Below, piece after piece: positions 1-64,000 of a stretch of DNA of 64,000 nt. The stretch is from Treponema sp. UBA4377. GTDB lineage: Bacteria > Spirochaetota > Spirochaetia > Treponematales > Treponemataceae. The stretch is taken from the NCBI GenBank assembly GCA_002391235.1, contig DGRX01000013.1, positions 68,742 through 132,741 on the forward strand, written 5' to 3'. The notes beneath the pieces were generated by a model. That model had not been told where the DNA came from, searched no databases, and saw only the letters and a list, made by a program, of their open reading frames with translations. A program made the position numbers and the translations under genes. Positions within the stretch are counted from its first letter, which is position 1; every line of letters starts with the position of its first letter.

Positions 1-775
1 GTACATGGAAGAGCTTGACGCCGGGCGCGAGCTTCCTGACATAAAGGACGTTGAAAAATACGCCCAAAAAATCGTCGAGCTTTGCGAAAAGCTTGAAGGC
101 GACTTTTTGTACGATTCGATTCCGATTTTGCAAATAAGAAACCTTTCGACTTGGGCCCGCATCGGAGCGGCTTCTGGAACAAAGGTCATAATCATAGAAA
201 AGGCCGAGCGAATGCTTGAAGGCGTGCGGAACGCTTTGCTTAAAATTCTGGAGGAGCCGCCGGCCAACAGCTTGTTCATCCTTACGACTTCAAGAAAGAA
301 CGCTGTCATGCCTACGATTTTGTCCCGCTTGCGCCCCTACAATTTTTCTTCCAGGACGCAGGAGCAGGAAAAGGAAATCATTGACCGCGTTTTCCATGAC
401 GGAGCGGTGGCTCTGGGTTCCGGCGGCTCTTTGATACAGCATTACCTGGAAGGCTTTTTGCCCGTCCGCCCGGAAGCGATAGAAAAACGCGCCTTTGAAT
501 TTTTTGACCAAATCTTTGACGGAAAAATTCCGGACATCGCCGACTTGATAAAAAATTGCGGAAAGTTTGAGCCGCGCGTTTTGTTCAAGCTTTTTTTGTC
601 GGCCTTGGAAACGCGGACCCGGTCATTTTTTTCCAGCGCCGCCGGAAGCCAAAAGGCTTTGGAAATTTCAAAGGCCTTGCGCGAGTCCTGGCTTAACGTT
701 TCTACATACAACCAAGGAATCCAGTCCGCCTTGGAAGACTTGCTTTGCGCCCTGGCCAAGGAGCGAAAGAGGTGA
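1..775 (+). CDS. holB: DNA polymerase III subunit delta-prime, C-terminal part (5' end outside window)
   Basis: ORF 5..775; motifs NALLKILEEPP and TILSRLRPY typical of clamp-loader delta-prime. Confidence 0.75.
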   Translation, partial: YMEELDAGRELPDIKDVEKYAQKIVELCEKLEGDFLYDSIPILQIRNLSTWARIGAASGTKVIIIEKAERMLEGVRNALLKILEEPPANSLFILTTSRKNAVMPTILSRLRPYNFSSRTQEQEKEIIDRVFHDGAVALGSGGSLIQHYLEGFLPVRPEAIEKRAFEFFDQIFDGKIPDIADLIKNCGKFEPRVLFKLFLSALETRTRSFFSSAAGSQKALEISKALRESWLNVSTYNQGIQSALEDLLCALAKERKR

Positions 776-1971
776 AAAGTTTTAACAAGAGCGTCGCGCA
801 AAAGCTTTCTAAACTTTCAGACTCCCAGATCCAAGAGCTTTTTTCCTTGATAAGTTCCGAGCGCGACACGCTTTCTTCGATAATCGAATCCCTTTCCTTG
901 GGCCTTGTGATTTTGGACAAGGACTACAAGCTGCTTTTGATAAACAAGGCGGCTGAACGCTGGCTGCCATTGACTATTAGGCCGCTTCCAAAAAACGCGG
1001 CCGACTTTTGCGAGTTTGTCGCCGACAAAAGCGTCGCGGAATTCTTAAAGACTTGCTTTGAGAAGAACAAGACCAACGCGAGCGAGGAGTTTTCCGTCCA
1101 GGCCAGCGACGGCAGGATCCGCTTTATTCAAATAAGCCTTTCGTCTTTGGTAAAAGAAGAAAAGCTTGACGGCTGCATTATGTCCGTGCGCGACATGACC
1201 GAGCAGAGGAACCAAGAAATCCTTTTGCACAGGATGGAAAGCTTGGCTGGCCTTACAAACTTGGCCGCCAGCGTCGCGCACGAAATAAAGAACCCGCTTG
1301 GCGCGATAAGCATTCACATCCAGCTTTTGCAAAAGGCGGTAAAAAAGGCGCGCGAGTCTGACGGCCTCTTGCCCGACCAAAAATTTCTGGAAAAATACAT
1401 CGACGTTGTCAACGACGAAATAGCCAACCTTAATAAAATCGTGATGGACTTTTTGTTCGCGGTTAGGCCGATAAGCGCGACTTTTGAATTGCTGGAGCCG
1501 AATCCGCTTTTAAGAAAGTTCGCCGAATTTTTCGCGCCGGAATTTTCAAGCAAGAACGTTGAGCTAAAGATTGACCTTTGCTCCGACTCGGCCCGCCTTT
1601 TGCTTGACCAAAAGCTTTTGCGCGAAGTGGTCGCCAATTTGGCGCAAAACGCGCTGGCCGCGATTCATGAAAAGTTTGACGGAAAAAAAGGCGGAGTTTT
1701 TGAAATCCATTCCGCCGTCAAGGACAACAAGTTTGTGATTTTGATAAAGGACAACGGCGCCGGCATGAGCGAGCAAACTTTGGCCCGCGTCTTTGAGCCT
1801 TACTACACGACAAAGGCCAGCGGAACCGGCTTGGGCCTTACGATGGTTTACAAAATCGTGAAGGAATTCTCTGGCGACATACAAGTTGAGTCAAAGGAAG
1901 GCGAGGGAAGCGCCTTTATCATAAGCTTGCCCGTTCCGCAAACCGACAAGCGGCTTTTGGAGTCAAAATGA
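772..1971 (+). CDS. PAS-domain sensor histidine kinase (NtrB/AtoS-like)
   Basis: ORF 745..1971; H-box SVAHEIKNPLG, N box NLAQNAL, G boxes DNGAGM and GTGLGL. A GTG at 772 overlaps the holB stop and has AAGGAG 8 nt upstream, so the start could be 745 or 772. Confidence 0.85.
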   Translation: MKSFNKSVAQKLSKLSDSQIQELFSLISSERDTLSSIIESLSLGLVILDKDYKLLLINKAAERWLPLTIRPLPKNAADFCEFVADKSVAEFLKTCFEKNKTNASEEFSVQASDGRIRFIQISLSSLVKEEKLDGCIMSVRDMTEQRNQEILLHRMESLAGLTNLAASVAHEIKNPLGAISIHIQLLQKAVKKARESDGLLPDQKFLEKYIDVVNDEIANLNKIVMDFLFAVRPISATFELLEPNPLLRKFAEFFAPEFSSKNVELKIDLCSDSARLLLDQKLLREVVANLAQNALAAIHEKFDGKKGGVFEIHSAVKDNKFVILIKDNGAGMSEQTLARVFEPYYTTKASGTGLGLTMVYKIVKEFSGDIQVESKEGEGSAFIISLPVPQTDKRLLESK

Positions 1972-3329
1972 AATTCACGATTCTTGTAATTGACGACGAA
2001 AAAAACATTCGCGAAGGCTTGGGCGCCGCCTTTGAGCTTGAAGGCTACGAAGTCAGCTTGGCCGCCAATGGCCAGGAAGGCTTGGACCAAATCGCCAAGG
2101 GCGGCATAGACTTGGTTGTCACCGACCTTCGCATGGACGGAATAAGCGGCGAGGAAGTTTTGCGCCGGGTCACAACCCAAAATCCAGGAATTCCTGTAAT
2201 CGTTTTGACAGGCCACGGAAGCATCGACGCCGCCGTCGACGCGATGAGAAACGGCGCCTACGACTTTTTGACAAAGCCCTTGAACCTTGACCAACTTTTG
2301 ATGATCGCCAAGCGCGCCTTGCAGGGCCGCGAGCTTTCGCTCCAGCACAAGGAGCTGAAAGACCGCGTGGACCAAACAAAGTCGCTTGAGGGAATGATAG
2401 GAAAAAGCGCCGCCATGCAAAAAATCGCCGAGCTCATAAAAAAAGTCGCGCCCTCAAAGGCCAGCGTCTTGATTACCGGAGAAAGCGGCGTCGGAAAGGA
2501 AGTCGTCGCCGACGCGATACACGCCTTGTCCCCCCGCAAGGGCCACGACTGCGTGAAAGTCCATTGCGCCGCCTTGTCGGAAAGCCTTTTGGAGTCGGAG
2601 CTTTTTGGCCACGAAAAGGGCGCTTACACCGGCGCCGACCAAATGGCAAAGGGCCGCTTTGAGCTTGCCCACAATTCCACGATATTCCTTGACGAAATAG
2701 GCGAGATAGACCAAGCGACGCAGGTAAAGCTTTTGCGCGTTTTGCAGGAAAAAAAGTTTGAGCGCGTCGGCGGAAGCCAAACGATAGAGGTTGACGTCCG
2801 CGTCGTCGCCGCGACCAACAAAAACTTGGAGGAGCTGGTCAAGCAGGGGAAATTCCGCGAAGACCTTTTTTACCGCCTCAACGTCGTGCGCATAGAAGTT
2901 CCTCCGCTAAGGGAGCGAAAGGACGACATTCCGCTTTTGATCGCCCACTTCCTAAAAGAGTTTGAGGGCGAGGCCAAGGACTTGGGAAAAGCCATAACGG
3001 GCGTGGACAGCCGCGCCCGCAGCGCCCTTTACAAGTACGACTGGCCCGGAAACATCCGCGAGCTGCGCAATTGCATCGAAAGCGCGGTCGTCATGTGCTC
3101 CGGCGGCGAGATAACGCTTGACGACCTGCCTCCGTCAATCAGCAAGGCGACGTCCGCCGAGAGCATCACGATTCCCGCGGGCTCCACGTTGGAGGAAGCC
3201 GAAAAAATCGTAATCGAGCAAACGCTCGCCGCCAACAAGGGCAACAAGAGCAAGACCGCGGAGCTTTTGGGCATTGGCCGAAAAACCTTGCAGCGAAAGC
3301 TTGGCGAGGCGGATTTTGTTGACCAATGA
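1968..3329 (+). CDS. sigma-54-dependent response regulator (NtrC family)
   Basis: Receiver domain, AAA+ Walker A GESGVGKE, GAYTGA loop, C-terminal Fis-type HTH; ATGA overlap with the kinase gene. Confidence 0.9.
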   Translation: MKFTILVIDDEKNIREGLGAAFELEGYEVSLAANGQEGLDQIAKGGIDLVVTDLRMDGISGEEVLRRVTTQNPGIPVIVLTGHGSIDAAVDAMRNGAYDFLTKPLNLDQLLMIAKRALQGRELSLQHKELKDRVDQTKSLEGMIGKSAAMQKIAELIKKVAPSKASVLITGESGVGKEVVADAIHALSPRKGHDCVKVHCAALSESLLESELFGHEKGAYTGADQMAKGRFELAHNSTIFLDEIGEIDQATQVKLLRVLQEKKFERVGGSQTIEVDVRVVAATNKNLEELVKQGKFREDLFYRLNVVRIEVPPLRERKDDIPLLIAHFLKEFEGEAKDLGKAITGVDSRARSALYKYDWPGNIRELRNCIESAVVMCSGGEITLDDLPPSISKATSAESITIPAGSTLEEAEKIVIEQTLAANKGNKSKTAELLGIGRKTLQRKLGEADFVDQ

Positions 3330-3354
3330 GCCTTCTTCTATTATAATTAATCAT

Positions 3355-4332
3355 ATGAAAAGTCTTGTAAAAACGTTCGCGCTTTTGGCCCTTGTCGCCC
3401 TTAGCGCTAGCTTCTTTTCCTGCAAGTCGATGATCGCCAACAAGTTGGGCGACGCGGCTTCGGGTTCCGACAAAAAGGGCGCGGCAATTCCCAAAAAAGC
3501 CGACGCCCCTGACATGATGATGGCTTTTATGGGCGAAAAGGACCCAAAAATCATCGCGGAAGTCCTTCCGATGATCGTAAAAATGTACGAAATTTTGGCG
3601 CTGCAAAACCCAAGCCATCAAGGCCTTCAAATAATGGCGGGCCAGCTTAACGTGATGTACGGAAACCTTTGCGTCCAAACGCCGGCCGAAAGCCTTCCGA
3701 TAACGGAGCTTGAAAAGCAAGTGGCCGAGTTCAACCGGGCCAAGTACCACTACCTGCGCGGCCGCCAGTACATCCTTGACGTTTTTGAAAGCCGCTGGCC
3801 CGGCTTTGAAAAGGCCTTTTTGTCAAGCGACGCGGAAGCGGTTAAAGCCGCCGTCTCCAACATTACAAAGGACGACGTAAACGCGGCCTATTGGGCGGGC
3901 GGAGCCAGCCTTATCTCTTGGTCGCTTGACCCCTTGGACGTTGACGCGCTTTCTTCCATACAAGGGCCAGTCGCGCTGCTTGAAAAAGCGGCCAGCCTTG
4001 ACCCGAATTATTCAAAAGGCGCCATTTGGGACGCGCTTTGCCAGTTCTACACGGCCGCTCCGATTGACTTTGGCGGAGACTATGAGAGGGGCCTTGAATG
4101 CTACGAAAAGGCCCTCAAGGCTTCCGGCGGAAAGGCGCCCGGCATTTACATAACCTACGCCCAGAGCGTTTGCAAGCCCTCGGGCGATCGTGACGGTTTT
4201 ATAGAAAACTTGAACAAGGCTTTGGCCATCAATCCAGACGACGACCCTTCAAGCCGCCTTATGTGCGTCTTGAACCAGCAAAAGGCCCAGTACCTTTTGG
4301 ACCATGTTGACGATTACTTTGTCGTTTGGTAA
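3355..4332 (+). CDS. tatT: TPR lipoprotein, TatT-like component of a TRAP transporter
   Basis: In-frame Met at 3355 gives a lipoprotein signal (LSASFFSCKS). TPR-like helical protein immediately upstream of the DctP and DctQM genes, the same order as the T. pallidum TatT/TatP(T) system. Confidence 0.65.
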   Translation: MKSLVKTFALLALVALSASFFSCKSMIANKLGDAASGSDKKGAAIPKKADAPDMMMAFMGEKDPKIIAEVLPMIVKMYEILALQNPSHQGLQIMAGQLNVMYGNLCVQTPAESLPITELEKQVAEFNRAKYHYLRGRQYILDVFESRWPGFEKAFLSSDAEAVKAAVSNITKDDVNAAYWAGGASLISWSLDPLDVDALSSIQGPVALLEKAASLDPNYSKGAIWDALCQFYTAAPIDFGGDYERGLECYEKALKASGGKAPGIYITYAQSVCKPSGDRDGFIENLNKALAINPDDDPSSRLMCVLNQQKAQYLLDHVDDYFVVW

Positions 4333-4386
4333 AATATTGTGTTACAAAAATTAAGGAAATCGCTTTTTATTAGTGGAGAATTTGCT

Positions 4387-5421
4387 ATGAAAACTTTTAA
4401 GAAAATCGCGGCCGTCCTTTTGGCGGCTTCTTTGGCGGGAACCCTTTCCGCAAAAACGATCATCAAAGTGGCCTCTGTCGCTCCGGCCCGCTCCTCTTGG
4501 GACGTTGACCAGAGAACGATTTCGGCCGACTGGGCCAGAATCACAGGCGGCGAGGTGGAGCTCCAATTCATGAACTCCGACTCAATGGGCGGCGAGGCCG
4601 GAGTCACAAAAAAGCTTAATTCAGTCCGCCCCGGACAAAAGCCTCCGATTGGCGGAGCGGTTTTCACTTCGCTTGGAATCGACTCTTTTAGCCCGGAAAG
4701 CCACATTATGACCCTTTGCGTTCCGCTCATGTTCCGCAACCAGGAAGAGGTCAACGCCGTCTTGGAGGAATTCACTCCCGAAATGCAAAAGCCCTTGGAA
4801 GCCAAAGGCTACACGGTTTTGGGCTTCTTTAACATCGGCTGGTGCTGCTTCTTTACAAAGAACCCTGTTCACGTTCCCGCAGACCTTAAAAAGCAGCGCC
4901 TTACAGTAGGCGGAAACACGTCTCCCATGTTGGCCAACGCCTTTAAGGCCGCCGGCTACCTTACGATGGACGTTCCGACCGACAAGCTTTTGCAGAGCAT
5001 GAAAAGCCCCGGAGGAGTCGAAGGCGTCTTTACGATTCCGATGTACGGATACGCCGCGCAGTATTACAAGACGCTCACCAACATTCTTAACGTTCCCTTG
5101 TGCCCTGTAATGGTAACCTTCATCATCTCAAAGGCTGAATGGGACGCGATTCCCGACAAGTTCAAGCCGGAGCTTTTGGCCAGCATCAGAAGGGCCGAAA
5201 AGAAATTCATCGAAGCCCAGCAAAAGAACGACCTTGAGTACCTTAAGCGATGCGAGACTGGCGGAGCGACAGTGTACACCCCCAACGCGGCCGAGCTTAA
5301 GGCTTGGAACGACGAGTTCACCGAAAAGGCCCGCTATATGTACGATCCAAAAACTCCTGTGGCCGACAAGGATTTTTACGAAAGAATCACGGCCTTCCTA
5401 AAAAAGTTTAGAGGCAACTAA
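4387..5421 (+). CDS. TRAP transporter substrate-binding protein (DctP family)
   Basis: Start at 4387 with GGAG upstream and a signal peptide; located between the TatT and DctQM genes. Confidence 0.8.
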   Translation: MKTFKKIAAVLLAASLAGTLSAKTIIKVASVAPARSSWDVDQRTISADWARITGGEVELQFMNSDSMGGEAGVTKKLNSVRPGQKPPIGGAVFTSLGIDSFSPESHIMTLCVPLMFRNQEEVNAVLEEFTPEMQKPLEAKGYTVLGFFNIGWCCFFTKNPVHVPADLKKQRLTVGGNTSPMLANAFKAAGYLTMDVPTDKLLQSMKSPGGVEGVFTIPMYGYAAQYYKTLTNILNVPLCPVMVTFIISKAEWDAIPDKFKPELLASIRRAEKKFIEAQQKNDLEYLKRCETGGATVYTPNAAELKAWNDEFTEKARYMYDPKTPVADKDFYERITAFLKKFRGN

Positions 5422-7283
5422 TGCTTAAGAAAATCGAAGACGCGTTTGCGGTCGCGCTTGTGGCGCTTTTGAGCGTCACGGCGCTTGTAATCAAGATCAT
5501 GCAGGACAACTTGCATTTGCAGGTTATGGACGCTGACTCAATCATAGTCAACATAGCCTTTGTCTTTGCCTGCGTGGCCGGCCTTGTCACTTGGCGCGAA
5601 AAGCGGGCCCTGTGCCTTGCCAACGTCACCGAAAAATTTCCGGAAAAGGCAAAAAAGGCCGTAAATGCAATCGTGTCCTTCGCGACGGCGCTCATCATCA
5701 CCCAACTTTTTTTGGCGTCCTTTTTGCAAATCGCCAATCCCGACCAATTCACAAACAAGATCCTTGGCTTGCTCGAAAAGGTTTACTTTGCCTTTTATCC
5801 ATTATGTTTTTTGATGATTCTTGTCCTTATCTTCCAAAACGCGGAAGACAAGCCCCAAAAAATCGCCGCCGGCCTTGGCCTGGCTTTTGGCGTTTTGACT
5901 TCAATGGGAGCGGTGACTGGAATCATTTGGTACTGGACCGGCAATTCCGACTTTCCAAAATTGTACGCAATGGCAGACGCTTGGAACGCCTTTTGCGACA
6001 AAACCCTTTTGCTGTGGGTTTTAATCCTGCTGGCGCTTGCCTTTGCCGGCGTTCCGCTTTTTGTCGTCATCAGCGGAATAACTTATTTGATTTTCTCAAA
6101 GGCCGGCGGCTACATCGACGTAATCCCGATCGAGGCTTACTCAAAGCTTGCCGACAAGTCAATCGCGGCGATTCCGCTTTTTACAATCGCGGGCTACGTT
6201 TTGGCGCAGGGCAGCGCGGGAAAGCGCTTTGTGGAACTCTTCCGCGCCTTGTTCGGCTGGTTCCGCGGCGGAACTGTTGTCGCCGCGGTTTTGGTTTTGA
6301 CATTCTTCTCCACGTTTACAGGAGTTTCCGGCGTGACGATTTTGGCGCTGGGCTCTTTGCTTGCGGTCATTTTGACCGGAAGCGGCTACGACAAGGACAG
6401 GGCCGAAAGCCTTATCACTTCTTGCGGAGCGGTGGGGCTTTTGTTTCCGCCGAGCGTCGCCATCATTATGTACGCCTCCTCAAACTACACTGTAATCACC
6501 CAGTTCGCGCCCGGTTTTGACATCATAACGCTTTTTAAGGCCGCCTTGATTCCCGGCTTTATCATGGCGCTTTCGATGATTGTATTGGGAATCGTTTTTG
6601 ACAACAATAAAGACAGACCTCCATTCTCAATCAAAGCTATTGGAAAATCTTTGCTTGATTGTTTGCCGGAATTGCTTTTGCCTGTCTTGATTTGCGTCAC
6701 GTATTTCACCGGCTTTTTCAATTTGTTCCAAGTGGCTTCTTTTGCGGTGATTTACGCAATCGCCTTGGTCTTCTTGTTCCGCCGCGACTTTACCGCAAAG
6801 AAAACCGCGCGCGTAATCGCCGACAGCGTTCCTGTTTCGGGCGGAATCTTGTTCATCATCGCGGCCGCCGCTGCCCTAAGCTATTGGATGCAAGACGCCA
6901 ACATTCCGGAAAACGTCACTTTCTTTATTTCGACTTACATAAAGAACAAGTACCTTTTCCTTTTCTTGATGAACTTGGCCCTTTTGGTGGTCGGCTGCTT
7001 GATGGACATTTACTCTGCGATTTTGCTTGTTTCGCCCTTGTTCCTTTACTCGGCGGCTTCTTTTGGAATCCCGGTAGTGCAGGCGGGCGTGATTTTCATT
7101 ATGAACTTGAGCATCGGCTTTTTGACGCCGCCGGTTGGAATGGACTTGTTCATTTCTTCCTACACGTTTAAAAAGCCGGTCGGACAAGTGATCAAGGGAG
7201 TTCTTCCTTTCTTGGTCGTTCAATTGCTTGTCTTGCTGCTTGTAACTTACGTCAGCCCGCTCACAACGTGCATCGCAAAATAA
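5421..7283 (+). CDS. TRAP transporter fused small/large permease (DctQM)
   Basis: 620 aa polytopic membrane protein; ATG overlaps the dctP stop. Confidence 0.8.
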   Translation: MLKKIEDAFAVALVALLSVTALVIKIMQDNLHLQVMDADSIIVNIAFVFACVAGLVTWREKRALCLANVTEKFPEKAKKAVNAIVSFATALIITQLFLASFLQIANPDQFTNKILGLLEKVYFAFYPLCFLMILVLIFQNAEDKPQKIAAGLGLAFGVLTSMGAVTGIIWYWTGNSDFPKLYAMADAWNAFCDKTLLLWVLILLALAFAGVPLFVVISGITYLIFSKAGGYIDVIPIEAYSKLADKSIAAIPLFTIAGYVLAQGSAGKRFVELFRALFGWFRGGTVVAAVLVLTFFSTFTGVSGVTILALGSLLAVILTGSGYDKDRAESLITSCGAVGLLFPPSVAIIMYASSNYTVITQFAPGFDIITLFKAALIPGFIMALSMIVLGIVFDNNKDRPPFSIKAIGKSLLDCLPELLLPVLICVTYFTGFFNLFQVASFAVIYAIALVFLFRRDFTAKKTARVIADSVPVSGGILFIIAAAAALSYWMQDANIPENVTFFISTYIKNKYLFLFLMNLALLVVGCLMDIYSAILLVSPLFLYSAASFGIPVVQAGVIFIMNLSIGFLTPPVGMDLFISSYTFKKPVGQVIKGVLPFLVVQLLVLLLVTYVSPLTTCIAK

Positions 7284-8659
7284 AAAAGGCGCGGCGGGCA
7301 ATCCGCCTTGCCGCGCCGGCAGCCTTTCTTTTTTGCGCTCTTTTTTCCTGTTCCTCAAAATCCAAAATTGATTTTCGCGAAAAAAAAACGCGCGAGGCTG
7401 GATTGGACGCGCAAATCGCCGCCCGCGATTTGGAACAAAAAAAATCCGCCGCGCTTGACTCCTACATAAAAAGCTTGTCTTTGAGCGAGCGCCTTGCCCA
7501 GCTTTTTGTAATCAACCTGGAAGGAAACGAGCGCTTTTGCTTTGTCGAATGGATGGACGACGCCCGCGACAATCGGACTCCAGGCCAAAAAGCGCCGCTT
7601 GTTCCCGGCGGCTACATTTTCTTTTCTTTCAACATCGCGCGCGACCCTGAGCGAATCGCCGCCTTTACAGATTCTGTCCGGGACTTTGCGCGCGGCCATG
7701 GAACGGTTGAGCCCTTTTTGTGCCTTGACGCGGAAGGCGGCTACGTAAACCGTTTGCGCGGCGTGGCCGGCCCGCTTCCCGAAAACGAATGGATTTCAAA
7801 AAATCTTTCGCCAAAAGAGGCCTTTTTGCTTTACTCGTTGAACGCAATCCAGCTTAGGGCGCTCGGCTTTGACCTAAACCTTTCGCCTGTTGTCGAAGTT
7901 CAAAACGAGGGCAACCAAGAATTTTTGGACGGCCGCTCTTTTGGAAGCGCCGGTCAAGTAAAAGATTACGGTTCGGCGGCGGTCTTGGCCTATCAAGCGA
8001 ACAAAGTGGCGGCCGTCTTAAAGCATTTTCCTGGCAACAACAGCGTCGACCCTCACAGGGCGCTTCCGCTTTTGTCATTTGAAAAGGAAGAGTTTGAGCG
8101 CGACGTTTTGGATCCCTTTAAGGCGCTTTGCGCGCTAGGTCCTTGCGGAGTTTTGATGAGCCACGCCCTTGTTGACCTTTCGCAGTCCGCCGCGCCTTAT
8201 GGCCAAGACGCTCCGGCAAGCCTTAGCCCGTATTGGATCAAAGAGCTTTTGCGAGGCCGCCTTGCTTTTGACGGGCTTGTCTTTAGCGACGACATTTTTA
8301 TGGCTGCCTTGGAAAAGAACGGCTGGCCAAGCGAGCGCGCGGTAAAGGCCGCTATTCTGGCCGGCGTCAATTGCATCCTTATGAGCGAAAAGCGTTTCAT
8401 CAATGAATGGAAACTTGTAAAAAAACTCTACGATTCAGACGCGGACTTTAGGGCGGCCGCCGACGACTCAATAAAGCGCGTTTTAAAGTTCAAGCTTGAA
8501 CAGGGAATTTTGGAATGGGATTTTGCCGGTGAAAAAATCGTTTCAAAAAAATCGCCGGGCGCTTTGGAAGAGGAGAAAAATCGCGCGGACCGCTTGGCCC
8601 GCTTTAATTCCGCCAAAAGCCTAAACCAGGAGGCTCTAAAAGAATATGGCCAAAGATAA
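7268..8659 (+). CDS. glycoside hydrolase family 3 protein (NagZ-like beta-N-acetylhexosaminidase), lipoprotein
   Basis: KHFPGNNSVDPH motif typical of the GH3 N-terminal domain; lipobox LFSCSS. Confidence 0.7.
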   Translation: MHRKIKKARRAIRLAAPAAFLFCALFSCSSKSKIDFREKKTREAGLDAQIAARDLEQKKSAALDSYIKSLSLSERLAQLFVINLEGNERFCFVEWMDDARDNRTPGQKAPLVPGGYIFFSFNIARDPERIAAFTDSVRDFARGHGTVEPFLCLDAEGGYVNRLRGVAGPLPENEWISKNLSPKEAFLLYSLNAIQLRALGFDLNLSPVVEVQNEGNQEFLDGRSFGSAGQVKDYGSAAVLAYQANKVAAVLKHFPGNNSVDPHRALPLLSFEKEEFERDVLDPFKALCALGPCGVLMSHALVDLSQSAAPYGQDAPASLSPYWIKELLRGRLAFDGLVFSDDIFMAALEKNGWPSERAVKAAILAGVNCILMSEKRFINEWKLVKKLYDSDADFRAAADDSIKRVLKFKLEQGILEWDFAGEKIVSKKSPGALEEEKNRADRLARFNSAKSLNQEALKEYGQR

Positions 8660-9509
8660 AAAGAAAAGCCTCCACGGGGAAGAGGCCTTTGAAGAATATT
8701 ATTCGGCGATTTACGGCGAGCGTTGGCCAACCCTTAAAGCCGCGCTCTTAAAGGAAAGCCAGCCCAAGGCTTTTAAAGCCTTTGACGGCGGCCCCGAATA
8801 TTTTTTGGACTCGGCCAGCGTTTTGGCGGCCTTAAGCCTTCCGTTAAAAAACGCCCAAAAGATTTTGGACATGTGCGCGGCTCCAGGCGGAAAAAGCTTG
8901 GTTCTTGCAAGGCGCATGAACGGCGGCGCAAGCCTTAGATGCAACGAGCGCTCCTTTGACCGCTTTCAGCGCTTGCGAAAAGTTGTCGCCGAACATTTGC
9001 CGCAAGACACGCAAGAGCGCGTGAAAATTTCTTGCGGCGACGGAGCGCTTTTGTGCAAAAAGGAAAGCGTATTGTACGACGCGATTTTGCTTGACGCGCC
9101 TTGCTCGTCCGAGCGCCACGTGCTGAACGACCCTAAGTATTTGGCCGAATGGTCGCCGGCCCGAGTAAAAAGCCTTGCGATGCAGCAATGGGCGCTTTTG
9201 TCTTGCGCCTTTAGGCTTTTGGCTCCGGGCGGCTTTTTGCTTTATTCCACTTGCGCGATAAACCAAAGCGAAAATTCCTCGCTTGCGGGCCGGCTTTTGG
9301 CTAAGTTTCCCGATGCCCGCGCTTTGCCGATTGAGGAGCTTTTGGACAAGCAAAAAGAGGCGGCGGAGGCCGTGAAAGGCTCTTTTGACATGGAAGCCCT
9401 TCCAAAATTCGAGGCGCAGGAGTTGGGGTTTTCGATTTTGCCCGACGTTCAGGACGGAGCGGGGCCCATATATTTTTGCCTTTTTGAAAAAACTATGGAC
9501 AAAATTTAA
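8646..9509 (+). CDS. RsmB/NOP2-family SAM-dependent RNA methyltransferase
   Basis: Motifs DMCAAPGGKS, LDAPCS and YSTCA. Confidence 0.75.
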   Translation: MAKDKKKSLHGEEAFEEYYSAIYGERWPTLKAALLKESQPKAFKAFDGGPEYFLDSASVLAALSLPLKNAQKILDMCAAPGGKSLVLARRMNGGASLRCNERSFDRFQRLRKVVAEHLPQDTQERVKISCGDGALLCKKESVLYDAILLDAPCSSERHVLNDPKYLAEWSPARVKSLAMQQWALLSCAFRLLAPGGFLLYSTCAINQSENSSLAGRLLAKFPDARALPIEELLDKQKEAAEAVKGSFDMEALPKFEAQELGFSILPDVQDGAGPIYFCLFEKTMDKI

Positions 9510-9534
9510 TGAATGTTCTATAATATTAGCGCTT

Positions 9535-11313
9535 ATGAAAAAAGATGAGTTGAAGAAAGTCAAAAATTCGCTTTCCAGCATCAAAGATTTTGACGACTTA
9601 TTGAATTCTCTGTTGACTCAAACCCGCAAAGCGATTCCTTCGGACGCGGGTTCTATCTATATCGTAGAAGAAAAAAAACTCACTATCAGGTGCGCGCAAA
9701 ACGACACCCAGCAAAAAGACCTGGAAGAGGGCGAGGAGCTTCCTTTTGTTTCCTTTTCTTTTCCAATAACCAAGACTTCAATCGCGGGCTACTGCGTTCT
9801 TTCAAAAGAGCCCTTAAACATTAAAGACGCTTACAACATTCCAAAATCCGAGCCGTATAAATTCAATGTCGGAACGGACGTTGTGACTGGCTACAAGACA
9901 ATTTCTTCAATCGCGCTTCCTTTGTTTGTGGCGGGCGGCCGCGTTCTTGGCGTCTTGCAGCTTATCAATAGGTTGGACAAAGACGGCAAAGTCACGACCT
10001 TTAGCGACGATGATTTGGAAATCGCGCAGGACTTGACCCTAAGCATTTCCACCGCTTTGGAAATGGCCGAGGCCGCCGAGCTTTCAAACGCGGCCTATCG
10101 CGGAAAGCACTTGCAGAGCATTTTTGAAATTGACCAAAAGCTTAACGAAATCCAAGATATCGACGTTTTGCTCGAACGCATTCTTACCGAGGCGCGAAAA
10201 ATCGTCAACGCCGACGCGGGTTCCATTTACGAAGTTCAAGGAAAGAACCTGGCGATCAAGTACGCGCAAAACGACACCCAGAGCGCGAAGCTCCAGCCTG
10301 GAGAAAAGCTTCCTTTCTTGTCTTTTTCGTTCCCGATAACCGAAAAGTCAATTTCTGGCTACGTCGCGTTGAGCGGCGAAACTTTGAACATTCACGACGC
10401 GTATAAAATTCCGGAAGGCGTTCCGTATTCCTTTAACCCCGCGTCCGACACCGCCACCGGCTACCACACAAAGTCGATGCTTACGATTCCGCTAAAAATC
10501 GCGGACTCAAGCTTGCTTGGCGTGCTTCAAATCATTAACGCAAAAAACGAAGAAGGCGAGTACATTGAATTTGACGCGGACGCGGAACTTTACATAAACC
10601 ACTTTGCCGCCAACGCCGCCAACGCTTTGGGCCAAGCCAAGAGCCGCCGTGACTTGATTGACGCCATGACAGAGATGGCCAATATGCGCGACCCCAAAGA
10701 AACCGGAATGCACGTAGCCCGCGTTTCAAAATTCTCCGTTGAAATTTACGACCGCTGGGCCTTTAACCATAACATTGACGAGTCCACTCGCGAAAAATTC
10801 CGCGACTTTTTGGCCACCGCCAGCAAGTGCCACGACTTTGGAAAGATTGGAATCGAAGACAAGATTCTTAAAAAGCCCGGCCGCTTTGACGACGACGAGC
10901 GCGCGATTATGAACAGCCACACTTGCTTGGGCGCGCTTTTGTTCAAGAACTTCAATTCGCCGCTTTTCCAAATGTGCCAAAACATCAACTTACGCCACCA
11001 CGAATGGTGGGACGGCAGCCGCGGCTATCCAGGAAAAATGGATTGGGAGTCTTACGAGCAAGGAAATCCCTTGCCAAAAGCTGAATGCCTTAAGGGCGAA
11101 GAAATCCCCTTGGAAGCCAGAATCGTTTCTGTGGCCGACGTGTTTGACGCCTTGAGCCACGCGCGCGTTTACAAGCCGGCGTGGACAATGGAAGACGCGG
11201 TCAACGAAATTCAAAAATGCTCGGGCACGCAATTTGATCCTGGCGTGGTCGAAGCCTTTATGCAAATAAAAGACCGCTTGATTGCCATCAGCAATTCTTA
11301 TGGAAGCGACTAG
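9535..11313 (+). CDS. GAF-GAF-HD-GYP domain protein (putative c-di-GMP phosphodiesterase)
   Basis: Two internally repeated GAF-like segments; HDFGKIG and GSRGYPGK motifs; start chosen at MKKDELKK. Confidence 0.8.
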   Translation: MKKDELKKVKNSLSSIKDFDDLLNSLLTQTRKAIPSDAGSIYIVEEKKLTIRCAQNDTQQKDLEEGEELPFVSFSFPITKTSIAGYCVLSKEPLNIKDAYNIPKSEPYKFNVGTDVVTGYKTISSIALPLFVAGGRVLGVLQLINRLDKDGKVTTFSDDDLEIAQDLTLSISTALEMAEAAELSNAAYRGKHLQSIFEIDQKLNEIQDIDVLLERILTEARKIVNADAGSIYEVQGKNLAIKYAQNDTQSAKLQPGEKLPFLSFSFPITEKSISGYVALSGETLNIHDAYKIPEGVPYSFNPASDTATGYHTKSMLTIPLKIADSSLLGVLQIINAKNEEGEYIEFDADAELYINHFAANAANALGQAKSRRDLIDAMTEMANMRDPKETGMHVARVSKFSVEIYDRWAFNHNIDESTREKFRDFLATASKCHDFGKIGIEDKILKKPGRFDDDERAIMNSHTCLGALLFKNFNSPLFQMCQNINLRHHEWWDGSRGYPGKMDWESYEQGNPLPKAECLKGEEIPLEARIVSVADVFDALSHARVYKPAWTMEDAVNEIQKCSGTQFDPGVVEAFMQIKDRLIAISNSYGSD

Positions 11314-11344
11314 CGCGCGTGGCGTTCTGGCCTTGAACTGATTT

Positions 11345-11839
11345 TCATTCTTGGATTATTTTGTTAAAGGCCGCGGCAAAGGCTTCAAATTCCTTTTGGC
11401 CGTAGGAATCCCTTTTTTTTGTCCCCAATCCCAGTCGGCTCATTTGCAGGCTAAGCTCGCGTTCCTTTAAGGCGCGCTCAATCTTTTGCTTGTCAAAAAC
11501 TTTTCCAAAGTCATTCATCGCCGCGACGCCTTTTTCCAAAAGCGAGGAGGCTAGCGGAATGTCGCGGGTAATCACAAGGTCGCCGGCGGCGGCGTTTGCA
11601 AGAATCCAATTGTCGGCCGCTTGGCTCTGGGCGGGGCAGACTATCATTTTAAAATTGGGATTTTGGCCGGCGGGCGAATCGGCGGACGACAAGTCGCGGT
11701 TTGCCGCGAAGATTAGTTCATAGGCGCTGCCTTTTGCCCGCGCCATAAGCCATTTTCGGACGCGCTTGGCGCAAGAATCCGCGTCAACCAATACACGCTC
11801 TTTCATCTGTCTAACTAAGCGCCCTGTCGATTTTTTCAA
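11345..11839 (-). CDS. YaiI/YqxD family protein (UPF0178)
   Basis: ADNWI...DLVITRDIPLAS pattern characteristic of UPF0178. Confidence 0.6.
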   Translation of the reverse strand: MKKSTGRLVRQMKERVLVDADSCAKRVRKWLMARAKGSAYELIFAANRDLSSADSPAGQNPNFKMIVCPAQSQAADNWILANAAAGDLVITRDIPLASSLLEKGVAAMNDFGKVFDKQKIERALKERELSLQMSRLGLGTKKRDSYGQKEFEAFAAAFNKIIQE

Positions 11840-12134
11840 TCATGCTTTTTGTAAGCCGGTCCGCTTCAAGTTCGGCCAAAGGGTCGGACTCGGCGGCGTT
11901 TTTTTGCGCCGCGTCTTTGGCTTCCAATGCTTTTTGCTTTTCCTTAAAAAGCTCGTCGGCGATCAAGATTCCGGCCAAGACAGCGGTTTGCTTTTGGTCT
12001 TGGATTCCGTCGCTTTTTTGTATTTCGTCGCAAACGTTTTTATAGTATTCGCGGATTTTTTCAAGGTAGGGGAGCTCTTCGTCTGTTTTAAGGGCGAACG
12101 ACGTTCCTAATATATTTATTTGAATTACAGCCAT
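11811..12134 (-). CDS. zapA: cell division protein ZapA-like
   Basis: 107 aa; N-terminal INILGTSFALKTDEE...YLEKI pattern and C-terminal coiled coil. Confidence 0.55.
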   Translation of the reverse strand: MAVIQINILGTSFALKTDEELPYLEKIREYYKNVCDEIQKSDGIQDQKQTAVLAGILIADELFKEKQKALEAKDAAQKNAAESDPLAELEADRLTKSMIEKIDRALS

Positions 12135-12146
12135 GCGGGGTGTTTG

Positions 12147-12680
12147 CTAGAAGATGTCGGGAACGCTTTCTTCTTGGGTTTCAAAAGAGTCGTCGCCGAA
12201 CAAGTCGCCGCCGGCTTCTGCCGCTTGCGTCGCTTCTGTTTGCTGAACGGGGCTGGCGAAAGACGCCTGCTCTTGTACGGGAGCGGCTGGGGCCGCTTCC
12301 GCCTGCGCCGGCTGGGCGGGGGCTGCCCGCTCAGTTGCCGGCTGAACAGCGGCGGCCGCGCCTTCGCCCGAGTCGGCAAGCGGGGCTTGCCGCTCTCTTG
12401 TGGTATTGCAGTCGGCTTTAGCGTTGCTAAAGCCTCCGCTCGAGTCGAGCAGGGCGTTTTCCACCGCGTCCAAGCGGTTTAGGGCGCCGAGGATTCCGTC
12501 CTCAATCTTTTTTTCGTCAGCGCTAAAGCGGGAAAGCAGCTCCGATTTTTCAGAAAGCGCTTTTGTGAGCTCTGAACGCTCGGCGCGCAGAGCATCGTTT
12601 TCTGATTTAAGCTGTTCGATTTTTTGAACAGCGCTTTCCACTTTTTGCTGCAAAAGAAGGATTGTTTCAACGGAAATCAT
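12147..12680 (-). CDS. coiled-coil protein (ZapB/DivIVA-like) with Ala/Pro/Gln-rich tail
   Basis: N-terminal heptad-rich 80 aa, low-complexity C-terminus, adjacent to zapA. Confidence 0.45.
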   Translation of the reverse strand: MISVETILLLQQKVESAVQKIEQLKSENDALRAERSELTKALSEKSELLSRFSADEKKIEDGILGALNRLDAVENALLDSSGGFSNAKADCNTTRERQAPLADSGEGAAAAVQPATERAAPAQPAQAEAAPAAPVQEQASFASPVQQTEATQAAEAGGDLFGDDSFETQEESVPDIF

Positions 12681-12695
12681 CAGCGTCCTCTTTTA

Positions 12696-13052
12696 TTAGG
12701 CCAAAGCCTTCTTGGCGGCTTCTACAACAGCCTTGAAAGCTTTGGGATCTTCAATGGCCATGTTAGACAAGGCCTTGCGGTTTACCTTGATTCCGGCTTT
12801 TGTAACGCCGTCGATAAAGCGCGAGTAAGACAAGCCTTCGTCGCGAACAGCGGCGTTGATACGGGCGATCCACAATGAGCGGTATTCGCCTTTCTTGTCT
12901 TTGCGTCCGACATAAGCGTGGTCGAGCGCTTTTGTGACCGCGTCTTTCGCGGCCTTGAAGTTTGTTCCTCTGCGGCCCTTAAAGCCTTTTGCAAGCTTAA
13001 GGATTTTCTTGCGCCTGTCGGCTCTTCTTGTTCCATCTACTGCTCTAGACAT
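12696..13052 (-). CDS. rplT: 50S ribosomal protein L20
   Basis: Basic 118 aa protein with a [28 protein letters not shown] signature. Confidence 0.95.
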
Positions 13053-13064
13053 GGTTCGCTCCTA

Positions 13065-13271
13065 TCAACCGTAGGGAAGCATTTGCTTCCTAACTTTCGC
13101 TGCTTCTGATTCCGCAAGAATGCCTGTCTGGCGGAGCTGTCTCTTTCTCTTAGGTGAACGCTTGGTCAAAATATGGCGCAAGTTCATCTTCTTGTACTTT
13201 ACCTTTCCTGTTCCGGTAAGCGAAAAGCGCTTTGAAGCGGATTTCTTTGTCTTCATCTTTGGCATAGCCAA
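13065..13271 (-). CDS. rpmI: 50S ribosomal protein L35
   Basis: MPKMKTKKSASKRF N-terminus; position between infC and rplT. Confidence 0.9.
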   Translation of the reverse strand: MAMPKMKTKKSASKRFSLTGTGKVKYKKMNLRHILTKRSPKRKRQLRQTGILAESEAAKVRKQMLPYG

Positions 13272-13278
13272 TACCTCT

Positions 13279-13803
13279 TTAATTTTTGGCTTTTGATGAT
13301 ATTGTCATCGACATGAACTTGCCTTCCATAGCGGCCGGCTTTTCGATGACATACGCCGAGGTAAGCCTTTTTAGAACCTCTTCAAGAACTCCAAATCCCA
13401 AGTCAGTGTGGGCAAGCTCGCGTCCGCGGAAGCGGATCGTTACCTTTACCTTGTTGCCTTCGTCAAGGAACTCTTGCACATGCTTAGCTTTCGTGTCAAG
13501 ATCGCCCGGTCCGATTTTGGGCTGCATCCTGATCTCTTTTAGTTTCAATACCTTTTGCTTTTTCTTGGAGTCACGGAGCTTTTTCTCCTGTTCAAAGCGG
13601 TATTTTCCGAAATCGAGTATTTTGCATACAGGCGGATTTGCAGTCGGCGCGACTTCAACAAGGTCGAGATCCCGGTCTTTAGCCATTTTGAGGGCTTCCA
13701 TTGTGGGAACGATTCCCATCTGGTTGCCTTCATCATCTATAAGGCGAACTTCCCTGACCCGAATCCGTTCATTGATTCTAGGTCCCTTATTATTGTCTGC
13801 CAA
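13279..13803 (-). CDS. infC: translation initiation factor IF-3
   Basis: [18 protein letters not shown] signature. Probable non-ATG start (TTG at 13803, 4 nt after GAGGAGG); the track ORF extends to a GTG at 13830. Confidence 0.9.
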
Positions 13804-13914
13804 CTGGCCTCCTCGTGTCGCAAAAAACACACATGTATATTAAGCGTAAACTAGATTATATCAGAAAAAGCGCTTGTTAGTCTAGTGGTAGGTGAAAAAT
13901 AATGGTCGTAAAAT

Positions 13915-14026
13915 AAAACGCGTAGCGGAAAGGCAAGTGACGCGAACATAGGACACGTTAAGCTAATCACTAAGCCCCAAAAGCACCTCGCGAGCGGTCG
14001 CTTGAATTTCCGCGAGAGCGTTTTTT
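13915..14026. repeat. structured intergenic repeat, copy R1 (related to 22784..22890)
   Basis: Shares the core TAGGACACGTTAAGCTAATCACT..GCCC.AAAAG.ACCTCG and an AAAACGC/GCGTTTT closing stem with R2. Followed by TTGCAT-N17-TATGAT just before the ATG at 14063. Confidence 0.6.
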
Positions 14027-14062
14027 ATTGCATTTTTTTTAATTTTACGATATGATTTTTTT

Positions 14063-14707
14063 ATGATTTTATTCGCATTGTTCTTGATTCCCCTGTATTT
14101 TTGCTATTGGCTTTTTGAGCAAAAGAAGCCCTTCGCTCCTTTTCTTTTCAACGCTTTTTTGGGGCTTTTTTTGGCGGCCGTTTTTTGCGCCTACAAGTAC
14201 TTTTTCTCTCCCTATTATTTTTTAACGCCCGACTCCTTTTGGCGCAATTTTCTCCATATTTTTTTGGAACAGATTGTTTTGCCTTTGGGCGTGTTGACGG
14301 CCGCTTTTTTGTTCGTTTTCAAAAAGGACAAGATGGCCGACCGTGTTCAAAAGATTTTGCCCTTTTACCTGGGCTTTTACGCCGTGTACCTGCCTTTTAG
14401 GGTTTTGGGCGGCCAGCTTCCTTATCCGGCTTTCGCGCTTTTTGTAAAGCCGGCCATGTTCTTGCTGATGATTGTCGTGTTGAATTCCAGGCAAAAGGTT
14501 TTGTTCGTTCCGGCGCAAAGGGCCTTGCTTAGCGTAAAAGAGGCGGCTGTTTATTGGTCTTCTTTTGCCGTAGACCTTCTTATGCCGGCCGCGGTTGAAG
14601 CCTTGTGGATTTTGGGAATGAAGCCGCCCCTTACGATTTTGTTTCTTTTGCTTTACGCGGCGGGCGCTTTCGTTTGCTTAAAAAATGAGTCTTTGGTTAA
14701 GGACTAG
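14063..14707 (+). CDS. polytopic membrane protein, function unknown
   Basis: 214 aa, several hydrophobic segments. Confidence 0.6.
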   Translation: MILFALFLIPLYFCYWLFEQKKPFAPFLFNAFLGLFLAAVFCAYKYFFSPYYFLTPDSFWRNFLHIFLEQIVLPLGVLTAAFLFVFKKDKMADRVQKILPFYLGFYAVYLPFRVLGGQLPYPAFALFVKPAMFLLMIVVLNSRQKVLFVPAQRALLSVKEAAVYWSSFAVDLLMPAAVEALWILGMKPPLTILFLLLYAAGAFVCLKNESLVKD

Positions 14708-14720
14708 GATTTTTTTCCGC

Positions 14721-15380
14721 ATGAAAAAAGTTTTTTTAGCTTGCGCCTTGGCTTTGGCCGGCGTCTTGGCCTTTGGCCAAAGTTCTTGGAAGCATTCTGC
14801 CGGAGCGGCTGTAAACGCCTCTTTTTATTCCCTGCATGCAAAGGACGACGGGTTCAAGAACGCGTTTGTTCCGCAGTTGTCGGCCCGCTATTACGGCGAG
14901 GCTCAAAACGGCTTTTGCGTTTCTGGAACCTTAAGCTTTGGCTGGGCCCTCAGCAAAAACTTTAAGTTGGACACAGAAGACAAGGTTTGCGCGGGCCTTG
15001 CTTTTGGAACTGCGATCGGAGCGGGGTACGCCTTTCATTTTTCCGACCGCTGGACATTTGCTTTGCTTGGAACCTTGTCTTTTGACTGGATGTTCTATAA
15101 GTTCAAGAAAACGATTTCCGCAAAAGTGTCGGGCGGAACGGTGTCTTCCGAATGGACGCAAGAAGATTTTTTGTTCGCGTTTGGAATCGGCTGCGAGGCG
15201 ATTGGAATCTTTCCCTTGACAAAACATTTTTCGATGTGCGGAACGTTGGGCTTGAAATTCTTTGACGCGGGAAAGCTAAAGCTAAGCGGGAACAAGCTGG
15301 GCCGCGATTACAGCGATTCGTTTGAGATAAGGGGAAATATAGCCCTTATTCCCAGCTTTGGCGTTGTCTGGACTTTTTAA
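14721..15380 (+). CDS. secreted protein, possible outer-membrane beta-barrel
   Basis: Signal peptide MKKVFLACALALAGVLAFGQ, alternating beta-like pattern, C-terminal aromatic residue (WTF). Confidence 0.5.
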   Translation: MKKVFLACALALAGVLAFGQSSWKHSAGAAVNASFYSLHAKDDGFKNAFVPQLSARYYGEAQNGFCVSGTLSFGWALSKNFKLDTEDKVCAGLAFGTAIGAGYAFHFSDRWTFALLGTLSFDWMFYKFKKTISAKVSGGTVSSEWTQEDFLFAFGIGCEAIGIFPLTKHFSMCGTLGLKFFDAGKLKLSGNKLGRDYSDSFEIRGNIALIPSFGVVWTF

Positions 15381-15545
15381 AAGCCCGCAAGCGCGGCGTC
15401 GCGCCTCATTGCCTAGCGCTCGCTAGAGCGCAAGTTAATAGGTTCAACTTAGCAAAACGGCGGGCTTGCCCGACCGTATGCGGCTTCGTTCAATTATGGT
15501 CATTCTAACCCTAAACTTCGCCGCTAAAATTCCGACAATTTAGGT

Positions 15546-15968
15546 ATGAACTCATTCAATCGATCAATTGACTTATTGCACAAGGCCCTGGATGTAAACG
15601 CCTTGCGCTACCAGGTTACGGCCAACAATATCGCCAACGCCGAGGTTCCGAATTTCAAGCGTTCCTCCGTCAATTTTGAAAGCGAGCTAAAGAGAGCCTT
15701 TGAATCCGAGGAAAACGCCCGCAATTCCTTTGACCTTAAGCGAACCGACCCCCGCCATTTTTCGATCCACAACGTCATGGACTGGCAGGAAGTTAAGCCG
15801 CGCCGCGTCGTCGATTGGAATTCAACTGAAAACAGCAACGGCTCAAGCGTTGACGTAGAGACAGAAGCGATGAACATCATCAAAATCCAGATGCAGTATC
15901 GCTTGCTGAGCCAGCTGGAGAACTTTGAGTTTAGCCAAGTCAAGACAGCGATGAGTCCTAATCGCTAG
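15546..15968 (+). CDS. flgB: flagellar basal-body rod protein FlgB
   Basis: N-terminal ...NIANAEVPNFK rod motif; gene order flgB-flgC-fliE. Confidence 0.9.
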   Translation: MNSFNRSIDLLHKALDVNALRYQVTANNIANAEVPNFKRSSVNFESELKRAFESEENARNSFDLKRTDPRHFSIHNVMDWQEVKPRRVVDWNSTENSNGSSVDVETEAMNIIKIQMQYRLLSQLENFEFSQVKTAMSPNR

Positions 15969-16054
15969 GAACGGTCTTAGGCTTGCGCAAGTCTGACCGT
16001 TCTGGCAAAGAAGCCGGTTCGGTCAGTTATAAAGATTTTTGTTAGGAGATTATC

Positions 16055-16513
16055 ATGGGACTCTTTTCTGCGATTAACATAGCTTCGACAGGCCTCAGCG
16101 CCGAACGCCTTAGAACGGACGTCATTTCAAACAATATCGCCAACGCTTCGACAACAAGGACGCAGGACGGCGGCCCGTTCAAGAGAAGCCGCGTCATTTT
16201 CCAGCCTGTCGCCGACGCCAACCCCACGTTCCGCACTCCGTATCTTCCGTCCAACTTGGACAACGGTCCCGGAAAGGGCGTAAAGGTGCGCGAAATCGTT
16301 CTTGACACAAGCGAAGGAAAATTGGTTTACGACCCCGACCATCCGGACGCGATAAAGACAGGCCCTCGCGCGGGCTACGTCGAGTACCCCAACGTAAACA
16401 TCGTCAACGAAATGGTGGACTTGATTTCGGCCAGCCGCGCCTACGAGGCCAACACGACCGTAATCGAAGGCTCAAAGGACATGTTCAATTCCGCTCTTGA
16501 AATTGGACGCTAA
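16055..16513 (+). CDS. flgC: flagellar basal-body rod protein FlgC
   Basis: MGLFSAINIASTGLSAERLR...SNNIANA and C-terminal SRAYEAN motifs. Confidence 0.9.
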   Translation: MGLFSAINIASTGLSAERLRTDVISNNIANASTTRTQDGGPFKRSRVIFQPVADANPTFRTPYLPSNLDNGPGKGVKVREIVLDTSEGKLVYDPDHPDAIKTGPRAGYVEYPNVNIVNEMVDLISASRAYEANTTVIEGSKDMFNSALEIGR

Positions 16514-16542
16514 TCGCGCTAGAATGAGGGGAGGTGGGAAAA

Positions 16543-16890
16543 ATGAAAATCAACGAAATGCCTGTCTTGCAAATGCAAGGCTTTGAAAAGATTAAGGACA
16601 CAAATCCGCTTAAGGCCGCTCCCCATGTGAACATTCTTTCTTCCGCGGAAGAGAACCAGCGCATAAAGGAAAAGTCTTTTGGCGAGTACTTGTCGGAAGC
16701 TTTTTCCGCGATGAATAAGCAGCAAACGGATGTCGATTCCCTTACAAAGCAAATGATTGTTGATCCCGACAGCGTTGACATTCACGATGTGACAACAGCG
16801 ATGGCAAAGGCCCAAATGTCAATGACTTTGGCCAAGACTGTCGTTGACCGCGTTGTCACTGGCTGGACAGAAATCACGACGACACGATAA
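16543..16890 (+). CDS. fliE: flagellar hook-basal body complex protein FliE
   Basis: About 115 aa; C-terminal VVDRVVTGWTEI..; follows flgC. Start is ATG 16543 or GTG 16534. Confidence 0.8.
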   Translation: MKINEMPVLQMQGFEKIKDTNPLKAAPHVNILSSAEENQRIKEKSFGEYLSEAFSAMNKQQTDVDSLTKQMIVDPDSVDIHDVTTAMAKAQMSMTLAKTVVDRVVTGWTEITTTR

Positions 16891-17699
16891 TGCAAGGACA
16901 CGTTAATAAGCCGGGAACATACGTTCCCGACTCAAGCCTCGTCTGGCCCGCAAAGCCGGACGAGCCGCTTTTAAAGCCAAAGCATTTGCGGCAAGTGGTC
17001 GTTGACGAAAACTATCCATTCATCGACAGGTCATTTAAGTTTTTTCTTTGGCGGAATTTTATTTTCTTTTGCGTTTGGACGCTCGTCTTCTTTTTGCAGC
17101 ATGTCCGCTACGGAATAAAATTTGCAGGCCTGAAAAACCTTCGCAAAAACAAGGCGCTTTTTAAAAACGGAGCGGTCACCGTTTGCAACCATGTTTACCG
17201 CTGGGATTATCTGGCCATCGTTCAAGCGACAAAAAAGCGCCTGTGGTTTCCGGCCCGCGCCGAAAACTTGATGGGTAAGGACGCAGGCTTGATTCGCGCG
17301 GTGGGCGGCATCCCCGTCGCGCAAAATTTTAGCGGAATGAAAAAATTCTACGAGGCCTTTGACGAGCTTCACAAAAAGAAAAAGTGGATTCATGTTTTTC
17401 CGGAAAGCTGCCGCTGGACTTGGTACCAGCCGATCCGGCCCTTTAAGCGCGGCGCTTTTGAATTCGCCCACCGCTACGGCATTCCTGTGATTCCGATGGC
17501 CATAAGCTACCGAGAGCCCGGCGCTGTCCGCCGCTTTTTTGGCGTCAAGCATCCGCTTGTGACATTGACTGTCGGAGAGCCGATAATGCCTGACGCAAGC
17601 CTTTCGTTAAAGCAAGATTCAAACAGGCTTTTGGAGGAGTGTCACAAGCGCGTCGTAGACATGGCCGGAATCGTCCAAAACCAATGGCCCGCGCTTTAG
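16890..17699 (+). CDS. lysophospholipid acyltransferase (PlsC family)
   Basis: HX4D motif NHVYRWD, FPE motif (HVFPESCR). Confidence 0.7.
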   Translation: MQGHVNKPGTYVPDSSLVWPAKPDEPLLKPKHLRQVVVDENYPFIDRSFKFFLWRNFIFFCVWTLVFFLQHVRYGIKFAGLKNLRKNKALFKNGAVTVCNHVYRWDYLAIVQATKKRLWFPARAENLMGKDAGLIRAVGGIPVAQNFSGMKKFYEAFDELHKKKKWIHVFPESCRWTWYQPIRPFKRGAFEFAHRYGIPVIPMAISYREPGAVRRFFGVKHPLVTLTVGEPIMPDASLSLKQDSNRLLEECHKRVVDMAGIVQNQWPAL

Positions 17700-17710
17700 T
17701 CGGCTTGGGC

Positions 17711-18412
17711 TTAAAAATCGCTTCCGTCTAAAATTTTGGAGGCGAATTCTTCCCAAGAAAGGACAGGATGCTGCAAGTCCCAAATAGGCCTTTGCGCCTT
17801 TGTCTTGATCTGAACGAATTTCATTCCGGCGTTTCTTGCGCCCTGGCCATCGGTGTCGTCCCTGTCGCCGACAACCAAAGTTTCCTTAGGCTTGGCTCCA
17901 AGGTCGGCCGCGATTTGCAAAAAGCCTCTGGGCGCCGGCTTTAGGCAGCCCAATGTTTCGGAAGAATAAAACCTTTCGCACAAGTCCAAGGCCTCTTGCT
18001 TTACTCCGCAAGAGAGAGCGCGCTCCTTGATTAAGTTGTAGTCGGAGTAGAGCGCGATTTTTGTTCCTGAGCCGGAAAGCGCCTTGAACACTTCGAAAAT
18101 TTTTGAATGGGCCGCGAATCTTTTATGGCTAAGAACTTTTTCCATGTAGCGAAGGTATCGCTTTTCGTACCATTCGCCAAAAACTTTCGGCGAGCAAAAG
18201 GCGGCCTTTGAGGCAAGGGTGTAGTATTCCTTCTTGAAGTTTTCGGGAGTCTCAAAGTCGCGGCCTTTAAAGAACGCGCGCGCCTTTCGTTCCGCCTTCA
18301 TAAAGAAAAAACTGTGCAAGCGCGGAAGAAGCAAGCCTTTTGCGATGCCTGTGTTGTCGTATAGCGTTCCGTCAAAGTCGAATATGACGGCCTTGAAATT
18401 TTTTGCGTTCAT
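17711..18412 (-). CDS. HAD-superfamily hydrolase
   Basis: DFDGTLYD motif I and GDRDDTDGQGARNAG motif IV. Confidence 0.75.
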   Translation of the reverse strand: MNAKNFKAVIFDFDGTLYDNTGIAKGLLLPRLHSFFFMKAERKARAFFKGRDFETPENFKKEYYTLASKAAFCSPKVFGEWYEKRYLRYMEKVLSHKRFAAHSKIFEVFKALSGSGTKIALYSDYNLIKERALSCGVKQEALDLCERFYSSETLGCLKPAPRGFLQIAADLGAKPKETLVVGDRDDTDGQGARNAGMKFVQIKTKAQRPIWDLQHPVLSWEEFASKILDGSDF

Positions 18413-20103
18413 TAACGGATGACCAACTCTTTAAAGTATTCGCGCCTTTTTTCGTCCTGCATCAAAAGGTTCATCTTGAACTGGCCGTCGCGCGCGCCTT
18501 TTTCTATCATGGCGGCCTTGTATTTTTCGAATGAGTTTTCAACCAAGCGGTGGCCGACCGGCTCCTTTACGCGGAAAGAGTCCCTTTTGGCGGCGTACTC
18601 AACGTTTTCGCTTTTTAGCTTTTGGTCAACGCAGGCGGCGAACTTGTCGCAAAAGGCCTGGTCAAGGTCTTGCTTTTGGAATTCAATGTATATGTGGTAG
18701 GCGCTTTCTTGCAAGTCCGCGAAGCCGACAAAGAAGGCCGCCTTTTGTCCAAGCTCTTTTTCGGTTTCCGCGACCGCGTCGATGAATTGGCGCTCGCTGA
18801 GCTTTTCGCCGGTCATCGAAACGATTCCGTTGATTTTTTGAATGAACTGGATTGTCGGAATCGTATTGTAACTGCCCGTGCATTCCACCATGTCGTTCAT
18901 GTTGTAGCGGTAAAGGCCGCCAAAAGTCGTTATGTATGGAATGTAGCGCTTGCCTTTTTGCAACTGGTGCAGTTGCAGGAATTTTGGGCTTTCGCTTTCG
19001 TCGCCGATTTCGGTGAACTCAAAGTAATGGTTGTGCGGGAACAATACCGTGTCGTCGGCTCCGTTCATTACCAAGCCGGCTCGGCATTCGCTGGCAAAGT
19101 AGCCGAATTCCTGGTCGAGCGTCTGTTCCGGAAAGTAGTCCTTGTACTTGTCGCGGTAAACGCTTGTGTTTCCGCAGTGCCAAGTGGTTATGGTCTGCAA
19201 GTTGGGCCAATAATGCTTGGGAAGAATGCGGCCGTATTTTGCCTTAAGCTCGCGAAGCTCGGCGGCGCGGGCCGGATTCGGCGAGTAGCGCGCTTCCAGA
19301 ACGGAGCGGATTTCTGGCTCGATGTTGACCTTTTTGCTAAGAGTTCCATGCTCGATGTCGTCAATGTAGTCGTCCAAGTATTGGTCGACGTTCTTTTGCA
19401 ATTCGATAATTGTCGATGGGTTGGCGGTTACCAAAAGCGTTACGTTTTGCTCGATTCCGCTTCGCATCAAGGCGTAGTAGCGGGCGGTGTAGTCTTTTAT
19501 CGCGAAAACGTCGGCGGGAGCGGAGTAAAGGCCCTTGATGAATTCCGGGCAGTCGCGCTGGGTCACGCCCGAAACGGAGCCGCATACCGTTCCGTCGGGA
19601 GCGTAGCCTTCGATTGACTTTCCTACGATTGAAACGCATTTTCCCCAAAAAGTCTTGGGCCTGTGCATGATAAAGGAGTAAAGCCAAAGCTTTGACATTT
19701 TGCTGAAAATGTTTTGGTAGTATTCGTTGGTGATTGGAATCCATTTTGGCTCTTTTGTCGTTCCGCTTGTCGTGGCGTACATCATCGGCTTTCCGGGGAA
19801 CAAGACGTTCTCCTCGCCGTTCTTGTGGCGCTCGATGTAGGGGCGCAAGTCTTCGTAGTCCTGGATCGGAACGTTCTTTTGCCAGCGCTCGTAAAGCCCG
19901 TCGGCGCTCTTGGCTTCTAGAATTTCTGAAAAATGATGGGCTTTTCCCCATTCGGAGTCTTTGGCGTATTCCAAGATTCCGCGCAAGGTCTTTTCTTCCG
20001 ACTTTGCGCAGTTTTTTGCGGCCTTGTCCAAAGCCTTTTTATTCTTTTTTCCTACCCAGCTAAGCGCGAATGTTATCAAGTTTGCGTTTTTTTCTTTTTT
20101 CAT
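18412..20103 (-). CDS. GH3 (auxin-responsive-promoter) family adenylating enzyme
   Basis: TSGTTKEPKWIPIT motif; start chosen at MKKEKN (GGAAGGA 7 nt upstream); the track ORF extends to a GTG at 20133. Confidence 0.75.
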   Translation of the reverse strand: MKKEKNANLITFALSWVGKKNKKALDKAAKNCAKSEEKTLRGILEYAKDSEWGKAHHFSEILEAKSADGLYERWQKNVPIQDYEDLRPYIERHKNGEENVLFPGKPMMYATTSGTTKEPKWIPITNEYYQNIFSKMSKLWLYSFIMHRPKTFWGKCVSIVGKSIEGYAPDGTVCGSVSGVTQRDCPEFIKGLYSAPADVFAIKDYTARYYALMRSGIEQNVTLLVTANPSTIIELQKNVDQYLDDYIDDIEHGTLSKKVNIEPEIRSVLEARYSPNPARAAELRELKAKYGRILPKHYWPNLQTITTWHCGNTSVYRDKYKDYFPEQTLDQEFGYFASECRAGLVMNGADDTVLFPHNHYFEFTEIGDESESPKFLQLHQLQKGKRYIPYITTFGGLYRYNMNDMVECTGSYNTIPTIQFIQKINGIVSMTGEKLSERQFIDAVAETEKELGQKAAFFVGFADLQESAYHIYIEFQKQDLDQAFCDKFAACVDQKLKSENVEYAAKRDSFRVKEPVGHRLVENSFEKYKAAMIEKGARDGQFKMNLLMQDEKRREYFKELVIR

Positions 20104-20209
20104 GTGAGATCCTTCCGCAAGTTGTTTGTTCACTATATTCTATTCCCTTTGGCAAACATTGTCAACTTTGCTTGCAAAAATGAAAGAATAGGTATATAAT
20201 AATAGAATA

Positions 20210-21685
20210 ATGTTTAATGAGATTTTTGGCAATAAGGTTTCGCGTTTCTCCGCTTGGAAGGCCGGCTTGGCCTATAAAATATGCAAAAAAATCTTTGGCG
20301 AGCAAAAAGAGCCTCTCGACCTTGTCGCCGTTCCCAAAGGCGGCGTCTACAAGGACTTTAAGGCCCTTACTTTGGTTCGCCGCGACGACCTTGAAGCCCA
20401 AAAAGACGACGACGGAACGCCGTTAAAGGTTTACGAAGTCAATCCAAAAAACGCCCTGGTCATCGGAACGATTCGAATGGGCTTCGGCCACTGGAGAATA
20501 GCCATTGCGCTTGCCAGCGTCGCGGCCAGCATGAACGTCCGGGCCTATATCTTGGACTACCTTTCTTTTTCAAACACTCCGATCGCAAAATCGATAAAAT
20601 TCTTGGAAGACTTGTACAACACTTTTAGCCGCCTTTCGCAAAGGTCAAAGTGGTTCAACAACCATATTTGGGAAGACATTACAAGCCGCGCCAACGCCAC
20701 GCTTGACTCCGCGATTCAGAACCGCGAAATTTCAAGGCTTTTTACGGCCGCATTGGAAAGGCTTCCAAAAGACATTCCGCTTGTGGCCGCGCATCCTTGG
20801 GTCGGTTGGTCGGCCATGCATTGCGGAATGAAAAAAGTGATTTCGATGGTGCCCGACAATTTGCCCCTGGCCTTCTGGCTTGTGCAAGGAAGCCTTCACA
20901 CAGTTCAGTCGCCGTCGGCCTACATGGGCTACCGCTCGCTTTTAAAGATGGAGCGCGGAAAGCCAATCACCCATTGCTTGCCCGCCAGCCAGATTGTCCA
21001 AACCGGCCATTACGTTGACTACGAGCTTTTGCGTTCCATAAAGTCGGATTGCAAGGCCCGTCTTGACCGCGCGAAGAGGGGAGAGGCCCGCCGCTTCCTT
21101 TTGACTATGGGCGGAGCGGGAGCGCAGGCGCATAAATTCGGCGACATAGCCGGCTATTGCAAGGAATACATCAAGCAAGAAAAGTGCGCCCTTATGATAA
21201 ATATGGGCGACCATGAGGGCCGCTGGCTTGTTCTAAAGGAATTGTTGGAAGCGGCCGGCGTTCCCTATGAAATGCACAGCGATTGGAAAAAGACAAAAGC
21301 CTTCGCGAAAGAGGCCGAAAGTTCGCCTGTGACCGGCGTCCACGTTTTTTTGCACAAGGATTTTTACGCGGCCGTTTATTGCACAAACCTCTTGATGCAT
21401 GTTTGCGATTTTATGGTCACAAAGCCTTCGGAGCTTTCGTTCTACCCAATTCCAAAGCTTTTCATACAGCGCGTAGGCCGCCACGAGGCTTGGGGCGCGA
21501 TTCGCGGAAGCGAGATTGGCGACGGAACAAAAGAAGCCGAGGAGCGCAATATTTTGCATCGCCTCTTGACTATGATTATAGAAGAGGACGACCTTCTTAA
21601 AATGCAGGTTCAAAATATTTTGAACAACGACAAAATGGGAATTTACAACGGCGGCTACAACGTAGTTCAAGCCGCGTTGCAATAA
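20210..21685 (+). CDS. hypothetical protein, possibly a GT28-like glycosyltransferase (MGDG synthase/UgtP-like)
   Basis: N-terminal IGTIRMGFGHWRIA and central LTMGGAGAQ resemble GT-B glycolipid synthases; the functional call is weak. Confidence 0.45.
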   Translation: MFNEIFGNKVSRFSAWKAGLAYKICKKIFGEQKEPLDLVAVPKGGVYKDFKALTLVRRDDLEAQKDDDGTPLKVYEVNPKNALVIGTIRMGFGHWRIAIALASVAASMNVRAYILDYLSFSNTPIAKSIKFLEDLYNTFSRLSQRSKWFNNHIWEDITSRANATLDSAIQNREISRLFTAALERLPKDIPLVAAHPWVGWSAMHCGMKKVISMVPDNLPLAFWLVQGSLHTVQSPSAYMGYRSLLKMERGKPITHCLPASQIVQTGHYVDYELLRSIKSDCKARLDRAKRGEARRFLLTMGGAGAQAHKFGDIAGYCKEYIKQEKCALMINMGDHEGRWLVLKELLEAAGVPYEMHSDWKKTKAFAKEAESSPVTGVHVFLHKDFYAAVYCTNLLMHVCDFMVTKPSELSFYPIPKLFIQRVGRHEAWGAIRGSEIGDGTKEAEERNILHRLLTMIIEEDDLLKMQVQNILNNDKMGIYNGGYNVVQAALQ

Positions 21686-21711
21686 ATATAATTTATTATA
21701 GGAGACATAAA

Positions 21712-22743
21712 ATGTCGTTTGTTGACGAACTCTTAAAAAAGGCCAAGTCGGCCAACAAGACAATCGTTCTTTGCGAAGGCGAGGACAAGCGCGTGGTTGA
21801 GGCCGCCGCTAAAATCGTAAAGGAAGGAATCGCGAAAATCATTCTTTTGGGAACGGAAGAGGAAGCCAAAAAGGCCGCGCCCGGCGTTGACCTTTCTGGC
21901 GTAAAACTGGTTGACCCAGCCACAAGCGCCGACGCCGACCGCTACGCCGAGATTTTGTTCAAGGCGCGCGAAGGAAAAATCAACAAAAAGACCAACCAGC
22001 CCGAGTACGCCGACGTTGCCGCGGCCAAGGCTTACATTCAAAAAGACCGCACGATGTTCGGAGCGCTTATCCTTAAGGCCGGCGACGCGGACGGCTTTGT
22101 TTCTGGCGCCTGCCATTCAACGGCCAACACTTTGCGCCCCGGCTTGCAGGTTATAAAGACCGCGCCTGGAATCTCGACTGTTTCATCAAGCTTTATCATG
22201 GTGGCTCCCGAGGGCGGAAATCCCTACATCAAGGAAGGCGTTTCTCTCTTTGCCGACTGCGCGATTAACATCGAGCCCGACGCGCAGCAGTTGGCCGACA
22301 TCGCCGTCGCAACCGCCGACACTGCAAAAAAAATCGCCGGCATCGAGCCCCGCGTGGCCATGCTTTCGTTCTCCACAAAGGGAAGCGGAAACGACGACAA
22401 ATTCTTTAAGTCGGTTCCAAAAGTCCAGGAGGCCACGGAACTTGCAAAGAAAGCCGCTCCCGGCTTGTCCATCGACGGCGAGTTCCAGTTTGACGCCGCG
22501 GTCGCGCCGGAAGTAGGACAGCTTAAGGCGCCGGGAAGCGCGGTCGCCGGCCACGCCAACGTTTTTGTTTTTCCCAACATCAACGCGGGAAACATCGGCT
22601 ACAAGATTTGCCAGCGCATGGGCGGCTGGATGGCTATCGGCCCTGTATGCCAAGGCTTTGCCAAGCCGCTCAACGACCTTAGCCGCGGCTGCAACGTTGA
22701 CGACATCGTCGCCACAGTAGCGGTCACCGCGCTGCAGGCCTAA
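21712..22743 (+). CDS. pta: phosphate acetyltransferase
   Basis: 343 aa; KTIVLCEGEDKRVVEAAAKIVKEGIAKIILLG and the C-terminal DLSRGC motif of the short Pta form. Confidence 0.9.
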   Translation: MSFVDELLKKAKSANKTIVLCEGEDKRVVEAAAKIVKEGIAKIILLGTEEEAKKAAPGVDLSGVKLVDPATSADADRYAEILFKAREGKINKKTNQPEYADVAAAKAYIQKDRTMFGALILKAGDADGFVSGACHSTANTLRPGLQVIKTAPGISTVSSSFIMVAPEGGNPYIKEGVSLFADCAINIEPDAQQLADIAVATADTAKKIAGIEPRVAMLSFSTKGSGNDDKFFKSVPKVQEATELAKKAAPGLSIDGEFQFDAAVAPEVGQLKAPGSAVAGHANVFVFPNINAGNIGYKICQRMGGWMAIGPVCQGFAKPLNDLSRGCNVDDIVATVAVTALQA

Positions 22744-22783
22744 TTTTTTGTTTGAAAAATAGCAAAGGCTAAGAAGCAAGCGC

Positions 22784-22890
22784 AAAAAAACGCGTAGCGG
22801 GAAGGCCGGGCGGCGAGAACTTAGGACACGTTAAGCTAATCACTTTGCCCTAAAAGTACCTCGTTCGCAGCCGCAGCTAGACGCGTTTTT
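22784..22890. repeat. structured intergenic repeat, copy R2
   Basis: Same conserved core as R1. The closing stem AAAAACGCGTAGC/GCTAGACGCGTTTTT differs from R1 but still pairs. Followed by TTGCAT-N17-TATATT. Confidence 0.6.
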
Positions 22891-22933
22891 GCCTATTGCA
22901 TTTATTTTCTTTGTTTGTTATATTAGAAAAAAT

Positions 22934-23151
22934 AAAAACGCGCGAAGGCGCGGGGCGGCTGGCGGCAACTCTCTGTTTGCGCCTGCCGCGTTAGCGGCAG
23001 CGTTGGATAGTTACAAGCGCAAACAGCGAGTAGCGAGCCGTGCGGAGCGCGTAAGCGCGACTGCAATACCTTGAGAGGCCTCGTTTCTAACGGAAACGAG
23101 ACAGTTATCTAGCGGTGCCGCTCAGACGCAGCCGCAACTGGAAGCGTTTTT
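22934..23151 (+). ncRNA. candidate structured RNA (R3) between pta and tRNA-Val
   Basis: ORF-poor stretch of about 220 nt starting just downstream of TTGCAT-N17-TATATT. Contains a 10-bp stem CTGTTTGCGC/GCGCAAACAG, nested hairpins (CTGCCGC-GTTA-GCGGCAG, CTCGTTTC/GAAACGAG) and ends in GCGTTTTTATTTTTT. Its two ends resemble the ends of R2. Confidence 0.35.
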
Positions 23152-23166
23152 ATTTTTTCAATCTTG

Positions 23167-23237
23167 GATGATTAGCTTAGTGGTAGAGCGCTTCCTTCAC
23201 ACGGAAGAGGTCGTTGGTTCGATCCCAATATCATCCA
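23167..23237 (+). tRNA. tRNA-Val (anticodon CAC)
   Basis: Hand-folded cloverleaf: acceptor GGATGAT/ATCATCC, anticodon loop TTCACAC, T arm GTTGG-TTCGATC-CCAAT; no encoded CCA. Confidence 0.85.
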
Positions 23238-23239
23238 AA
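23212..23239 (+). repeat. attL core (3' end of tRNA-Val)
   Basis: CGTTGGTTCGATCCCAATATCATCCAAA, identical to 50965..50992. Confidence 0.85.
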
Positions 23240-23284
23240 ATTAAATCTTTATAATATAATGATTTAGATGGTTTTGAGATTACC

Positions 23285-23307
23285 GTGACAGCAGATTGAC
23301 AGCAAAT
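23285..23307 (+). promoter_or_regulatory. tandem GTGACAGCA-type repeats (candidate integrase arm-type sites)
   Basis: GTGACAGCAGATTGACAGCAAAT lies just upstream of int. A similar tandem, TTGTCAGCA..ATGATAGCAGATATGATAGCAAAT, lies near attR. Confidence 0.45.
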
Positions 23308-23318
23308 GGAGGAACAAA

Positions 23319-24449
23319 ATGCGTGTGACGGAACCTTACATCATATTTCCCAGAACACTTCCTTCCGGACGTGTGGTTTATTACTACCAATACCGCGACG
23401 CTTCCGGGCGGCGCTCAAGCGCCCTTTCGACCGGAGAGACGGTCCTTTCAAAGGCGAAAAGAAAAATCCAGAAGATGTACAACGATGGCGCCTTTTCGAA
23501 GGAAATCCGTTCGGTTTTGTTTTCGGATTTTGCAAAGGGCTTTTTTGACAAAGACGGAAAGTACTTTGAATTCCAAGCCCTTACAAGCCGTCCGATTAAG
23601 GACAACACCCTTATCTTGTACCGTAAGCTTCTTGCGAACCAGCTGATTCCTTTTTTTGGTGAAAAGCAAATTGGTGACGTCAGCAAGGACGTTGTGAAGG
23701 ATTGGATCGTCTGGGCGAGTGGATTCTGGTCAGCGAAGACCGTAAACAACGCCCGTGGCGTCTTGAACATAATACTTGAAGCGGCTGTTGACAAAGAAAT
23801 CATAGACAGGAATCCTTTGGCAGGAATCAAGTATAGGCCTACTGAAAGAAAGAGCCGCAGGTTGCTTACGCCAGACGAAATTAAAGAAGTGTATTTTTCT
23901 CAGCTCTGGACTAGGGATTGTCAAAGAAAAATGTTTCTTTTGGCTGCCCTTACTGGAATGAGAATAGGCGAGGTCGCCGCTTTGCGAAAAGAGGACTTGC
24001 ACGAAAACTACATCGACGTTTCTCACACGTATTCTGACAGCTTGGGGTTGGGCAGCACAAAGACCGGCGAAAGCCGAAAGGTCCCAATCTTGGAGAATTT
24101 TGATTTCGGAGAGTCGCGGACCGAATGGGTGTTTGAGGGGCTTTCTGCAGATCGTCCTATGTTCTCGCACGCGGTATACAACACGTTCGCTAGAATCTGC
24201 GACAAGCTTGGTATAGACAGGAAAGGAAGAGGAATCACGATTCATTCGCTTCGGAACTTTTTCATTTCGTACTTGCAGGAAGAGAACGTTCCTGAAAGCA
24301 AGATAAAGGCCGTTGTGGGCCACAAGGACAAGTCTGACATGACTGAGCGCTACACCTATTGGCGGCCCGATATGTTTCCCGAAGTCTACGCCGCTCAAAA
24401 AAAGCTTTATACAGCTATAGTTGGCTCAGCTGCCCAAAAGGCAAGATAA
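23319..24449 (+). CDS. tyrosine site-specific integrase (phage-integrase family)
   Basis: 376 aa; arm-binding-type N-terminus. Catalytic pattern: R (GMRIGE), K, HSLRNFF, HKDKSDMTERYTY with the terminal Tyr. Confidence 0.9.
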   Translation: MRVTEPYIIFPRTLPSGRVVYYYQYRDASGRRSSALSTGETVLSKAKRKIQKMYNDGAFSKEIRSVLFSDFAKGFFDKDGKYFEFQALTSRPIKDNTLILYRKLLANQLIPFFGEKQIGDVSKDVVKDWIVWASGFWSAKTVNNARGVLNIILEAAVDKEIIDRNPLAGIKYRPTERKSRRLLTPDEIKEVYFSQLWTRDCQRKMFLLAALTGMRIGEVAALRKEDLHENYIDVSHTYSDSLGLGSTKTGESRKVPILENFDFGESRTEWVFEGLSADRPMFSHAVYNTFARICDKLGIDRKGRGITIHSLRNFFISYLQEENVPESKIKAVVGHKDKSDMTERYTYWRPDMFPEVYAAQKKLYTAIVGSAAQKAR

Positions 24450-24628
24450 AGAAAAGCGCTCCACTTTCGGCTTAATTTATTATTTTATATGTAATTAAAG
24501 TGCTCCACTTTGCTTAAAAAGTGGAGCGCTTTTGGAGCACTGTTTTTTTTATCTCAAAAACAGGCTCGTCGATTTTTCTTCTTGACATATATAAATATGT
24601 ATAATTATATATATATGGAGGTGGCTGC

Positions 24629-24901
24629 ATGATGGTGGAAACTGCCCAAATGATGCCGATTACAAGGCTGCAAAAGGAATTGACCCAAACCGTAAGAAAG
24701 GTTTCCGAGAAAAACGAATCTGTATACATTCTCAAAAACAACAATATGGAGGCGGTTATTGTTCCATTCCACGAATACGAATATCTTTCCGCCTTAGAAG
24801 AGGCCTTCGAGCGGTTGGAAATCGCGGAAAACCTTGCCCCAAGAATGAAGCGCTACAACGCGGCGAAATCTGTCAGCTGGGATTCCATAAGGAAAGATTG
24901 A
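24629..24901 (+). CDS. Phd/YefM-family antitoxin
   Basis: PITRLQKELTQTVRKVSEKNESVYILKNNNMEAVIVPFHEYE is typical of Phd/YefM; its stop overlaps the toxin ATG (ATGA-type junction). Confidence 0.75.
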   Translation: MMVETAQMMPITRLQKELTQTVRKVSEKNESVYILKNNNMEAVIVPFHEYEYLSALEEAFERLEIAENLAPRMKRYNAAKSVSWDSIRKD

Positions 24902-25231
24902 TGGACAAAGAAAAAAAAAGAAGTCCGAATCAATTTCATTCCCGAAGCCGTCGAAGACTACAATAATCTTGACGGAAGCCAAAGAAAATCCGTCAACAAG
25001 GAAATTGACAAACTGAAGGCCAACCCATTCGCGGGCCGGGAGTTTGGAAACAAGGACAACGTGGATTTGACCGGCTTCTACAAAATGTACGCATGCAACA
25101 AAAGCATACGGATTGTTTACAGGCTGCTCTCCGCCGAGAAAATAGAAGTGGTGGAAATTTGGGGAATCGGAAAAAGGGACAAGCTGAAGATTTACAAGAC
25201 TGTGGGAGCGAGGGCGAACAAAGCGAAATAG
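24901..25231 (+). pseudogene. relE: RelE/ParE-family toxin gene interrupted by a frameshift in an A9 tract
   Basis: The ATG at 24901 reads MDKEKK and stops after 21 codons. The next frame from 24920 reads EVRINFIPEAVEDYNNLDGSQRKSVNKEIDKLKANPFAGRE...IRIVYRL..EKIEVVEIWGIGKRDK (RelE/ParE-like) up to the TAG at 25229. Removing one A from A9 (24911..24919) restores a single ORF. Confidence 0.7.
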
Positions 25232-25327
25232 GAAGCGGCGGATGCCATAAAAGCTGTAACGGCAAGTTATGGCTACAAGCCTGAGCGCTCTCGTCTCCGC
25301 GGACAGACGGGTGCCGCCATTGCTTCC
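25231..25327 (-). ncRNA. about 97-nt three-way-junction repeat (3WJ element), copy v1
   Basis: Minus-strand GGAAGC-AAT-GGCGG...CCGCC-GCTTCC with two internal hairpins. Minus-strand TTGACA (25361..25356), a 16-nt spacer and TACAAT (25339..25334) place +1 at about 25327. Confidence 0.5.
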
Positions 25328-25560
25328 AAGAATATTGTAGCGCAATTTGCGCGCGTGTCAATTACTCACGTTGAGTAAAAGGCTTGACGGTTGTTGCGTA
25401 TGCACTATACTTGGATTGTCGGTTACGTCAGAGATAGCCGCTGCGGCTTTTCCATATTAAAGAGAAAATCTTCCGACATTACATTGTTCGACCGTAATGC
25501 CTTTATGAAGGACGGAACCCTTGTACCTTCGGAAGATTAGTAAAAACGTAACACAAAATT

Positions 25561-25641
25561 GCCGTTGAAGTTCGCCACACTTCCTCAACCGCCGGACAAC
25601 AAGTGTCCGACCCCGCAGCAGGCATCTCTACATTAAACGGC
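25561..25641. repeat. about 80-bp structured repeat (second copy at 46450..46529)
   Basis: GCCGTTGAAGTTCGCCAC...CGGACAACAAGTGTCCG...CATTAAACGGC with a closing stem and an internal hairpin. Confidence 0.55.
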
Positions 25642-25643
25642 AA

Positions 25644-25740
25644 GGAAGCGGCAGAAACCATAAATGCGGTGAACGCCAGATATGGCTACAAACCTGAGTT
25701 TCACGAGATATACGCTCGGGTGGGAGCTGCCATTGCTTCC
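25644..25740 (-). ncRNA. 3WJ element, copy v5
   Basis: Same architecture with GGCAG/CTGCC replacing GGCGG/CCGCC. The same TTGACA/TACAAT promoter sits immediately upstream on the minus strand. Confidence 0.5.
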
Positions 25741-25834
25741 AAGAATATTGTAGCGCAAATCGCGCGCGTGTCAATTACTCACGTTGTGTAAAAGGCTTGA
25801 TGGTTGACGCAGCGCTCTTCTTTCTTTAATTCCG

Positions 25835-26218
25835 TCATTCGCTGAGCCCCAAGCCGGTGACGTACAGAAACTTTGTCTGTCCTTCGGCGATGATTATGTC
25901 GGCGAATCCGCTCGCGGCGATTCTCGGAAGAACTCCCATGTATGAAGTCATTGCGTAAACTCTGTAAGCGCCAGCGTCGAGATAAACGTTGCTGTGCGTC
26001 ACGTCGATGTTGTGGGCTGTCCACACCTGCCTGTAGTTTTCTTTTTCCGACGGACGGCGGACGTACACGCCCCTGATGTACAAATCCTCGGCGTTGGACT
26101 CAATCACCAAAAGGCCTTGTCCATCCGGTATGCCCTGCGAGCACGAGCAAAAAACGGCCGCAAACGCCGCCGCCGCGAGCGCCGCCAAGACAAGCTTCCT
26201 GATTCGTTCAAATTTCAT
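25835..26218 (-). CDS. small lipoprotein, function unknown
   Basis: Start at MKFERIRK (GGAG 8 nt upstream), lipobox AVFCSCS. The track ORF to 26389 runs through the upstream gene end. Confidence 0.6.
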   Translation of the reverse strand: MKFERIRKLVLAALAAAAFAAVFCSCSQGIPDGQGLLVIESNAEDLYIRGVYVRRPSEKENYRQVWTAHNIDVTHSNVYLDAGAYRVYAMTSYMGVLPRIAASGFADIIIAEGQTKFLYVTGLGLSE

Positions 26219-26246
26219 AACAAATATCTCCTTAAAAAAACGCAGC

Positions 26247-27032
26247 TTAGCTTTTAAGTTCCGCAAGCTTTTCCGCGACGACGCCTTCGGTGTACAGCGG
26301 AATGTAGCGGCTTTGGTTGCGGTGGTCATAACCCCAGTTTTCGTGCCAGTGGCCGAAGAACCAGCGCTTGTAAGAAACCATTCCGTCAATTCTGTCGTTG
26401 AAGCGAACGTTGCTGTCTTCCCTAAAGGCAGCCGCGTATTCCGGGTAGTCGCAAGACGACTCTATGCAACTTATGCCGCTGAGCGGGCCGGTATGGGAAA
26501 GGACGAAGTCAAAGGCCTTTCCAAACTTTTCTATCCTAGAAATGCAGGCGTTTTCTTCTTCCGAAGTCCATTCTTCTTGAGCCCACAAGTCCTTGTCCAG
26601 CGTCCTTCTGCTTTTGTCCTGGCTTTGCGCTCCGCCCAAGACAAGAAAGTTTTTTCCTTGAATGTTGTAAATGTGGCCGCGAATCAAGTAAAAGACATTT
26701 TCGCTAACCTTGAGGACTTTGTCGCCGTACATTTCCGCTTGCGGAAGCTTTTCCAGCATATTGTAGTTGTCGTGGTTCCCCATCACGGCCAAAACCTTGA
26801 AGGGCTTTTTGTTGTACCAGTCCAAAAGGTATTTGTCGCTTTTATCCGCGGGATGAATTCCGTTTTCGTCAACAGGGCAGTCTTCCCAAGGAAGGCCGAA
26901 GTCCCCAAGGACAATGGCCTCCGTTACCTCAGAATACTTGGCGCCTTGAAGGAAGCAATAACGTCGCATCCACTTTGCCGAGAGATGGCGCATGTCGATT
27001 GTGTTGTGTGTGTCGCCCGTTATGTAAATCAT
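26247..27032 (-). CDS. calcineurin-like metallophosphoesterase
   Basis: Motifs GDTH, LGDFG, GNHD, GHWH. Confidence 0.8.
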   Translation of the reverse strand: MIYITGDTHNTIDMRHLSAKWMRRYCFLQGAKYSEVTEAIVLGDFGLPWEDCPVDENGIHPADKSDKYLLDWYNKKPFKVLAVMGNHDNYNMLEKLPQAEMYGDKVLKVSENVFYLIRGHIYNIQGKNFLVLGGAQSQDKSRRTLDKDLWAQEEWTSEEENACISRIEKFGKAFDFVLSHTGPLSGISCIESSCDYPEYAAAFREDSNVRFNDRIDGMVSYKRWFFGHWHENWGYDHRNQSRYIPLYTEGVVAEKLAELKS

Positions 27033-27676
27033 GTCGTTTTCTCCAACAGTTCCGAAAACTTCAACAACTCAAATCTATTCGTGTCAACGCAAACATTTAT
27101 GTATTGCGCGGGGTTGACCTTTTGCTTTTTCCAGTGCTTGTTGAAGTCGCTCAAAAAATAGTCCTCCGTCACAAGCTTCTCGTGCGTGTGGCCGTGAATG
27201 TTGAATAGGCCGCCGTCACTTTTTGGGTCAAGAAAAACAGGTTCGTGCGACAAGACCATGTTCCCGTATAGCAAAGGTCCCTTAAAAACCTTGTCAAAAC
27301 CTAGATGTTCAAAAAACTCGATGTAAGTTTTGAACGGCGTTTTCTTCGTCTGAAAGTCGTGGTTGCCAAGAATCAAAAGCATCTTGCGGTTTTTCTTCAT
27401 CCGCATTATGTCGTTCATGATTCTTGCCTCTTCAATGCGGAGGTTCATGAACACGTCGCCAAAATTCCAAATCAGGCAATCGTCCGGCAGAGCGTCGAAT
27501 TTCTTCAAAAGGAATTCGTTCATCTTTGCGCAGCCTTCCGGGGAAAAGTCAAACGGACGGCCGCAATACTTTATGATGTTCGTGTGGTAAAGGTGCAGGT
27601 CGCTTGTTACAAAAATCTTTTCGGGCGGATAGCCTTGCGAGAATTCTTGTGGTGTCAGAGATTGGAATTGCTGCAT
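27029..27676 (-). CDS. calcineurin-like metallophosphoesterase (paralog of 46536..47183)
   Basis: Motifs SDLHLYH, FGDVF, GNHD, HGHTH; 4-bp overlap with the downstream phosphoesterase gene. Confidence 0.8.
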   Translation of the reverse strand: MQQFQSLTPQEFSQGYPPEKIFVTSDLHLYHTNIIKYCGRPFDFSPEGCAKMNEFLLKKFDALPDDCLIWNFGDVFMNLRIEEARIMNDIMRMKKNRKMLLILGNHDFQTKKTPFKTYIEFFEHLGFDKVFKGPLLYGNMVLSHEPVFLDPKSDGGLFNIHGHTHEKLVTEDYFLSDFNKHWKKQKVNPAQYINVCVDTNRFELLKFSELLEKTT

Positions 27677-27680
27677 TTTT

Positions 27681-28592
27681 TTATGGCCCCTCGAATGTAA
27701 TATAATCCCAGTTGGGCTGGCGTTCCATCATCAAAAGAAGGCGATCAGCCAAAGTCCTGTAATACTCCGCCGCCTCTTCGTCCAACGATTCGTCCTTTGA
27801 AAATTCTTTCATTTCTGCGGCCATCTTTCTTACAGTGTCGTATGTATAAAGGTTGTAGCCCCACCAGTCAAATTCAGGTTCAGGATAATTTTTGCAGGTA
27901 TATTTAATAGAAGTGTCATAATGCGGTTTTAAAAATTGAAGATACAAATAAAACATTACGACATCTTCTTCAATTGAAATTTCTTCTTCATAACAGCAGA
28001 AACAACCCCATGATCCTTCAGAAGAGTCTTTACCCTGTTTTACAGGCATTACCCAAAAACAGGAACCAGTATTATGTCCTTCTTCCCAATATGGATCCGT
28101 GTAAGCCCTCTGAATTGTTGCATTATTTATAGCCTTTCTTAATGCAGGAAATACTTCTTTTAGATTTTCAGAAAAACGGAAAACTTCCTTATTATGACGA
28201 AGAACATGCTCAAGTGAAGTCGTAAGAACTCTATCATAGTTCTTCAAGCGAACTGCATACGGTTTATTATGCTTTTCCGCCATCAGAATGTCATGCAAAC
28301 TGCCGCCAGATTCTCCGTCCCACAACACAAGCATAAAGTCGCAAGCCTTTGCCATTTCCTCGTTTCGCTTATGACAGGCTTTATTGTGATATTTATCATA
28401 ATCAGGAAGGTATTCAACTACTGGAATATTGTTTTCAATTGCATACTCTTTCGCGATTGAATCCACTCCTCGCGCGCCGCCTTCTAGAATTGTAATATCC
28501 TTAAAACCAGACATATAAATGCATTCATTAATTTCTGAAAAAATCCATTTTTTGTCCGTAATTGTTCGGCTTCCGCAAATAAATATATTCAT
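27681..28592 (-). CDS. SLOG-domain (DUF2493/YpsA-like) protein with an unknown C-terminal domain of about 180 aa
   Basis: N-terminal ICGSR...ILEGGARGVDSIAKEYA...VLWDGES.GS is the Rossmann-like SLOG signature. The C-terminal half has no motif I recognise. Confidence 0.6.
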   Translation of the reverse strand: MNIFICGSRTITDKKWIFSEINECIYMSGFKDITILEGGARGVDSIAKEYAIENNIPVVEYLPDYDKYHNKACHKRNEEMAKACDFMLVLWDGESGGSLHDILMAEKHNKPYAVRLKNYDRVLTTSLEHVLRHNKEVFRFSENLKEVFPALRKAINNATIQRAYTDPYWEEGHNTGSCFWVMPVKQGKDSSEGSWGCFCCYEEEISIEEDVVMFYLYLQFLKPHYDTSIKYTCKNYPEPEFDWWGYNLYTYDTVRKMAAEMKEFSKDESLDEEAAEYYRTLADRLLLMMERQPNWDYITFEGP

Positions 28593-28722
28593 AAGGCCCC
28601 GTCCTTTAACGCAAGAAAGTTAAATAAGTTTTCTTGAACATTTTCCACATGCTGCAAATCCTCGTCAATCAAAAACTCGTCTGGCAGCGAGCCGCTTTTG
28701 TCTTCAAACGGAGCGGCGTATT

Positions 28723-29046
28723 TTAAGACGCAGTTTTTGGAAGAAGTTTTTTCACTTCAACTGCAAGGGCGATTCCTCGTTTGTGAAAATCACGCCAATC
28801 AAAAGTTTTGGCCAAATCTTCCGGCGTTGTTTCTCCAGATTCGCAAGGGGCAAGCGCTTGAAAGACAAATAAAGAGAGCCACTCTTTGAGTTCCGGCATA
28901 TTGAGGTCTATGTCGCGCCCCGGCAAGGTCAGATGTTCGTCGTCGCCTATGCAGAATCCCCGTTCCTCGTCGCCTTCGTTGTCGTTCCAAAACAGGGCGT
29001 TCGCGTCAGGTTCCATTTTTATCAAATATGGCTTGCATTCCTTCAT
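28723..29046 (-). CDS. hypothetical protein (possibly frameshifted at its 3' end)
   Basis: 107 aa ORF. A further 44 codons in another frame run to 28589 and end in an ATGA overlap with the SLOG gene. Confidence 0.5.
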   Translation of the reverse strand: MKECKPYLIKMEPDANALFWNDNEGDEERGFCIGDDEHLTLPGRDIDLNMPELKEWLSLFVFQALAPCESGETTPEDLAKTFDWRDFHKRGIALAVEVKKLLPKTAS

Positions 29047-29339
29047 TCAAACTCTTCCTTTTTCTCATATTCAATCGTAACGAAATCCGTGGCCAAAAGG
29101 TCGTCAACTTTGACTCCAAGAATATAGGCAAGGGCGACAAGGTTGTCAAGCGTGGGCAAGTTCCTGCCGGAGAACCAATTGTACATTGTCTGGACATAGG
29201 GAAAGCCAAGCATTGCGGCAACGCGATGAAGGGTGACGCATTTTTGTTTCATGAGACGCTTGATTTTTTTTCCAGTTCCCTCTATGCTAAGAACCGGTTT
29301 GCAAAAAACAGCTTTCATCGCTTTGTCCAACAAGCGCAT
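29043..29339 (-). CDS. XRE-family HTH transcriptional regulator
   Basis: GKKIKRLMKQKCVTLHRVAAMLGFPYVQTMYNWFSGRNLPTLDNLVALAYILGVKVDDLL; paralog of 40444..40710. Confidence 0.75.
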   Translation of the reverse strand: MRLLDKAMKAVFCKPVLSIEGTGKKIKRLMKQKCVTLHRVAAMLGFPYVQTMYNWFSGRNLPTLDNLVALAYILGVKVDDLLATDFVTIEYEKKEEFE

Positions 29340-29396
29340 TTTACAGCATGTCTGTAACTCTTGTCATTAAACTAAAAATGTAATACCATTTAAGAC

Positions 29397-30215
29397 ATGA
29401 AAGCCAAGTTTCTTGTTCCGGAGATTGACACAAAAAGATGGGCCGAAGACTTTAAGGAACAGATTCGGCTTTATGATTTAAAGTCAAAGAACTTAAAAGA
29501 CATAAGCGCGTGGCCAAATTCCGAACAAAGAATTAACAAGTTCAAAAACGGCGCGATACCTACGATAGATTCTTTTTTGGCGCTTTGCAGGTTTTTCAAC
29601 AGGCCGCCTGATGTTCTTTTACGCCCAATTCACAAATGGGTTGAGTGCGAGATTGACCGCTCGATTGACGACTTTTTGCCATTCCGGATTTTAGGACAAT
29701 ACGAAGGAACTTATTATATCGTTCCCAATTATAAAGTTTATGACAGCTGCGCCGAATTTATTCTCGGGGAAAAAATCAAGAGCCTTAAAAAAGAGCCGGA
29801 TCCCGCTCGGTATTCAGACTATCATCAGCGGGGGACCAAGTATGACTTGGACAACCGCGTCGTAGAGGGAAAAATAATTTATCATTTTCCTTCTCTGAAT
29901 GAGGAAAAAACTTCCGCCAAAATTTTTTCTATTTTGGAGAAGCGCGGCCTGTCCAACAAGCAAGTCCAAACTCTGCTAGGCTTGAGCCCCCAGTCGCTGG
30001 CAAACAGAAAAAAGGTGAGGCAGGCGTGGACAATCAAGGACATTTACAAATTGTCATGGATTTTGAACCTAAGGTTTGAAGACCTGCTGGAAATAGATTA
30101 CCTCGACAAGAAAACCACCCGAAAATCTCTTTTTGACCCGATTGTTTTCATAATGCATTATGAGCCTAGAAAGAAAAAGGCTCCCGCCAAAAAGCCCGCT
30201 CGCCACGATGATTAA
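29397..30215 (+). CDS. double-HTH protein (paralog of 39634..40422)
   Basis: N-terminal XRE-like HTH (NKFKNGAIPTIDSFLALCRFFNRPPDVLL) and a second HTH (LSNKQVQTLLGLSPQSLANRKK..IKDIYKLSWILNLRFEDLL). Confidence 0.6.
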   Translation: MKAKFLVPEIDTKRWAEDFKEQIRLYDLKSKNLKDISAWPNSEQRINKFKNGAIPTIDSFLALCRFFNRPPDVLLRPIHKWVECEIDRSIDDFLPFRILGQYEGTYYIVPNYKVYDSCAEFILGEKIKSLKKEPDPARYSDYHQRGTKYDLDNRVVEGKIIYHFPSLNEEKTSAKIFSILEKRGLSNKQVQTLLGLSPQSLANRKKVRQAWTIKDIYKLSWILNLRFEDLLEIDYLDKKTTRKSLFDPIVFIMHYEPRKKKAPAKKPARHDD

Positions 30216-30331
30216 ATACAAATTGATATTACTCACGCTGTGTAATTTCTTTACACAACATGTTTAATGACAATCCCCCTCTTGAGGCATTATTATAGGG
30301 GCACTGTACTTATAAAAATCAGGAGGTTTTT

Positions 30332-30529
30332 ATGTTTGTTGGAGGAATTGTTCTAATAATTATTGGAATAATTGGAAGGCTTTTTGCGTCAGTGACTCAT
30401 ATCACTGACACCACTGCAAAAGCGATGGGCTGGATAGCCTTGAACAAGATTGTGGGCTTTTTAAGTTGGTTTATGCTGGTAATTGGCGGGATGCTTGTTT
30501 TTCTCGCGATTATGTCAGGGGCGGTTTGA
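30332..30529 (+). CDS. small membrane protein (two predicted TM segments)
   Basis: 65 aa, GGAGG RBS; a half-site TTTAATGACA plus TATTAT promoter lies upstream. Confidence 0.5.
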   Translation: MFVGGIVLIIIGIIGRLFASVTHITDTTAKAMGWIALNKIVGFLSWFMLVIGGMLVFLAIMSGAV

Positions 30530-30531
30530 CT

Positions 30532-30759
30532 TTAGCCGCGGACAAGCTGCATGGCGTAATCCCAGTCTATGACCAACGGCAACTTGTCCGTGTCTTTTAC
30601 AAGGCTGATTGAAAAGTCAGCGCCTTGCCCGGTGATATAATGCATTTTGATTGTGTCGCCTGTTTTAATTTTTATATAAAGCGAGTCTTCCGGAAAACAA
30701 TCGGACTCATGAATTTGATAGTCGCTGAGAAAGAAAAACAATCGTTCCAAAACGCTCAT
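30532..30759 (-). CDS. hypothetical protein, probably the 3' part of a frameshifted gene
   Basis: The in-frame upstream sequence (to about 30860) reads YTDDIEYADWQNIVPQEWIDEAAAEGNANNALQKYFDT but has no start. An ATG (MVHYI) sits in another frame at about 30884. Confidence 0.45.
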   Translation of the reverse strand: MSVLERLFFFLSDYQIHESDCFPEDSLYIKIKTGDTIKMHYITGQGADFSISLVKDTDKLPLVIDWDYAMQLVRG

Positions 30760-30894
30760 CGTGTCAAAATATTTTTGGAGCGCATTGTTCGCGTTTCCTT
30801 CTGCTGCGGCCTCATCAATCCATTCTTGCGGAACGATGTTCTGCCAATCGGCGTATTCAATGTCGTCCGTATATAATGAACCATTTCAAAAAGT

Positions 30895-30930
30895 GTGACA
30901 AGAACAGTGACAGTAAAATCAAGAATAAAA
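30895..30930 (+). repeat. about 36-bp direct repeat flanking vapBC (left copy)
   Basis: GTGACAAGAACAGTGACAGTAAAATCAAGAATAAAA compared with 31713..31748 GTGACAGTAGAAGTGACAGCAAAATCGAGAATAAAA; resembles the int-proximal GTGACAGCA tandem. Confidence 0.6.
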
Positions 30931-30946
30931 ACTCAATAATCTCGCT

Positions 30947-31351
30947 TTATTCCCTTGTCCAATCCTCAACTTTTATCCAAGGAATGCGGGCAAATTCATC
31001 ATAGTTATTTGTAACGACAGTAAGATTTCTTGTCATTGCCTGGGCGGCAATTTGTATGTCGTAAGGGCCGATTGGTTTCCCTTCCTTTTCAAGGTAAGCC
31101 CTTATCAAGCCATAGGCTTCCGTGTCTTCTGTTGTAAAATCTATTATGTTGTTGAAATCGGCGCAAAAATTTAATAACGCCTGGCGGTTCTTTTCTCTGT
31201 TCTGGCTTTTAGAAGCTCCATATCCCATCTCCGCAATTGTGACAGAGGAGAGAAACAGTTCTTCGCTGTTAGATGAGAGAATTTTCTTCGTAAGATTTGG
31301 GAACTTATTCTTTATCAAGAAAATGCAGATGTTCGTGTCCAATAGGTGCAT
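30947..31351 (-). CDS. vapC: PIN-domain toxin VapC
   Basis: MHLLDTNICIFLIK... acidic PIN residues (D6, E, D, TNN); overlaps the vapB stop. Confidence 0.85.
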   Translation of the reverse strand: MHLLDTNICIFLIKNKFPNLTKKILSSNSEELFLSSVTIAEMGYGASKSQNREKNRQALLNFCADFNNIIDFTTEDTEAYGLIRAYLEKEGKPIGPYDIQIAAQAMTRNLTVVTNNYDEFARIPWIKVEDWTRE

Positions 31352-31581
31352 TAGAATTCTTCCCTTGACTCAAGCTTTGGTTGATTCCTTCCTGCTGACA
31401 TAAAATCATCCGTAAACTCCGAAAGGCTTTTCTTAAGATTTTCCCAGGGGCGATTCCGTGGATATAGAATTATTGTTGTTCCAATTTTTTTTATGAACAT
31501 TTCAGAGTGGTCAATATGATATTCCTTGGGAATTCTTACAGCCTGGCTGTTTCCGCTTGTGAATACTTTAGTAGCGTACAT
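31351..31581 (-). CDS. vapB: AbrB/SpoVT-type antitoxin VapB
   Basis: MYATKVFTSGNSQAVRIPKEY swapped-hairpin motif; start at 31581 with GGAGG upstream. Confidence 0.8.
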   Translation of the reverse strand: MYATKVFTSGNSQAVRIPKEYHIDHSEMFIKKIGTTIILYPRNRPWENLKKSLSEFTDDFMSAGRNQPKLESREEF

Positions 31582-31712
31582 AGAGAACCTCCTTTTAATA
31601 GTATATACACAAGTATTTACATTTGTCAAGAAAAATATAATCCGTTTCCATTTTTGTTCGAGTGCGCACGAAAGGAAGGAAACGGAGGAAATGCCCCTTG
31701 CTTTCAAAAAGC

Positions 31713-31748
31713 GTGACAGTAGAAGTGACAGCAAAATCGAGAATAAAA
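31713..31748 (+). repeat. about 36-bp direct repeat flanking vapBC (right copy)
   Basis: See 30895..30930; lies 12 nt from the tRNA-mimic element. Confidence 0.6.
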
Positions 31749-31759
31749 TCAGAAAAAAA

Positions 31760-31849
31760 CGTTGTTACGGCGGGAGTCGAACCCGCAATATCAGCTCTTC
31801 GGTTTACAAAGAACTGCCCGCTACCGTGTTGCGACCATCAATAACAACG
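31760..31849 (-). ncRNA. tRNA-mimic element TL1
   Basis: Minus strand: an 8-9 bp acceptor-like stem CGTTGTTA/TAACAACG, linker TTGATGG, D arm TCGC-AACACGGTA-GCGG, an 8-9 bp anticodon-like stem, canonical T arm GCGGG-TTCGACT-CCCGC, then TTTTTTT. Not a canonical tRNA. Confidence 0.55.
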
Positions 31850-31946
31850 GGAAGCGGCGGATGCCATAAAAGCTGTAACGGCAAGTTATGGCTACAAGCC
31901 TGAGCGCTCTTTTCTCCGCGGACAGGCGGGTGCCGCCATTGCTTCC
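31850..31946 (-). ncRNA. 3WJ element, copy v2 (directly 5' of TL1 on the minus strand)
   Basis: Nearly identical to v1. On the minus strand it is preceded by the hairpin CGGCAAGA-TTTTTG-TCTTGCCG plus a T run. Confidence 0.5.
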
Positions 31947-31949
31947 AAA

Positions 31950-32057
31950 AAAACGGCAAGACAAAAATCTTGCCGACGTTGCCCAAGTTAGCGGATTTCT
32001 CCGTTGTTCCCCCGGCGCCTTCCAATATAGCGCGCGTCCGCGTTTTTGTCATTAAAG
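31950..32057 (+). repeat. about 108-bp direct repeat (second copy at 32282..32389)
   Basis: AAACGGCAAGACAAAAATCTTGCCG...GCGGATTTCTCCG.TG.TCCCCCGGC..CTTCCAATATAGCGCGCGTC....TTTTTGTCATTAAAG. Confidence 0.7.
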
Positions 32058-32069
32058 TAATACTTTATT
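32050..32069. promoter_or_regulatory. palindromic cassette-boundary site s1 (variant CATTAAAG-taata-CTTTATT)
   Basis: The right arm runs into TTGACA (32068..32073), followed by N17 and TACACT (32091..32096), forming a plus-strand promoter. Confidence 0.6.
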
Positions 32070-32100
32070 GACAACTTCTTCTTTTTAGCTTACACTTAAA

Positions 32101-32170
32101 GAGCCTTGAGTGGCCGACCATGGGGGCAATAGTAGCCCTTTTCCGATTGACCACTTGAGGATTTTTTTTG
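32101..32170 (+). ncRNA. hairpin small RNA unit (HP family), copy a
   Basis: Starts about 7 nt after TACACT. Long imperfect hairpin GCCTTGAGTGG...CCACTTGAGG followed by T8. G-U pairs occur only on this strand. Confidence 0.5.
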
Positions 32171-32281
32171 CCCAATCGACTGTATGATATCGTTGGGCAA
32201 TTTTTTTTTGCAAAAAAAGGAGCCAAGAAAACCCAATATGCCGCGCTCTTATTACGCGGTGTTTTGATTTTCTTGGCTCAT

Positions 32282-32389
32282 AAAACGGCAAGACAAAAAT
32301 CTTGCCGCAAACACCCGAGTTGGCGGATTTCTCCGGTGCTCCCCCGGCATCTTCCAATATAGCGCGCGTCTGGGTTTTTGTCATTAAAG
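32282..32389 (+). repeat. about 108-bp direct repeat, second copy
   Basis: See 31950..32057. Confidence 0.7.
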
Positions 32390-32401
32390 TTCTGCTTTAA
32401 T
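32382..32401. promoter_or_regulatory. palindromic site s2 (CATTAAAG-ttctg-CTTTAAT)
   Basis: Contains the TAA stop of the ATPase gene; leftward ATGACA-N17-TATATT promoter. Confidence 0.6.
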
Positions 32402-33767
32402 GCGCGAACCGTGTTATCGTGTCTTCGATGGAATAGCCGCTGTCATTGGAATTGTTGTAAATGTCAATTAAAAAATATGAAATATCCAGCGCTGTCGTTT
32501 TTGAATCCATGTCGCATTTTCCATCGCAAAGAGTGGCAGAAAAAGCAATCTTGCCAAAATTTTCTTCTATGCAATCCGCAAGGGGCTTTGTCTCAAGTTG
32601 CCCCGAATGGTTGATTTCAAAAGCGAAAGTCTTTTTTTCTTTTCTGTCGCAAATGATTAAAATCGCGATGTCCTCATAGCCTTTGGATTTTGCCAACACT
32701 CTTGCGACGCGCCATCTGTACAGTTTTGTATATCCCAAGTCTTCGCAATAGTCGCCCTTTTTCTCCAGCATTTTGAATGCGTCCGCTATTACGAATTGTT
32801 CTAGAATTTTTTCATAAGCGCGCTCGCGGCTGTTGTTCAAACTTGCGAAGTACATTCCTGGATTTGAAAGCACCTCAAGACGATGGCAGCTTTTGTTCTC
32901 TTTTGGGTTGTCGAGGTTCACACGCAAGGTTTCTATGGGAAGTTCAAGTATCACATCCATTTCTTTTAGAAGCTTGTGAACTGTTTCATAAATCCGTTCC
33001 GAATATGAGTTGTAGAAATCGTCCAGCCCAATATTTTGAATGTAAAAATTTATAATCGTGCGAATCGCGTTTTCGGCCTCTTTTCTTTTGCAAGGATTTT
33101 TCAAATCGAGCGGGTAGCAATGCGGGCCTTTGTCGCTTTTTTCAACCGACTTTATGAAATTATCGACGATGCAAGATTCGATGTATTCTTTTGTTGACTG
33201 TTTTGTTTCAAAAGGATTTTGCTTTGACAGCGCGCATCCATGTTTGATGTAATGGTCGATGGAACTGTTGCCTCTAATTCTTGCGAATTCCGCAAACGGC
33301 ATGTATGTTGTATGAACAATTTCGATTCTGTCATACAAGCTTGAATGCGACGCAAGCGACAGCCCCAAAGACTCTGTTCCCGACACGACAATTCTGGCGT
33401 TTTTTAAGTCAACTAAATTGTCTGAAAGAACTTCCGCCAAAATTTGGAATTTGTCGGTAAGAGTTATCTCGTCAATAAAAAAATATTTTTTTCCGCTTGC
33501 GATTGACTCTCTTAAAAATTCCACAATCCGGCGAAAATTGGATTCTTTTTCACAAGTGATGAAAACGGATTTTTTTCTTTCTTCGTCTGGAATGGAAAGA
33601 GCCGCTTGCTTCATAAGCGTTGTTTTTCCTGTTCTTTTAAGCCCAAAAACGCCGCAAATTCGTTTTTGGTTTTCACTGCGCAAGTAATTAACAATCTTGG
33701 AAAGACAATCTCGCTTTTGAGGAAATTCATCTTTTATTTTGGAAATGTCAGTGGACCTAAAATCCAT
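32397..33767 (-). CDS. AAA+ ATPase (COG1373-like, probable DUF4143 C-terminal domain)
   Basis: Walker A GLKRTGKTT, Walker B FFIDEIT; 456 aa. Confidence 0.7.
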   Translation of the reverse strand: MDFRSTDISKIKDEFPQKRDCLSKIVNYLRSENQKRICGVFGLKRTGKTTLMKQAALSIPDEERKKSVFITCEKESNFRRIVEFLRESIASGKKYFFIDEITLTDKFQILAEVLSDNLVDLKNARIVVSGTESLGLSLASHSSLYDRIEIVHTTYMPFAEFARIRGNSSIDHYIKHGCALSKQNPFETKQSTKEYIESCIVDNFIKSVEKSDKGPHCYPLDLKNPCKRKEAENAIRTIINFYIQNIGLDDFYNSYSERIYETVHKLLKEMDVILELPIETLRVNLDNPKENKSCHRLEVLSNPGMYFASLNNSRERAYEKILEQFVIADAFKMLEKKGDYCEDLGYTKLYRWRVARVLAKSKGYEDIAILIICDRKEKKTFAFEINHSGQLETKPLADCIEENFGKIAFSATLCDGKCDMDSKTTALDISYFLIDIYNNSNDSGYSIEDTITRFAH

Positions 33768-33816
33768 AATTTCTTTTTGGCGGACAGGCGGGTGCCGCCA
33801 TTGCTTCCAAAAAAAT

Positions 33817-33928
33817 AAACTTTTGAAGAAGCGGGAGCGCTCTATATGCGAGTCTCAAATCCTCAAAAGTTTATGCCGAGGGCGTTAAGTGTGGTTACGC
33901 TCTATATGCGAGTTAGCACACTTAACGC
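33817..33928 (-). promoter_or_regulatory. 5' leader of the ATPase gene with two hairpins carrying a conserved loop
   Basis: The stems differ (AAACTTTTGA/TCAAAAGTTT and GCGTTAAGTGTG/CACACTTAACGC) but the loops share CGCTCTATATGCGAGT. A third copy lies at 42129..42185. Confidence 0.5.
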
Positions 33929-33968
33929 TCTCGACAGGATTGATTATAGCGCGCGTCTGGGTTTTTGT

Positions 33969-33988
33969 CATTAAAGTTCTGCTTTAAT
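33969..33988. promoter_or_regulatory. palindromic site s3 (CATTAAAG-ttctg-CTTTAAT)
   Basis: Leftward promoter ATGACA-N17-TATAAT feeds the ATPase leader. A rightward GATATAAT box lies at about 34010. Confidence 0.6.
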
Positions 33989-34022
33989 GCGCGAACTGGC
34001 GGCGCGCGATATAATTACAAAT

Positions 34023-34613
34023 ATGGGCGTTGACATTTTATATTATGTGGACCATGACTTGCCGACGGATTGCGCGCAAAGTTTTTTGGCTGAATTTAAC
34101 AAGCGCGCCGGAGCTGACGGCAAATGGCGAATTATTGGCGGTTGGGCTGACGGTTCGTTAGAAAAGCAATTTCCAAATCCGGGCGGAGACATACATATTT
34201 ATAAGACTTGCGGCGATTCAGAGATTGAGTTGGAATTTGAAAAAAACACATTGCTGATTCGAAAATTGCCCGGCTGGACGGATAAAGTGGATTTTTGCAG
34301 ATGGCATACAATGAACGATTTCTTTGCTCAGAATGTCGATTATGCCAAGGAATGGAAAGAAAATCTTGTTTCGTTAATCAAAGAAAATCTTGCGCAAGTG
34401 TTCCATCCAACAAAAGTGATTCTTTTAAAGGACAGTTCCAGCTACGAGCATGAAACGTTGGGCGGCGAAAACCTTGAGGAGGAGGGCGGCACGATAGAAG
34501 AAGCCCTCGCGCTCAATTCAACCTTTGAAGAGCCGTGCGCCGTTTTGAAAAACGACGAGGCCTTTGGCCACTCGAAGGATTTACGCCAGCCGATATACGT
34601 TTTTGATTTGTGA
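34023..34613 (+). CDS. hypothetical protein
   Basis: Start chosen at MGVDILYY (the track ORF starts inside site s3); no recognisable motif. Confidence 0.5.
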   Translation: MGVDILYYVDHDLPTDCAQSFLAEFNKRAGADGKWRIIGGWADGSLEKQFPNPGGDIHIYKTCGDSEIELEFEKNTLLIRKLPGWTDKVDFCRWHTMNDFFAQNVDYAKEWKENLVSLIKENLAQVFHPTKVILLKDSSSYEHETLGGENLEEEGGTIEEALALNSTFEEPCAVLKNDEAFGHSKDLRQPIYVFDL

Positions 34614-34644
34614 AAGATGTCCTTGCCGCCAAGGCCGCAGCTCT

Positions 34645-35595
34645 TCATTCTTCTTTTTCAAAGAACGCCTTGTAAAAGCGCGTGGCGAGCGGTTGGCCAA
34701 AGGCGTCGGCAAGTTTTTGCGTCGCGCTTTCTTGGATCCAATTTAGCTCGCCGCCGACTTGCGACTTTATGTCGTTTATTTTCTTCATCGTCTTTTTGTA
34801 GAAGCTGTTGAATTCCACCAGCGTCATCGGCTGGATGCCAAGGTTATTTGTGTCGATGATTCCAAAAACTTGATGCCGCTTTGAGTCTGTCGCTACCACG
34901 ATATTTTCGCGGCCAGTCTTCATGTCTTTGTCCGTGAGCGCGACAAAATCGCCAAGGCAATATTCTGTGTGGCCAACCACTTGCGTTTGGTAATGCGCGT
35001 CGCGCAACAGCGCCTCTGGCCGGATCCACAGCGGGCCTTGCGTGACTTCGTTTCCGCTTCCGCTAAAATATCCGTGCCAGTCCAAGAGTTCCTCAAACTC
35101 GTAGTTGAACGCAGCGTCTCCCTTTTGGAGCGAAAGCGAGCGCCAGGTCTTGTTCAAAAAGTCAATCGACCATTTGCTTGCGTTCATGTTAAAAAGTTTT
35201 AGAATTGTCGCGACCCAAGTTTTGGAAAAGCCGCCGTGCGAGAACGCCACGCCGTCCGCCTCAAAAGCCAAGTCCAATATGTCGCGCGCGGAAAGCAAAA
35301 GACTTTTTATTATGCCCGCCCTTTCGTTTTGGTGGCCGGAACAGCCAGCGCCGTAAACCGTCGCGCTTAGGTAGCTCCAGTCGTGGTTTCCCAAAAGCGC
35401 CTTTCTGCGCTCGGGGTCCTGGCGGACAAAGGCGCAAATCGCCTCAAAGTTTTCGCCTTGCTCTGGCCACTTGTTTTCCCACGCGTCAAAGTAGTCGCCC
35501 ATAAAGACAATGCGGTCGTAGGAATCTTGCGGAAAACTTTTTGCCGCCTCCCACTCGCGCGAGCCGTGAACGTCTGGAACAACTAAAACTTTCAT
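34645..35595 (-). CDS. PPP-type metallophosphoesterase (Ser/Thr phosphatase or ApaH-like) with a C-terminal extension
   Basis: Motifs PDVHG, GDYFD, GNHD, SHGG, GHTE; start at MKVLVVPDVHG directly after a TATAAT box (near-leaderless). Confidence 0.75.
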   Translation of the reverse strand: MKVLVVPDVHGSREWEAAKSFPQDSYDRIVFMGDYFDAWENKWPEQGENFEAICAFVRQDPERRKALLGNHDWSYLSATVYGAGCSGHQNERAGIIKSLLLSARDILDLAFEADGVAFSHGGFSKTWVATILKLFNMNASKWSIDFLNKTWRSLSLQKGDAAFNYEFEELLDWHGYFSGSGNEVTQGPLWIRPEALLRDAHYQTQVVGHTEYCLGDFVALTDKDMKTGRENIVVATDSKRHQVFGIIDTNNLGIQPMTLVEFNSFYKKTMKKINDIKSQVGGELNWIQESATQKLADAFGQPLATRFYKAFFEKEE

Positions 35596-35627
35596 GCGGC
35601 CATTATAGCACAAAGAGCAAGATCGCG

Positions 35628-35647
35628 CATTAAAGCGCAACTTTAAT
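35628..35647. promoter_or_regulatory. palindromic site s4 (CATTAAAG-cgcaa-CTTTAAT)
   Basis: Immediately upstream (minus strand) of the promoter of 34645..35595. Confidence 0.6.
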
Positions 35648-35678
35648 GACAATTCTGATGAACGAGAATATAATTCAA

Positions 35679-36008
35679 TTATGATTTTAGACGAGCTATG
35701 ACTGCGGACACGGCTTTTATGTCATCGTCGCTAAGCGAGTTCAAATCTTTAATAAGCCTTAAGACCGGCTTTTTAGTCTCTCTAGGAACGGAGGATTCAG
35801 AGTTTGAAACTAAGTATTCAACCGAGACGTTAAGCGCGTTTGCCAACTTTACTGCTTCTGTGGCTCTAGGAACTGTGCCTGCTTTTCTCATGCTAGACAC
35901 GGTGGTTTCAGAAATGCCCATTTTGCTGGCAAGCCATCGGTATGTCGTGTTTTGCTCTCTTCGTAATGCTTCGACATTTTTCCAAAAAACCATACTTTGA
36001 TTATACAA
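35679..36008 (-). CDS. XRE-family HTH transcriptional regulator
   Basis: NTTYRWLASKMGISETTVSSMRKAGTVPRATEAVKLANALNVSVEYLV. Confidence 0.75.
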   Translation of the reverse strand: MYNQSMVFWKNVEALRREQNTTYRWLASKMGISETTVSSMRKAGTVPRATEAVKLANALNVSVEYLVSNSESSVPRETKKPVLRLIKDLNSLSDDDIKAVSAVIARLKS

Positions 36009-36124
36009 AGGTGAAATGCTTATTTCCGTAGTTTTTCTATTGAATAATGCGGTTTTAAGTAGTATATTTGGTAATAACTACGAAAACCCGTAGTTCTTAT
36101 AAATTCAATTTAGGAGAAGAAAAA

Positions 36125-36973
36125 ATGAAAAGAATTTTTTCTGTTAGACTTGCGGTTTTTGCCACAATATCATCGTTGCTTTTAGCGTCTTGCTCTTCAA
36201 CAAAGTCTATTGGGGTTAACACAAAAAAGACAGAGACCAATATAGTTGACTGGTCGAATAGGAATCTTGACGTCGTGGCCAAGCCAGAGTGGCTAAAAAA
36301 ATTGGTGGTAGGAAATTCCGATTTATTTAAAAAAGAATTTGGGGTTGAAAAGGACGCTATAGTAAAATTTGGAATCGCCGGAGCTAAGACACGTGACGCT
36401 TCGATTGCCGCTAGCCGGGTTAATTACAATGCCATGAGGGCGGAAGAGATAAAGAAAAAGGTTGTTTCGGAGGCTGCTGCAACGCTTAACAATGAAGGTT
36501 ATACAGAGGCGATAGCCAATGCGGCGTTTGTTGCTAAACTTGACTTGAGCGGGCACCAACTAGTTACACAGTTTTGGCAGAAGATTGAAAGCTATGATAA
36601 AAAGAGCGACGAAATTACAACAGAATTTATATGCTATTCTGTTTATAAAATTTCAAGAGAAGATTGGACAAAGACATTAAAGGGCTATTTATCTCAAGTA
36701 ATTCCCGCTCTACCTGATTCGCAAGCCCAGGTGAAAATGGCCCAGACAATCAAGTCTTTGTATGAAGACACTGCAAAAGAAAAAGAGATGAGCCAGCAGG
36801 CGGCTTTGGCTCAGTTCAGGGCTCAGGAAGAAGAAGCTCGCGTAAAGCAAGCCGAGGCTGCCGCGCAAGTTGCCAAGAACAATTCTGTGGCGGCTGTGGA
36901 GCAGGCGAAACGAGCGTCAAACAATGTTGATTGGGCGAGCACTCTATCGAAGGCTGCTGAAAACTTGTATTAA
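36125..36973 (+). CDS. lipoprotein (LPP20-like?)
   Basis: MKRIFSVRLAVFATISSLLLASCSS lipobox; Ala/Gln-rich coiled C-terminus. Confidence 0.6.
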   Translation: MKRIFSVRLAVFATISSLLLASCSSTKSIGVNTKKTETNIVDWSNRNLDVVAKPEWLKKLVVGNSDLFKKEFGVEKDAIVKFGIAGAKTRDASIAASRVNYNAMRAEEIKKKVVSEAAATLNNEGYTEAIANAAFVAKLDLSGHQLVTQFWQKIESYDKKSDEITTEFICYSVYKISREDWTKTLKGYLSQVIPALPDSQAQVKMAQTIKSLYEDTAKEKEMSQQAALAQFRAQEEEARVKQAEAAAQVAKNNSVAAVEQAKRASNNVDWASTLSKAAENLY

Positions 36974-36979
36974 AATAAT

Positions 36980-38008
36980 ATGGACATGAAAGATTTTAAT
37001 AAATCGCTTGCGTGCGTTTTAATTTTCATGTGCGCGTCTGGACTTTGTTTTGGAAAAAGCAAAAAAAAGGATTCCAAGGCAAAGTCCGACGCCCCGCTTT
37101 GGCTTACTGACGCGGGCCGATATTCTGTTTTTCCTGACAGCAGTTTTGTTTCTTCGTTTGCAAACGGGAGCTCCGCCGATGAAGCCAAAGAAAAGGCGTT
37201 GGCCGAAATTTCGCATGGAATTAAGACAAGCGTTTTGGCTGAAACAAAGCGACGGTATTCTATGGCGCAAGAAGGTTATTCAGCCTCGGAAAGGCTTTCT
37301 ATAGACGAAAAACAAAAGATTCAGTCTAAGAATGATCTTTACATGGCTGAATGGACAACGCCTTATTATGATTCGGCAATGGGGATGTACGCTTGTGTCG
37401 CTTACATAAACAGAAGAAAGGCTTTTGAGTATGTTCGGCCTACGCTGGACAAAGCAAAAGAGCTGTTTCCTGACGCGTATCAAAAAGCACTTTTACAAGA
37501 TGATGACTTTAAGAAAATAGTCTGCATTAAGCGGAGCCAAGACTTGTTAAAAGATTTCTATTCCGTTTATGATTTCGCGCGCTTTATACAGCCAAGCGCG
37601 GCGGAAGACTATCATGACATTGATTTGCTTTGCGGAAAGAGTTTCGCCAAGTTGAGCGAATTGAAGTCAAAGGTTGTAGTCAGTGTTCTCGTCAAAAAAG
37701 ATGCAAATGTCGAAGCAAAAGAATGCCTTAAAAAAGTTCTGAATGACGCGGGTTTTTCTGTTTCGGATTTTGATTCCAGCTATGTCGCTTTGTTGGAAAC
37801 ATCCTTTGAGATTGCAAAGAAAGAAAAGGTTTATTTATCTTATCCGGCTATTTCTGTTGAAGTGCGAAGGGTTGCTGACGGCCAGATTGTCGGTTCATAT
37901 TCCAATAAGTTGGAAAAATGCGCCGGCTTTGACTTGAATGGGGCAAAGCAAAAGGCCGAATTCGAAATAAAAAGGGATTTGGAAGAAAATTTTATAAGCA
38001 AACTGTAA
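36980..38008 (+). CDS. secreted protein, function unknown
   Basis: Signal peptide LACVLIFMCASGLCFG; same operon as the flanking lipoprotein genes. Confidence 0.6.
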   Translation: MDMKDFNKSLACVLIFMCASGLCFGKSKKKDSKAKSDAPLWLTDAGRYSVFPDSSFVSSFANGSSADEAKEKALAEISHGIKTSVLAETKRRYSMAQEGYSASERLSIDEKQKIQSKNDLYMAEWTTPYYDSAMGMYACVAYINRRKAFEYVRPTLDKAKELFPDAYQKALLQDDDFKKIVCIKRSQDLLKDFYSVYDFARFIQPSAAEDYHDIDLLCGKSFAKLSELKSKVVVSVLVKKDANVEAKECLKKVLNDAGFSVSDFDSSYVALLETSFEIAKKEKVYLSYPAISVEVRRVADGQIVGSYSNKLEKCAGFDLNGAKQKAEFEIKRDLEENFISKL

Positions 38009-38017
38009 GAGGTTTTT

Positions 38018-39529
38018 ATGAAAAAGAAGTTTTTGTTTGTCGCTTTGTTGACAGTTATGAGCGCCGCTTTTTTTTGCCAGGTCACTGACTCAAAGAAGGG
38101 GTATTTTAAGTTGGCGTGGGGATCCACGGTTGAGGATGCAAAGAAAGCTGGGTATAAATTGACAAAGCATGAGTTGAGTTCTAAGGCGCGTGAAGACTTG
38201 CTCGAACCGGTTGATTTTTATTTAGTTACCCCCCGAGAGAGTGTAGTAAAAAACCTTTCCTTTTGGTATTACGACGGAAAGCTTTTTGATGTTTTCGAAA
38301 AGGTTCAACTGCAAAATGTTCAGTCCAAAATCGAAAGCCGCTATGGAAATTTTAAGAAAAATGGAATTTCTAAGCTTAGTAATGGCGTTATGACGGATGT
38401 TGTATTAGATAATAACGGTAAGATTCTTTCTAGCTCGATTTCCATTGCGCCAAATGGATCTCAACTTGATGTTGCAATGTTCGATTGGAGTGTCGCAAAA
38501 AAAGTTTTTAAAAACTTTAGAGATTCTGCGGCGGATGTTGGCGGCAACGACAGCGAAGGTCTTGTATCAGCTCTTGAAACGCTGGCAAAAAAGCTTGTGA
38601 ATACAGGCGACGACAAAGTTTCGACATACGCGATTCTGAAGTTTTCTTCCGATTTTAACAATGTTCAGTATGAGGAATATATTACGGACATTTTAACAGA
38701 AGCTATTTTCAATACCGGTTCTGTAAAAATTATAGAACGCGCTAACCTTGAAAAAATTCTAAAAGAGCAAAAGCTTCAAGCAAGTGGTTTGATAAATGAA
38801 AAGACTGCTAAGGCGGTTGGAATGGTGTCTGGCGCGGATTACGTTTGCTACGGCTCCATAAAAGACATTGGAGCAAAATTCACGATCATTGCCCGCGTTG
38901 TTGATGTTGAGACAGGCGAAATTTGCGCGATGAGCCGTGACACAATCGAAAAGGACGAATATTTGCTTGGTTCATCTGGCGGTTCCTCTCGTTCACCTGA
39001 GACTAAATCAAATCGCGTTTCCGGCAAACCTGACAAAACAGCATGGACGTTAAAAAAATACAGAAGCGAGTTTGATGGATGCACTATTTACACATTTATT
39101 TGTCCATGCGCGGATGGCGCTTTCTTGTTCTTTGGCTATGAAAAGCGAGACAATCCATTGGAGTCTAGAGTTAGGGCTTGCCATGGAAAAATATATTCCG
39201 ATGGTTATGTTGTAGATATAAAGCTTGAAAATGGCGCCTTTGTACATAAAGAGCTTGATTATAACGGTGGAAATTCTTTTCGCTGGTATTTAAAATCAGG
39301 AACGGTAAAGGGGGCTTTCGATGCAGAACGCGTAAATATTTATAAAGAAACAGTAGAAGATGCTAGGGACTTTTACAATTATTACAAAGAAAATGATTCT
39401 ATTATTTTAAGAGAAACCAAAAGGGATTCGATCCATAGTTTCAAAACAGCAGGTTTTATGGCTTTGCTTGAGCAAAACGGGATAACCGACAAAGAGATTA
39501 TGGACGCCTTGGCAAACGAAGAGTTCTAG
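38018..39529 (+). CDS. secreted protein with a CsgG/LpoB-like domain
   Basis: VKIIERANLEKILKEQKLQASGLINEKTAKAVGMVSGADYVCYGSI resembles the CsgG/LpoB/FlgO-type fold signature. Confidence 0.55.
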   Translation: MKKKFLFVALLTVMSAAFFCQVTDSKKGYFKLAWGSTVEDAKKAGYKLTKHELSSKAREDLLEPVDFYLVTPRESVVKNLSFWYYDGKLFDVFEKVQLQNVQSKIESRYGNFKKNGISKLSNGVMTDVVLDNNGKILSSSISIAPNGSQLDVAMFDWSVAKKVFKNFRDSAADVGGNDSEGLVSALETLAKKLVNTGDDKVSTYAILKFSSDFNNVQYEEYITDILTEAIFNTGSVKIIERANLEKILKEQKLQASGLINEKTAKAVGMVSGADYVCYGSIKDIGAKFTIIARVVDVETGEICAMSRDTIEKDEYLLGSSGGSSRSPETKSNRVSGKPDKTAWTLKKYRSEFDGCTIYTFICPCADGAFLFFGYEKRDNPLESRVRACHGKIYSDGYVVDIKLENGAFVHKELDYNGGNSFRWYLKSGTVKGAFDAERVNIYKETVEDARDFYNYYKENDSIILRETKRDSIHSFKTAGFMALLEQNGITDKEIMDALANEEF

Positions 39530-39633
39530 GTTTTTAAAAACTGGCTTTCCACGAAAATTGGAAAGCCAGTTTTTTTTTGCAATTGCCCCGACGGTAACTT
39601 GTCATAGAAGTAATTTTTTAATATCTTTATTAT

Positions 39634-40422
39634 ATGAGCGTAAAATTTCTTGTGCCGGAAATTAACAAAAAAAGGTGGGCCGCTGAGTTCAAGAAAAGAA
39701 TCCGTTCTCGCAAATTAAAGTCAAAGGACTTGTGCGACATTGGCGCGGAAACAAATTACGAGCAGAAAATTAATAAATATAAAAACGGCGCGATACCCTC
39801 AATAGACATCTTTTTGACTTTTTGCAGGTTTTTTAATCTTCCGCCGGATTCATTTTTGTTCGCAAAGCCTAAATGGGTGGAATGTGACATCGCCTTTGGG
39901 AACATAGGCATTTCATTAAATCGATGGCTGGGATGGTTGGGCGATGTTTTCTATATAATTCCATTTAATGAAAATAAAAACGAAGACAAAAAGAGTCGTG
40001 GCGGCGTTTCCACTTATAAAGTCACTCTCTTTGACAAAGAGCCAAGTCCCTCAAAATTTTCGACTTTTCATCTTTCTGGAACGGAATATGACTTAAAAGA
40101 GCGCGTTAAAGATGGAAAAGTTATTTATCGATTTCCTCATGTGAACAACGAAAGAACCTCTAAAAAAATTTTCTCGCTTTTGAAAAAATACAAGCTTTCA
40201 AACAAGCAAATACAAGCCTTGCTGGGCTTAAGCTGCCAGTCTCTGACAAACAGAAAAAGGGAAATCCAGTCTTGGACAACCCAAGACATTTACAAATTGT
40301 CCTGGGTTTTAAATAAGCCTTTTGAAAGTCTTCTTGTAATTGATTACAGGGAAGAAACCCGCGAAGCGCTTTTTGATCCAATTGTTTTCTTAAGGGAGTG
40401 CTTGCGCGATGCCTATCACTAA
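39634..40422 (+). CDS. double-HTH protein (paralog of 29397..30215)
   Basis: MSVKFLVPEINKKRWAAEFKK.. aligns by eye with MKAKFLVPEIDTKRWAEDFKE..; it has the same two HTH segments. Confidence 0.6.
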   Translation: MSVKFLVPEINKKRWAAEFKKRIRSRKLKSKDLCDIGAETNYEQKINKYKNGAIPSIDIFLTFCRFFNLPPDSFLFAKPKWVECDIAFGNIGISLNRWLGWLGDVFYIIPFNENKNEDKKSRGGVSTYKVTLFDKEPSPSKFSTFHLSGTEYDLKERVKDGKVIYRFPHVNNERTSKKIFSLLKKYKLSNKQIQALLGLSCQSLTNRKREIQSWTTQDIYKLSWVLNKPFESLLVIDYREETREALFDPIVFLRECLRDAYH

Positions 40423-40443
40423 AACTCGCCTTTGTTCTTGAGT

Positions 40444-40710
40444 TCATGCTTCTTCGTATTCAAAATCAACGGTTCCTTTGGCGACAAGATCGTCCATTTT
40501 TACGCCAAGGATGGACTCCAGAGCCAAAAGGTTGTCCAAAGAAGGCATGTTTTTTCCGGCGAACCAATTGTAAATAGTTTGAACGTAAGGAAAGCCAAGC
40601 CTGGCTTGAACTTGTCTTGGCGTAATTCCTTTTTGTTCCATAACCGTCTTGATCTTTCGTCCTGTTCCCTTCATGTCTGGAACGGCCTTTATATAAGATG
40701 ATTTAATCAT
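40444..40710 (-). CDS. XRE-family HTH transcriptional regulator (paralog of 29043..29339)
   Basis: GRKIKTVMEQKGITPRQVQARLGFPYVQTIYNWFAGKNMPSLDNLLALESILGVKMDDLV. Confidence 0.75.
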   Translation of the reverse strand: MIKSSYIKAVPDMKGTGRKIKTVMEQKGITPRQVQARLGFPYVQTIYNWFAGKNMPSLDNLLALESILGVKMDDLVAKGTVDFEYEEA

Positions 40711-40766
40711 GGAAAACTCCTGTTTAAGCTTATCGTTGCTTTTGCAATTGCATTCACTGTCTACAG

Positions 40767-40843
40767 ATTATAAAGCATCGCTTTAATTTGTCATTAAACT
40801 TAAAATTTAAAGTGTTTGTGTTAAAGAACGTCTTTAATGACAA
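40767..40843. promoter_or_regulatory. operator cluster between divergent XRE genes (three variants of the cassette palindrome plus two promoters)
   Basis: ATTATAAAG-catcg-CTTTAAT (40767..40787), CATTAAAC..TTTAAAG (40792..40812), GTTAAAG-aacgt-CTTTAAT (40820..40838). Leftward ATGACA-N16-TATAAT and rightward ATGACA-N17-TATCCT. Confidence 0.55.
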
Positions 40844-40896
40844 TTCACCGTTTCTGCGTTATCCTACGTTCAGATAGGAGACATGCGTGGTTTATG

Positions 40897-41127
40897 GAAA
40901 GACCTGTGATTGACATTCCCGCGACGTCAAAGAGACTCAAAGAAATTCGCGAAAAGCGCGGGCTAAAAATATCAGATGTTCAAAAGTTCTTCAAATTTGA
41001 ATATCCGCAGGCCGTTTACGATTGGGAGAACCCCGAGAAAAAGACTCTTCCCAGAATCGAAAACCTTGTCTTCTTGGCAAAGATTTACGGTGTTTCTATG
41101 GACGAGCTGATTGTTTATGAGCGGTGA
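40897..41127 (+). CDS. XRE-family HTH transcriptional regulator
   Basis: KRLKEIREKRGLKISDVQKFFKFEYPQAVYDWENPEKKTLPRIENLVFLAKIYGVSMDELI; start chosen at MERPV. Confidence 0.7.
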   Translation, partial: ERPVIDIPATSKRLKEIREKRGLKISDVQKFFKFEYPQAVYDWENPEKKTLPRIENLVFLAKIYGVSMDELIVYER

Positions 41128-41156
41128 GGAAGTGGAGGGTGGAATTAAATTCTTTT

Positions 41157-41651
41157 TCAAAGTTTCATCGCATATTCCACGCTTGTGTTTAATATGGCCG
41201 CGGCCTTGGAAAGCGACATAAGCTCTTTGTCCAAGGCTTCGCTTACAGCCGACTCTAGAACGCTTTCAAAGTTGTCCGCAGTGTACGATATTTTTCTGCC
41301 CAAGACTTCTTCAAGATGCTTAATTTTTCTTTCCCGTATCGCGGGAATGACGGCGCTTTTTTCCGTCACTCTTTCTCCAAGCTCAAAAAATGAGTCCACG
41401 TTTATTTTAAAGTATCTTGCAACGCTTATCAAAAGGATGTCCGTAAACATTTCTTTTCCGGCAAAACACGCCTTGAGCCGTTTCTTGTCGAAGTCTTTTG
41501 AGAATTCTTTTCCGGGAAAACATGCCTTGAGCCATTCTTTGTTGAAGTCGTTTGAGAATTCTTCGGCAAGGTCGTCCGGGGTTATGTCGCGCAGCAGGCA
41601 TTGTTCGTATAAGCGGTCTGAAAAAAGTTTTTTGATGTCAGGCAGTTCCAT
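41157..41651 (-). CDS. hypothetical protein with an internal 18-aa repeat, possible HTH
   Basis: Start at MELPDIKK. Tandem EEFSNDFNKEWLKACFPGK / EFSKDFDKKRLKACFAGK. The N-terminal extension in the track ORF is encoded by repeat sequence. Confidence 0.5.
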   Translation of the reverse strand: MELPDIKKLFSDRLYEQCLLRDITPDDLAEEFSNDFNKEWLKACFPGKEFSKDFDKKRLKACFAGKEMFTDILLISVARYFKINVDSFFELGERVTEKSAVIPAIRERKIKHLEEVLGRKISYTADNFESVLESAVSEALDKELMSLSKAAAILNTSVEYAMKL

Positions 41652-41687
41652 AGCGCCTTCCAATATAGCGCTAGTCCGCGTTCCGCG

Positions 41688-41707
41688 CATTAAAGCCGCG
41701 CTTTAAT
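41688..41707. promoter_or_regulatory. palindromic site s6 (CATTAAAG-ccgcg-CTTTAAT)
   Basis: Contains the TAA stop of 41703..42110 and feeds the leftward promoter of 41157..41651. Confidence 0.6.
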
Positions 41708-42110
41708 CTTGGCGTTGGCTTTCAAGCCATTTTTTCTTTTCGTCTTGCGCGGCACTAGTTAATTCGGCAAGGACTTTGTCGTATTCGCTTTTGTCAAAAT
41801 AAAATTTCTGCGGATCTCTTTCACACCTGTATTCGTCAACCGTCCATTCAACGACATTGTCAGAAACTGGCCTGCATTTGGCGATCAAAGAACTGCATTC
41901 CCAAACACCGCAACCGCAATGAGCCAACACGACCAAGTTTCTCTCTTGCGCCCTTTCGTCAAGAATATCCCAACAATTAGCGGGATTGTAGTCATCGGAC
42001 TCGATTTTCTTTCCGTCAATGAAAAAATAGAAGGCCAAGTAATTTCCGCATTGGTCGCCTTGTTTTAAGTTGACTCGTTCGGTGGCAAAGGACAGTTTGC
42101 TTATTTTCAT
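41703..42110 (-). CDS. hypothetical protein (Cys-rich)
   Basis: 135 aa with GGAG RBS; no recognisable motif. Confidence 0.55.
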   Translation of the reverse strand: MKISKLSFATERVNLKQGDQCGNYLAFYFFIDGKKIESDDYNPANCWDILDERAQERNLVVLAHCGCGVWECSSLIAKCRPVSDNVVEWTVDEYRCERDPQKFYFDKSEYDKVLAELTSAAQDEKKKWLESQRQD

Positions 42111-42128
42111 TTTTCGCTCCGCTTGTGC

Positions 42129-42185
42129 CGAGAACGATAAGCGCGGGTACGCTATATATGCGAGTTATGCGCGCCTTCCGTTCTC
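42129..42185 (-). promoter_or_regulatory. 5' leader hairpin with conserved loop (third copy)
   Basis: Stem CGAGAACG.TAAGCGCG/CGCGCCTT.CGTTCTCG, loop GGTACGCTATATATGCGAGTTAT. Confidence 0.5.
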
Positions 42186-42220
42186 GACAGGAATAATTAT
42201 AGCGCGCTTGCGTTTCTTGT

Positions 42221-42240
42221 CATTAAAGTATTACTTTATT
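42221..42240. promoter_or_regulatory. palindromic site s7 (CATTAAAG-tatta-CTTTATT)
   Basis: Leftward promoter for 41703..42110. Rightward TTGACA (42239..42244), N17, TACACT (42262..42267). Confidence 0.6.
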
Positions 42241-42271
42241 GACAACTTCTTCTTTATGGCTTACACTTAAA

Positions 42272-42340
42272 GAGCCTTGAATGGTCGACCGCGGGGGTAA
42301 TAAGAACCCTCTTTCGCTTGACCATTCAAGGCTTTTTTGT
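42272..42340 (+). ncRNA. HP small RNA unit, copy g
   Basis: GCCTTGAATGG...CCATTCAAGGC followed by TTTTTTG; the interior differs from other copies but still pairs. Confidence 0.5.
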
Positions 42341-42446
42341 TGTGTCAACTTACCTCGAACAGCATTATAATCGCGCTTTAATCAAATTACATTTTTTGTT
42401 GACAAAATTGTATTTACACTTTATAATTACTTTTAGGCGGTGAGAA

Positions 42447-42764
42447 ATGCCAAAAGGCAAATTGGTGGTAAAAGGCCGGTTTGAGTGGTTCAGCGAAAAA
42501 AGCGAGGCGAACAAAAAGCACGGATTCACTTTTGAAGAAATCCTTGACGCTTTTGACGACCCGTTTTTCTATGAAATCTACGACTCCGGACATTCAAAAG
42601 TGAACCAAGCCAGGTACAACGGCTTTGGGTATGCGAAAGGGCAGCTTCTTGTGGCGCAAATCGTCTACACGGAAGCGGAACGGACGCATATAATTTCGGC
42701 TCGTCCCGCAACGTCACGGGAAAGGAAACTGTATTATGAAAGAATTAAAGAAATTTATCGCTGA
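42447..42764 (+). CDS. brnT: BrnT-family toxin (DUF497)
   Basis: FEWFSEKSEANKKHGFTFEEILDAFDDPF...HIISARPATSRERKLY; TTGACA-N17-TATAAT upstream. Confidence 0.8.
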   Translation: MPKGKLVVKGRFEWFSEKSEANKKHGFTFEEILDAFDDPFFYEIYDSGHSKVNQARYNGFGYAKGQLLVAQIVYTEAERTHIISARPATSRERKLYYERIKEIYR

Positions 42765-43008
42765 GCGGGAGGCTCACGCCGTTCCCGACAAAAAGATTGA
42801 CACCTCGGACATTCCCGAATTGACGGCGGAAGACTTTGCCCGCGGACATTTCAAATACTGGAAGCCCGCGAAAAAGAGCATAACGATTCGGATTGACATC
42901 GACAATTTGGCTTGGCTGCAAAGCGTCGGAAAAAAAGACTACCAAACCCGCCTTAACGGAGCGTTGCGCTGGGCCAGAATGAACGATTGTCCTGTGGCTC
43001 AGCTTTAG
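42736..43008 (+). CDS. brnA: BrnA-family antitoxin
   Basis: Overlaps brnT; C-terminal SITIRIDIDNLAWLQSVGKKDYQTRLNGALRW ribbon-helix-helix-type pattern. Confidence 0.75.
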   Translation: MKELKKFIAEREAHAVPDKKIDTSDIPELTAEDFARGHFKYWKPAKKSITIRIDIDNLAWLQSVGKKDYQTRLNGALRWARMNDCPVAQL

Positions 43009-43020
43009 GCATGATTCGCG

Positions 43021-43040
43021 CATTAAAGTATTACTTTATT
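43021..43040. promoter_or_regulatory. palindromic site s8 (CATTAAAG-tatta-CTTTATT)
   Basis: Rightward TTGACA-N17-TATACT. Confidence 0.6.
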
Positions 43041-43071
43041 GACAACTTCTTCTTTTTGGCTTATACTTAAA

Positions 43072-43140
43072 GAGCCTTGAGTAGACATCTGGGTGGGAAA
43101 ATATATCCCTCTTCCACGTGTCCACTCAAGGCTTTCTTGT
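43072..43140 (+). ncRNA. HP small RNA unit, copy h
   Basis: GCCTTGAGTAG...CCACTCAAGGC followed by TTTCTTG. Confidence 0.45.
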
Positions 43141-43155
43141 TGTGTCAACTTCCCC

Positions 43156-43267
43156 AAAAAAAAACGCTCCCGCCAAAAGGCAGGAGCGAATGCCGTTAGA
43201 GGGCAGCGCTCCTCTGTCGCAGAATCCCGAAGGAAACACCGCAGTGGCTATCTCTGACGTAAACGAC
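43156..43267 (-). ncRNA. empty-cassette transcript T2 (promoter, conserved leader, conserved tail, terminator, no ORF)
   Basis: TATAAT at 43279..43274. Leader GTCGTTTACGTCAGAGATAGCCACTGCGG. Tail identical to the 3' end of 46536..47183. Terminator CGCTCCTGCC-TTTT-GGCGGGAGCG plus T9. Confidence 0.5.
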
Positions 43268-43299
43268 AAGCGTATTATAGCGCAAGAGCGGGAAGCGCG

Positions 43300-43319
43300 C
43301 ATTAAAGTTGCGCTTTAAT
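43300..43319. promoter_or_regulatory. palindromic site s9 (CATTAAAG-ttgcg-CTTTAAT)
   Basis: Contains the TAA stop of 43315..44022; provides the -35 region for T2. Confidence 0.6.
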
Positions 43320-44022
43320 TTGCCGCCTCTTTTGCTTTGCGATAGGAATCCAAAAGCTCGTACATCGCTTCGTTCGCGGCCCATCGAAAGATGGATCCGA
43401 TTTCGTCATAATCAATGGAATTTCTAAAATAGTCAGGCGATTCAATGAGAAATCCCGCTTGGCAGCCCGCTTGGTAACTGCATTCGCCGCCGCACAGGTC
43501 AAACAAGTCCTCGTCGCAATCCGCGCAATGCTTGTAGCAAGGATTGGCGCCGTTTTCCAAAAGTTCCTTTGCCGCCTTAAAATCCATTCTCTTAACGGCG
43601 ACATTCAAGTCCAAGTCGATTTTCCTCGCTCCGTTGGAAATGAAGTCGCTTTTCTTGCCCTCAAGAATTTCTTCGTCGCTTTCATCTTCGCGCGCCCATA
43701 ACGCAGGGGGAATCTTTGAAAATGGAATTTCTATCGCGTTAATTCCTTTTTTTTCTTTGATGAGGGAAAGAATTTTTTTTGCGTTTTCATAGTTTGGGCG
43801 CGTTATTTGAGCGAATGGCTCGCGAAAATCTTGCCAAAAGCAAATCTCCCAGCAACGGCTTATGTACTGAATGGGAATTGGAATCCCAAAATATTTTTCC
43901 ATGCCTATGTCGGAAAAAACGCCGTCGTTGTACGCGCCCGATTCCAATAATTCTTTTGCTTTTTCATATTCGTTGAACACGACAGCCAACACGAGCGGGT
44001 CTTTAAAAAAATATCTTTCCAT
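43315..44022 (-). CDS. hypothetical protein (weak ankyrin-like repeats)
   Basis: 235 aa, GGAGGA RBS; repeated KAKELLESGA / AAKELLENGANP segments. Confidence 0.55.
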   Translation of the reverse strand: MERYFFKDPLVLAVVFNEYEKAKELLESGAYNDGVFSDIGMEKYFGIPIPIQYISRCWEICFWQDFREPFAQITRPNYENAKKILSLIKEKKGINAIEIPFSKIPPALWAREDESDEEILEGKKSDFISNGARKIDLDLNVAVKRMDFKAAKELLENGANPCYKHCADCDEDLFDLCGGECSYQAGCQAGFLIESPDYFRNSIDYDEIGSIFRWAANEAMYELLDSYRKAKEAAN

Positions 44023-44071
44023 AATAGCATCCTCCGCAGGTTATGATTGTAGCGCAAGAGCGGAAAGCGTG

Positions 44072-44091
44072 CATTAAAGCCATACTTTAAT
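44072..44091. promoter_or_regulatory. palindromic site s10 (CATTAAAG-ccata-CTTTAAT)
   Basis: Leftward TACAAT promoter for 43315..44022. Confidence 0.6.
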
Positions 44092-44103
44092 TATTACGGA
44101 GGC

Positions 44104-44176
44104 GGAAAAAAGAAGCCTTGAATGGTCAAATAGAAGACGGCTCTTATTACCGAATCAAATGACTATTCAAGGCTCC
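44104..44176 (-). ncRNA. HP small RNA unit, copy j (the only minus-strand copy)
   Basis: Minus-strand TTGACA (44208..44203), N17, TAGATT (44185..44180). Hairpin GCCTTGAATAG...CCATTCAAGGC followed by TTCTTTTTT. Confidence 0.5.
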
Positions 44177-44241
44177 TAAAATCTAATTCAAAAACAAGGC
44201 ATTGTCAATAAAAGCAAGCGGTCTTTTTCCAACTTGGCGGC

Positions 44242-44640
44242 TTAGTAGCCGTAGCCATAATTGTTGGGGGGATTTTGCTGAGGTCGTTTCTTGCGCTTAA
44301 AAATCATTTCTAAAGAAGCACCGCCAGCGAACGCAGTAATTCCTGCTAACTCCCAGCCCTGTTCTCCAAGTTGGTTCATTCTTTCTTGGGTTACTTTAGT
44401 AACTTCTTCAGACATATACTCCCATTTGGTCAACTCTTCCTCTTCCATTCTTCTTCTCGCGGCCGCGTCCTGCGCGGCCATTCTCTCGTTCTCGGCCTTT
44501 ATCTTTTCCGCCTCGGCGTTGAGCCTCGCGGTCTCGGCGCGGATCTTCTCGATTTCTCCGCCTGGTTCGACGCCCGTCTTTCCGCCTTCGACGGCGCGCG
44601 GCCGCGGCAAGTCGCTAAAAATGTCAAATTCGACGCTCAT
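44242..44640 (-). CDS. DUF4177-like protein with an N-terminal coiled coil
   Basis: C-terminal WEYMSEEV...MNQLGEQGWELAGI matches the DUF4177 pattern. Confidence 0.55.
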   Translation of the reverse strand: MSVEFDIFSDLPRPRAVEGGKTGVEPGGEIEKIRAETARLNAEAEKIKAENERMAAQDAAARRRMEEEELTKWEYMSEEVTKVTQERMNQLGEQGWELAGITAFAGGASLEMIFKRKKRPQQNPPNNYGYGY

Positions 44641-44691
44641 GCGCCCCCTCCTTGTTTCCTTAAAAAATTCTAAGCCATGCCGCCAATTTTG

Positions 44692-45096
44692 TCAAGCGAC
44701 TTGGCAAAGTTTTTTAAGTTCCTTGCTAGTCCAAGCCATAATGGTGTTTAGGCTCTTTAAAGCCTTTTTAGTTTTTGCCAAAGAGCTTTTACCGCCGCCT
44801 GGGTAGATTGAGTCCGGGCCGTATGCATTCAAGTCGGCGCAAGCCGCAAGAACTTTTGCCGGGACAGTGGAACGCTTCGCCCGCAGTTTTATTAAGCGCG
44901 ACAAGTCATGGCTTTCGCCAAATTTTATTCCGAAAGCGGTTAGCAAGGCTTTTAAATGTTTTTCCGCGGCTTGCTGACAATCAAAGCATATTATCTTCAA
45001 TGGAGGCGGAGTCATGCTTTGAAAAAGATGGAGCGCGCTGTCATAGTCGCGTTTTGCGTATTCCAACCATTCCTTTACATGCGTTTCGGCTTTCAT
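44692..45096 (-). CDS. HEPN-domain protein (orphan; no adjacent nucleotidyltransferase gene)
   Basis: WLEYAKRDYDSALHL...QQAAEKHLKALL...ESHDLSRL is typical of the HEPN partner of MNT-HEPN pairs. Confidence 0.65.
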   Translation of the reverse strand: MKAETHVKEWLEYAKRDYDSALHLFQSMTPPPLKIICFDCQQAAEKHLKALLTAFGIKFGESHDLSRLIKLRAKRSTVPAKVLAACADLNAYGPDSIYPGGGKSSLAKTKKALKSLNTIMAWTSKELKKLCQVA

Positions 45097-45146
45097 GCTT
45101 CTTTATGTTCTCCTAAATTGATTGTATGATGAATGCTCCGTTTTGT

Positions 45147-45166
45147 CATTAAAGTATTACTTTATT
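45147..45166. promoter_or_regulatory. palindromic site s11 (CATTAAAG-tatta-CTTTATT)
   Basis: Leftward TACAAT-like promoter for the HEPN gene. Rightward TTGACA (45165..45170), N17, TACACT (45188..45193). Confidence 0.6.
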
Positions 45167-45197
45167 GACAACTTCTTCTTTTTGGCTTACACTTAAA

Positions 45198-45266
45198 GAG
45201 CCTTGAGTGGTCAATCATGGGGGCAATAGTAGCCCTCTTTCGTTTGTCCATTCAAGGCTTTTTTGT
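45198..45266 (+). ncRNA. HP small RNA unit, copy k
   Basis: GCCTTGAGTGG...CCATTCAAGGC followed by TTTTTTG; inner stem GGGGGC-AATAGTA-GCCCTC contains a G-U pair. Confidence 0.5.
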
Positions 45267-45437
45267 TTTAATTGACAAATAATTTTTTCTTGTGATATAT
45301 TTTTTGAAAGAGCTTTAAAAAAAAGACCGCCACGTTCCCTAGCACTGCAAAAAGCAGGAGAAAGGATTGCGTGGCTTACATAAGCATTATATGCGATATT
45401 AGTATAAAAGTCAAGGACAGATTTTTATTGGAATAAT

Positions 45438-45884
45438 GTGATTCCGCTTTCACAGTCAGAAGTCGCGATGCTTAACGACGCCCAGCTTAAAATGAAGCGA
45501 AATGGCAAAAAATATAGCCACGGCCGCCTTGTCGCTGAACTTACTTTGGGATTTTGGGTTGCCCTTATGGGAAGAAAATATAACACTCAAGCCTTTCAGT
45601 TTGCCATAATAAAGCGCTGTCTTCACGGCTGTCCGGCAAATCAAAAGAAATCCAGCGCCGTTCAAAAAAATTTGTCGGAAATTAGATTTTTAAGAAATCG
45701 AATCGCCCATCACGAACGAATTTCACATTGGAAAGATTTAAAACAGAAACATGACTTGCTTTTGGATTTTACATTTTGGCTGAACAAGGACATGCATAAA
45801 ATCGCCGTGGACCATGATTCCTTTAATGATGTTTATAACACTGGCATCGCGCCGTTCCTTGATTTCGTTGAGAATGAATTATAG
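45438..45884 (+). pseudogene. Abi-like protein (Abi_2/AbiD-F family), N-terminally truncated
   Basis: C-terminal LSEIRFLRNRIAHHERI HEPN-type motif. Only 148 codons from a GTG, which looks N-terminally truncated; no RBS seen. Confidence 0.5.
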
Positions 45885-45926
45885 CCCAAACTCTTACCTA
45901 AAAACGGCGCTTTAATAACAAAAAAA

Positions 45927-46010
45927 CGTTGTTGCGGCGGGGGTCGAACCCGCAATACGAACTTTATTGCGTAAAGTTTCCTCTACCGCGTTGAGGGCAT
46001 CGCAACAACG
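45927..46010 (-). ncRNA. tRNA-mimic element TL2
   Basis: 10-bp stem CGTTGTTGCG/CGCAACAACG, linker ATGC, D arm CCTC-AACGCGGTA-GAGG, 6-7 bp anticodon-like stem, T arm GCGGG-TTCGACC-CCCGC, then TTTTTTT. Confidence 0.55.
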
Positions 46011-46106
46011 GGAAGCGGCGGAAACCGTAACGACGGTAAACGCCGTTACAGCTACAAGCCTGAGCGCTCTCGTTTCCGCGGACAGACGGGTGCCGCCATT
46101 GCTTCC
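46011..46106 (-). ncRNA. 3WJ element, copy v3 (directly 5' of TL2 on the minus strand)
   Basis: Hairpin P3 is CTGTAAC/GTTACGG (a U-G pair on the minus strand). Confidence 0.5.
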
Positions 46107-46248
46107 AAAAACTCAAAACAAGCCGGATTAATTCCGACTGCCCCAAGCAAGATTCCATTGGTAAACTTGAATCTCAGAAACAATATCTGAGGCAGAGATT
46201 TACTGACAATGGAATTAATTAATTATATAGCATGGATGCGATTCTTGT

Positions 46249-46268
46249 CATTAAAGTATTACTTTATT
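46249..46268. promoter_or_regulatory. palindromic site s12 (CATTAAAG-tatta-CTTTATT)
   Basis: Leftward TATATAAT promoter reads towards v3/TL2; rightward TTGACA-N17-TATATT. Confidence 0.6.
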
Positions 46269-46301
46269 GACAACATATTCTTTTTGGCTTATATTCTTGA
46301 C

Positions 46302-46387
46302 TGTCCGATCGGGGGCAAGCGTTATTTTGCGGTTGCTCAAGATTGGGCGGTAAAGGCTTGTCCGAAAGGGCAAGCCGGATTTTTTTA
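46302..46387 (+). ncRNA. small transcript unit, variant of the HP family
   Basis: Promoter as in the HP copies but a different body. Terminator GGCTTGTCC-GAAA-GGGCAAGCC plus T7; the same terminator recurs at about 49308..49345. Confidence 0.4.
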
Positions 46388-46449
46388 AACGGAAGCGGTG
46401 GATTTTGTCATTGCTAAAAAAACGCTCCCGCCAAAAGGCAGGAGCGAAT

Positions 46450-46529
46450 GCCGTTGAAGTTCGCCACATTTCCTCAGCCGCCGGACAACGATTGTCCGAC
46501 CCGCAGCAGGCATCTCTACATTAAACGGC
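46450..46529. repeat. about 80-bp structured repeat, second copy
   Basis: See 25561..25641. Confidence 0.55.
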
Positions 46530-46535
46530 GCGTCG

Positions 46536-47183
46536 TTAGAGGGCAGCGCTCCTCTGTCGCAGAATCCCATCAAGTCGCAAAAGCTCAAAGCCGTTGGCGT
46601 CCATGCAAACATTCTTGTAGCGCGACGGATTGACTTTGCGCTTTGGAAAGCTTTTGTTCCAGTCGTTCATAAAATAATTTTCGGTCACAAAAGTTTGGTG
46701 CGTGTGGCCGTGAATATTTGCGCATGCGCTCTTCTTGTCCAAAAAGACAGGCTCGTGCGACAAGACATAATCGCCAAAAAGCAGCGGCCCCTTGTAAACG
46801 TTGTCAAAGCCAAGACTCTTGTAGAATTCGATAAAAGTTGTGAAAGGCCGCTTGTCGTTCATAAAGTCGTGGTTTCCAAGAATCAAATTCATCTTGCGGT
46901 TCATTTTCATCCGCATCACGGCGTTCATGATTTTTGACCGCTCCATTTTTGCGTTCAAATACACGTCGCCAAAATTCCAAATCAAGCAGTCGTCGGGGAG
47001 CGCGTCGAATTTCTTTAGCAAGAACTCCGTCATCTCCGCGCAGCCTTTTGGCGAATAGTCAAACGGGCGGCCGCAATATTTGATTATGTTCGTGTGGAAC
47101 AAGTGCAAGTCGCTTGTGATGAAAATCTTTTCCGGCGGATAGCCCAGCGTAAATTCTTCTTTTGTCAGCCGCTTGTAGTCCAT
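46536..47183 (-). CDS. calcineurin-like metallophosphoesterase (paralog of 27029..27676)
   Basis: Start at MDYKRLTKEEF directly after TATAAT. Motifs SDLHLFH, FGDVY, GNHD, HGHTH. The last 10 codons (GILRQRSAAL) are encoded by the shared cassette-tail repeat. Confidence 0.75.
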   Translation of the reverse strand: MDYKRLTKEEFTLGYPPEKIFITSDLHLFHTNIIKYCGRPFDYSPKGCAEMTEFLLKKFDALPDDCLIWNFGDVYLNAKMERSKIMNAVMRMKMNRKMNLILGNHDFMNDKRPFTTFIEFYKSLGFDNVYKGPLLFGDYVLSHEPVFLDKKSACANIHGHTHQTFVTENYFMNDWNKSFPKRKVNPSRYKNVCMDANGFELLRLDGILRQRSAAL

Positions 47184-47218
47184 AGCGGCGTTATTATAGC
47201 GCAGGAGACGGAAGAGCG

Positions 47219-47238
47219 CATTAAAGCCGCGCTTTAAT
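47219..47238. promoter_or_regulatory. palindromic site s13 (CATTAAAG-ccgcg-CTTTAAT)
   Basis: Leftward ATGCGC-N17-TATAAT, 9 nt before the ATG at 47183. Confidence 0.6.
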
Positions 47239-47248
47239 GAAAAAAAAC

Positions 47249-47345
47249 GGAAGCGGCGGAAACCGTAACGACGGTAAACGCGCGTTACGGCTACAAGCCT
47301 GAGCGCTCTCGTCTCCGCGGACAGGCGGGTGCCGCCATTGCTTCC
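47249..47345 (-). ncRNA. 3WJ element, copy v4
   Basis: P3 is CCGTAAC/GTTACGG; followed on the minus strand by GTTTTTTTT. Confidence 0.5.
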
Positions 47346-47444
47346 AAAAGACGCGGAAAACAAGACCGCGCTTTTATTGGACAGGATACAACAAGCGCTA
47401 TCTCTCGCCCAACAATTTTATTATAATGCAAAAACGGTTTTTGT

Positions 47445-47464
47445 CATTAAAGTTGTACTTTAAT
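47445..47464. promoter_or_regulatory. palindromic site s14 (CATTAAAG-ttgta-CTTTAAT)
   Basis: Leftward ATGACA-N16-TATAAT promoter. Confidence 0.6.
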
Positions 47465-47470
47465 TTGTTG

Positions 47471-48523
47471 TCAGTATGGAACGAAAGTCAACTCGTTCGT
47501 CGCCACGGTGAAAAGGCTTTGTAGCGCCGCTGACATGGAAGTGTCCGTTGTCGTTCCGCTTGAGTTTGTCGTGGTTTCGCTTGACACTAAAGTCCACTTC
47601 ATTTGCTGCGCGGTTCCGGAGACTTCGAAAACGTCGGAAATCGACACGTAGTTGCCGCCGCTGTTGTCTATTTTGAATTTTATTGTTATTCGAGAGCCGC
47701 TCATCGTCGCCTTGCAGTTGGTGTAAAGGCCGGAGGCGCTTCCGCCTTTGAACATGTTGAAAGAACTGTCGCTATTTATCTTCAAGTACGTTCCGCTTTG
47801 CGCTTCCCCTTGTTTTTTCCAAGAGCCCACGACGGAGAAACTGGGGCTTTGTCCGCCGGACGAGCCGCCGGAAGAAGCGTCGAAGGTTATGGAATAAGTT
47901 TCCGAAAAGATGGGAGATGAATCCTTCAAGTCTCCGCGGACGAACATCGCCTCGATTTTTCCCTCCGAAGTTTTTCTTAAAGCAAGAGCTTTGACATAAG
48001 GATTGCTTCTTGACGTGGGGCTGTTTTTGTTCGTTATGACTTCGTAGAGACAGGCGTCGGTCGCGTGGAAATTTCTTCCGGGTCCGGACATGAGCGTCGC
48101 GACGGCCGAATTCAAGTCTTGCGAGAGGTCGGGATGAAGCGCGACCGCCTCGTTCGTCGCCGCGTTTAGAGTTGAAACGCCTTTCCAATTGTTCAAAAGG
48201 TGGCTGTACTGTCCTGTTTGAATGGTCTTAGCGTCGGCGTAGAACACTCCTCCCGAATAGCCTTTGAACTCTCCGTCCGCCGCGAAAGTAAGCGTCGCTT
48301 TCTCCGAGTCGATGACTAGGGTGTTGGTCTTTCCCTGCGAGTCGATTTTGGTCCACGTTCCGGCCATCGCGATGTATTTTGTCTTTGCGGCCGCTGCCGC
48401 CAAGTCGGCTTCGCTTTGTCCGCCGCCACCTCCACCGCCAGAAGCGTTGGAACATCCAGCCAATGTCAATGCCGCTGCAGCCGCAATAGCGGCGATTTTG
48501 CGCCGCGCAAAAATTTTCTTCAT
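47471..48523 (-). CDS. lipoprotein with a Gly-rich linker, function unknown
   Basis: Start at MKKIFARRK (AAGGAG upstream), lipobox LTLAGCS followed by GGGGGG. Confidence 0.6.
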   Translation of the reverse strand: MKKIFARRKIAAIAAAAALTLAGCSNASGGGGGGGQSEADLAAAAAKTKYIAMAGTWTKIDSQGKTNTLVIDSEKATLTFAADGEFKGYSGGVFYADAKTIQTGQYSHLLNNWKGVSTLNAATNEAVALHPDLSQDLNSAVATLMSGPGRNFHATDACLYEVITNKNSPTSRSNPYVKALALRKTSEGKIEAMFVRGDLKDSSPIFSETYSITFDASSGGSSGGQSPSFSVVGSWKKQGEAQSGTYLKINSDSSFNMFKGGSASGLYTNCKATMSGSRITIKFKIDNSGGNYVSISDVFEVSGTAQQMKWTLVSSETTTNSSGTTTDTSMSAALQSLFTVATNELTFVPY

Positions 48524-48596
48524 TTTTTTGCTCCTTATTTTTTTTTCTTGTCTCTCAACCGACGGAGAAAAGTATAGAGCAAACAATGGGTTAGCG

Positions 48597-48616
48597 CATT
48601 AAAGTTGTGCTTTAAT
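48597..48616. promoter_or_regulatory. palindromic site s15 (CATTAAAG-ttgtg-CTTTAAT)
   Basis: Upstream of the lipoprotein gene promoter; left boundary of module A. Confidence 0.6.
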
Positions 48617-49060
48617 ACTGTGCCAGTTGAGATGATGCAACGTTGCGCCATCTTGTATTTCTTTCTTAATTGTCAACGGATTCGTTTTTTCCATAGTGCC
48701 TAAAAGTGCCCCAAAAGTGCACTCAAAGTGCCCCAAAAAAAATGTAATGTGGGGCACTCTAAAGCACTATAATAAAAAGAATTAAACGAATTATGGGGCA
48801 CTTTTCTTTATCTTGCCTTTCGGACAAATCACTTGACTATTTCTTCTTAGGGTGTATTTTCATCCTGCCAACTTTTTTTTGCTTGGTACGGACGGCTTTT
48901 GGCTAGCCGGGAGCAGTCCTTGGGTAAAATGACTGACTGGCTCGCAAGATGGCGCAACGTTGCGCCGTCTTAACTGCGAAAATTTTTCTAGGGAAAGCGC
49001 AAACTTTCAGCTTATAAGAACTTAGTTTGCGCTGGTAACCTGAGCCATAATTTTTTTTTC
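48617..49060 (+). repeat. ORF-free module A (iterons AGTGCCCC, flanking 22-24 bp palindromes)
   Basis: Palindromes GATGATGCAACGTTGCGCCATC (48631..48652) and AGATGGCGCAACGTTGCGCCGTCT (48947..48970). Iterons at 48695..48802. Stem AGCGCAAACT/AGTTTGCGCT. Parallel architecture to 49965..50394. Confidence 0.65.
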
Positions 49061-49202
49061 TTGACAAATGGCATATCCATAATTATATTCTAATTAAGCG
49101 AAGAAGTGGGGCGTACGAGCCAAAAAGGTAAATGGCTTTTGGCTTGAGCTCTTCAACGAATTTTCCGACAATGTCTTTTATTTGTATTTTTGCTTCTCTT
49201 GT

Positions 49203-49222
49203 CATTAAAGTTGTTCTTTAAT
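49203..49222. promoter_or_regulatory. palindromic site s16 (CATTAAAG-ttgtt-CTTTAAT)
   Basis: Same left-flank polarity as the other sites. Confidence 0.55.
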
Positions 49223-49369
49223 TATTCAATAAACCATTGACGGAATTATGTTTGCCTGTTACTATATTATCGCTTGAAGAGGAATCAATTTCTTCGCCGA
49301 GTGTTAAAGGCTTGTCCGAAAGGGCAAGCCTGATTTTTTTAAACTGAAGCGGCGGATTTTGTCATTGCT

Positions 49370-49479
49370 AAAAAAACGCTCCCGCCAAAAGGCAGGAGCG
49401 AATGTCGTTAGAGGGCAGCGCTCCTCTGTCGCATAATTCCAATGGAAAAGCCGCAGTGGCTATCTCTGACGTAAACGAC
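49370..49479 (-). ncRNA. empty-cassette transcript T3
   Basis: TATAAT at 49491..49486; same leader, tail and terminator as T2. Confidence 0.5.
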
Positions 49480-49511
49480 AAGCAAATTATAGCGCAAGAT
49501 CGGGGAGAGCG

Positions 49512-49531
49512 CATTAAAGCCGCGCTTTAAT
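49512..49531. promoter_or_regulatory. palindromic site s17 (CATTAAAG-ccgcg-CTTTAAT)
   Basis: Provides the -35 region for T3. Confidence 0.6.
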
Positions 49532-49545
49532 AACATGCGATGCAA

Positions 49546-49764
49546 TCAATGACGGGCAGCTTTTTTTTCTTCTTCCAAATAAGAGCTGATTTTGCGAATT
49601 ATTTTTGCGACGTCGAACTAATCGGGATTTTTTATGGACGCGGAATATTTTTCAGTTTCCACATCAAATGTCAATCGGTATTTTTGGTGAGGAAGGGTGT
49701 CCATTGATTCGACAATCATGGACACATTTCTTCCAGTCCGTTCAATGTTGGTAAGCTTTATCAT
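49546..49764 (-). pseudogene. small ORF with an in-frame TAG (48 plus 23 codons)
   Basis: MIKLTNIERTGRNVSMIVESMDTLPHQKYRLTFDVETEKYSASIKNPD-stop-FDVAKIIRKISSYLEEEKKAARH; TAG at 49620..49618. Confidence 0.4.
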
Positions 49765-49814
49765 GTACGTTTTTGTAAACTTTTCTTTTCACTTTTCTTA
49801 GTGAACATAAAAAC

Positions 49815-49911
49815 GGAAGCGGCAGAAACTATAAATGCGGTGAACGCCAGATATGGCTACAAACCTGAGTTTCACGAAATATACGCTCAGGTGGGTGCTG
49901 CCATTGCTTCC
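49815..49911 (-). ncRNA. 3WJ element, copy v6
   Basis: TATAAT (49923..49918) lies 7 nt before the first G; followed on the minus strand by GTTTTTAT. Confidence 0.5.
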
Positions 49912-49944
49912 AAAAATATTATAGCGCTCGTCTTTAGCGCTTGT

Positions 49945-49964
49945 CATTAAAGTTGTGCTTTAAT
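49945..49964. promoter_or_regulatory. palindromic site s18 (CATTAAAG-ttgtg-CTTTAAT)
   Basis: Supplies ATGACA-N18-TATAAT for v6; left boundary of module B. Confidence 0.6.
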
Positions 49965-50394
49965 ACTGTGTCAGTAAAGATGGCGCAACGTTGCGCCGTC
50001 TTAGATTTCTATCCTAATTGTCAACAGTTTTGCCGTCCCATAGTGCGTTAAAGTGCGTTAAAAGTGCGTTGAAAAATACGATGTTTAACGCACTCCAATT
50101 ATTGATAATGTAAAGAGTTAGGAGATGTTCAACGCACTTTTCTTTATCTTGCCTTTCGGACAAATCACTTGACTATTGCTTATTAGAGTGCATTATCCTC
50201 CTACCAGCCTGATTTTGCCTGTTTTGGGAAGCTTATGGCTTGCCGGTCGCCTTTGCCGCTTGGATGGCTGGCCGGTTTTCAAGATGATGCAACGTTGCGC
50301 CGTCTTAACTGAAGACAATGCTTCTAGGGAAAGCGCAAACTTTCTGCTTAAAAGAACTTAGTTTGCGCTGGTAAACGGAGCTTTAATTTTTTCC
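49965..50394 (+). repeat. ORF-free module B (iterons AGTGCGTT, flanking palindromes)
   Basis: Palindrome core GGCGCAACGTTGCGCC (49982..49997) and GATGATGCAACGTTGCGCCGTC (50283..50304). Iterons at 50042..50138. A 43-nt block is identical to module A. Confidence 0.65.
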
Positions 50395-50433
50395 TTGACA
50401 AAAGCCATATCCATAATTATATTATAATTATGC

Positions 50434-50505
50434 GAGGAAGTGGTGAGAATCATTTCCGCCAGAAAAGCTGACGGACAGGAAACTGAGCAATACGGAGGGC
50501 TTTGA
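50434..50505 (+). pseudogene. brnT: brnT remnant (last ~22 codons only)
   Basis: EEVVRIISARKADGQETEQYGGL matches the conserved BrnT C-terminus (compare HIISARPATSRERKLY at 42447..42764). It lies directly behind a brnT-type TTGACA-N17-TATATT promoter. Confidence 0.55.
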
Positions 50506-50506
50506 T

Positions 50507-50716
50507 ATGAGAGACCATTACGATTTTTCAAAGGCTGTGAAAAACCCTTATATTGGAAAACTCAAGCAGCAAATAACAATCCGCTTGGATGAGCAGGTGA
50601 TTGACTATTTTAAGGAAATGTCGAACGAAACGGGAATGCCTTACCAGAACATCATCAACTACTATCTTCTTGACTGCGTGAAATCGAATCGCCGTTTGGA
50701 ACTCGCCTTCGCGTAA
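50507..50716 (+). CDS. brnA: BrnA-family antitoxin (orphan)
   Basis: YDFSKAVKNPYIGKLKQQITIRLDEQVIDYFKEMSNETGMPYQNIINYYLLDC. Confidence 0.7.
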   Translation: MRDHYDFSKAVKNPYIGKLKQQITIRLDEQVIDYFKEMSNETGMPYQNIINYYLLDCVKSNRRLELAFA

Positions 50717-50801
50717 CTTTGATGCGGTTTAACGCTAAAGTTCTGCGCGGCAAAATAGGCGAGTGTTCGCATAAATGAAAAACAGTTGACGTTGGGAAAA
50801 A

Positions 50802-50837
50802 TTGTCAGCATTTATGATAGCAGATATGATAGCAAAT
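50802..50837 (+). promoter_or_regulatory. tandem TGTCAGCA/ATGATAGCA repeats near attR (candidate integrase arm-type sites)
   Basis: TTGTCAGCATTTATGATAGCAGATATGATAGCAAAT; related to the tandem at 23285..23307. Confidence 0.45.
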
Positions 50838-50964
50838 CGAGACATTTTTTGCTGTTTTGCAATAATTATGATAATTTTCTTGACAAAAGTGTTTATATAA
50901 ATTATTATATTGCAAGGAATTGCGTGTAGGTCGCGCAATTTAATGAAAAACAGCTGGAATCCGC

Positions 50965-50992
50965 CGTTGGTTCGATCCCAATATCATCCAAA
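50965..50992 (+). repeat. attR core (28-bp copy of the tRNA-Val 3' end)
   Basis: Exact match to 23212..23239; overlaps the last codons of the MATE gene. Confidence 0.85.
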
Positions 50993-52345
50993 CTTCTTTT
51001 TCTTGACGCGCTCAAAGAAAAACAGAGAAAGCGTTATCGAAATCGTTTCGGCAATCAAAAAAGACCACCACACATTGTTTATGTTTCCCGTGAGCGAAAG
51101 AAGGTACGCGCTAGGCAGCAAGAACAAAAGCTGGCGCGCGATGCTGACAAACATGCTGTAGCTTGCGCTTCCAAGGGCTTGGAAAACCGATCCAAGGCAA
51201 ATGCAAACCGCGGCTCCCATAAAGCTGGGCGCGATTATGCGAAGCGCCGGGATTCCAATTTCTAGCATTTTGTCGGAAGCGTTGAAAAGGCCAAAAAACT
51301 TTTGCGGAATGAACTCAAATAGCGAGACGCCGACGGCCATTATGGTGCACGCGGCGATTATGGCAAGCTTTATGACGCGCTTGATTCTGTCTGGCTTTTT
51401 CGCGCCGTAATTGTAGGCTATGATCGGAACCATGCCGCTGTTCAAGCCAAAGACCGGCATAAAGACAAAGCTGTTCAGCTTAAAGTAAACGCCGTAAACA
51501 GCGATTGCCGTGTCGGCGATGCCCTTGAACATGCCCAAAATCAAGTTCATTGTGTAAGAGGTTAAAGAGCCCACCGCCTGCAAAACGATTGACGGAACTC
51601 CGACCTTGTAGATTTGCAAAATCACTGTCGGGTCCGGACGAAAGCCCTTAAGGCTAAACTGGACTTCATGGTTCGCTTTAAGGTTAAAGACAAGCGACAC
51701 GATTGCCGCCAAAATTTGTCCTGCAACCGTAGCCGCCGCCGCTCCTGCGATTCCCATTTTGGGAAAAGGTCCGATTCCAAAAATCAATATTGGGTCAAAG
51801 ATGATGTTAAAGATGGCGCCTGTCAGTTGCGAGGCCATGGTCCAAACTGTTTTTCCTGTCGCTTGCAAAATGCGGTCAAACATCGTTTGGCCAAACTGGC
51901 CAAAGCCCAAAAGCATGCAGATGGAAAGGTAAGTTATTCCGTAATTTATAATCGTTTGGTTTTGCGTTTGGCTTCTAAAGAAGGGCGGAACGAAAATGAC
52001 GCACAAAAGCGCAAAGAAAATATAAGTGACCGCCGCCAAAAAAATTCCGTTCATCGCGCTTTTGTTCACGGCGTCAAAGTTCTTTTGGCCCAAGCGCATC
52101 GAAAGAAGCGCGTTCACTCCGACAGCCGTTCCCATGCCAAAACTGACCATAAGCATTTGAAAGGGAAATGCCATCGAAACCGCGGTCAAAGCCTCTTCGT
52201 TGATTTTCGCGACAAAAATGCTGTCGACGATGTTGTAGAGCGACAGCACGAACATGCTTATCATCATTGGAAGCGACATGTTCACCAAAAGGCGGCCAAC
52301 CGGCATGACGCCCATCTTGTTTTCTTTGACTGGATTTTCTTGCAT
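50984..52345 (-). CDS. MATE-family efflux transporter
   Basis: 453 aa, 12-TM pattern, N-terminal GRLLVNMSLPMMISM typical of NorM/MATE. Confidence 0.85.
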   Translation of the reverse strand: MQENPVKENKMGVMPVGRLLVNMSLPMMISMFVLSLYNIVDSIFVAKINEEALTAVSMAFPFQMLMVSFGMGTAVGVNALLSMRLGQKNFDAVNKSAMNGIFLAAVTYIFFALLCVIFVPPFFRSQTQNQTIINYGITYLSICMLLGFGQFGQTMFDRILQATGKTVWTMASQLTGAIFNIIFDPILIFGIGPFPKMGIAGAAAATVAGQILAAIVSLVFNLKANHEVQFSLKGFRPDPTVILQIYKVGVPSIVLQAVGSLTSYTMNLILGMFKGIADTAIAVYGVYFKLNSFVFMPVFGLNSGMVPIIAYNYGAKKPDRIKRVIKLAIIAACTIMAVGVSLFEFIPQKFFGLFNASDKMLEIGIPALRIIAPSFMGAAVCICLGSVFQALGSASYSMFVSIARQLLFLLPSAYLLSLTGNINNVWWSFLIAETISITLSLFFFERVKKKKFG

Positions 52346-52486
52346 TCCGCCATTCTATAGGAACGCGGAATAAATATCAAGCGGACAAAAAAAAGAACGG
52401 CGTTGGCCCTTGTTGCCGTTTCGCCGTTCTTCATATGTAATGCTTCGCGCTTAATTCCGGCGGCGAACCGCCGGGTAATGCTTAGC

Positions 52487-53605
52487 TTACCATTCCTTCT
52501 TGATGTCCTCGATGATGTTGGGCTCGCCTTCTTCTGTAGAGAAGAACTTGGCCTTCTTCATGTCGGGGAGCAAGGTTACAGTCTCGCCCAAGCGGAACGC
52601 GGCGTTGGCCGTTGTCTTGGCGATGATGTTCTGGCCCTTGTTTGTAGACAAGTAAAGGTGAGTCTCAGCTCCAAGCGGTTCCTTGTTGGTGATCTTCATC
52701 TGCATGGCGTTTTCGCCGGCCTTTTCGCTGTATTCCAAGTCTTCTGGACGAATTCCGAAGTAAACTTCCTTGCCAACATAGGCCTTGAGGCGCTTTTGCT
52801 GGTCGGCTGTGGGAACGACAGAGAACGAGCCTTCGTCAACGACAACCTTTCCGCCCTTTTCGATTACCTTTACGGTAAGGAAGTTCATCGGCGGAGTTCC
52901 GATAAAGCCGGCAACGAATTTGTTGATCGGGTTGTTGTAGAGGTAGAGCGGGGCTCCAATCTGCTGGATAACGCCGTCTTTCATTACTACGATTTTGTCG
53001 CCGAGCGTCATGGCTTCGATCTGGTCGTGGGTAACGTAAATCATTGTGGCCTGCAAGCGGTTGTGAAGGGCCGCGATTTCGGCGCGCATTGTAACGCGAA
53101 GCTTGGCGTCAAGGTTTGAAAGAGGCTCGTCGAACAAGAATACCTTGGGGTTGCGGACGATGGCGCGGCCTACGGCTACGCGCTGGCGCTGTCCGCCCGA
53201 AAGGGCCTTGGGCTTTCTTGTAAGGTACTGCGTAAGGTCAAGCTGTTTGGCGGCTTCCTGAACGCGGCGGTCGATTTCCTTTTTGTCCATCTTGCGGATT
53301 TTAAGTCCGAACGCCATGTTGTCGTATACTGTCATGTGAGGATACAAAGCGTAGTTCTGGAAAACCATCGCGATGTCGCGGTCTTTCGGCGGAACGTCGT
53401 TCATTTCCTTTCCGTCAATAAGAAGCTTTCCTTCTGAAATGTCTTCCAAACCGGCGATCATGCGAAGAGTGGTTGACTTTCCGCATCCTGAAGGTCCTAC
53501 GAAAACGCAGAATTCCTTGTCTTCAACTGTGATGTTTGAATTGGTAACCGCGCGGACGTTTCCGTCGTAGATTTTGCCAATTCCTTTGAGTTCAACTTTA
53601 GCCAT
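52487..53605 (-). CDS. sugar ABC transporter ATP-binding protein (MalK/UgpC/MsmK type)
   Basis: Walker A GPSGCGKST, signature LSGGQRQR, Walker B FLFDEPLS, C-terminal TOBE-like domain. Confidence 0.9.
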   Translation of the reverse strand: MAKVELKGIGKIYDGNVRAVTNSNITVEDKEFCVFVGPSGCGKSTTLRMIAGLEDISEGKLLIDGKEMNDVPPKDRDIAMVFQNYALYPHMTVYDNMAFGLKIRKMDKKEIDRRVQEAAKQLDLTQYLTRKPKALSGGQRQRVAVGRAIVRNPKVFLFDEPLSNLDAKLRVTMRAEIAALHNRLQATMIYVTHDQIEAMTLGDKIVVMKDGVIQQIGAPLYLYNNPINKFVAGFIGTPPMNFLTVKVIEKGGKVVVDEGSFSVVPTADQQKRLKAYVGKEVYFGIRPEDLEYSEKAGENAMQMKITNKEPLGAETHLYLSTNKGQNIIAKTTANAAFRLGETVTLLPDMKKAKFFSTEEGEPNIIEDIKKEW

Positions 53606-53778
53606 GCTGGCCCTCCGTTAAATTATATTATTAGGATTATTTTAAGGCCTTTTTGCCGATTTGTCAAATTTTTTTTCGCTTTTTTTGGGAGAATTTTCAC
53701 ATTTTTTGAGCGGAAAGGGTGAATTTCTTTTTGCGGCTCTTGAACTTTTTTTGAAATTTTGCTATTATGGCGGAACTT

Positions 53779-53851
53779 GCCAACTTAGCTCACCTGGTAG
53801 AGCAGCGCACTCGTAACGCGCAGGTATTCGGTTCAAGTCCGGAAGTTGGCT
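53779..53851 (+). tRNA. tRNA-Thr (anticodon CGT)
   Basis: Hand fold: acceptor GCCAACT/AGTTGGC, D arm GCTC-ACCTGGTA-GAGC, anticodon loop CTCGTAA, T arm TTCGG-TTCAAGT-CCGGA. Confidence 0.8.
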
Positions 53852-54018
53852 TTAACTTAAGCGTTTCCTTTGGGGGGAACGCTTTTTTTTGTTTGTGAGC
53901 GTTTTGGTTACTGCGGACTTAAACCGAGCGGCTCAATAAATTTCGCCGCGCGCCGTTCTATCGATGAGGCTAAAAGCGAGCGGCGCTCGCTTTTTTAACG
54001 CCTCTTCGATTGTCGGCG

Positions 54019-54041
54019 GGTTCAAGTCCGGAAGTTGGCTT
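54019..54041 (+). repeat. 23-bp copy of the tRNA-Thr 3' end (relic att site)
   Basis: GGTTCAAGTCCGGAAGTTGGCTT is identical to 53830..53852. Confidence 0.7.
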
Positions 54042-54048
54042 AAATTTA

Positions 54049-54084
54049 CGCCTAACCATAGCGGTTGGGCGTTTTTTTTTTTTT
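54049..54084 (+). terminator. Rho-independent terminator
   Basis: CGCCTAACC-ATAG-CGGTTGGGCG followed by a T13 run. Confidence 0.6.
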
Positions 54085-54141
54085 ATTTTTTTTTCCATAA
54101 AAACTTGACGATTTCCAGTCGTTTTTATTATCTTTATAGGT

Positions 54142-54780
54142 ATGGAAGAAAAGGAAGAAGAAAAAGAGCGCCAAGAAAGTCAAGAAAGCGCTTCTGACGG
54201 CAAAGAACAGGAAAAAAACGCAGAAAACGCCAGCGCGGAGGAAGGTTCCGCTCAAGAAAGCGATTCCGCTCAGCCTGAGGGCGACAGTTCCGCAGAGAAA
54301 GAAAAAGAGCCGACCCCGGAAGAGAAAATCGCGGCTTTGGAAAAAGAGAACGCCGACCTTAAGGACCAGCTTTTGCGCCGCGCCGCGGACTTTGACAACT
54401 ACCGCAAGCGCACTATTAAAGAAAAGCAGGACGCCTACGACTACGCCAACACCGCGCTTTTGCAGGACTTGCTGGACAGCCTTGACAACCTTGACCGCAC
54501 GGTTGAGGCCGCCGAAAAGGCAGACGACCCCAAGGCAATAGCCGACGGAGTCAAAATCATAAGCTCGTCGCTGATTTCGATGCTGGAGTCAAAGTACAAC
54601 TTGACCGCTTTTGGCCAGGCCGGAGAGGACTTTAACCCCGACATGCACGAGGCCATCGGCAGCTGCCAGGACGAGGTTGAAAAGCCGGTCTTGAAGGAAG
54701 TTTATCTTAAGGGATATAAGTTGAAGGACAGGGTCATCCGTAACGCCAAAGTTATGGTGACAATGCCAAAAGACAAGTAA
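54142..54780 (+). CDS. grpE: nucleotide exchange factor GrpE
   Basis: Acidic N-terminus, LLRRAADFDNYRKR motif, precedes dnaK. Confidence 0.9.
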   Translation: MEEKEEEKERQESQESASDGKEQEKNAENASAEEGSAQESDSAQPEGDSSAEKEKEPTPEEKIAALEKENADLKDQLLRRAADFDNYRKRTIKEKQDAYDYANTALLQDLLDSLDNLDRTVEAAEKADDPKAIADGVKIISSSLISMLESKYNLTAFGQAGEDFNPDMHEAIGSCQDEVEKPVLKEVYLKGYKLKDRVIRNAKVMVTMPKDK

Positions 54781-54805
54781 TATATAGAAGAATAGGAGAA
54801 TAATT

Positions 54806-56758
54806 ATGGGAAAGATTATCGGAATTGACTTGGGAACGACAAACTCTTGCGTGGCCGTGATGGAAAACGGCGAGCCGGTCGTCATCCAGAACGCTGAGGG
54901 CGGACGCACGACTCCCTCAATCGTAGGCTTCACGGCCCAGGGCGACCGCATTGTCGGAGCGCCGGCCAAAAACCAAATGGTCACAAACCCCAAAAACACA
55001 GTTTACTCAATCAAGCGCCTTATCGGCCACCGCTACAGCGAGTTGACCGGCGAGGCCGCCAAGCTTCCTTACAAAATCATTGACAACGGAGCCGACTGCC
55101 GCGTCGAGGTCACCGACAACGGCGCCCAAAAGCAGTTCAGCCCCCAGGAAATTTCGGCCTTCATCTTGCAGAAGATGAAAAAGACCGCCGAGGACTACCT
55201 TGGAAGCGAAGTCACTGAAGCCGTAATCACGGTTCCGGCCTACTTCAACGACAGCCAGCGCCAGGCAACGAAGGACGCCGGAAAAATCGCCGGCCTTGAC
55301 GTAAAGCGCATCATCAACGAGCCTACGGCCGCCGCGCTTGCCTTTGGCTTTAACAAGGACCAGAACAAGGAAAAGACAATCGCCGTTTACGACTTGGGCG
55401 GCGGCACTTTCGATATTTCAATTTTGGAATTGGCCGACGGCGTCTTTGAGGTAAAGTCTACAAACGGAAACACCCACCTCGGCGGCGACGACTGGGACCG
55501 CCGAATAATGGACTGGCTCGTGGACGAGTTCAAGAAGGACACAGGAATCGACCTTTCAAAGGACCCGATGGCCTTGCAGCGCCTGCGCGAAGCCGCCGAG
55601 AACGCCAAAATCCAGCTTTCCGCCCAGACATCGACGGCCATCAACCTTCCGTTCATCACCGCCGACGCGACAGGCCCCAAGCACTTGCAGAAAAACCTTA
55701 CCCGCGCCCAGTTTGAGCAGATGACAGAAGACTTGTTCGAGGCCACAAAAGAGCCCTGCCGCAAGGCTTTGGCCGACGCGGGCATCACGGCCGACAAAAT
55801 CGACGAAGTCCTTTTGGTAGGCGGTTCAAGCCGCATGCCCAAGGTTCAGGACGTCGTCAAAGAGCTTTTTGGAAAAGAGGGAAGCCGTTCCGTCAACCCC
55901 GACGAAGCGGTTGCCATCGGAGCGGCCGTTCAGGGCGGCGTTTTGCAGGGCGACGTAAAGGACGTCGTTTTGCTTGACGTAACTCCGCTTTCTTTGGGAA
56001 TCGAAACCATGGGCGGCGTAATGACAAAGCTCATCAACCGCAACACGACAATTCCTACAAAAAAGAGCCAGGTTTTCTCCACCGCCGCCGACGGACAGAC
56101 TGCCGTCACAATCCATGTATTGCAGGGCGAGCGCGAGATGGCCGACCAAAACCGCACTTTGGGCAACTTCAACCTTGACGGAATTCCCGCGGCTCCCCGC
56201 GGCGTTCCGCAAATCGAAGTCACCTTTGACATCGACGCCAACGGCATTGTGAACGTAAGCGCCAAGGACTTGGGAACAGGAAAGGACCAGCACATCACGA
56301 TCACTTCTTCTTCCGGCTTGAGCGAGGAAGAAATCAACAAGATGGTGAAGGACGCCGAAGCCAACGCCGCCAGCGACAAGGCCAAGCGCGAAGCCGTTGA
56401 CGCCAAGAACGAGGCCGACAGCTTGGTTTACCAGACAGAAAAGTCCCTCAAGGAATTGGGCGACAAGATCAACGGCGCCGAAAAGCAAAAGGTTGAGGAC
56501 GCTGTGGCCGAGCTTAAGAAGGCTTTGGAAGTCGGAGACACTGCCAACATCAAGGCCAAGACCGAAGCCCTAAAGCAGGCTTCTTACAAGATTGCCGAAG
56601 AGCTTTACAAGCAGCAGCAGGCCGCCGGCGGAGCGGCTGGAGCCAATCCTGGCGCCGGTCCCAATCCTGGAGCTGGAGCGAACCCCAACGCGGGAGCTTC
56701 CGGCTTTGACAAAGGCAGCGCCGAAGACGTGAACTACGAAGTCCACGACGACAAATAA
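54806..56758 (+). CDS. dnaK: molecular chaperone DnaK
   Basis: [21 protein letters not shown] and other Hsp70 signatures; 650 aa. Confidence 0.97.
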
Positions 56759-56875
56759 GTTCAAAAGCGCCTCCGCGCGCTTTTGAACTTGTCGAGTTTC
56801 GCTTTTTGCGAAACTCGCGGCATTTGTTCAATACCAAAAACGGCGCGTCCATGCGCCTATAGATGAGAATAAGAG

Positions 56876-58021
56876 ATGTCTGCAAAACGCGATTATTACG
56901 AAGTATTGGGAATAGAGAAGAGCGCCTCGATTGACGAAATCAAAAGGGCTTACCGCAAGCTGGCCGTAAAGTACCATCCTGACCGAAACCCCGGCAACAA
57001 AGAGGCCGAGGAAAAGTTCAAGGAGGCCACCGAAGCCTACGAAGTCCTTTCCGACGACAAAAAGCGCCCGATTTACGACCAATACGGCTTTGCCGGCCTT
57101 GACGGAATGGGCTCAGGCGGCGGAGCCCAGTACTCGCACGCCTTCCATGACTTTTCCGACTTGTTCGGCGGAATGGGCGGCGGCTTTGGAGACATATTCG
57201 ACAACATTTTCGGCGGCGGGTTCAGCGGAGGCTTTGGAGGCGGCCGCGGCCGCCAGGCCGACAACGACGGCGCCTCTTTGCGCTACGATTTGGAAATCAC
57301 CTTTAAGGAGGCGGTTTTTGGCGTAAAGAAAGACTTGCGCTTTGCCCACAACGCCGCCTGCAAGGCTTGCAACGGAACTGGCGCCGAATCCGGTACCGGA
57401 AAAAAGACTTGTCCCGCCTGCAACGGTATGGGCCAAATTAGGCGCTCCAGCGGCTTTTTCGCCGTTTCGCAGACTTGTCCCCAATGCCACGGCAGCGGCC
57501 AAATAATAGAACATCCTTGCAAGGTTTGTCACGGCACCGGCTACCAAAAGGAAAACAAGGTCGTTTCGTTTACGATTCCGGCCGGAATTGAGGACGGAAA
57601 GCGCATTGTAATCCCTAAGCAGGGCGACGCGGGCCGAAACGGAGGCCAGCCGGGCGACTTGGTCGTCGTCGTCCACATTGAAAACGACGAATGCTACGAG
57701 CGAAGCGGAAGCGACTTGTATTGCGCGATTCCGATTTCGATGAGCCAAGCCGCGTTGGGCGGAACGGTTACGATCGCGGCGCTTGACGGCCGCAGGATAG
57801 ACATACCGATTCCGGCCGGCTGCCAAAACGGAAAGCTTTTGCGCGTCCGGGGGGAGGGAATAGCTTCCGCCTCCAGAAAGGGCGACTTGTACATAAAAAT
57901 CGTGGTCCAAATCCCGGCCAAGCTCAATTCCAGGCAAAAGCAGCTTTTGGAAGCCTTTGCCGAAGCCGAGGGAGCCACAAAGAGCCCCGCGCTTCTAAAA
58001 CTTTCAGAACTCAATCGCTAG
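56876..58021 (+). CDS. dnaJ: molecular chaperone DnaJ
   Basis: J domain with HPD, Gly/Phe region, four CxxCxGxG zinc motifs. Confidence 0.95.
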
Positions 58022-58135
58022 CCTATTGTTTATGGTCTTGCAACCGTAAACACGGGCGGCGCATTTTTTGCGCGTTTTTTCCCCTTTTTTGCCGATAATG
58101 TGTTATAATAGTCTGAATTCTTTTCAGGGGATTTT

Positions 58136-59530
58136 ATGCTCAAAACAAAAAAACGATATGTCTTTATAGTCTCAAACATTCTTGCGGTGGCGCTTTTCTT
58201 GATAGTTTCGCGCTTTATTCTTCCTCCCATCACGGCCGGCATAGAAAGCGCGTATTTTATAATACTTGAGTTTGTATTGCTTTTGTTCAGCCTTACTATT
58301 ATGTCGACCGCCTCGATAGCCATAAATAAAAAACTCGAGAACGACGTTTTGCAAAAAGGCGAAACAAGGTTCATGCAGCAATTCATGGACGCCTTGCGCT
58401 TTTGCTACTCCCTTGACGACTTTTACGAAATAGTGAAGAACATTTTGGAGCGAAAGGCGGACTGTTCCGTCTTGTACATCGATTCCGAAAAAGACTATGT
58501 CCTTTATTCTTCCACGGACTTGCTTACAAGCGACAAAAAGACCGTCACGACGCTCAACCAAAACTTTCCGGCGTCTTGGCAGGACGGATACCACTTTATC
58601 GGAGACAAGCTGGGCGTAGTTTCTTCATACAAAACGGCGCGAGGCTTTTTCCTTTGCGCGAACAAACACCACTTTTTCATTTTTTGCCGCTACACGCGCC
58701 TTTTTGACACCGGCATATACAAAGAGCTCTTTGACGAATTCGTCCGCTTTAGAAAAAGGGCGGAGACAATCGCAAACCTTTCGGAAATCGCCTCGCTTTC
58801 AAAGGACTGGGAACAGTTGGCCGAAACTCAAAAGCTCTTTTTGCCGCAAAAACTGCCTGAGCCGCACCGCCTGCGCTTGGCCGCTTACTTCCGCCCGCTT
58901 GTCAACGTTTCGGGCGACTACTACACGGCGCTTCCGATCGACAAGCATAAGACGCTTTTGATGCTTGGCGACGTTTCGGGAAAAGGCTTGCCGGCCGCCC
59001 TTATCATGGGCTTGGTAATGAACACGGTGAAGATTATGGAAAACAAGGAAGACTTGGTTTCCATCGTATACGCGATTGACAAGGCGATTAAGGGAATGAA
59101 GCTTCAGGACAAGTACACCGTTCTCTTTATCAGCGTAGTCGACACGCAAAAGATGACGATCCGCTATGTCAACGCCTCGATGTCCGACCCCTTGATCATC
59201 ACAAGGGCGCCGGACGGATACACAATCAAGCCGCTGTCGTCAAACTGCGGCGTTGTCGGAATCATCGACTTGGACAACGTCCACATGGACGAGCAGCGCC
59301 TCTTCCGCGACGACTTGATTTTGTTCGCCTCGGACGGCGTTTCGGAAGTAATGAACGAAGAGGGCGTGGAGTTGGGCGACACTGAATTGTACAAGCAGAC
59401 AATCACAAAGAGCGCCGCCAAGCAGCCGCAGGAATTTGTCGACGACGTAGTCAAGTTGATTTTTGACTACAAAGGCGAAAACAAACTTCACGACGACATT
59501 ACTATGATGGTTACAAAGGTGGTAGGCTGA
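58136..59530 (+). CDS. membrane-anchored PP2C-type (SpoIIE/RsbU family) phosphatase
   Basis: N-terminal TM segments; GDYYTALPI...LGDVSGKGLPAAL and C-terminal DDITMMV. Confidence 0.8.
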   Translation: MLKTKKRYVFIVSNILAVALFLIVSRFILPPITAGIESAYFIILEFVLLLFSLTIMSTASIAINKKLENDVLQKGETRFMQQFMDALRFCYSLDDFYEIVKNILERKADCSVLYIDSEKDYVLYSSTDLLTSDKKTVTTLNQNFPASWQDGYHFIGDKLGVVSSYKTARGFFLCANKHHFFIFCRYTRLFDTGIYKELFDEFVRFRKRAETIANLSEIASLSKDWEQLAETQKLFLPQKLPEPHRLRLAAYFRPLVNVSGDYYTALPIDKHKTLLMLGDVSGKGLPAALIMGLVMNTVKIMENKEDLVSIVYAIDKAIKGMKLQDKYTVLFISVVDTQKMTIRYVNASMSDPLIITRAPDGYTIKPLSSNCGVVGIIDLDNVHMDEQRLFRDDLILFASDGVSEVMNEEGVELGDTELYKQTITKSAAKQPQEFVDDVVKLIFDYKGENKLHDDITMMVTKVVG

Positions 59531-61731
59531 TGATTTACGTAATTCTAAATATTGGAATAGCCGCGTATTTGGCTTGGGCTTCGTTCAACGTCAACACAAA
59601 GAACATGAGGAACGAAAACTCCCTCATTAACATTGTGCTGCTTTCGGCCGCTACCGCCGTCTTGATGGTGGTCTCCTTGCTTATGGTCATGTGGGGGCCT
59701 GAACGTTTCACCGTTTTCTTGGAACACGCGATGCTGTTCTTGATCGGCTTGATATTCGTTGTAATAGCCTTTTATTTTTTGGGGAACGCGGTCAAGCGCA
59801 ATAAGTTTGCCAGTTTCTTGGAAGTGTTCTTCATCCTCGCCGCGCTTTATATTTCTTCTTCAAAGATTGAAATTGCCGACTACACCCGCTTTGAACTTGG
59901 CTCCGAGCTTTTGTTCAAGGGCGAGCTGGCGAAATTCTTTCCGATAAATTGGATCCACGCGTACTTTGGAATTTTTGTGTTTTTCCTGCCCGGAATGAGC
60001 GCCTTGATAGTGCTTCTTAGCGCCGAAAACTCTAATTCCAGGCAAGCCTTCCAGCGCGCGATTTTGTTTGGCGCGGCCCTTGCTTTCGCATGGATTTCAA
60101 GCTTTGCGCTGGTTTACATTTCGGAAATGCTTCCGATGATGATTACGCTTTACACTGGAGTCCTTGCGATTTTTGTCACCTTCTTGACTAGAATTTCGGT
60201 CCAGGACAAAATTTACGATACGATAACGCTGCTTTCGGGGCTGTTGGTCAACATCATCAAGTACGCTCTTCCGTCTTTTGTTGCGGCCTTGTTTTTTGTG
60301 GGCCTGCGTCCGATTTATTCAACCTCAAAGGGCTTGTACACGACGGTGCTCTTTTTGATCGCGCTTGTGGCCGTTTTTGCCGGCCGCCTTTTTGCCGCCG
60401 CCTTCTCAAAGCTTTCGACCTTCCGCTCTTCAAGCTACGGCGCGGCTTTTGAGGCCGACTTGGCCGCCATCGACTACAACGACGAAACCAGCGACATTTG
60501 CAAAAAGCTTTTTGAAATATTCCAAAACCGCGCCAACGTCGCCGAGATGAAGGTCCTGATAGCGGGCGGAAACAATGAGTTGAACACCGTTTTTGCCAGC
60601 AAGGGAACAAAGCCCACGCTTAGCAGCCTGGATCCCGGCCTTGAGGCGATTCGCCAGCAGAACATCAACATCTTTATGAAAAACCAGGCCGAAGGAATCT
60701 TTGCGCTTGAGCAAAAGCAGGCTGAAATCAACGCTTTCTTTAAGGCTGTCGGAGCGGAAGTCTTGATCATCCTTAACGAAGGCCGCCACTTGGTCGGCGT
60801 CATCGCCCTAGGCGAAAAGCGCGGCGGAGCCAGCTACGACGAATACGACAAGCAAGTCTTTGACAAGCTTTACTCCTACTTCTTTGTTTTTGGCTACTAC
60901 ATGTCAAACATCGCCAACGCTTCCGTCGTCGGAACCGTAAACCGCGAAATCCGCATGTCTGCGCAGATCATCACTTCGATCCAGGAAAACATGGATCCAG
61001 TTGAAAACCCCAAAATGGACGTGGGCTACTTGATGGTTCCCGCCCACAACATTGGCGGCGAATTCGTTGACCTTATCCGCCTTAACGAAAAGCGCCACAT
61101 TTTTGTCACCGGCTCCCTTAGCGGAAAGGGCATCTCGGCCTCAATGAGCATGGTAATCTTAAAGTCTATTATCCGCACTTACCTTAACTCAACCCACGAC
61201 TTTAAGAAGCTTGTGGCAAAGGTCAACCAGTTCATTCGCTTCAGCCTGCCCAAGGGAACTTTCTTTGCCGGCATTTTCTGCTTGATGGACTTTGAGACCG
61301 ACACGCTGTATTACATCAACTGCGGAATCCCGACAATGCTCTTGTACACCCGCGCCTACAACAACGTCATCGAAATCCAAGGAAACGGCTACGTTCTTGG
61401 CTTTGTAAAGGACATCAGCCCGCTCCTTAAGGTAAAGCAAATCAAAATGAACGCCGGAGACGTAATCGCGATTACAACCGCGGGCCTCATCAACAGCCAC
61501 TCTCTGCGCGGCGAACAGTACGGAAAGGACAGAATAAAGAAGTCCATGACCGACAACTATATGTACAGCGGAATGCGCATGTGCTCGTTCTTGTTTGACG
61601 ACCTAAAGCGCTTTATGGCCAAGGAACTTGACGACGACATCACGGTAATGATGATCCGCTACCTTGACAAGGACAGCCAGACTGTAAGCGACGAGGAGGA
61701 CAGCGACAATGGAAGCGTTGACAATAACTGA
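59530..61731 (+). CDS. polytopic membrane PP2C-type (SpoIIE family) phosphatase
   Basis: About 9 TM segments; GGEFVDLIRL...TGSLSGKGISASM, DDITVMMI. Confidence 0.8.
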   Translation: MIYVILNIGIAAYLAWASFNVNTKNMRNENSLINIVLLSAATAVLMVVSLLMVMWGPERFTVFLEHAMLFLIGLIFVVIAFYFLGNAVKRNKFASFLEVFFILAALYISSSKIEIADYTRFELGSELLFKGELAKFFPINWIHAYFGIFVFFLPGMSALIVLLSAENSNSRQAFQRAILFGAALAFAWISSFALVYISEMLPMMITLYTGVLAIFVTFLTRISVQDKIYDTITLLSGLLVNIIKYALPSFVAALFFVGLRPIYSTSKGLYTTVLFLIALVAVFAGRLFAAAFSKLSTFRSSSYGAAFEADLAAIDYNDETSDICKKLFEIFQNRANVAEMKVLIAGGNNELNTVFASKGTKPTLSSLDPGLEAIRQQNINIFMKNQAEGIFALEQKQAEINAFFKAVGAEVLIILNEGRHLVGVIALGEKRGGASYDEYDKQVFDKLYSYFFVFGYYMSNIANASVVGTVNREIRMSAQIITSIQENMDPVENPKMDVGYLMVPAHNIGGEFVDLIRLNEKRHIFVTGSLSGKGISASMSMVILKSIIRTYLNSTHDFKKLVAKVNQFIRFSLPKGTFFAGIFCLMDFETDTLYYINCGIPTMLLYTRAYNNVIEIQGNGYVLGFVKDISPLLKVKQIKMNAGDVIAITTAGLINSHSLRGEQYGKDRIKKSMTDNYMYSGMRMCSFLFDDLKRFMAKELDDDITVMMIRYLDKDSQTVSDEEDSDNGSVDNN

Positions 61732-62035
61732 AAAGAAGGGCGCCAACTACATTCTTCTTGAATTGAACGGCGCGATAAATTCATACACTTTGACGGAATT
61801 TCAAAACCGCGTTTACGCGGCGATTCAAGAAACAAACTTGGTTCTTGACTTGTCCAACGTTTTTGAAATCGACTCCACCGGAATGGGCGTTTTGTTCGCA
61901 GCCTTTAACGACGGCCGCGAAGCCGGAAAGCGCCTTTACCTTATGAACATGTCTCCGCAAGCCCAAAAAACGGTCAGCGACACCGGCTTTTTGGACGCCT
62001 TTAACGTCATCAGCTCGGTCACAGAAGTAGAATAG
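61709..62035 (+). CDS. STAS-domain anti-sigma-factor antagonist (SpoIIAA/RsbV-like)
   Basis: 108 aa; VLDLSNVFEIDSTGMGVL with the conserved phospho-Ser context. Confidence 0.75.
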   Translation: MEALTITEKKGANYILLELNGAINSYTLTEFQNRVYAAIQETNLVLDLSNVFEIDSTGMGVLFAAFNDGREAGKRLYLMNMSPQAQKTVSDTGFLDAFNVISSVTEVE

Positions 62036-62225
62036 CGGCAAAAAAAAGCAAAAGAAAGCCTAAAATTGCTTGTTAGCCGCATGAGCCGCAACATTCGCGC
62101 TACGTTCCGTTTTGCTATTGGAATTTTATCCAACTGCGCTCTTGCGAGCGCTGGCAATCGCAACCAAGCTTGCGCGAACAGCGGTATTATCGCGCTGCAA
62201 TAACGCCGTGAAAATAATCACAGTA

Positions 62226-62251
62226 AACCGCCTGTTTGGGGCGGTTTTTTT
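62226..62251 (+). terminator. Rho-independent terminator
   Basis: CCGCC-TGTTTGG-GGCGG followed by T7. Confidence 0.6.
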
Positions 62252-62309
62252 ATTGGCGGAGCGCTATGGCGGGCTTTTTGGTTAGCATATGCTAATTATT
62301 GTGGTTTTT

Positions 62310-62327
62310 TAGTGAAACTTTTCACAG
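62310..62327. promoter_or_regulatory. candidate Rex operator upstream of ldh
   Basis: TAGTGAA-ACTT-TTCACAG compared with the Rex consensus TTGTGAA-N4-TTCACAA. Confidence 0.45.
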
Positions 62328-62519
62328 AATGGCGAAAAAATCGCGAAATTCGCGCGAATTCTTCATATATATTGACGTTTGCTTATTAACAAAATCTGAA
62401 TATGGGTTTATACTTTAATTTGAATTTATTGTATCCTTGGGCTTATTGTCTTTGGACACATAGATTCAAACTATAACAGGCAAAAATTAAATTCTATATC
62501 GGAATTTACAGGAGTTTTT

Positions 62520-63461
62520 ATGGCAAACAAAATTACCATCATCGGTGCGGGCCAAGTAGGATCAACGGTAGCCTACGCGCTCACTTTAAAGCAGTTGGCT
62601 TCGGAAATCGTGGTCATTGACATCATCAAGGAAAAGGCGATGGGCGAGGCGATGGACATTCGCCAGGCCACTCCCTTTGTAGGCCCCATTTCGGTTCGCG
62701 ACGGCGACTACGAGGACGCCAAGGGCTCCGACATCGTCATCTTCACTTCCGGAGTCGGAAGAAAGCCCGGCCAGTCGCGCCTTGACCTTACCCAGACCAA
62801 CGTCGACATCACAAAGTCTGTTATTCCTTTGATAACAAAGGCTTGCCCCAACGCTCTTTACGTAATCGTAGCCAATCCTGTTGACATTTTGACATACCAG
62901 TTCGTAAAAACTTCCGGCATCCCGGAGAACCGCATTTTCGGAACCGGAACTTTGCTTGACACGGCCCGCTTCCGCGCCCGCATCGCCGAGACCTACAAGG
63001 TAGGCGCGACAAACGTTCACGGCTACGTCTTTGGCGAGCACGGAGACTCTTCTTTTGTTCCGTGGTCTTTGGCCAACATCGGTTCGATCCCAGTGGACAA
63101 CTTCGCCAAGTCTTTCACAGGCCCCAAGCTTCCCGACTTTGACAAGAACGACGTTGAGGACTACATCAGAAAGTCTGGCGGAATCATCATCAGCGCCAAA
63201 AAATTCACAAACTACGGAATCGCGGCCACTACAGCCGACTTGGTCGAGGCGTTGAACTACCACACGGATTCTGTCTTGACAATCTCCTCAATGATGAACG
63301 GCGAGTACGGCATCAAGGACGTTTGCCTTTCAATCCCGACATTGGTCGGCTGCAACGGAATCAAGGGCCACATCGCCGCTCCGCTTACGGACGACGAAGT
63401 CGAAAAGCTGCGCCACTCGGCCGAATGCCTTAAGGACGTCATCAAGCAGGTCAACTTCTAG
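62520..63461 (+). CDS. ldh: L-lactate dehydrogenase
   Basis: [13 protein letters not shown]-binding fold, GEHGDS catalytic loop; 313 aa. Confidence 0.92.
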
Positions 63462-63484
63462 GCCGCTGGACAAAAGGAAAAACT

Positions 63485-64000
63485 ATGGCAGAAAAATTCA
63501 GGATTGAACACGATTCAATGGGCGAGATGAAAGTTCCCGCCGACAAGTACTGGGGCGCCCAGACAGAGCGCAGCCACGAGAACTTTGAGATTGGCGTTGG
63601 CATCGAGACTATGCCGCGCGAAATCACAAAGGCCTTTGGCTACCTCAAAAAGGCCGCCGCCATGGCCAACAACGCTCTTAAGCCGCAAAAGATGACCGCC
63701 GAAAAACTTAAAGTTATCTCCAAGGCTTGCGACGAAGTGATTGAAGGAAAGCTCAACGAGCACTTTCCCTTGGTCGTATGGCAGACCGGAAGCGGCACGC
63801 AGAGCAACATGAACGCCAACGAGGTAATCGCCAACCGCGCCAATCAAATCGCGGGCAAAAAGCTTTGCCACCCCAACGACGACATCAACATGAGCCAGTC
63901 GTCAAACGACACTTTCCCCACGGCGCTCCACATTTCCGCCGTATACGCCATCGAAGACAAGCTCTTCCCGGCGATCGACACTCTTGTTTCAACTTTCAAA
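63485..64000 (+). CDS. fumC: class II fumarate hydratase, N-terminal part (runs off the window)
   Basis: Manual translation: [30 protein letters not shown]...[21 protein letters not shown]...SSNDTFPTA. Not in the ORF track because there is no stop in the window. Confidence 0.9.

Follow-up and report, generated by a model that had tools for sequence, protein, structure and literature searches.

A new repeat family proposed to be a folded RNA module at transcript boundaries in a mobile toxin–antitoxin island of rumen-type Treponema

Comparison with described systems

Intrinsic terminators, REP/BIME sequences, and Correia-type repeats place a G+C-rich helix and a U tract at gene ends. REP/BIME and Correia-type repeats are also repeated, mosaic, and cotranscribed with their neighbors, and they can insulate transcription units. 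In MALAT1-mascRNA and YrlA, a structured RNA is joined to a cloverleaf with a tRNA-type T arm, and the attC sites of one array share a single orientation. Closer in taxonomy are TD-1 and TD-2 of Treponema denticola, multicopy candidate structured RNAs confined to Treponema, which have modular or variable-length stems and show covariation plus some disruptive mutations; TD-1 is found mostly upstream of varied, poorly characterized genes (Weinberg et al. 2007, PMC1950547). Integron arrays, in turn, contain ORF-less cassettes, noncoding units among toxin–antitoxin and unknown cassettes, some with their own promoters (PMC6557892; bioRxiv 10.1101/2023.11.21.568050).

The element described here has not been reported before; it is a folded module, proposed to be RNA, that is placed where small transcription units would begin and end. 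It lies in a low-GC accessory island at about 24.5–50.9 kb of the window (the whole 64,000-nt stretch of DNA that was analyzed), with tRNA-Val and a phage-type integrase beside it. This mobile island of rumen-type Treponema is composed of many small units with promoters of their own, among them toxin–antitoxin genes, metallophosphoesterases, a SLOG protein, and a STAND NTPase. We give roughly an even chance to the reading that the repeats are a modular structured RNA that would be made from the minus strand and act as a transcript-boundary module. The copies, their covarying fold, the strand-specific signals beside them, and their contexts are observed directly; transcription, termination, cloverleaf processing, and any trans-acting function are what we infer from sequence features.

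Like TD-1 and TD-2, the element is multicopy, confined to Treponema, and built of modular, covarying stems. It differs in that it occurs in rumen-type Treponema, folds into a three-way junction with a terminator-like closing helix, and can carry an optional cloverleaf; it also has no Rfam match at E ≤ 10, a comparison that covers TD-1 and TD-2 only if they are in the library. Like the ORF-less cassettes, it is a noncoding unit in a mobile toxin–antitoxin cassette array. However, this array has neither attC sites nor an integron integrase and is bounded by a promoter-linked inverted-repeat box, and its noncoding unit is one conserved folded element rather than a set of heterogeneous sequences. 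Unlike REP/BIME and Correia-type repeats, the closing helix encloses a covarying two-arm body of ∼75 nt, the copies are found in one island and not genome-wide, and many sit exactly at a predicted transcription start; no RAYT or transposase gene is associated with the element. The repeats form a new structured-RNA family with real covariation, so far only in rumen and gut Treponema, and as gene-less units in an array of toxin–antitoxin and RNA-enzyme genes, they bear on the role of ORF-less cassettes and of TD-1 and TD-2.

Copies, fold, and covariation

A scan of the window for GGAAGC-N70–100-GCTTCC returned exactly six matches, the six full copies of the preliminary description; shuffled sequences gave a mean of 0.27, and 0 of 100 shuffles reached six. 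All are assigned to the minus strand. Copies c1 (25231–25327; 99 bits with model R1) and c3 (31850–31946) are of the same type, with P3 type 1 and P2 type 1. Copies c2 (25644–25740) and c6 (49815–49911) likewise share a type, with P3 type 3, P2 type 2, and P1b GGCAG/CUGCC. The remaining two, c4 (46011–46106; 96 nt) and c5 (47249–47345), combine P3 type 2 with P2 type 1. The arm sequences agree with those first described, as do the P1b versions, with GGCAG/CTGCC at 25644 and 49815 and GGCGG/CCGCC in the other four copies. A previously noted 3′ fragment (33779–33808, minus strand, 30 nt, 17 bits) was also found again and corresponds to the first 30 nt of the minus-sense element. A second, degenerate remnant with an internal deletion had not been listed before (49346–49369, minus strand, AGCAAUG…AUCCGCCGCUUC); its downstream flank is the one that full copies have in loci L014 and L132. 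All window copies lie within 25.2–49.9 kb, and none was found in the 37 kb of flanking chromosome in the window.

The family was found only in rumen-type Treponema contigs. We collected 43 copies overall at first and later added two diverged copies in locus L159 and six in L163–L166 (five full and one cut by a contig end). Pattern matches outside Treponema, in genomes and metagenomes, were mostly chance matches of the short ends, and metagenome loci L135–L149 reached at most 19 bits with the model. Rfam 15 at the gathering score returned two tRNAs only for the whole window; at E ≤ 1 over 24.4–51 kb there was no match, and at E ≤ 10 single copies gave chance-level hits only. The Rfam search proposed in the preliminary description therefore yielded no family for the element, with no match to Y RNA, YrlA, hammerhead or other ribozymes, ROOL, or GOLLD.

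The repeats are a genuine family with a three-way-junction fold kept through compensatory changes, as had been proposed. The closing helix (P1 plus P1b) is G+C-rich and 10–13 bp long, often with a 3-nt 5′ bulge. From it extend the arms P2 and P3, both of which occur in sequence versions that can replace one another, whereas the junction nucleotides, C(A/U)CCC and UUGUAG, vary little. Across the initial 43 copies, 90.7% of cells are paired, and both sides changed at 12 base pairs, compared with 7.9 ± 1.2 in shuffles and at most 6 when the partners were slid, in an alignment that had been fitted to the model. Most copies are nearly identical, so that these counts reflect few independent evolutionary events. 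Seven diverged copies (three in L107, one each in L084 and L048, and two in L159) differ from the others in the sequences of P1, P2, and P3 alike. When RNAfold, also suggested earlier, was run on each of these copies alone, it recovered the same three-way junction in all seven. RNAalifold on the fitted alignment recovered P1, P1b, and P3 but missed P2, which exists in two nonhomologous versions. Hybrid copies are present as well, with crossovers at several positions, as expected of homologous exchange.

The same substitution pattern bears on whether the repeats are a coding remnant, represented by a plus-strand ORF of 62 aa (25603–25791) and paralogous tails. One plus-strand frame does stay open through c1 and c2 and reads similarly in both, with the ending …AAIASKNIVAQ.ARVSITHV. 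However, c1 lacks a start codon and has an in-frame stop before it, a 1-nt indel separates c4 from c5, and homology stops exactly at GCTTCC in c3 to c6. Substitutions fall in base-paired doublets and not at third codon positions, and the diverged copies carry 3- to 5-nt indels without a conserved frame. On the stop, the indels, the GCTTCC boundary, and the paired doublets, we consider a coding origin refuted.

Strand, promoters, and 3′ flanks

The evidence leans clearly toward the minus strand and toward RNA as the level at which the element would act, because the flanking signals are asymmetric, the G·U pairs are biased, and orientations track local promoters. Read in the minus sense, 20 of the 43 copies have a −10 box 5–10 nt upstream; read in the other sense, only 4 do. 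On the 3′ side, 38 of the 43 continue in the minus sense into a U-rich stretch or into a cloverleaf with a U run behind it, which none of the 43 does in the other sense. Wobble pairs had been described as mixed evidence. Some positions do fit the other strand, but the overall count favors the minus sense (12 positions vs. 6), and copy E2 of L159 has two G·U pairs within its closing helix. Loci L107, L084, and L048 each contain copies in opposite orientations, every one aligned with the local promoter or gene direction.

Three of the six window copies have a promoter at the element’s 5′ end, as first noted, each ending 6 nt before G1. The promoters of c1 (25334–25361, minus strand; 11 of 12 matches) and c2 (25747–25774, minus strand) both read TTGACA-16-TACAAT, and that of c6 (49918–49947, minus strand) reads ATGACA-18-TATAAT. 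The −35 box of the c2 promoter has an inverted repeat, TTACACA-acg-TGAGTAA, immediately 5′ to it, and the −35 box of the c6 promoter overlaps an inverted-repeat box (49946–49964). This placement supports a transcription start that would fall at the element’s first base, and a promoter abutting that base would give a free-standing small RNA of ∼100 nt. Copies c3, c4, and c5 have no promoter of their own and a terminator hairpin upstream, which for c3 is CGGCAAGA-uuuuug-UCUUGCCG followed by U7 (31975–31954). Copy c5 lies in a gene-less unit between inverted-repeat boxes at 47446–47464 and 47220–47238; the unit runs from a promoter (47447–47420) through a leader of ∼75 nt with a terminator-like hairpin at its end to the element and then U8 (47240–47247). 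About half of all copies are not promoter-driven; what precedes them is a terminator, a leader RNA, or a stop codon. A small RNA with its own promoter would therefore be only one of the element’s contexts.

At the 3′ end, GUUUUUUUU directly follows c5 and GUUUUUAUG directly follows c6, which agrees with the two T runs first reported; c1 and c2 have no clean U tract directly after P1. A G+C-rich helix followed at once by a U tract, as in c5 and c6, is the hallmark of an intrinsic terminator, and the closing helix with its U tract may act as an intrinsic terminator or insulator, with the folded body providing a compact, nuclease-resistant 3′ end. A simple terminator hairpin has a stem of 5–14 bp and a loop of 3–8 nt; here, the helix encloses a two-arm junction of ∼75 nt, and a simple terminator scan did not call the element. 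The conserved, covarying P2 and P3 arms and the junction nucleotides would be superfluous for a plain terminator, and termination is therefore probably not the whole function. If the terminator or insulator reading is right, densely packed, self-promoted mobile cassettes are kept transcriptionally separate by a module that goes beyond a hairpin.

The diverged loci show the element at both kinds of boundary. In L107, copy 2804 begins 1 nt beyond a stop codon and has a T run behind it, and around copy 4240 the order is promoter, element, UUUU-GGAG, and ATG. In L084 and L048, the element is followed by UUUU-AAGGGA and ATG and stands in place of a plain hairpin and U7 terminator that ends the same upstream RNA in the window (43165–43188 and 49377–49400). 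Copies E1 and E2 of L159 are followed by U6–7 and then by 20–40 nt to the ATG. In four diverged copies, the start codon comes only 10–40 nt after the U run, too close for a promoter to fit, which means that RNA polymerase would at least sometimes have to continue past the element.

These arrangements also suit a cis-regulatory leader, that is, a conditional terminator or attenuator that would control the next gene in response to a protein, a small molecule, or a processive antitermination factor of the island. We regard this as rather unlikely. In its favor, several diverged copies have a promoter or leader on one side and a start codon on the other, and nothing but a U run and a ribosome-binding site separates the element from that codon; the window fragment is fused to the 5′ UTR of the STAND-NTPase gene (32397–33767), 12 nt upstream of its ATG; and the conserved junction nucleotides suggest a binding site. 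However, the downstream genes are mutually unrelated (a SLOG protein, an antitoxin-like protein, a HAD-like protein, and unknowns), whereas riboswitches and leaders would be expected in the 5′ UTRs of functionally related genes. Most standard copies are followed by a new promoter box, a cloverleaf, or nothing coding, and others lie directly after a stop codon, after a terminator, or behind gene-less promoters. Moreover, P2 and P3 come in exchangeable versions, unlike a ligand pocket.

It had further been proposed that the c1 transcript would run antisense into relE/phd. This arrangement is particular to c1, which shares its final base with the TAG stop codon of the relE-like ORF convergent with it; at none of the other copies is a toxin–antitoxin gene faced in this manner, and the sequence downstream of c1 is itself U-rich (UAUUUCGCUUUGUU). 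Of the two neighbors, phd was recognized (Pfam PF02604), whereas the relE-like ORF lacks an in-frame start codon and matches the YoeB type only weakly.

Cloverleaf modules and the cassette array

The two tRNA mimics with T runs first described are present, after the copies at 31850 and 46011: each is a tRNA-like cloverleaf followed by U7. The module after c3 (31760–31849, minus strand; U7 at 31753–31759) combines an acceptor-like stem of 9 bp with a D arm, a T arm (GCGGGUUCGACUCCCGC), and a long anticodon-like arm whose loop is 5 nt. The module after c4 (45927–46010, minus strand; U7 at 45920–45926) is of a second type, with the same T arm and with D and anticodon-like stems of different sequence. 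Neither qualifies as a tRNA: the tRNA model gave 19 bits against a cut-off of 29, and ARAGORN called only tRNA-Val and tRNA-Thr in the window. Their T and D arms are tRNA-like, and the anticodon-like arm has 7–10 bp and a loop of 5 nt instead of 7. Not listed before is a cloverleaf-shaped domain after c2 (25559–25643, minus strand), for which RNAfold alone gives weak evidence; it consists of three hairpins enclosed by a stem of 8 bp (UUGCCGUU/AACGGCAA), and UUUUGUGUU (UUUUGUG) comes after it. Altogether, cloverleaf modules of three types, with non-tRNA anticodon arms, lie 3′ of at least 14 copies.

As in MALAT1-mascRNA and YrlA, the T arm of the cloverleaf is of tRNA type and might make the module an RNase P substrate, and RNA-repair enzymes such as RtcB occur near related loci. 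Unlike the YrlA cloverleaf, which is embedded in a stem, the module is appended in tandem to the element, and its matches to the tRNA and mascRNA models (19 and 13.9 bits) are below threshold. Under the transcript-boundary reading, the element’s 3′ end may be set by RNase P-type processing where a cloverleaf follows, with termination at the U run after the cloverleaf. A larger conserved RNA around the element was not apparent in the window: an extra upstream domain occurs only in distant relatives (L159 and L167–L170).

The cloverleaves and the gene content of the island raise the alternative of a trans-acting or protein-binding RNA: the three-way junction, with or without its cloverleaf, would engage RNase toxins or RNA-repair enzymes of the island as a decoy, sponge, or scaffold, either Y-RNA-like or as a tRNA mimic. 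The island and related arrays are rich in RNase toxins (PIN/VapC, RelE-like, BrnT, and HEPN, with HigB and HipA in relatives) and in RNA-repair-type enzymes (metallophosphoesterases and a YAcAr/SLOG protein, with RtcB, 2H ligase, and PARG in relatives). In related locus L167, a tRNA-like hit lies beside a DUF2828 gene, near RtcB, and promoter-driven copies would yield a discrete RNA of ∼100 nt. We nevertheless find the alternative unlikely: the Rfam searches matched neither Y RNA nor YrlA nor another family, a Ro-like gene is absent from the window, the element is not complementary over 11 nt or more to other minus-strand sequence there, and no specific partner gene is consistently adjacent. 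Its most specific form would make the junction and cloverleaves a new tRNA-mimicking class of noncoding RNA, Y-RNA-like without Ro, that acts on VapC, RelE-like, BrnT, HEPN, or RNA-repair enzymes, with P2 and P3 setting partner specificity; this we hold to be quite improbable. If toxin or repair-enzyme binding were true, it would be a new tRNA-mimic system.

The repeats could also work at the level of DNA, as a MITE- or REP-like selfish repeat or as an attC-like site that folds as single-stranded DNA for cassette recombination. In many different settings the boundaries are sharp and coincide exactly with the base of P1, the contexts on its two sides have been reassorted, T runs occur on both sides, and copies are confined to the cassette array; the hybrids and the wobble positions that fit the other strand are in keeping with this. 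The imperfect inverted repeat, unpaired bulge, and variable center, repeated in a cassette array, recall attC. Several observations oppose it. A MITE or REP-type repeat would be inserted in either orientation relative to genes and spread across the genome. Here, terminal inverted repeats are present (6 + 5 bp), but orientation always tracks local transcription signals, being opposite within single loci, and copies occur only in the island. The internal arms covary, which is not required of a terminal-repeat MITE, and the hybrid crossovers fall at several positions. Scans of viral contigs with two patterns and blastn against phage and plasmid collections gave no match.

The attC comparison fails in similar ways. 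The attC sites of T. denticola read TCTAAC…GTTAGR (PMC3607928), and the element bears no resemblance to them. Cores of the form RYYYAAC/GTTRRRY, with their AAC…GTT, are absent; instead, the ends are GGAAGC/GCTTCC, where pairing stops, and the flanks are T runs or variable. Rather than one per cassette, the element is found on 6–8 of more than 25 window units, and both orientations occur in L107, L084, and L048. The window’s only recombinase (23319–24449) is a Pfam Phage_integrase match; it did not match the integron-integrase model, and archaeal XerA, XerD, and XerC hits were far below the cut-off. A canonical integron is rejected on the comparison with the T. denticola sites (PMC3607928) and the family scan of the integrase, and we judge a DNA-level role as a whole very unlikely. 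A link between element and integrase was rejected too, since the integrase’s relatives (63–76% identity) lie in ordinary prophages that carry neither element nor inverted-repeat box.

The array around the element, with promoter-linked inverted-repeat boxes, cassettes shuffled between strains, and no integron machinery, merits a description of its own. Many copies of the element lie directly before the next cassette’s promoter box. The window contains 17 copies of the box ATTAAAG-N5-CTTTAAT between 32051 and 49964, each 20–22 bp from a minus-strand −10 box and several between divergent promoters; promoter-like sites number 36, compared with 10.8 ± 3.2 expected. A few of the boxes read AATAAAG on the minus strand.

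Copies and fold of the repeat

We searched the window for GGAAGC-N70-100-GCTTCC and obtained six matches, all on the same strand and at the positions that the preliminary description had given for six full copies of a ~97-nt three-way-junction element (c1 to c6, starting at 25231, 25644, 31850, 46011, 47249, and 49815). Shuffled controls averaged 0.27 matches, and 0 of 100 shuffles contained six. A repeat finder returned the family together with the 3′ fragment at 33779-33808, and under a family covariance model, the six copies reached 98-109 bits and the fragment 17 bits. Scanning the 64 kb with this model, filters off, gave no match beyond the six copies and the fragment; a k-mer search of the window located an extra, internally deleted remnant at 49346-49369. 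The P1b types, promoters, T runs, and tRNA-like followers ascribed to the window copies were all borne out as well, and the family is a genuine feature.

On the minus strand, the element reads GGAAGC (P1), an AAU bulge, GGCRG (P1b), CACCC, and the P2 hairpin, followed by UUGUAG, the P3 hairpin, UUU or CAU, CYGCC, and GCUUCC. The near-identical set of 38 copies (23 distinct sequences) carries three versions of P3 and two of P2, with hybrids present, and four double-sided pair changes (13/88, 20/49, 58/81, and 63/76); one variant has the register of P1, bulge, and P1b shifted with pairing retained. The covariance model also identified diverged copies on other Treponema or metagenome contigs: three at L107, one at L084, and one at L048 (48-61 bits), which have no bulge, and two at L159 (61-69 bits), whose closing helices are wholly different in sequence (GGG/CCC with UAGAAGC/GCUUCUA for one copy, GGGG/CCCC with AGAAGACAG/CUGUUUUCU for the second). 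For the first 43 copies (28 distinct), paired cells amounted to 90.7%, and 12 pairs had changed on both sides compared with 7.9±1.2 after shuffling and no more than 6 when the partners were slid, in an alignment that was fitted to the model and consists of closely related copies. RNAalifold on this fitted alignment did not recover the heterogeneous P2; RNAfold returned the same three-way junction for each diverged copy folded alone. The excess of two-sided changes and the folds of the diverged copies support the three-way junction and its proposed maintenance by compensatory changes.

At the distant loci L167 (8660-9040 and 11150-11450) and L159 (1920-2205), the element, or a 69-nt version lacking P3, is embedded in a conserved leader of 180-290 nt with an extra upstream domain (…UAUGUUGG…CCAGGGUA…CUGAGG…CUAAAC) that is absent from the window.

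Strand, transcript contexts, and proposed action

The preliminary description had called the strand evidence mixed and had kept a folded single-stranded DNA as an alternative. In the minus sense, 20 of 43 copies have a −10 box 5-10 nt upstream of the element, compared with 4 of 43 in the opposite sense, and a U-rich stretch or a cloverleaf (a tRNA-like module) with a U run follows it in 38 of 43 versus 0 of 43. The wobble pairs also lean to the minus sense, with which 12 positions (51 cells) are compatible, against 6 positions (11 cells) compatible only with the other sense; the closing helix of the L159 copy E2 adds two further G·U pairs. L107, L084, and L048 each hold both orientations of the element, every copy being codirectional with its own promoter or gene, which is not as expected for sites of an array-wide recombination system. 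Flanks, wobble pairs, and orientation favor a minus-sense RNA over folded DNA.

Upstream of the element lies a promoter with its −10 box ending 6-9 nt short of the element's first base (c1, c2, and c6 in the window, and many further copies), a leader RNA with a terminal terminator hairpin (c3, c4, and c5), another conserved noncoding RNA, or a stop codon (L107, 2804). Downstream, we found a U run and then the promoter box of the next cassette, a cloverleaf module with a U run, or, where copies had diverged, a U run with a ribosome-binding site and start codon in the next 10-40 nt. At L084 and L048, the element stands where the window has a plain hairpin terminator after the same upstream RNA. 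From these contexts, we can only infer a function, the simplest reading being a transcript-boundary module: the strong closing helix and U tract would terminate or insulate transcription, and a promoter abutting the element would yield a small RNA of ~100 nt. The conservation of arms and junction nucleotides goes beyond the needs of termination, however, and suggests that termination is not the whole role; copies just upstream of start codons point to at least partial read-through. We therefore keep an attenuator and a protein-binding RNA as rival readings.

The cloverleaf 3′ of c3 and c4 occurs in two sequence versions, each with an acceptor-like stem of 8-9 bp, a D arm, a long anticodon-like arm with a 5-nt loop, and a T arm (GCGGGUUCGAC(U/C)CCCGC) followed by U7. 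We rejected its identity as a tRNA (19 bits with the tRNA model against a cut-off of 29; ARAGORN negative). RNAfold alone predicts a third cloverleaf-shaped domain 3′ of c2. RNase P may plausibly cleave where element and cloverleaf meet. Separately, L167 carries a tRNA-like sequence (5017-5077, minus strand; 29.2 bits with the tRNA model, positions 6-65) flanked by a DUF2828/DUF7788 gene on one side and a divergent HTH–HipA pair on the other; WYL and RtcB genes are encoded at the same locus, the layout of which recalls rsr–Y-RNA–rtcB RNA-repair operons.

Searches with the element returned no family match in Rfam, a check named in the preliminary description, and no match in phage, plasmid, and viral-contig collections. 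In behavior, it most resembles the TD-1 and TD-2 motifs of T. denticola, promoter-bearing ORF-less integron cassettes, repeated terminator-like elements, and tRNA-like modules that define ends. It lies outside all of these families and is rated a repeated terminator-like structured RNA, distinguished by its covarying three-way junction, exchangeable arms, cloverleaf partners, and location in a nonintegron cassette array.

The cassette array

The element is restricted to Treponema genome bins and metagenome contigs that have cassettes in common with the window, itself from a rumen-type Treponema. A tRNA-Val (23165-23238) and a tyrosine integrase (23319-24449) precede a low-GC island (~24.5-50.9 kb; 39-48% GC versus ~50% in the flanks) with numerous small genes, encoding Phd with a RelE/YoeB-like toxin, VapB with VapC (PIN), BrnT, HEPN, four metallophosphoesterases, a YAcAr/SLOG protein, a STAND NTPase, and HTH regulators. 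The inverted-repeat box ATTAAAG-N5-CTTTAAT is present in 17 copies between 32 and 50 kb (32051-49964; for example, 47220-47238 and 49946-49964), each spaced 20-22 bp from a −10 box of the minus strand and several of them placed between divergent promoters; variant boxes occur at 25366-25384 and 25779-25797. The array holds 36 promoter-like sites, three times the expected number (10.8±3.2). On related contigs, the cassettes of the window appear in altered order, so that the island is an array of self-promoted cassettes shuffled between strains; homology stops at or beside the boxes. These may serve as a common operator or activator site, or may be where cassettes of a nonintegron array are exchanged. 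A classical integron was rejected: T. denticola attC sites (TCTAAC...GTTAGR, 63-68 bp) resemble neither element nor box, the window integrase did not match an integron-integrase model, and its homologues are located in ordinary prophages without element or box.

Other repeats and gene-less units accompany these features. A second conserved noncoding family (GCUUGUCGUUUACGUCAGAGAUAGCCACUGCGG...GAGGAGCGCUGCCCUCUAACG) occupies 43158-43319 and 49370-49531 on the minus strand, with a related plus-strand copy near 25412-25470; in the window, a box promoter drives it and a strong hairpin and U7 terminator closes it, whereas at L084 and L048 the three-way-junction element comes after the same RNA. Tandem promoter-leader units (GGAAGRYGCCGGGGGA...; 31950-32070 and 32282-32402, minus strand), each terminating at CGGCAAGA-uuuuug-UCUUGCCG plus a U run, form a further type of small gene-less transcription unit. 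At its 48.6-50.4 kb end, the array holds additional short repeat families, and a palindromic hairpin, AAGATGGCGCAACGTTGCGCCGTCTT, recurs at 48597-48682, 48929-48976, 49945-50030, and 50264-50311 with a terminator score on both strands. The RelE/YoeB-like frame (24899-25231) has no in-frame start codon downstream of the phd stop, and the ATG at 24900, which precedes an A-rich run (GAAAAAGAAAAAAGAAG), is in a different frame; a frameshifted pseudogene, slippage, or an error in the assembly may be the explanation. Outside the island, the chromosomal part contains a 75-nt direct repeat (GGAAAGGCAAGTGACGCGAACATAGGACACGTTAAGCTAATCAC...; 13927-14001 and 22800-22874, 77% identity), the second copy of which lies ~290 nt upstream of tRNA-Val.

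Follow-up and report, generated by a model that had tools for sequence, protein, structure and literature searches.

An accessory SLOG-phosphoesterase operon in a tRNA-Val island of a gut Treponema, possibly acting on nucleic-acid ends

A 27.8-kb genomic island inserted at tRNA-Val in a gut Treponema hosts an accessory operon whose conserved core is a SLOG-domain protein together with a calcineurin-like phosphoesterase (MPE1). Our preferred but tentative reading is that an XRE protein controls the operon and that its products process nucleic-acid ends. The features discussed lie in the window, the whole 64,000-nucleotide stretch of DNA that was analysed:

23165..23239, plus strand: tRNA-Val (CAC) (ARAGORN; Rfam tRNA, 68.8 bits)
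23213-23239, plus strand: attL, the left direct repeat, formed by the 3' 27 nt of tRNA-Val (exact repeat search)
23319..24449, plus strand: island tyrosine integrase (PF00589, 2.4e-14)
25835..26218, minus strand: lipoprotein, 127 aa, last operon gene in this lineage (ORF; signal peptide and Cys lipobox read off the translation)
26247..27032, minus strand: MPE2, calcineurin-like phosphoesterase, 261 aa (PF00149, 2.1e-8; phrog_1649, 1.6e-27)
27029..27676, minus strand: MPE1, calcineurin-like phosphoesterase of the aq_1665 type, 215 aa (PF00149, 7.3e-9; phrog_547, 2.1e-34)
27681..28592, minus strand: SLOG protein, 303 aa (Pfam; AF2 models)
28593..29046, minus strand: u152, acidic protein gene, broken here (homologue lengths; DNA alignment; contigs of runs X2 and X10)
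29043..29339, minus strand: XRE-family HTH regulator, first operon gene (HTH_26, 1.6e-5; HTH_3, 1.9e-4; phage repressor PHROGs)
29397..30215, plus strand: divergent HTH protein, 272 aa, paired with the XRE gene (HTH_3, 1.8e-7)
50966..50992, plus strand: attR, the right direct repeat, identical to the tRNA-Val 3' end (exact repeat search)

The 27-bp direct repeat that bounds the island gives two exact matches, and none in 100 shuffles. Together with the tRNA, the integrase and the toxin-antitoxin genes (Phd, VapBC, BrnTA and HEPN), it bears out the placement of the operon in a toxin-antitoxin-rich integrative island by the initial annotation. RNase-type toxins (VapC PIN, BrnT and HEPN) are encoded there, as is an AAA_14 ATPase that is a candidate defence gene by its PADLOC match to PDC-S01 (2.1e-13). 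Four of the genome's nine phosphoesterase genes sit in the island, island-specific repeats bracket its gene modules, and the island ORFs that were scanned include no phage gene for structural, packaging or replication functions. An integron integrase identity for 23319..24449 was rejected because TIGR02249 is absent from its NCBIfam hits.

All six ORFs (XRE, u107, SLOG, MPE1, MPE2 and lipoprotein) occupy the minus strand at the positions first assigned to them and form a single operon. Matches to HTH_26 and HTH_3 agree with the annotation of its first gene as an XRE regulator, and the operon is probably repressed by this protein. The tight 4-bp packing originally described holds for the XRE/u107 and MPE1/MPE2 overlaps and for the gap between SLOG and MPE1, implying co-translation, and the lipoprotein gene does follow MPE2 by 28 bp; however, a gap of 130 bp separates u107 from SLOG (28723 to 28592). 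This spacing is explained by the dead tail of a frameshifted gene. The ORF at 28723-29046 yields the 107-aa product that had been listed as a protein in its own right, but its homologues are 142-170 aa long, and DNA alignment with three related loci (L007, L002 and L006) reveals a single A missing from the A-run at 28734-28738. Restoring this base gives a 152-aa frame whose end overlaps the SLOG start as ATGA and whose dead 3' part is 28593-28722; relatives with the gene intact have all five genes linked via 4-bp overlaps or gaps. Among public assemblies, the contig of the independent run X2 has the same short A-run, and the extra base is present in run X10; the contig of run X1, which may be the source of the window DNA, is identical to the window. 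The u152 product is strongly acidic (pI 4.5) and matches no Pfam or NCBIfam family, and a gene of this type is still the immediate upstream neighbour of SLOG at 47% identity (L014 and L015). The frameshift raises the possibility of operon decay in this strain.

The description of the third gene product as a SLOG/DUF2493-like protein with an uncharacterised C-terminal domain stands. Residues 1-68 match PF10686 (YAcAr) with 49.5 bits (cut-off 28.2), within a YAcAr/DUF2493 N-domain (residues 1 to ~138) whose first ~120 residues have the SLOG Rossmann-like fold. In AF2 models, the full-length protein reaches a pLDDT of 92.3 and the C-domain one of 93.4. The N-domain is structurally closest to YpsA (2nx2, Z 13.1), followed by ShosA (11.6) and DprA (11.1), with 116-117 residues aligned for the latter two; the SLOG domain of ThsA ranks lower (8.7 and 8.1). 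The acidic C-domain (residues ~140-303, DNA 27684-28175, ~160 aa, pI 4.5) is mobile in its own right and has 112 representative relatives; Pfam has no family for it, and the fold search proposed for it returned no significant match. In sequence searches the protein matches phrog_289 (1.8e-24) and 325 phage records, none covering 80% of it, and 133 candidate stretches in IMG/VR viral contigs yielded no confirmed member of the family.

Comparison with known systems places the N-domain with YAcAr/DUF2493 (PF10686, PHROG 289), a family of the same fold whose function, like that of the Treponema protein, is a prediction. Phage YAcAr proteins are mostly stand-alone (~130 aa) or fused to helicase, Macro, NADAR or Nudix domains, according to passages in PMC7824862 and 10.1101/671271; the Treponema protein differs in its 160-aa C-domain and in being chromosomal, island-borne and recovered only from Treponema-type genomes. 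The likeness to ShosA and DprA is one of fold class and of a weak PADLOC hit to ShosA (3.1e-6 over 55 residues), whereas only 55 of 212 DprA profile positions match and the operon pairs SLOG with metallophosphoesterases rather than with a ShosT PRTase. The other PADLOC hits, to PsyrA (3.4e-4) and PDC-S10 (~1e-4), are likewise weak and at domain level, and no PADLOC defence system was matched, in keeping with the earlier remark that no named system with this gene combination was known.

MPE1 and MPE2 are indeed two different calcineurin-like phosphoesterases, scoring 36.8 and 35.3 bits against PF00149 (cut-off 21.5) and retaining the D-x-H, GD, GNHD and GHxH motifs (D7-x-H9, GD44, GNHD85-88 and GHWH227-230 in MPE2). 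Across 36 sequences of the MPE1 family, D26, H28, N105, H106, H144, H163 and H165 are invariant and D74 is nearly so. The profile of this family finds aq_1665 (1xm7) at 3.3e-16 over the full length and, as a weak match covering half the protein, the Pseudomonas putida nuclease MPE (6nvo) at 8.7e-4. The latter, the nearest characterised relative by profile, is an ssDNA endonuclease that requires His81 and His113 for nuclease activity, as set out in part of PMC7826289. PdeM is the nearest NCBIfam model, again weakly (33 bits against a cut-off of 150). Although MPE1 shares the metal-binding motifs of the PdeM/nuclease-MPE clade, its operon has no Lhr helicase, ligase or exonuclease. Phage records match both enzymes (642 for MPE1; 144 for MPE2, 125 of them from Streptomyces phages), and MPE4, a solo MPE1 paralogue with 66.5% identity, lies in the same island without a SLOG neighbour. 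The lipoprotein has no Pfam hit.

The case for a SLOG-MPE1 core comes from 24 related Treponema loci of the SLOG gene. The two genes are immediate same-strand neighbours in seven loci, separated or overlapping by a few bases, with SLOG preceding MPE1 in L002, L006 and L007 and MPE1 preceding SLOG by a 4-bp overlap in L010, L011, L021 and L023. This adjacency persists where the matched SLOG segments are 57-61% identical and includes short SLOG forms that lack the C-domain (L021 and L023); in L008, a different phosphoesterase lies between the pair. With any phosphoesterase counted (MPE1, MPE2, c28 or c27), 14 of the 24 loci have one within 4 kb. The proposed SLOG-phosphoesterase link recurs in related genomes. 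The suggested refutation, homologues without synteny elsewhere, applies to the larger set and fails for the SLOG-MPE1 core: all six genes occur together in only three of the 24 loci, all near-identical (SLOG identity at least 83%), and L003 and L004, at 87%, lack every operon partner. MPE2 and the lipoprotein travel separately from the core. MPE2-family genes adjoin SLOG in two further genomes (L035 and L036) and have no operon partner within 1.5 kb in 25 of 29 other places, and the lipoprotein gene co-occurs only with MPE2 (L002, L005, L006 and L007). Genes of RNA-repair families lie within 4 kb of SLOG in seven of the 24 loci: RtcB in L017 and L020 (RtcB-DUF4299-SLOG-radical SAM), RlaP in L003 and L004 (AAA-SLOG-RlaP), RNA_ligase PF09414 in L019 and HAD_SAK_2 in L002 and L006. 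RtcB, RlaP and HAD-SAK RNA-repair operons were reportedly described by Burroughs and Aravind in 2016. SLOG genes of the same family sit inside such operons (L017, L020, L003 and L004), whereas the window operon lacks both a ligase and a nucleotidyltransferase, and a search of the genome found neither. These neighbours point to nucleic-acid end processing at least as much as to nucleotide signalling.

If the operon does process nucleic-acid ends, its SLOG domain would hold single-stranded RNA or DNA, or a terminal nucleotide, and act with the aq_1665/PdeM-like MPE1 as a core. The binuclear-metal phosphoesterases would then remove or open phosphate-bearing ends, with 2',3'-cyclic phosphates, 3'-phosphates and short overhangs as the substrates that we infer. 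The acidic protein (broken here), MPE2 and the lipoprotein are additions to the core in this lineage, with only putative roles for the acidic protein and the C-domain, and the module would belong to an RNA-repair/conflict gene pool moving among Treponema mobile islands rich in RNase toxins; any conflict phenotype is likewise putative. This reading draws on the adjacency and proximity counts, the RNA-repair neighbours, a YAcAr-HD phosphohydrolase fusion (P0045, the remotest match of the SLOG search), the invariant or nearly invariant MPE1 catalytic residues, the RNase-type toxins of the island and the P. putida endonuclease. It draws also on the resemblance of the N-domain to the ssDNA binders ShosA and DprA (for ShosA, ssDNA binding is reported in portions of PMC12961424 and PMC11961720). 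Several observations count against it. This genome, 90.5% complete, yielded no RtcB, RlaP or HAD_SAK_2, leaving an end-healing module with no recognised enzyme for sealing; MPE1 matches PdeM and the nuclease MPE weakly; the concentration of phosphoesterase genes in the island makes adjacency to one not far above chance; and the operon is perhaps decaying. Moreover, YAcAr domains are predicted, in a section of PMC7824862, to engage in NAD+/ADP-ribose-derivative chemistry and not in nucleic-acid binding.

That prediction is the starting point for a possible but doubtful alternative, a conflict module, close to the one first suggested, in which an NAD+/ADP-ribose-derived or cyclic nucleotide would be bound or made by the YAcAr SLOG domain and destroyed or converted by the phosphoesterases, in island defence or mobile-element counter-defence. 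Phage calcineurin-like phosphodiesterases are predicted to degrade immune nucleotide signals (the relevant part of PMC7824862), and deletion of the phage Smf/DprA-like ORF83 lowers infectivity on AVAST type III (as outlined in 10.1101/2024.04.14.589459). ThsA of Thoeris, its SLOG domain solved with 3'cADPR bound, supplies a precedent for SLOG sensing of a nucleotide signal, and toxin-antitoxin and candidate defence genes abound in the island. In L025 the gene immediately upstream of the C-domain protein encodes NADAR, and in L002 MazG is encoded 3.5 kb from the operon. However, neither in nor beside the operon is there a signal-producing enzyme (TIR, SIR2, CD-NTase or cyclase), nor a Macro, NADAR or Nudix domain; PADLOC recognises no system; ThsA is a more remote match than YpsA, ShosA and DprA, and the Treponema protein lacks a SIR2 or TIR domain and has no ThsB beside it; and only one locus has a NADAR neighbour, with nothing comparable at the other two Bacilli loci. 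It is unlikely that the genes have no joint function at all and are separate mobile cargo juxtaposed by recombination between the island repeats, an arrangement that near-identical relatives would share through a recent common island. The rarity of the six-gene set, the partnerless L003 and L004, the mostly solitary MPE2, the MPE4 paralogue, the wealth of island phosphoesterases and the repeat-bracketed modules are all consistent with it, whereas the co-translational junctions, the diverged SLOG-MPE1 pairs in both orders, the acidic gene upstream of distant SLOG genes and the YAcAr-HD fusion argue for a functional association.

An improbable variant is a toxin-antitoxin-like pair under XRE regulation, in which MPE1, as a nuclease or phosphodiesterase, is toxic and SLOG counteracts it through the acidic C-domain or ShosA-like DNA binding. 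ShosA, the DprA-like antitoxin of ShosTA, is the second structural match and the top PADLOC hit, toxin-antitoxin pairs fill the island, and both the C-domain and u152 are acidic; but no ShosT-like PRTase is present, MPE1-family genes such as MPE4 occur without SLOG (146 MPE1 clusters against 45 SLOG clusters), and SLOG forms without the C-domain still adjoin MPE1. Very improbable is a phage remnant with housekeeping functions, a NinI-like phosphatase plus DprA-like recombination. The PHROG and phage-record matches of SLOG, MPE1 and MPE2 fit it, as does a T5-like phage in which a Ser/Thr phosphatase gene is followed directly by an MPE1-like phosphoesterase gene (30% identity), two different calcineurin-like enzymes back to back. 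The first gene of that tandem, though, is unrelated to MPE2 (BLASTP E 0.12), and no SLOG gene lies within 5 kb of it. The absence of phage genes among the scanned island ORFs, the unconfirmed IMG/VR candidates and the incomplete phage coverage of SLOG also oppose this origin, and the relaxases carried by related loci suggest mobilisable islands rather than prophages.

At the head of the operon, a promoter-like ATGACA-18-TAAAAT (29367-29338) overlaps the annotated XRE ATG, and homologue matches start at residue 8 or 14, and Met8 at 29318 may be the true start. The divergent 272-aa HTH gene also adjoins XRE in L002, L005 and L007, and the pair recurs at 39634-40710.

The six open reading frames of the operon lie on the minus strand at the positions proposed in the initial annotation, with one HTH gene diverging from them:

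29043-29339, minus strand: XRE-type HTH regulator (Pfam HTH_26, 1.6e-5)
28723-29046, minus strand: second gene, in the window a 107-aa open reading frame
27681-28592, minus strand: SLOG protein
27029-27676, minus strand: MPE1, a calcineurin-like phosphoesterase of the aq_1665 type
26247-27032, minus strand: MPE2, the other calcineurin-like phosphoesterase
25835-26218, minus strand: lipoprotein with a signal peptide and lipobox Cys, start at 26218
29397-30215, plus strand: HTH272, a 272-aa HTH protein

The close packing first described holds for a 4-bp overlap, a 4-bp gap, a further 4-bp overlap, and the 28-bp spacer to the lipoprotein gene, but not for the junction between the second gene and the SLOG gene, which measures 130 bp. 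The 107-aa "unknown" protein proves to be the product of a broken gene, because its homologues are 142-170 aa long, the A-run at 28734-28738 is one A shorter than in three relatives in a DNA alignment, and both alleles occur in public assemblies, the short run also in sequencing run X2, from a different study, and the extra base in run X10. Run X1 is identical to the window, yet is perhaps the source of this DNA; the run records place the DNA in gut metagenomes of ruminants. With the A restored, the gene encodes 152 aa and its stop overlaps the SLOG start (ATGA), so that translational coupling extends across all five genes. The 152-aa protein belongs to no Pfam or NCBIfam family, and the best protein-atlas score of the 107-aa form is 0.88, to an unnamed cluster. 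The ATG annotated for the XRE gene (29339) falls within the -10 box of a promoter-like site, the only good one (ATGACA-18-TAAAAT, 29367-29338), and homologue matches begin at residue 8 or 14; translation probably begins instead at Met8 (29318). Within the XRE gene, ahead of the broken second gene, there is another strong promoter-like site, TTGACA-17-TATATT (29149-29121). In RNA runs X18-X20, the fraction of sampled words present is 0.10, 0.09, and 0.00.

A census of one genome per species, made by tblastn with the window proteins and clustering of all neighbours, returns 24 loci that encode a SLOG relative, the relatives carrying the label Treponema. The full six-gene set occurs only in L002, L006, and L007 (83-97% SLOG identity), so the "five-gene system" of the initial annotation is not a conserved unit. 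MPE1 is absent from L005, and L003 and L004, at 87% SLOG identity, contain no operon partner. MPE1 is found somewhere in 11 of the 24 loci and is the immediate same-strand neighbour of SLOG in seven, downstream in three and upstream with a 4-bp overlap in L010, L011, L021, and L023; the order in L008 is SLOG, an unrelated phosphoesterase, MPE1. The gene for the 152-aa protein stands directly upstream of SLOG in six loci, two of them at 47% identity (L014, L015), and a phosphoesterase of any subfamily lies within 4 kb of SLOG in 14 of the 24. The MPE2 family occurs in 28 of 301 family genomes. Outside this genome, no operon partner is encoded within 1.5 kb at 25 of its 29 places, and a SLOG gene is present at three places (L034, L035, L036). 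Because MPE2 is mostly found elsewhere without operon partners while the SLOG-phosphoesterase link recurs, MPE2 and the lipoprotein count as additions specific to this lineage, and what endures is the link of SLOG with a phosphoesterase, above all MPE1. Given the density of phosphoesterase genes in these islands, adjacency by itself exceeds chance only modestly, and the translational coupling kept in both gene orders is the stronger argument.

Family markers of RNA repair are encoded at 7 of the 24 SLOG loci. RtcB is found near SLOG in L017 and L020 (order RtcB-DUF4299-SLOG-unknown-radical SAM), an RNA ligase (PF09414) in L019, RlaP in L003 and L004 (order AAA-SLOG-RlaP), and HAD_SAK_2 in L002 and L006; WYL/WCX regulators are also among the SLOG-family neighbours. 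The recurrent coupling of SLOG, in Treponema islands, with phosphoesterases and with RNA-repair genes appears undescribed, although it may be mentioned in work of the Aravind group.

Assignment of the central protein to the SLOG superfamily is borne out by its match to YAcAr/DUF2493 (PF10686), in which residues 1-68 of 303 cover profile positions 1-66 of 66 at 49.5 bits against a curated cut-off of 28.2; the protein also matches phrog_289 (1.8e-24). Structure comparison of the whole-protein model (pLDDT 92.3, pTM 0.86) reveals a Rossmann-like SLOG fold, residues 1-138 aligning with YpsA (2nx2; Z 13.1, rmsd 2.4, 117 aligned), ShosA (Z 11.6), DprA (Z 11.1), and the SLOG domain of ThsA (Z 8.7), with LOG and the MoCo carrier protein also among the fold matches after YpsA. 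A PDB sequence search with the SLOG profile gives no match. Excerpts of PMC7824862 predict that the YAcAr family binds or processes a nucleotide or an NAD+/ADP-ribose derivative, and biochemical data on the family were not found in the YAcAr/SLOG/DUF2493 literature. One distant relative, protein P0045, is a YAcAr-HD fusion and thus a SLOG-phosphohydrolase pairing in a single polypeptide. Prediction of a complex of SLOG and MPE1 returned a score of 0.00 with the verdict "no answer" and is counted neither for nor against interaction.

The remainder of the SLOG protein (residues ~140-303, the C-domain) is acidic, with a pI of 4.5. A full HMMER search of 1.84 billion representatives detects 112 relatives at E <= 1e-3, either free-standing (140-200 aa) or at the C-terminus of 350-415-aa proteins, those of ~400 aa being from Bacillota. 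None of 30 relatives scanned reaches a Pfam threshold, and no Pfam family is matched by more than two of 52 aligned members. In the Bacilli-type class a match occurs in only 4 of 399 scored genomes, and the neighbours of these genes share no common theme. The C-domain-only model (pLDDT 93.4) has no match at E <= 0.001 by Foldseek in the PDB or in BFVD, and only two of 48,161 PDB chains reach Z >= 5, neither significantly: DMP12 (3w1o; Z 5.5, rmsd 3.7, 97 aligned) and DapD (Z 5.3), followed by a CdiI immunity protein (Z 4.6), all of them below the Z of 7-8 that unmatched models typically reach. In the protein atlas the best score is 0.89, to unnamed clusters, and the nearest named cluster, DMP12 at 0.86, falls short of the lead threshold of 0.9. 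The idea of a DMP12-like "DNA mimic" thus stands on two weak pointers, the fold row and the sub-threshold atlas score; 0 of the 52 aligned members match the DMP12 Pfam model. The C-domain family and its fusion to SLOG appear undescribed, with mention in Aravind-group work again possible; its 112 representative clusters define a widespread domain that has no Pfam model or recognisable fold relative.

Both phosphoesterases are calcineurin-like, as first proposed (PF00149; MPE1 36.8 bits and MPE2 35.3 bits against a cut-off of 21.5), and in both the metal-binding motifs D-x-H, GD, GNHD, and GHxH are present. MPE1 is one member of a large family in Treponema, with 146 clusters, in which the motif residues are invariant and D74 nearly so. 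The profile of this family has a full-length match to Aquifex aq_1665 (3.3e-16) and a weak one to the ssDNA endonuclease MPE of P. putida (8.7e-4). The best NCBIfam model for MPE1 is PdeM (TIGR04123), at 33.4 bits against an equivalog cut-off of 150; membership in the PdeM/nuclease MPE group was rejected on this score and on gene context, as PdeM-type operons have the arrangement Lhr-ligase-exonuclease, whereas MPE1 neighbours SLOG and MPE2, with no Lhr or ligase. MPE2 matches phrog_1649 and "phosphoesterases" of mostly Streptomyces phages. Sequence search of the PDB gives nothing for MPE2 and, for MPE1 alone, only a chance-level match. In-frame stops interrupt MPE2-family genes at 10 of 30 places in the family genomes (L034-L062), which suggests frequent decay. 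In the T5-like Salmonella phage vB_SenS_S124 (L032, 4135-5519), genes for a Ser/Thr phosphatase and an MPE1-like phosphoesterase lie back to back, the phosphatase stop overlapping the start of the latter. The SLOG N-domain, MPE1, and MPE2 are ordinary members of catalogued, uncharacterised families.

The integrative island thought to hold the operon is confirmed: an integrase lies beside a tRNA gene, and at the opposite boundary, at 50966-50992, the last 27 nt of tRNA-Val recur exactly as a direct repeat (0 matches in 100 shuffles). Its length is 27.8 kb, and besides several XRE regulators it contains the following:

23165-23238: tRNA-Val, then a tyrosine integrase
24629-25231: Phd-type antitoxin, then a 56-aa open reading frame that belongs to no family
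30947-31560: VapC (PIN) and an AbrB/MazE-type partner
32397-33767: AAA_14/nSTAND ATPase (PADLOC PDC-S01, 2.1e-13)
34645-35652: MPE3, 335 aa
42447-43008: BrnT/BrnA
44692-45096: HEPN protein
46536-47363: MPE4, an MPE1 paralogue, 66.5% identical

Four of the genome's nine PF00149 genes thus lie in an island that makes up 1% of the genome. Among the island open reading frames scanned, no phage structural or conjugation genes are seen, and Rfam finds only the two tRNAs; relaxases in related loci make these islands look mobilisable.

In agreement with the initial annotation, the operon corresponds to no named defence system, PADLOC giving no system-level match. The SLOG protein exceeds the DprA/Smf (PF02481) cut-off, at 30.0 bits against 29.6, yet covers only profile positions 48-102 of 212. 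A ShosA match (3.1e-6) spans only 55 residues, and ShosTA was rejected because no operon protein matches ShosT or PRTase. Thoeris, which comprises ThsA (SIR2 or another effector with SLOG) and the TIR-domain protein ThsB, was likewise rejected: no SIR2 or TIR domain occurs in the operon or in the neighbouring open reading frames scanned, and PADLOC reports no Thoeris match. Nor is it an RtcB-type RNA repair operon, in which an RNA ligase (RtcB or other) accompanies the end-processing enzymes, a feature seen in the relatives L017, L020, and L019; RtcB, RlaP, and HAD_SAK_2 are not found in this 90.5%-complete genome.

We tentatively favour a role in nucleic-acid end processing, toward which the RNA-repair neighbours, the DprA/ShosA-like fold, the affinity of MPE1 to an ssDNA nuclease, and the RNase toxins of the island converge. 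The missing RtcB, RlaP, and HAD_SAK_2 and the NAD+/ADP-ribose chemistry predicted for YAcAr in the excerpted text (PMC7824862) weigh against end processing and keep alive a nucleotide-signalling module, a doubtful but serious reading. Signalling draws further on the fold match to the ThsA SLOG domain and on a preprint (10.1101/2024.04.14.589459), excerpts of which describe a phage DprA-like gene that aids escape from AVAST III, and is opposed by the lack of a signal-making or ADPr-processing partner in the operon. That the genes are unlinked cargo is rather unlikely, and even then the census shows that the "five-gene system" is not a conserved unit. A toxin-antitoxin-like pair, for all the toxin genes nearby, is very unlikely, and a prophage remnant still less likely: a search of the viral contigs of IMG/VR gives no SLOG-family relative, and relatives of MPE2 there are only 23-24% identical.

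Four metallophosphoesterase subfamilies are seen next to SLOG, and a related SLOG domain carries a fused HD hydrolase. In a bolder, decidedly unlikely proposal, the mobile islands of spirochaetes would encode a new conflict system of two parts, in which SLOG and its acidic C-domain serve as sensor or gate and an interchangeable metallophosphoesterase as effector; the C-domain and the acidic 152-aa protein, by mimicking nucleic acid or as inhibitors, would restrain the nuclease or phosphodiesterase until an invader is sensed. Given the coupling of SLOG to phosphoesterases with intact catalytic motifs, the HD fusion, and the RNA-ligase operons, the likely chemistry narrows to that of nucleic-acid ends bearing phosphate or of nucleotides containing a phosphodiester. 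Among accessory genes of phages and mobile elements that lack an explanation, those for YAcAr/DUF2493 SLOG proteins rank with the commonest, and the Treponema family offers a natural handle on their function, with a small protein set to study jointly.

Two repeat families are confined to the island. A ~100-nt repeat with conserved ends and a variable centre has seven copies genome-wide, all in one orientation (25231-25343, 25644-25756, 31850-31962, 33746-33812, 46004-46110, 47249-47361, 49815-49927). Its predicted closing stem includes seven pairs with changes on both sides, and it has no Rfam match. Copies flank single-gene modules (the AAA ATPase; the MPE1 paralogue) and also a 6.1-kb block comprising the operon, HTH272, and VapBC; those at 25231-25343 and 25644-25756 follow a promoter-like site, TTGACA-16-TACAAT. 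The repeat may be a recombination site resembling attC, or else a small RNA. By eye it has none of the R''/R' (AAC/GTT) end boxes of the attC sites in an integron array, where the cassettes are promoterless; the modules here have their own promoters. An integron integrase on another contig (C1:7888-8823; TIGR02249, 410.8 bits against a cut-off of 265) indicates that the genome has an integron elsewhere, near which neither repeat family occurs. The other family is a palindrome, CATTAAAG-N5-CTTTAATG, with 18 copies at <=2 mismatches (0.04 expected) between 32050 and 49965 and, genome-wide, 17 sites at <=1 mismatch, all in this island. By our reading, GCGCTATAAT -10 boxes oriented toward the adjacent gene follow ~42 nt downstream of its centre; the palindrome looks like an operator-promoter cassette common to most island modules, not to the SLOG operon.

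A second HTH272/XRE pair (39634-40422, plus strand; 40444-40710, minus strand; 54% and 57% identity) is convergent rather than divergent, a form also present in L005 and L011. Three plus-strand genes at 36068-39529 encode proteins of 301, 342, and 503 aa, the last with CsgG- and LpoB-like lipoprotein domains; the block may be an envelope module belonging to the island.

Follow-up and report, generated by a model that had tools for sequence, protein, structure and literature searches.

A 20-bp palindrome repeated along a mobile genomic island of this gut or rumen Treponema is probably the operator of a Cro/CI-type (XRE) regulator encoded by the island itself, with the 88-aa protein XRE88 as the likeliest candidate, and appears from sequence comparison to have been spread on portable promoter modules. 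The island occupies 27.7 kb (23,239-50,992) of the window, which is the whole stretch of 64,000 nucleotides that was analyzed, and is inserted in a tRNA-Val (CAC) gene detected by ARAGORN and Rfam on the plus strand at 23165-23238. It is bounded by 28-bp direct repeats, the left copy (CGTTGGTTCGATCCCAATATCATCCAAA, 23212-23239) being the 3' end of tRNA-Val and the right copy lying at 50965-50992. Both boundaries were placed by sequence checks and by alignment to the island-less strains L002 and L003, which align over both island ends with a 28-nt overlap. A tyrosine integrase of 376 aa and lambda-Int type is encoded at 23319-24449 on the plus strand (PF00589; phrog_1 integrase at 2e-52). Its best PDB matches are lambda integrase (e.g., 5j0n and 1p7d), its NCBIfam matches to XerA, XerD and XerC are weak and below threshold, and TIGR02249, which we take to be specific to integron integrases, was not among the NCBIfam families listed. 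The island has no phage structural or replication genes, and phage and viral collections gave no match. Among its cargo are toxin-antitoxin genes, defence-like genes, phosphoesterases and lipoproteins, together with small structured RNAs of four families.

The 20-nt pattern CATTAAAG-N5-CTTTAAT, allowing up to two mismatches, gives 37 strand-matches representing 19 sites, against 0.34 expected and a largest shuffle count of 4. When the 14 arm positions alone are scored, 20 sites are found between 32,050 and 49,965, and none in the left part of the island (23,239-32,000), in the core flanks (36,246 bp) or in the homologous island-less loci of sister strains (L001-3, L005 and L006; 105,595 bp), the latter two sets making up 142 kb of comparison DNA. 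All 17 palindrome coordinates of the preliminary description are correct. On the question it raised of confinement to the island, core DNA here has no copy of the motif, but arrays occur in at least 11 Treponema/Spirochaetaceae genomes, some of which have them on more than one large contig. A search of 596 Gb for the operator-promoter composite returned 26 Treponema/Spirochaetaceae loci from 11 genomes together with three chance matches. The arms are invariant, and at least 26 different 5-bp spacers occur among 116 sites.

The palindrome is locked to predicted promoters. In the window and the 26 Treponema loci combined, 98 of 114 sites (86%) carry on at least one face a predicted promoter in one register, defined as a -10 box matching TATAAT at five or more of six positions, 16-19 nt after a hexamer that starts with the AT of the arm. 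In this geometry the last bases of the palindrome arm form the start of the -35 hexamer, which is ATGACA on 64 faces and ATGCGC on 41, the latter class matching TTGACA at only two of six positions. Both faces carry a promoter at 24 of the 114 sites, and neither face has a recognizable one at 16. The shared polarity described earlier is borne out, as a TATAGC-like sequence lies 16-18 nt to the left of 15 of the 19 sites and reads on the minus strand as CTTTAATG(ACA or CGC)-N-GCTATAAT. The variant right arm, creating a rightward CTTTATTGACA-N17-TAYAYT promoter, is likewise present at the five sites reported (32050, 42221, 43021, 45147 and 46249). Fusion of the sites to promoters in a fixed register is supported, and so is their position at the boundaries of small units that hold a gene, a small-RNA-like module or nothing.

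Several sites carry predicted promoters on both faces. The site at 32050-32069 has ATGACA-N17-TATATT on its left face, leading to S4-like and S1 RNA modules, and TTGACA-N17-TACACT on its right face, leading to an S2 hairpin RNA. The divergent promoters at 33969-33988 face the AAA_14 ATPase gene on the left (33767 to 32397) and a 208-aa gene with a probable start at 34023 on the right; this site lies within a 52-bp module identical to 32358-32409 (repeat family D8). Those at 35628-35647 serve a metallophosphoesterase gene (left, ATGCGC-N18-TATAAT) and an operon of lipoprotein, CsgG-like and tandem-HTH genes at 35698-40422 (right, ATGACA-N17-TATAAT). The right faces at 42221-42240 and 45147-45166 point to S2 RNAs, and their left faces to a 135-aa gene (ATGACA-N16-TATAAT) and to a HEPN gene plus a 132-aa gene (ATGACA-N17-TACAAT), respectively. 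At 46249-46268 an S1 RNA lies on the left (ATGACA-N18-TATAAT) and a short hairpin RNA on the right (TTGACA-N17-TATATT), and at 43021-43040 a promoter is present on the right face only (TTGACA-N17-TATACT, S2 RNA). Leftward promoters of the ATGACA class precede an S4 RNA module (32382-32401, N17-TATATT), an S1 RNA running from 47366 to 47239 (47445-47464, N16-TATAAT) and an S1-variant RNA (49945-49964, N18-TATAAT), and the ATGACA at 49203-49222 has no clear -10 box. Leftward ATGCGC-N18 promoters precede a 177-aa gene (41688-41707, TATATT), S3 RNA modules (43300-43319 and 49512-49531, both TATAAT), a metallophosphoesterase gene (47219-47238, TATAAT) and a lipoprotein gene ending at 47471 (48597-48616, TATACT), and ATGCAC-N18-TACAAT at 44072-44091 precedes a 235-aa gene. 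A degenerate site with two mismatches (42363-42382) overlaps a TATAAT box upstream of brnT/brnA.

Three sites lie between two divergent XRE genes (40,444-41,127). XRE88, the proposed operator binder, is a Cro/CI-type HTH protein encoded at 40444-40710 on the minus strand (PF01381 at 1.8e-10); the second small Cro/CI-type HTH protein, XRE96/77, is encoded divergently at 40897-41127 on the plus strand (PF01381 at 3e-7), its ORF opening at 40837 and gene callers giving 77 aa (gene calls in L007-L013). The triple variant noted earlier at 40,767-40,843 is confirmed as three sites with centre-to-centre distances of 24 and 27 bp. O-a (TATAAAG-CATCG-CTTTAAT, 40769-40787) lies between the -35 and -10 of the predicted XRE88 promoter, the weak O-b (ATTAAAC-TTAAA-ATTTAAA, three mismatches, 40793-40811) adjoins the -35 of that promoter, and O-c (GTTAAAG-AACGT-CTTTAAT, 40819-40838) adjoins the -35 of the second gene's predicted rightward promoter (ATGACA-N17-TATCCT). 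The whole region is conserved in five other genomes; in L023, L029, L030 and L043 the changes within the three sites are confined to spacers, and L052 shows wider divergence outside the sites. XRE98, a paralogue of XRE88 whose recognition helix is almost the same, is encoded at 29043-29339 on the minus strand (repeat family D17), and a site with three mismatches (about 29363-29381) adjoins the -35 of its predicted promoter.

The regulator family and the palindrome also travel together elsewhere. The recognition helix FPYVQT(I/V)YNW is invariant in 43 homologues of XRE88 down to 53% identity. In five independent lineages at 54-60% identity (P0010, P0072, P0066, P0059 and P0093), one palindrome with 0-2 mismatches lies 323-351 nt upstream of the regulator gene and adjoins ATGAnn-N17-TATAnT on the regulator's own predicted promoter; an XRE96 orthologue is absent from several of these loci. 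The P0059 lineage has further sites before a metallophosphoesterase gene, before an RNA ligase gene and near a SLOG gene. Of these families, the phosphoesterase and the SLOG family are present in the window as well, and the RNA ligase has no counterpart there. The regulator family is weakly similar to phage repressors: an annotated CI repressor matches at 30%, and HTH proteins encoded on unannotated faecal phage contigs match at about 40%. The conserved triple-operator switch, the invariance of the arms beside a free spacer and the recurrence of the site at the promoter of the family's own gene in each of five distant lineages all argue for the operator of an island-wide regulon, one of the options raised in the preliminary description. 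The island also encodes other HTH proteins, namely the 77/96-aa XRE and tandem-HTH proteins of 262 and 272 aa. These three could bind the palindrome instead of, or alongside, XRE88.

The other option raised was that the palindrome is a site-specific recombination site for excision and insertion of cassettes, as in integrons or Xer/dif modules, with or without an operator role. Strain comparisons bear on this in both directions. L037 lacks an AAA-ATPase cassette of 1,587 bp that in the window lies between identical 52-bp palindrome-bearing modules; units between palindromes keep their lengths (753, 256-260 and 312-340 bp) and remain intact while their neighbours differ. In L009, L012 and L013 the left flank of site 41688 is followed by a spacer and right flank that belong to an S2-type site. 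Shared sequence gives way to unshared sequence at the boundary of the CATTAAAG arm and the spacer, with a shared block of about 30 nt on the retained side. Of 228 site pairs with only one flank in common, some switch on one side of the spacer and some on the other. This places the exchange inside the palindrome, which a pure operator model explains only indirectly. However, other indels lie away from palindromes, including a 132-aa gene flanked by 7-bp TTGTCAA microhomology, a 752-bp PHP-like gene between convergent stops and a 177-aa gene. Since neighbours change at palindromes but other indels occur elsewhere, a dedicated recombination role is unproven. The sole recombinase is of lambda type and has the tRNA-Val repeat as its att site, a sequence with no relation to the palindrome. 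Tyrosine recombinases use overlap regions of 6-8 bp that must match between partner sites, and the spacer here has 5 bp and at least 26 different sequences. Lineages without arrays have single sites on regulator promoters, and recombination would leave the fixed -35/-10 register unexplained; a recombination site is thus improbable. The narrower claim of an integron-like organization fails, with no IntI, no attC-like R/L-box architecture (RYYYAAC...GTTRRRY flanks 0 of 18 sites) and cassettes that have their own promoters in both orientations.

Passive reuse could also account for a repeated promoter. There would then be no dedicated regulator, and the palindrome, within a selfish 'mobile promoter' or MITE-like repeat, would serve only as an UP-element-like or bidirectional promoter core for RNA polymerase to recognise. 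The repeated unit does exceed the palindrome, comprising a 46-52-bp promoter chassis and a 125-bp S2 module in 27 distinct copies, and the arms are A/T-rich at -37 to -53, around which UP elements act. Near-identical promoter segments before unrelated genes, within and between genomes, have been documented as putative mobile promoters (PMC3575422). The island segments are similarly reused before unrelated genes, but they bear a defined putative operator tied to a co-resident regulator family, the two occurring together in five of five distant lineages. The dyad is perfect at 74 sites with a promoter on a single face and is therefore no by-product of back-to-back promoters. The XRE/XRE switch holds a cluster of three sites, one lying over a -10 box, and an alternative palindrome, TTACTCACGTTGAGTAA, occupies the identical slot of the same chassis at 25362 and 25775, as expected for swappable operators. 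Reuse without a regulator is accordingly considered unlikely. An RNA hairpin that terminates or processes upstream transcripts is hardly credible at all. On its own the hairpin has a folding energy of -4 to -8 kcal/mol, and the stops of three genes (the AAA_14 ATPase, 32397; the 135-aa gene, 41703; the 235-aa gene, 43315) do fall at palindrome position +15, within the right arm. This arm is CTTTAAT on the plus strand and ATTAAAG on the genes' own minus strand, where the earlier wording of stops inside an ATTAAAG arm holds. The overlap is less striking because TAA is met within the palindrome in two of three reading frames. Moreover, neither strand has a U-run after the hairpin, two of five tested sequences fold no better than shuffled controls, the minimum-energy folds of two of the five contain other pairings, and transcription of the units that follow the element is predicted to start downstream of it.

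Each of the closest known systems resembles the island in part. Like lambda/434-type CI-Cro switches, it has two small divergent HTH genes with three dyad sites about 24-27 bp apart, one over a core promoter and others adjoining a -35, and an XRE88 family weakly similar to phage repressors; unlike them, it lacks phage structural and replication genes and has the operator on about 17 further cargo promoters. The C proteins of restriction-modification systems are XRE proteins of about 80 aa whose dyad sites adjoin or overlap the -35 and give concentration-dependent activation and repression. The island shares the small XRE protein and the placement of its sites, whereas C-boxes have another sequence and serve one operon, compared with a proposed regulon of about 20 promoters. 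In the plasmid regulons of IncP-1 (KorA/KorB) and IncN (CUP repeats with ArdK), a short operator/promoter repeat precedes many units of one mobile element, and a single element-encoded repressor thus controls them all, much as is proposed here. The island differs in being a chromosomal tRNA island of a spirochaete with an XRE-type regulator, with toxin-antitoxin, defence-like and small-RNA units in place of transfer and maintenance operons, and with modules shuffled between genomes. The 'stoperators' of cluster A mycobacteriophages are dozens of sites along a mobile genome for one immunity repressor (PMC9283540; PMC6550527). Many dispersed sites for one regulator are similarly proposed here, but the island sites are palindromic and locked to the promoter -35. 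Stoperators are reportedly asymmetric sites of 13-14 bp, bound by monomers and oriented with transcription, at which elongation is blocked. Chromosomal integrons exist in Treponema itself (PMC3607928; PMC6557892). Like the island, integrons are arrays of small units that vary between strains, are rich in toxin-antitoxin genes and unknown genes and include ORF-less units, and stop codons also run into their boundary element. In the island, however, this element is a duplex palindrome of 20 bp in a fixed register with promoter boxes.

In the proposed operator model, XRE88 would bind as a dimer, with one helix-turn-helix on each ATTAAAG arm. The operator would be part of a portable promoter module about 46-52 bp long, and as the outer arm end supplies the first -35 bases, its centre would lie at about -43. 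Copies of this module would have come to stand before about 20 cargo units here and many more in related Treponema. Since the short module is the main sequence common to otherwise unrelated units, rearrangements would resolve there and give the mosaic 'cassette' look. The regulator gene would sit within a CI/Cro-like switch, opposite the second XRE gene and with a tripartite operator between them, one site lying over its own core promoter and one adjoining the -35 of its partner. Occupancy would presumably cause repression, the promoters being intrinsically strong and the bound regulator keeping sigma region 4 and the alpha-CTD from making their contacts. A site centred at -43 is also in a classic activator position, and activation is possible, notably at ATGCGC promoters, whose -35 is poor. 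If the repression model is true, the entire cargo set would be silent until the switch flips. With the operator joined to the promoters of nearly all cargo genes and small RNAs, one switch could govern the entire shuffled cargo collection.

The 20-bp palindrome CATTAAAG-N5-CTTTAAT, in which two arms surround a 5-bp spacer, gave 37 matches at up to two mismatches over both strands of the window, corresponding to 19 sites where shuffled sequences led to an expectation of 0.34. When only the 14 arm positions were scored, 20 sites were found, every one within 32,051-49,946; none occurred in the left part of the island described below, in its core flanks (36 kb) or in the corresponding DNA of island-less strains (106 kb). 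Every site coordinate in the preliminary description proved right, and its reports of a fixed TATAGC box to the left of the site (15/19 sites), of five CTTTATTGACA arm variants, of three gene stop codons within the palindrome arm and of a triple site at 40.77-40.84 kb were all borne out. A function of the palindrome as an RNA hairpin or terminator was rejected, as it folds weakly as RNA and is not followed by a U-run.

Read on the minus strand, each site consists of ATTAAAG-N5-CTTTAATG, followed by ACA or CGC, 16-18 nt and GCTATAAT. The first two bases of the -35 hexamer are the arm's final AT, and the dyad centre thus lies at about -43. A composite-pattern scan of 596 Gb returned 29 matches, 26 of them in Treponema/Spirochaetaceae (11 genomes) and three attributable to chance. 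The corresponding scan of viral contigs gave a single match, on a 33% GC contig with one site and no homology, which is a chance occurrence. Together with the window, the 26 Treponema loci from the 596-Gb scan form a pooled set of 114 sites, in which the arms are invariant and the spacer takes at least 26 forms. A good -10 box stands in register on at least one face of 98/114 sites, and 24 sites have one on both faces and thus form divergent promoter pairs; 64 faces have ATGACA as their -35 hexamer, and 41 have ATGCGC. These counts establish the palindrome, its symmetry and its register with the promoter boxes, and the arrays can be as dense as 10 sites per 8 kb. The sites thus show the dyad symmetry, the conserved arms around a free spacer and the overlap with promoter elements that characterize a Cro/CI (XRE) repressor-operator regulon. 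The loci most similar to the island belong to gut and rumen Treponema MAGs. At one related locus, L031 (RUG14489 contig asm_1), operator-promoter sites at 19, 2200 and 5745 precede an RtcB RNA ligase, a WCX-domain protein, a DUF2828/DUF7788/VWA protein and a GDSL lipase, and because this cargo is quite different, the regulon is wider than the cargo of the window.

The core flanks of the island (PTA, tRNA-Val, MatE, MalK, tRNA-Thr, GrpE/DnaK/DnaJ and flagellar genes) share synteny with contigs from an uncultured spirochaete. Because five related strains (L001-3, L005, L006) show an empty site, in which MatE stands directly beside tRNA-Val and PTA and the alignment overlaps by 28 nt, the window holds a 27.7-kb insertion (23,239-50,992). 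At 23212 and 50965 it is bounded by 28-bp direct repeats that correspond to the 3' end of tRNA-Val, and a lambda-type integrase adjoins the tRNA, so that the integrase beside a tRNA, the terminal direct repeats and the absence from sister strains that characterize tRNA-integrated islands are all present. A second strain-variable spot lies upstream of the MalK gene in L001, L003, L005 and L006, equivalent to about 53.6-54.1 kb of the window and near tRNA-Thr (53779-53851), where radical-SAM/SPASM, peptidase C14 and DUF4384 genes replace GrpE/DnaK. The island carries PIN/MazE, BrnT/BrnA, HEPN, four metallophosphoesterases, a SLOG protein, an AAA_14 ATPase, lipoproteins (one CsgG-like) and several XRE regulators, and for the cargo genes PADLOC and PHROGs gave only weak matches. 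Just past the integrase, a Phd/YefM-like ORF of 90 aa and a short RelE/ParE-like frame behind it (24629-25232, plus strand) look like another toxin-antitoxin pair. A prophage or phage-satellite origin is not supported by the gene content: the PHROGs matches are to integrase and repressor only, and genes for phage structure, replication or packaging were not found. The island and its flanks had no megablast match among plasmids, E. coli genomes or phages, and an Rfam search of the sequence returned two tRNAs only, both at the gathering threshold and at E <= 1.

The regulator most plausibly associated with these sites is encoded within the array. Three clustered sites, O-a, O-b and O-c (40,769-40,838), sit between divergent Cro/CI-type genes, namely that of the 88-aa XRE88 on the minus strand (40444-40710) and that of its 77/96-aa partner XRE96/77 on the plus strand (40897-41127); both are HTH_3 proteins (PF01381 at 1.8e-10 for XRE88 and 3e-7 for the partner). 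O-a lies between the -35 and -10 boxes of the XRE88 promoter, the weak site O-b adjoins the -35 box of the same promoter, and O-c adjoins that of the partner promoter. This triple-operator region is kept in six genomes (the window, L023, L029, L030, L043 and L052). Within the three sites of L023, L029, L030 and L043 the spacers alone vary, and L052 shows wider differences outside the sites. Two paralogous tandem-HTH proteins, of 262 aa (39634-40422, plus strand) and 272 aa (29397-30215, plus strand), each have N- and C-terminal XRE-type HTH segments, and the gene of the former ends an operon of lipoprotein and CsgG-like genes that always adjoins the XRE switch.

More distant relatives place the palindrome with the regulator family. 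The recognition helix FPYVQT(I/V)YNW is invariant in an alignment of 43 XRE88-family members with identity down to 53%. In each of the five independent lineages examined, which have 54-60% identity, one palindrome with 0-2 mismatches stands 323-351 nt upstream of the regulator gene, adjoining ATGAnn-N17-TATAnT in each, where the chance expectation is far below 0.01 per locus; the second XRE gene is missing at several of these loci. The link to the regulator family and the layout of the switch are established, and sites on the regulator's own promoter are conserved along with the family, as in an autoregulated Cro/CI (XRE) system. The proposal that arrays accompany every XRE88 homologue was rejected, as homologues at about 60% identity have no arrays; these do carry a single site on their own promoter. 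One distant lineage has a small regulon, with sites before the genes for a metallophosphoesterase and an RNA ligase and in the vicinity of a SLOG gene; phosphoesterase and SLOG families are also present in the window, whereas the RNA ligase is not. From these sequence comparisons we conclude that the palindrome is probably the ancestral autoregulatory operator of the XRE88 family, and that it would have spread in one clade onto many cargo promoters.

Several units between the palindromes are small-RNA-like modules. S1, a structured RNA-like module of about 110 nt, occurs at 47239-47366, 46004-46122, 31840-31950, 49809-49915, 25231-25329 and 25644-25756 (all minus strand), and is closed by a GGAAGCAATGGCGG...CCGCCGCTTCC stem around a three-way junction. 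Its 16 distinct copies across genomes show compensatory changes in four base pairs, half of the copies end in a U-run, and neither a conserved ORF nor an Rfam match was found. S2 (32070-32167, 42241-42341, 43041-43141 and 45167-45275, all plus strand) is a long-hairpin RNA of about 75 nt with a U-tail, whose promoter TTGACA-N17-TACACT is joined to the variant arm of the palindrome; 27 distinct copies of the 125-bp module occur among Treponema loci, in which one pair covaries between three types (CG, UA and AU). Operator-bearing promoters drive both S3 (43156-43275 and 49370-49483, minus strand; 11 distinct copies, strong terminator) and S4 (32231-32356 and 31950-32024, minus strand; 13 distinct copies). 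A second palindrome type, TTACTCACGTTGAGTAA, is found at 25362-25378, 25775-25791 and 30229-30245 (four strand-matches for three sites, 0.08 expected). At 25362 and 25775 it takes the same slot beside a TTGACA -35 box in the same S1-driving promoter chassis, and this points to another regulator specificity in the island's left part. A third, GGCGCAACGTTGCGCC, has four copies (48634-48649, 48951-48966, 49982-49997 and 50286-50301; 0.13 expected) inside longer hairpins towards the island's right end, with neither a U-run after it nor promoter boxes alongside.

The position of the operator bears on the direction of control. An XRE88 dimer would occupy each palindrome and overlap the upstream edge of the -35 box and the UP-element zone, an overlap that would lead to repression. 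We therefore consider it reasonably likely that occupancy represses, since the promoters of the ATGACA/TATAAT class, and those of the regulators themselves in the distant lineages, are near-consensus. Activation from -43 is possible, notably of the ATGCGC class, whose -35 box is poor. Under repression, the weak O-b at its own -35 box and O-a over the core promoter would fit negative autoregulation of XRE88, and the partner XRE, behind a standard operator-promoter, may be co-induced with the cargo in a Cro-like role.

It was also considered whether the palindromes serve recombination. The inter-palindrome units are modular between genomes: segment lengths are conserved across several genomes while the neighbours on one side differ. 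The earlier expectation that cassette breakpoints fall at the palindromes holds in part. In L037, both palindromes of the S4 unit are kept and only the AAA-ATPase cassette is missing, which in the window has identical 52-bp operator-promoter modules on both sides, and L009, L012 and L013 lack the 177-aa and 135-aa genes, with one junction at the CATTAAAG arm/spacer boundary. Among 228 pairs of sites sharing only one flank, the spacer is identical in 83, one base off in 82 and at least two off in 63; because it is variously kept, the exchange point must be inside the palindrome and can be to either side of the spacer. Other indels, however, lie elsewhere. The 132-aa gene (44209-44688), missing in L025 and L043, has the 7-bp direct repeat TTGTCAA on both sides in the window and is a microhomology-type indel, a 752-bp PHP-like gene lies between convergent stops away from palindromes, and the indel of the 177-aa gene has one end inside a -10 box. 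These indels, the lack of a second recombinase and the variable 5-bp spacer, which suits a tyrosine-recombinase crossover poorly, make a dedicated recombination role of the palindrome very unlikely. The palindrome also differs from Xer/dif modules (pdif), whose 28-bp sites have two different 11-bp arms (XerC and XerD) and a 6-bp spacer, in having identical arms and a spacer of 5 bp. Most economically, the shared module would be the place at which exchanges driven by homology, or by short homologies, are resolved.

The integron-like organization proposed in the preliminary description did not hold. The sole recombinase is not IntI: its scores for the XerA/XerD/XerC families are sub-threshold, the best matches among solved structures are lambda integrases and it matches the phrog_1 integrase, and the integron-integrase-specific family, which we take to be TIGR02249, is absent among the families listed for it. 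A crude R/L-box scan for attC sites, defined as 57-141-nt imperfect hairpins with R''(RYYYAAC)/R'(GTTRRRY) and L''/L' boxes, gave no match in the island and none in any shuffled control, so its demonstrated power is small, and core triplet motifs flanked 0/18 palindromes. Promoterless one-way cassettes read from Pc beside attI are not the case here, as the units have their own -35/-10 boxes on either strand. That the operator-promoter palindrome doubles as the crossover point of a cassette-exchange system independent of IntI and attC is improbable. Such a system would let the island integrase, host Xer proteins or an unrecognized factor insert, delete and reshuffle cargo units, each with its own regulated promoter built in, at a duplex site of 20 bp; it would be a kind of "regulated integron", with one sequence serving both recombination and regulation.

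The operator array works like a CI/Cro switch, but with its operator distributed over a mobile element. It shares this spread with KorA/KorB regulons, IncN CUP repeats and mycobacteriophage stoperators, and differs from them in site symmetry, strict -35 fusion and modular, shuffled cargo including small RNAs. Stoperators are asymmetric, transcription-oriented sites inside transcription units (PMC9283540), whereas the sites described here are symmetric and upstream of the -35 box. Comparison with integron papers indicates that true integrons exist in Treponema, although this island is not one; Treponema sigma-70 promoters are functional in E. coli (PMC6557892). Our literature search found no description of the present operator-promoter system.

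If one small XRE switch holds about 20 promoters, the island would be a natural case of standardized plug-in regulation, in which any cargo could join island-wide control by gaining an operator-promoter module of about 50 bp. This would account for the way in which a mosaic island of defence and toxin-antitoxin genes can be silenced or fired as a unit despite its unconserved gene order. The island also offers a concrete case for the question of whether shared regulatory sites drive modular recombination in islands. These observations would also define, in uncultured Treponema of gut and rumen, an uncharacterized family of regulators together with the DNA site it recognizes, and would point to four unannotated families of small RNAs that share the regulation of the cargo.
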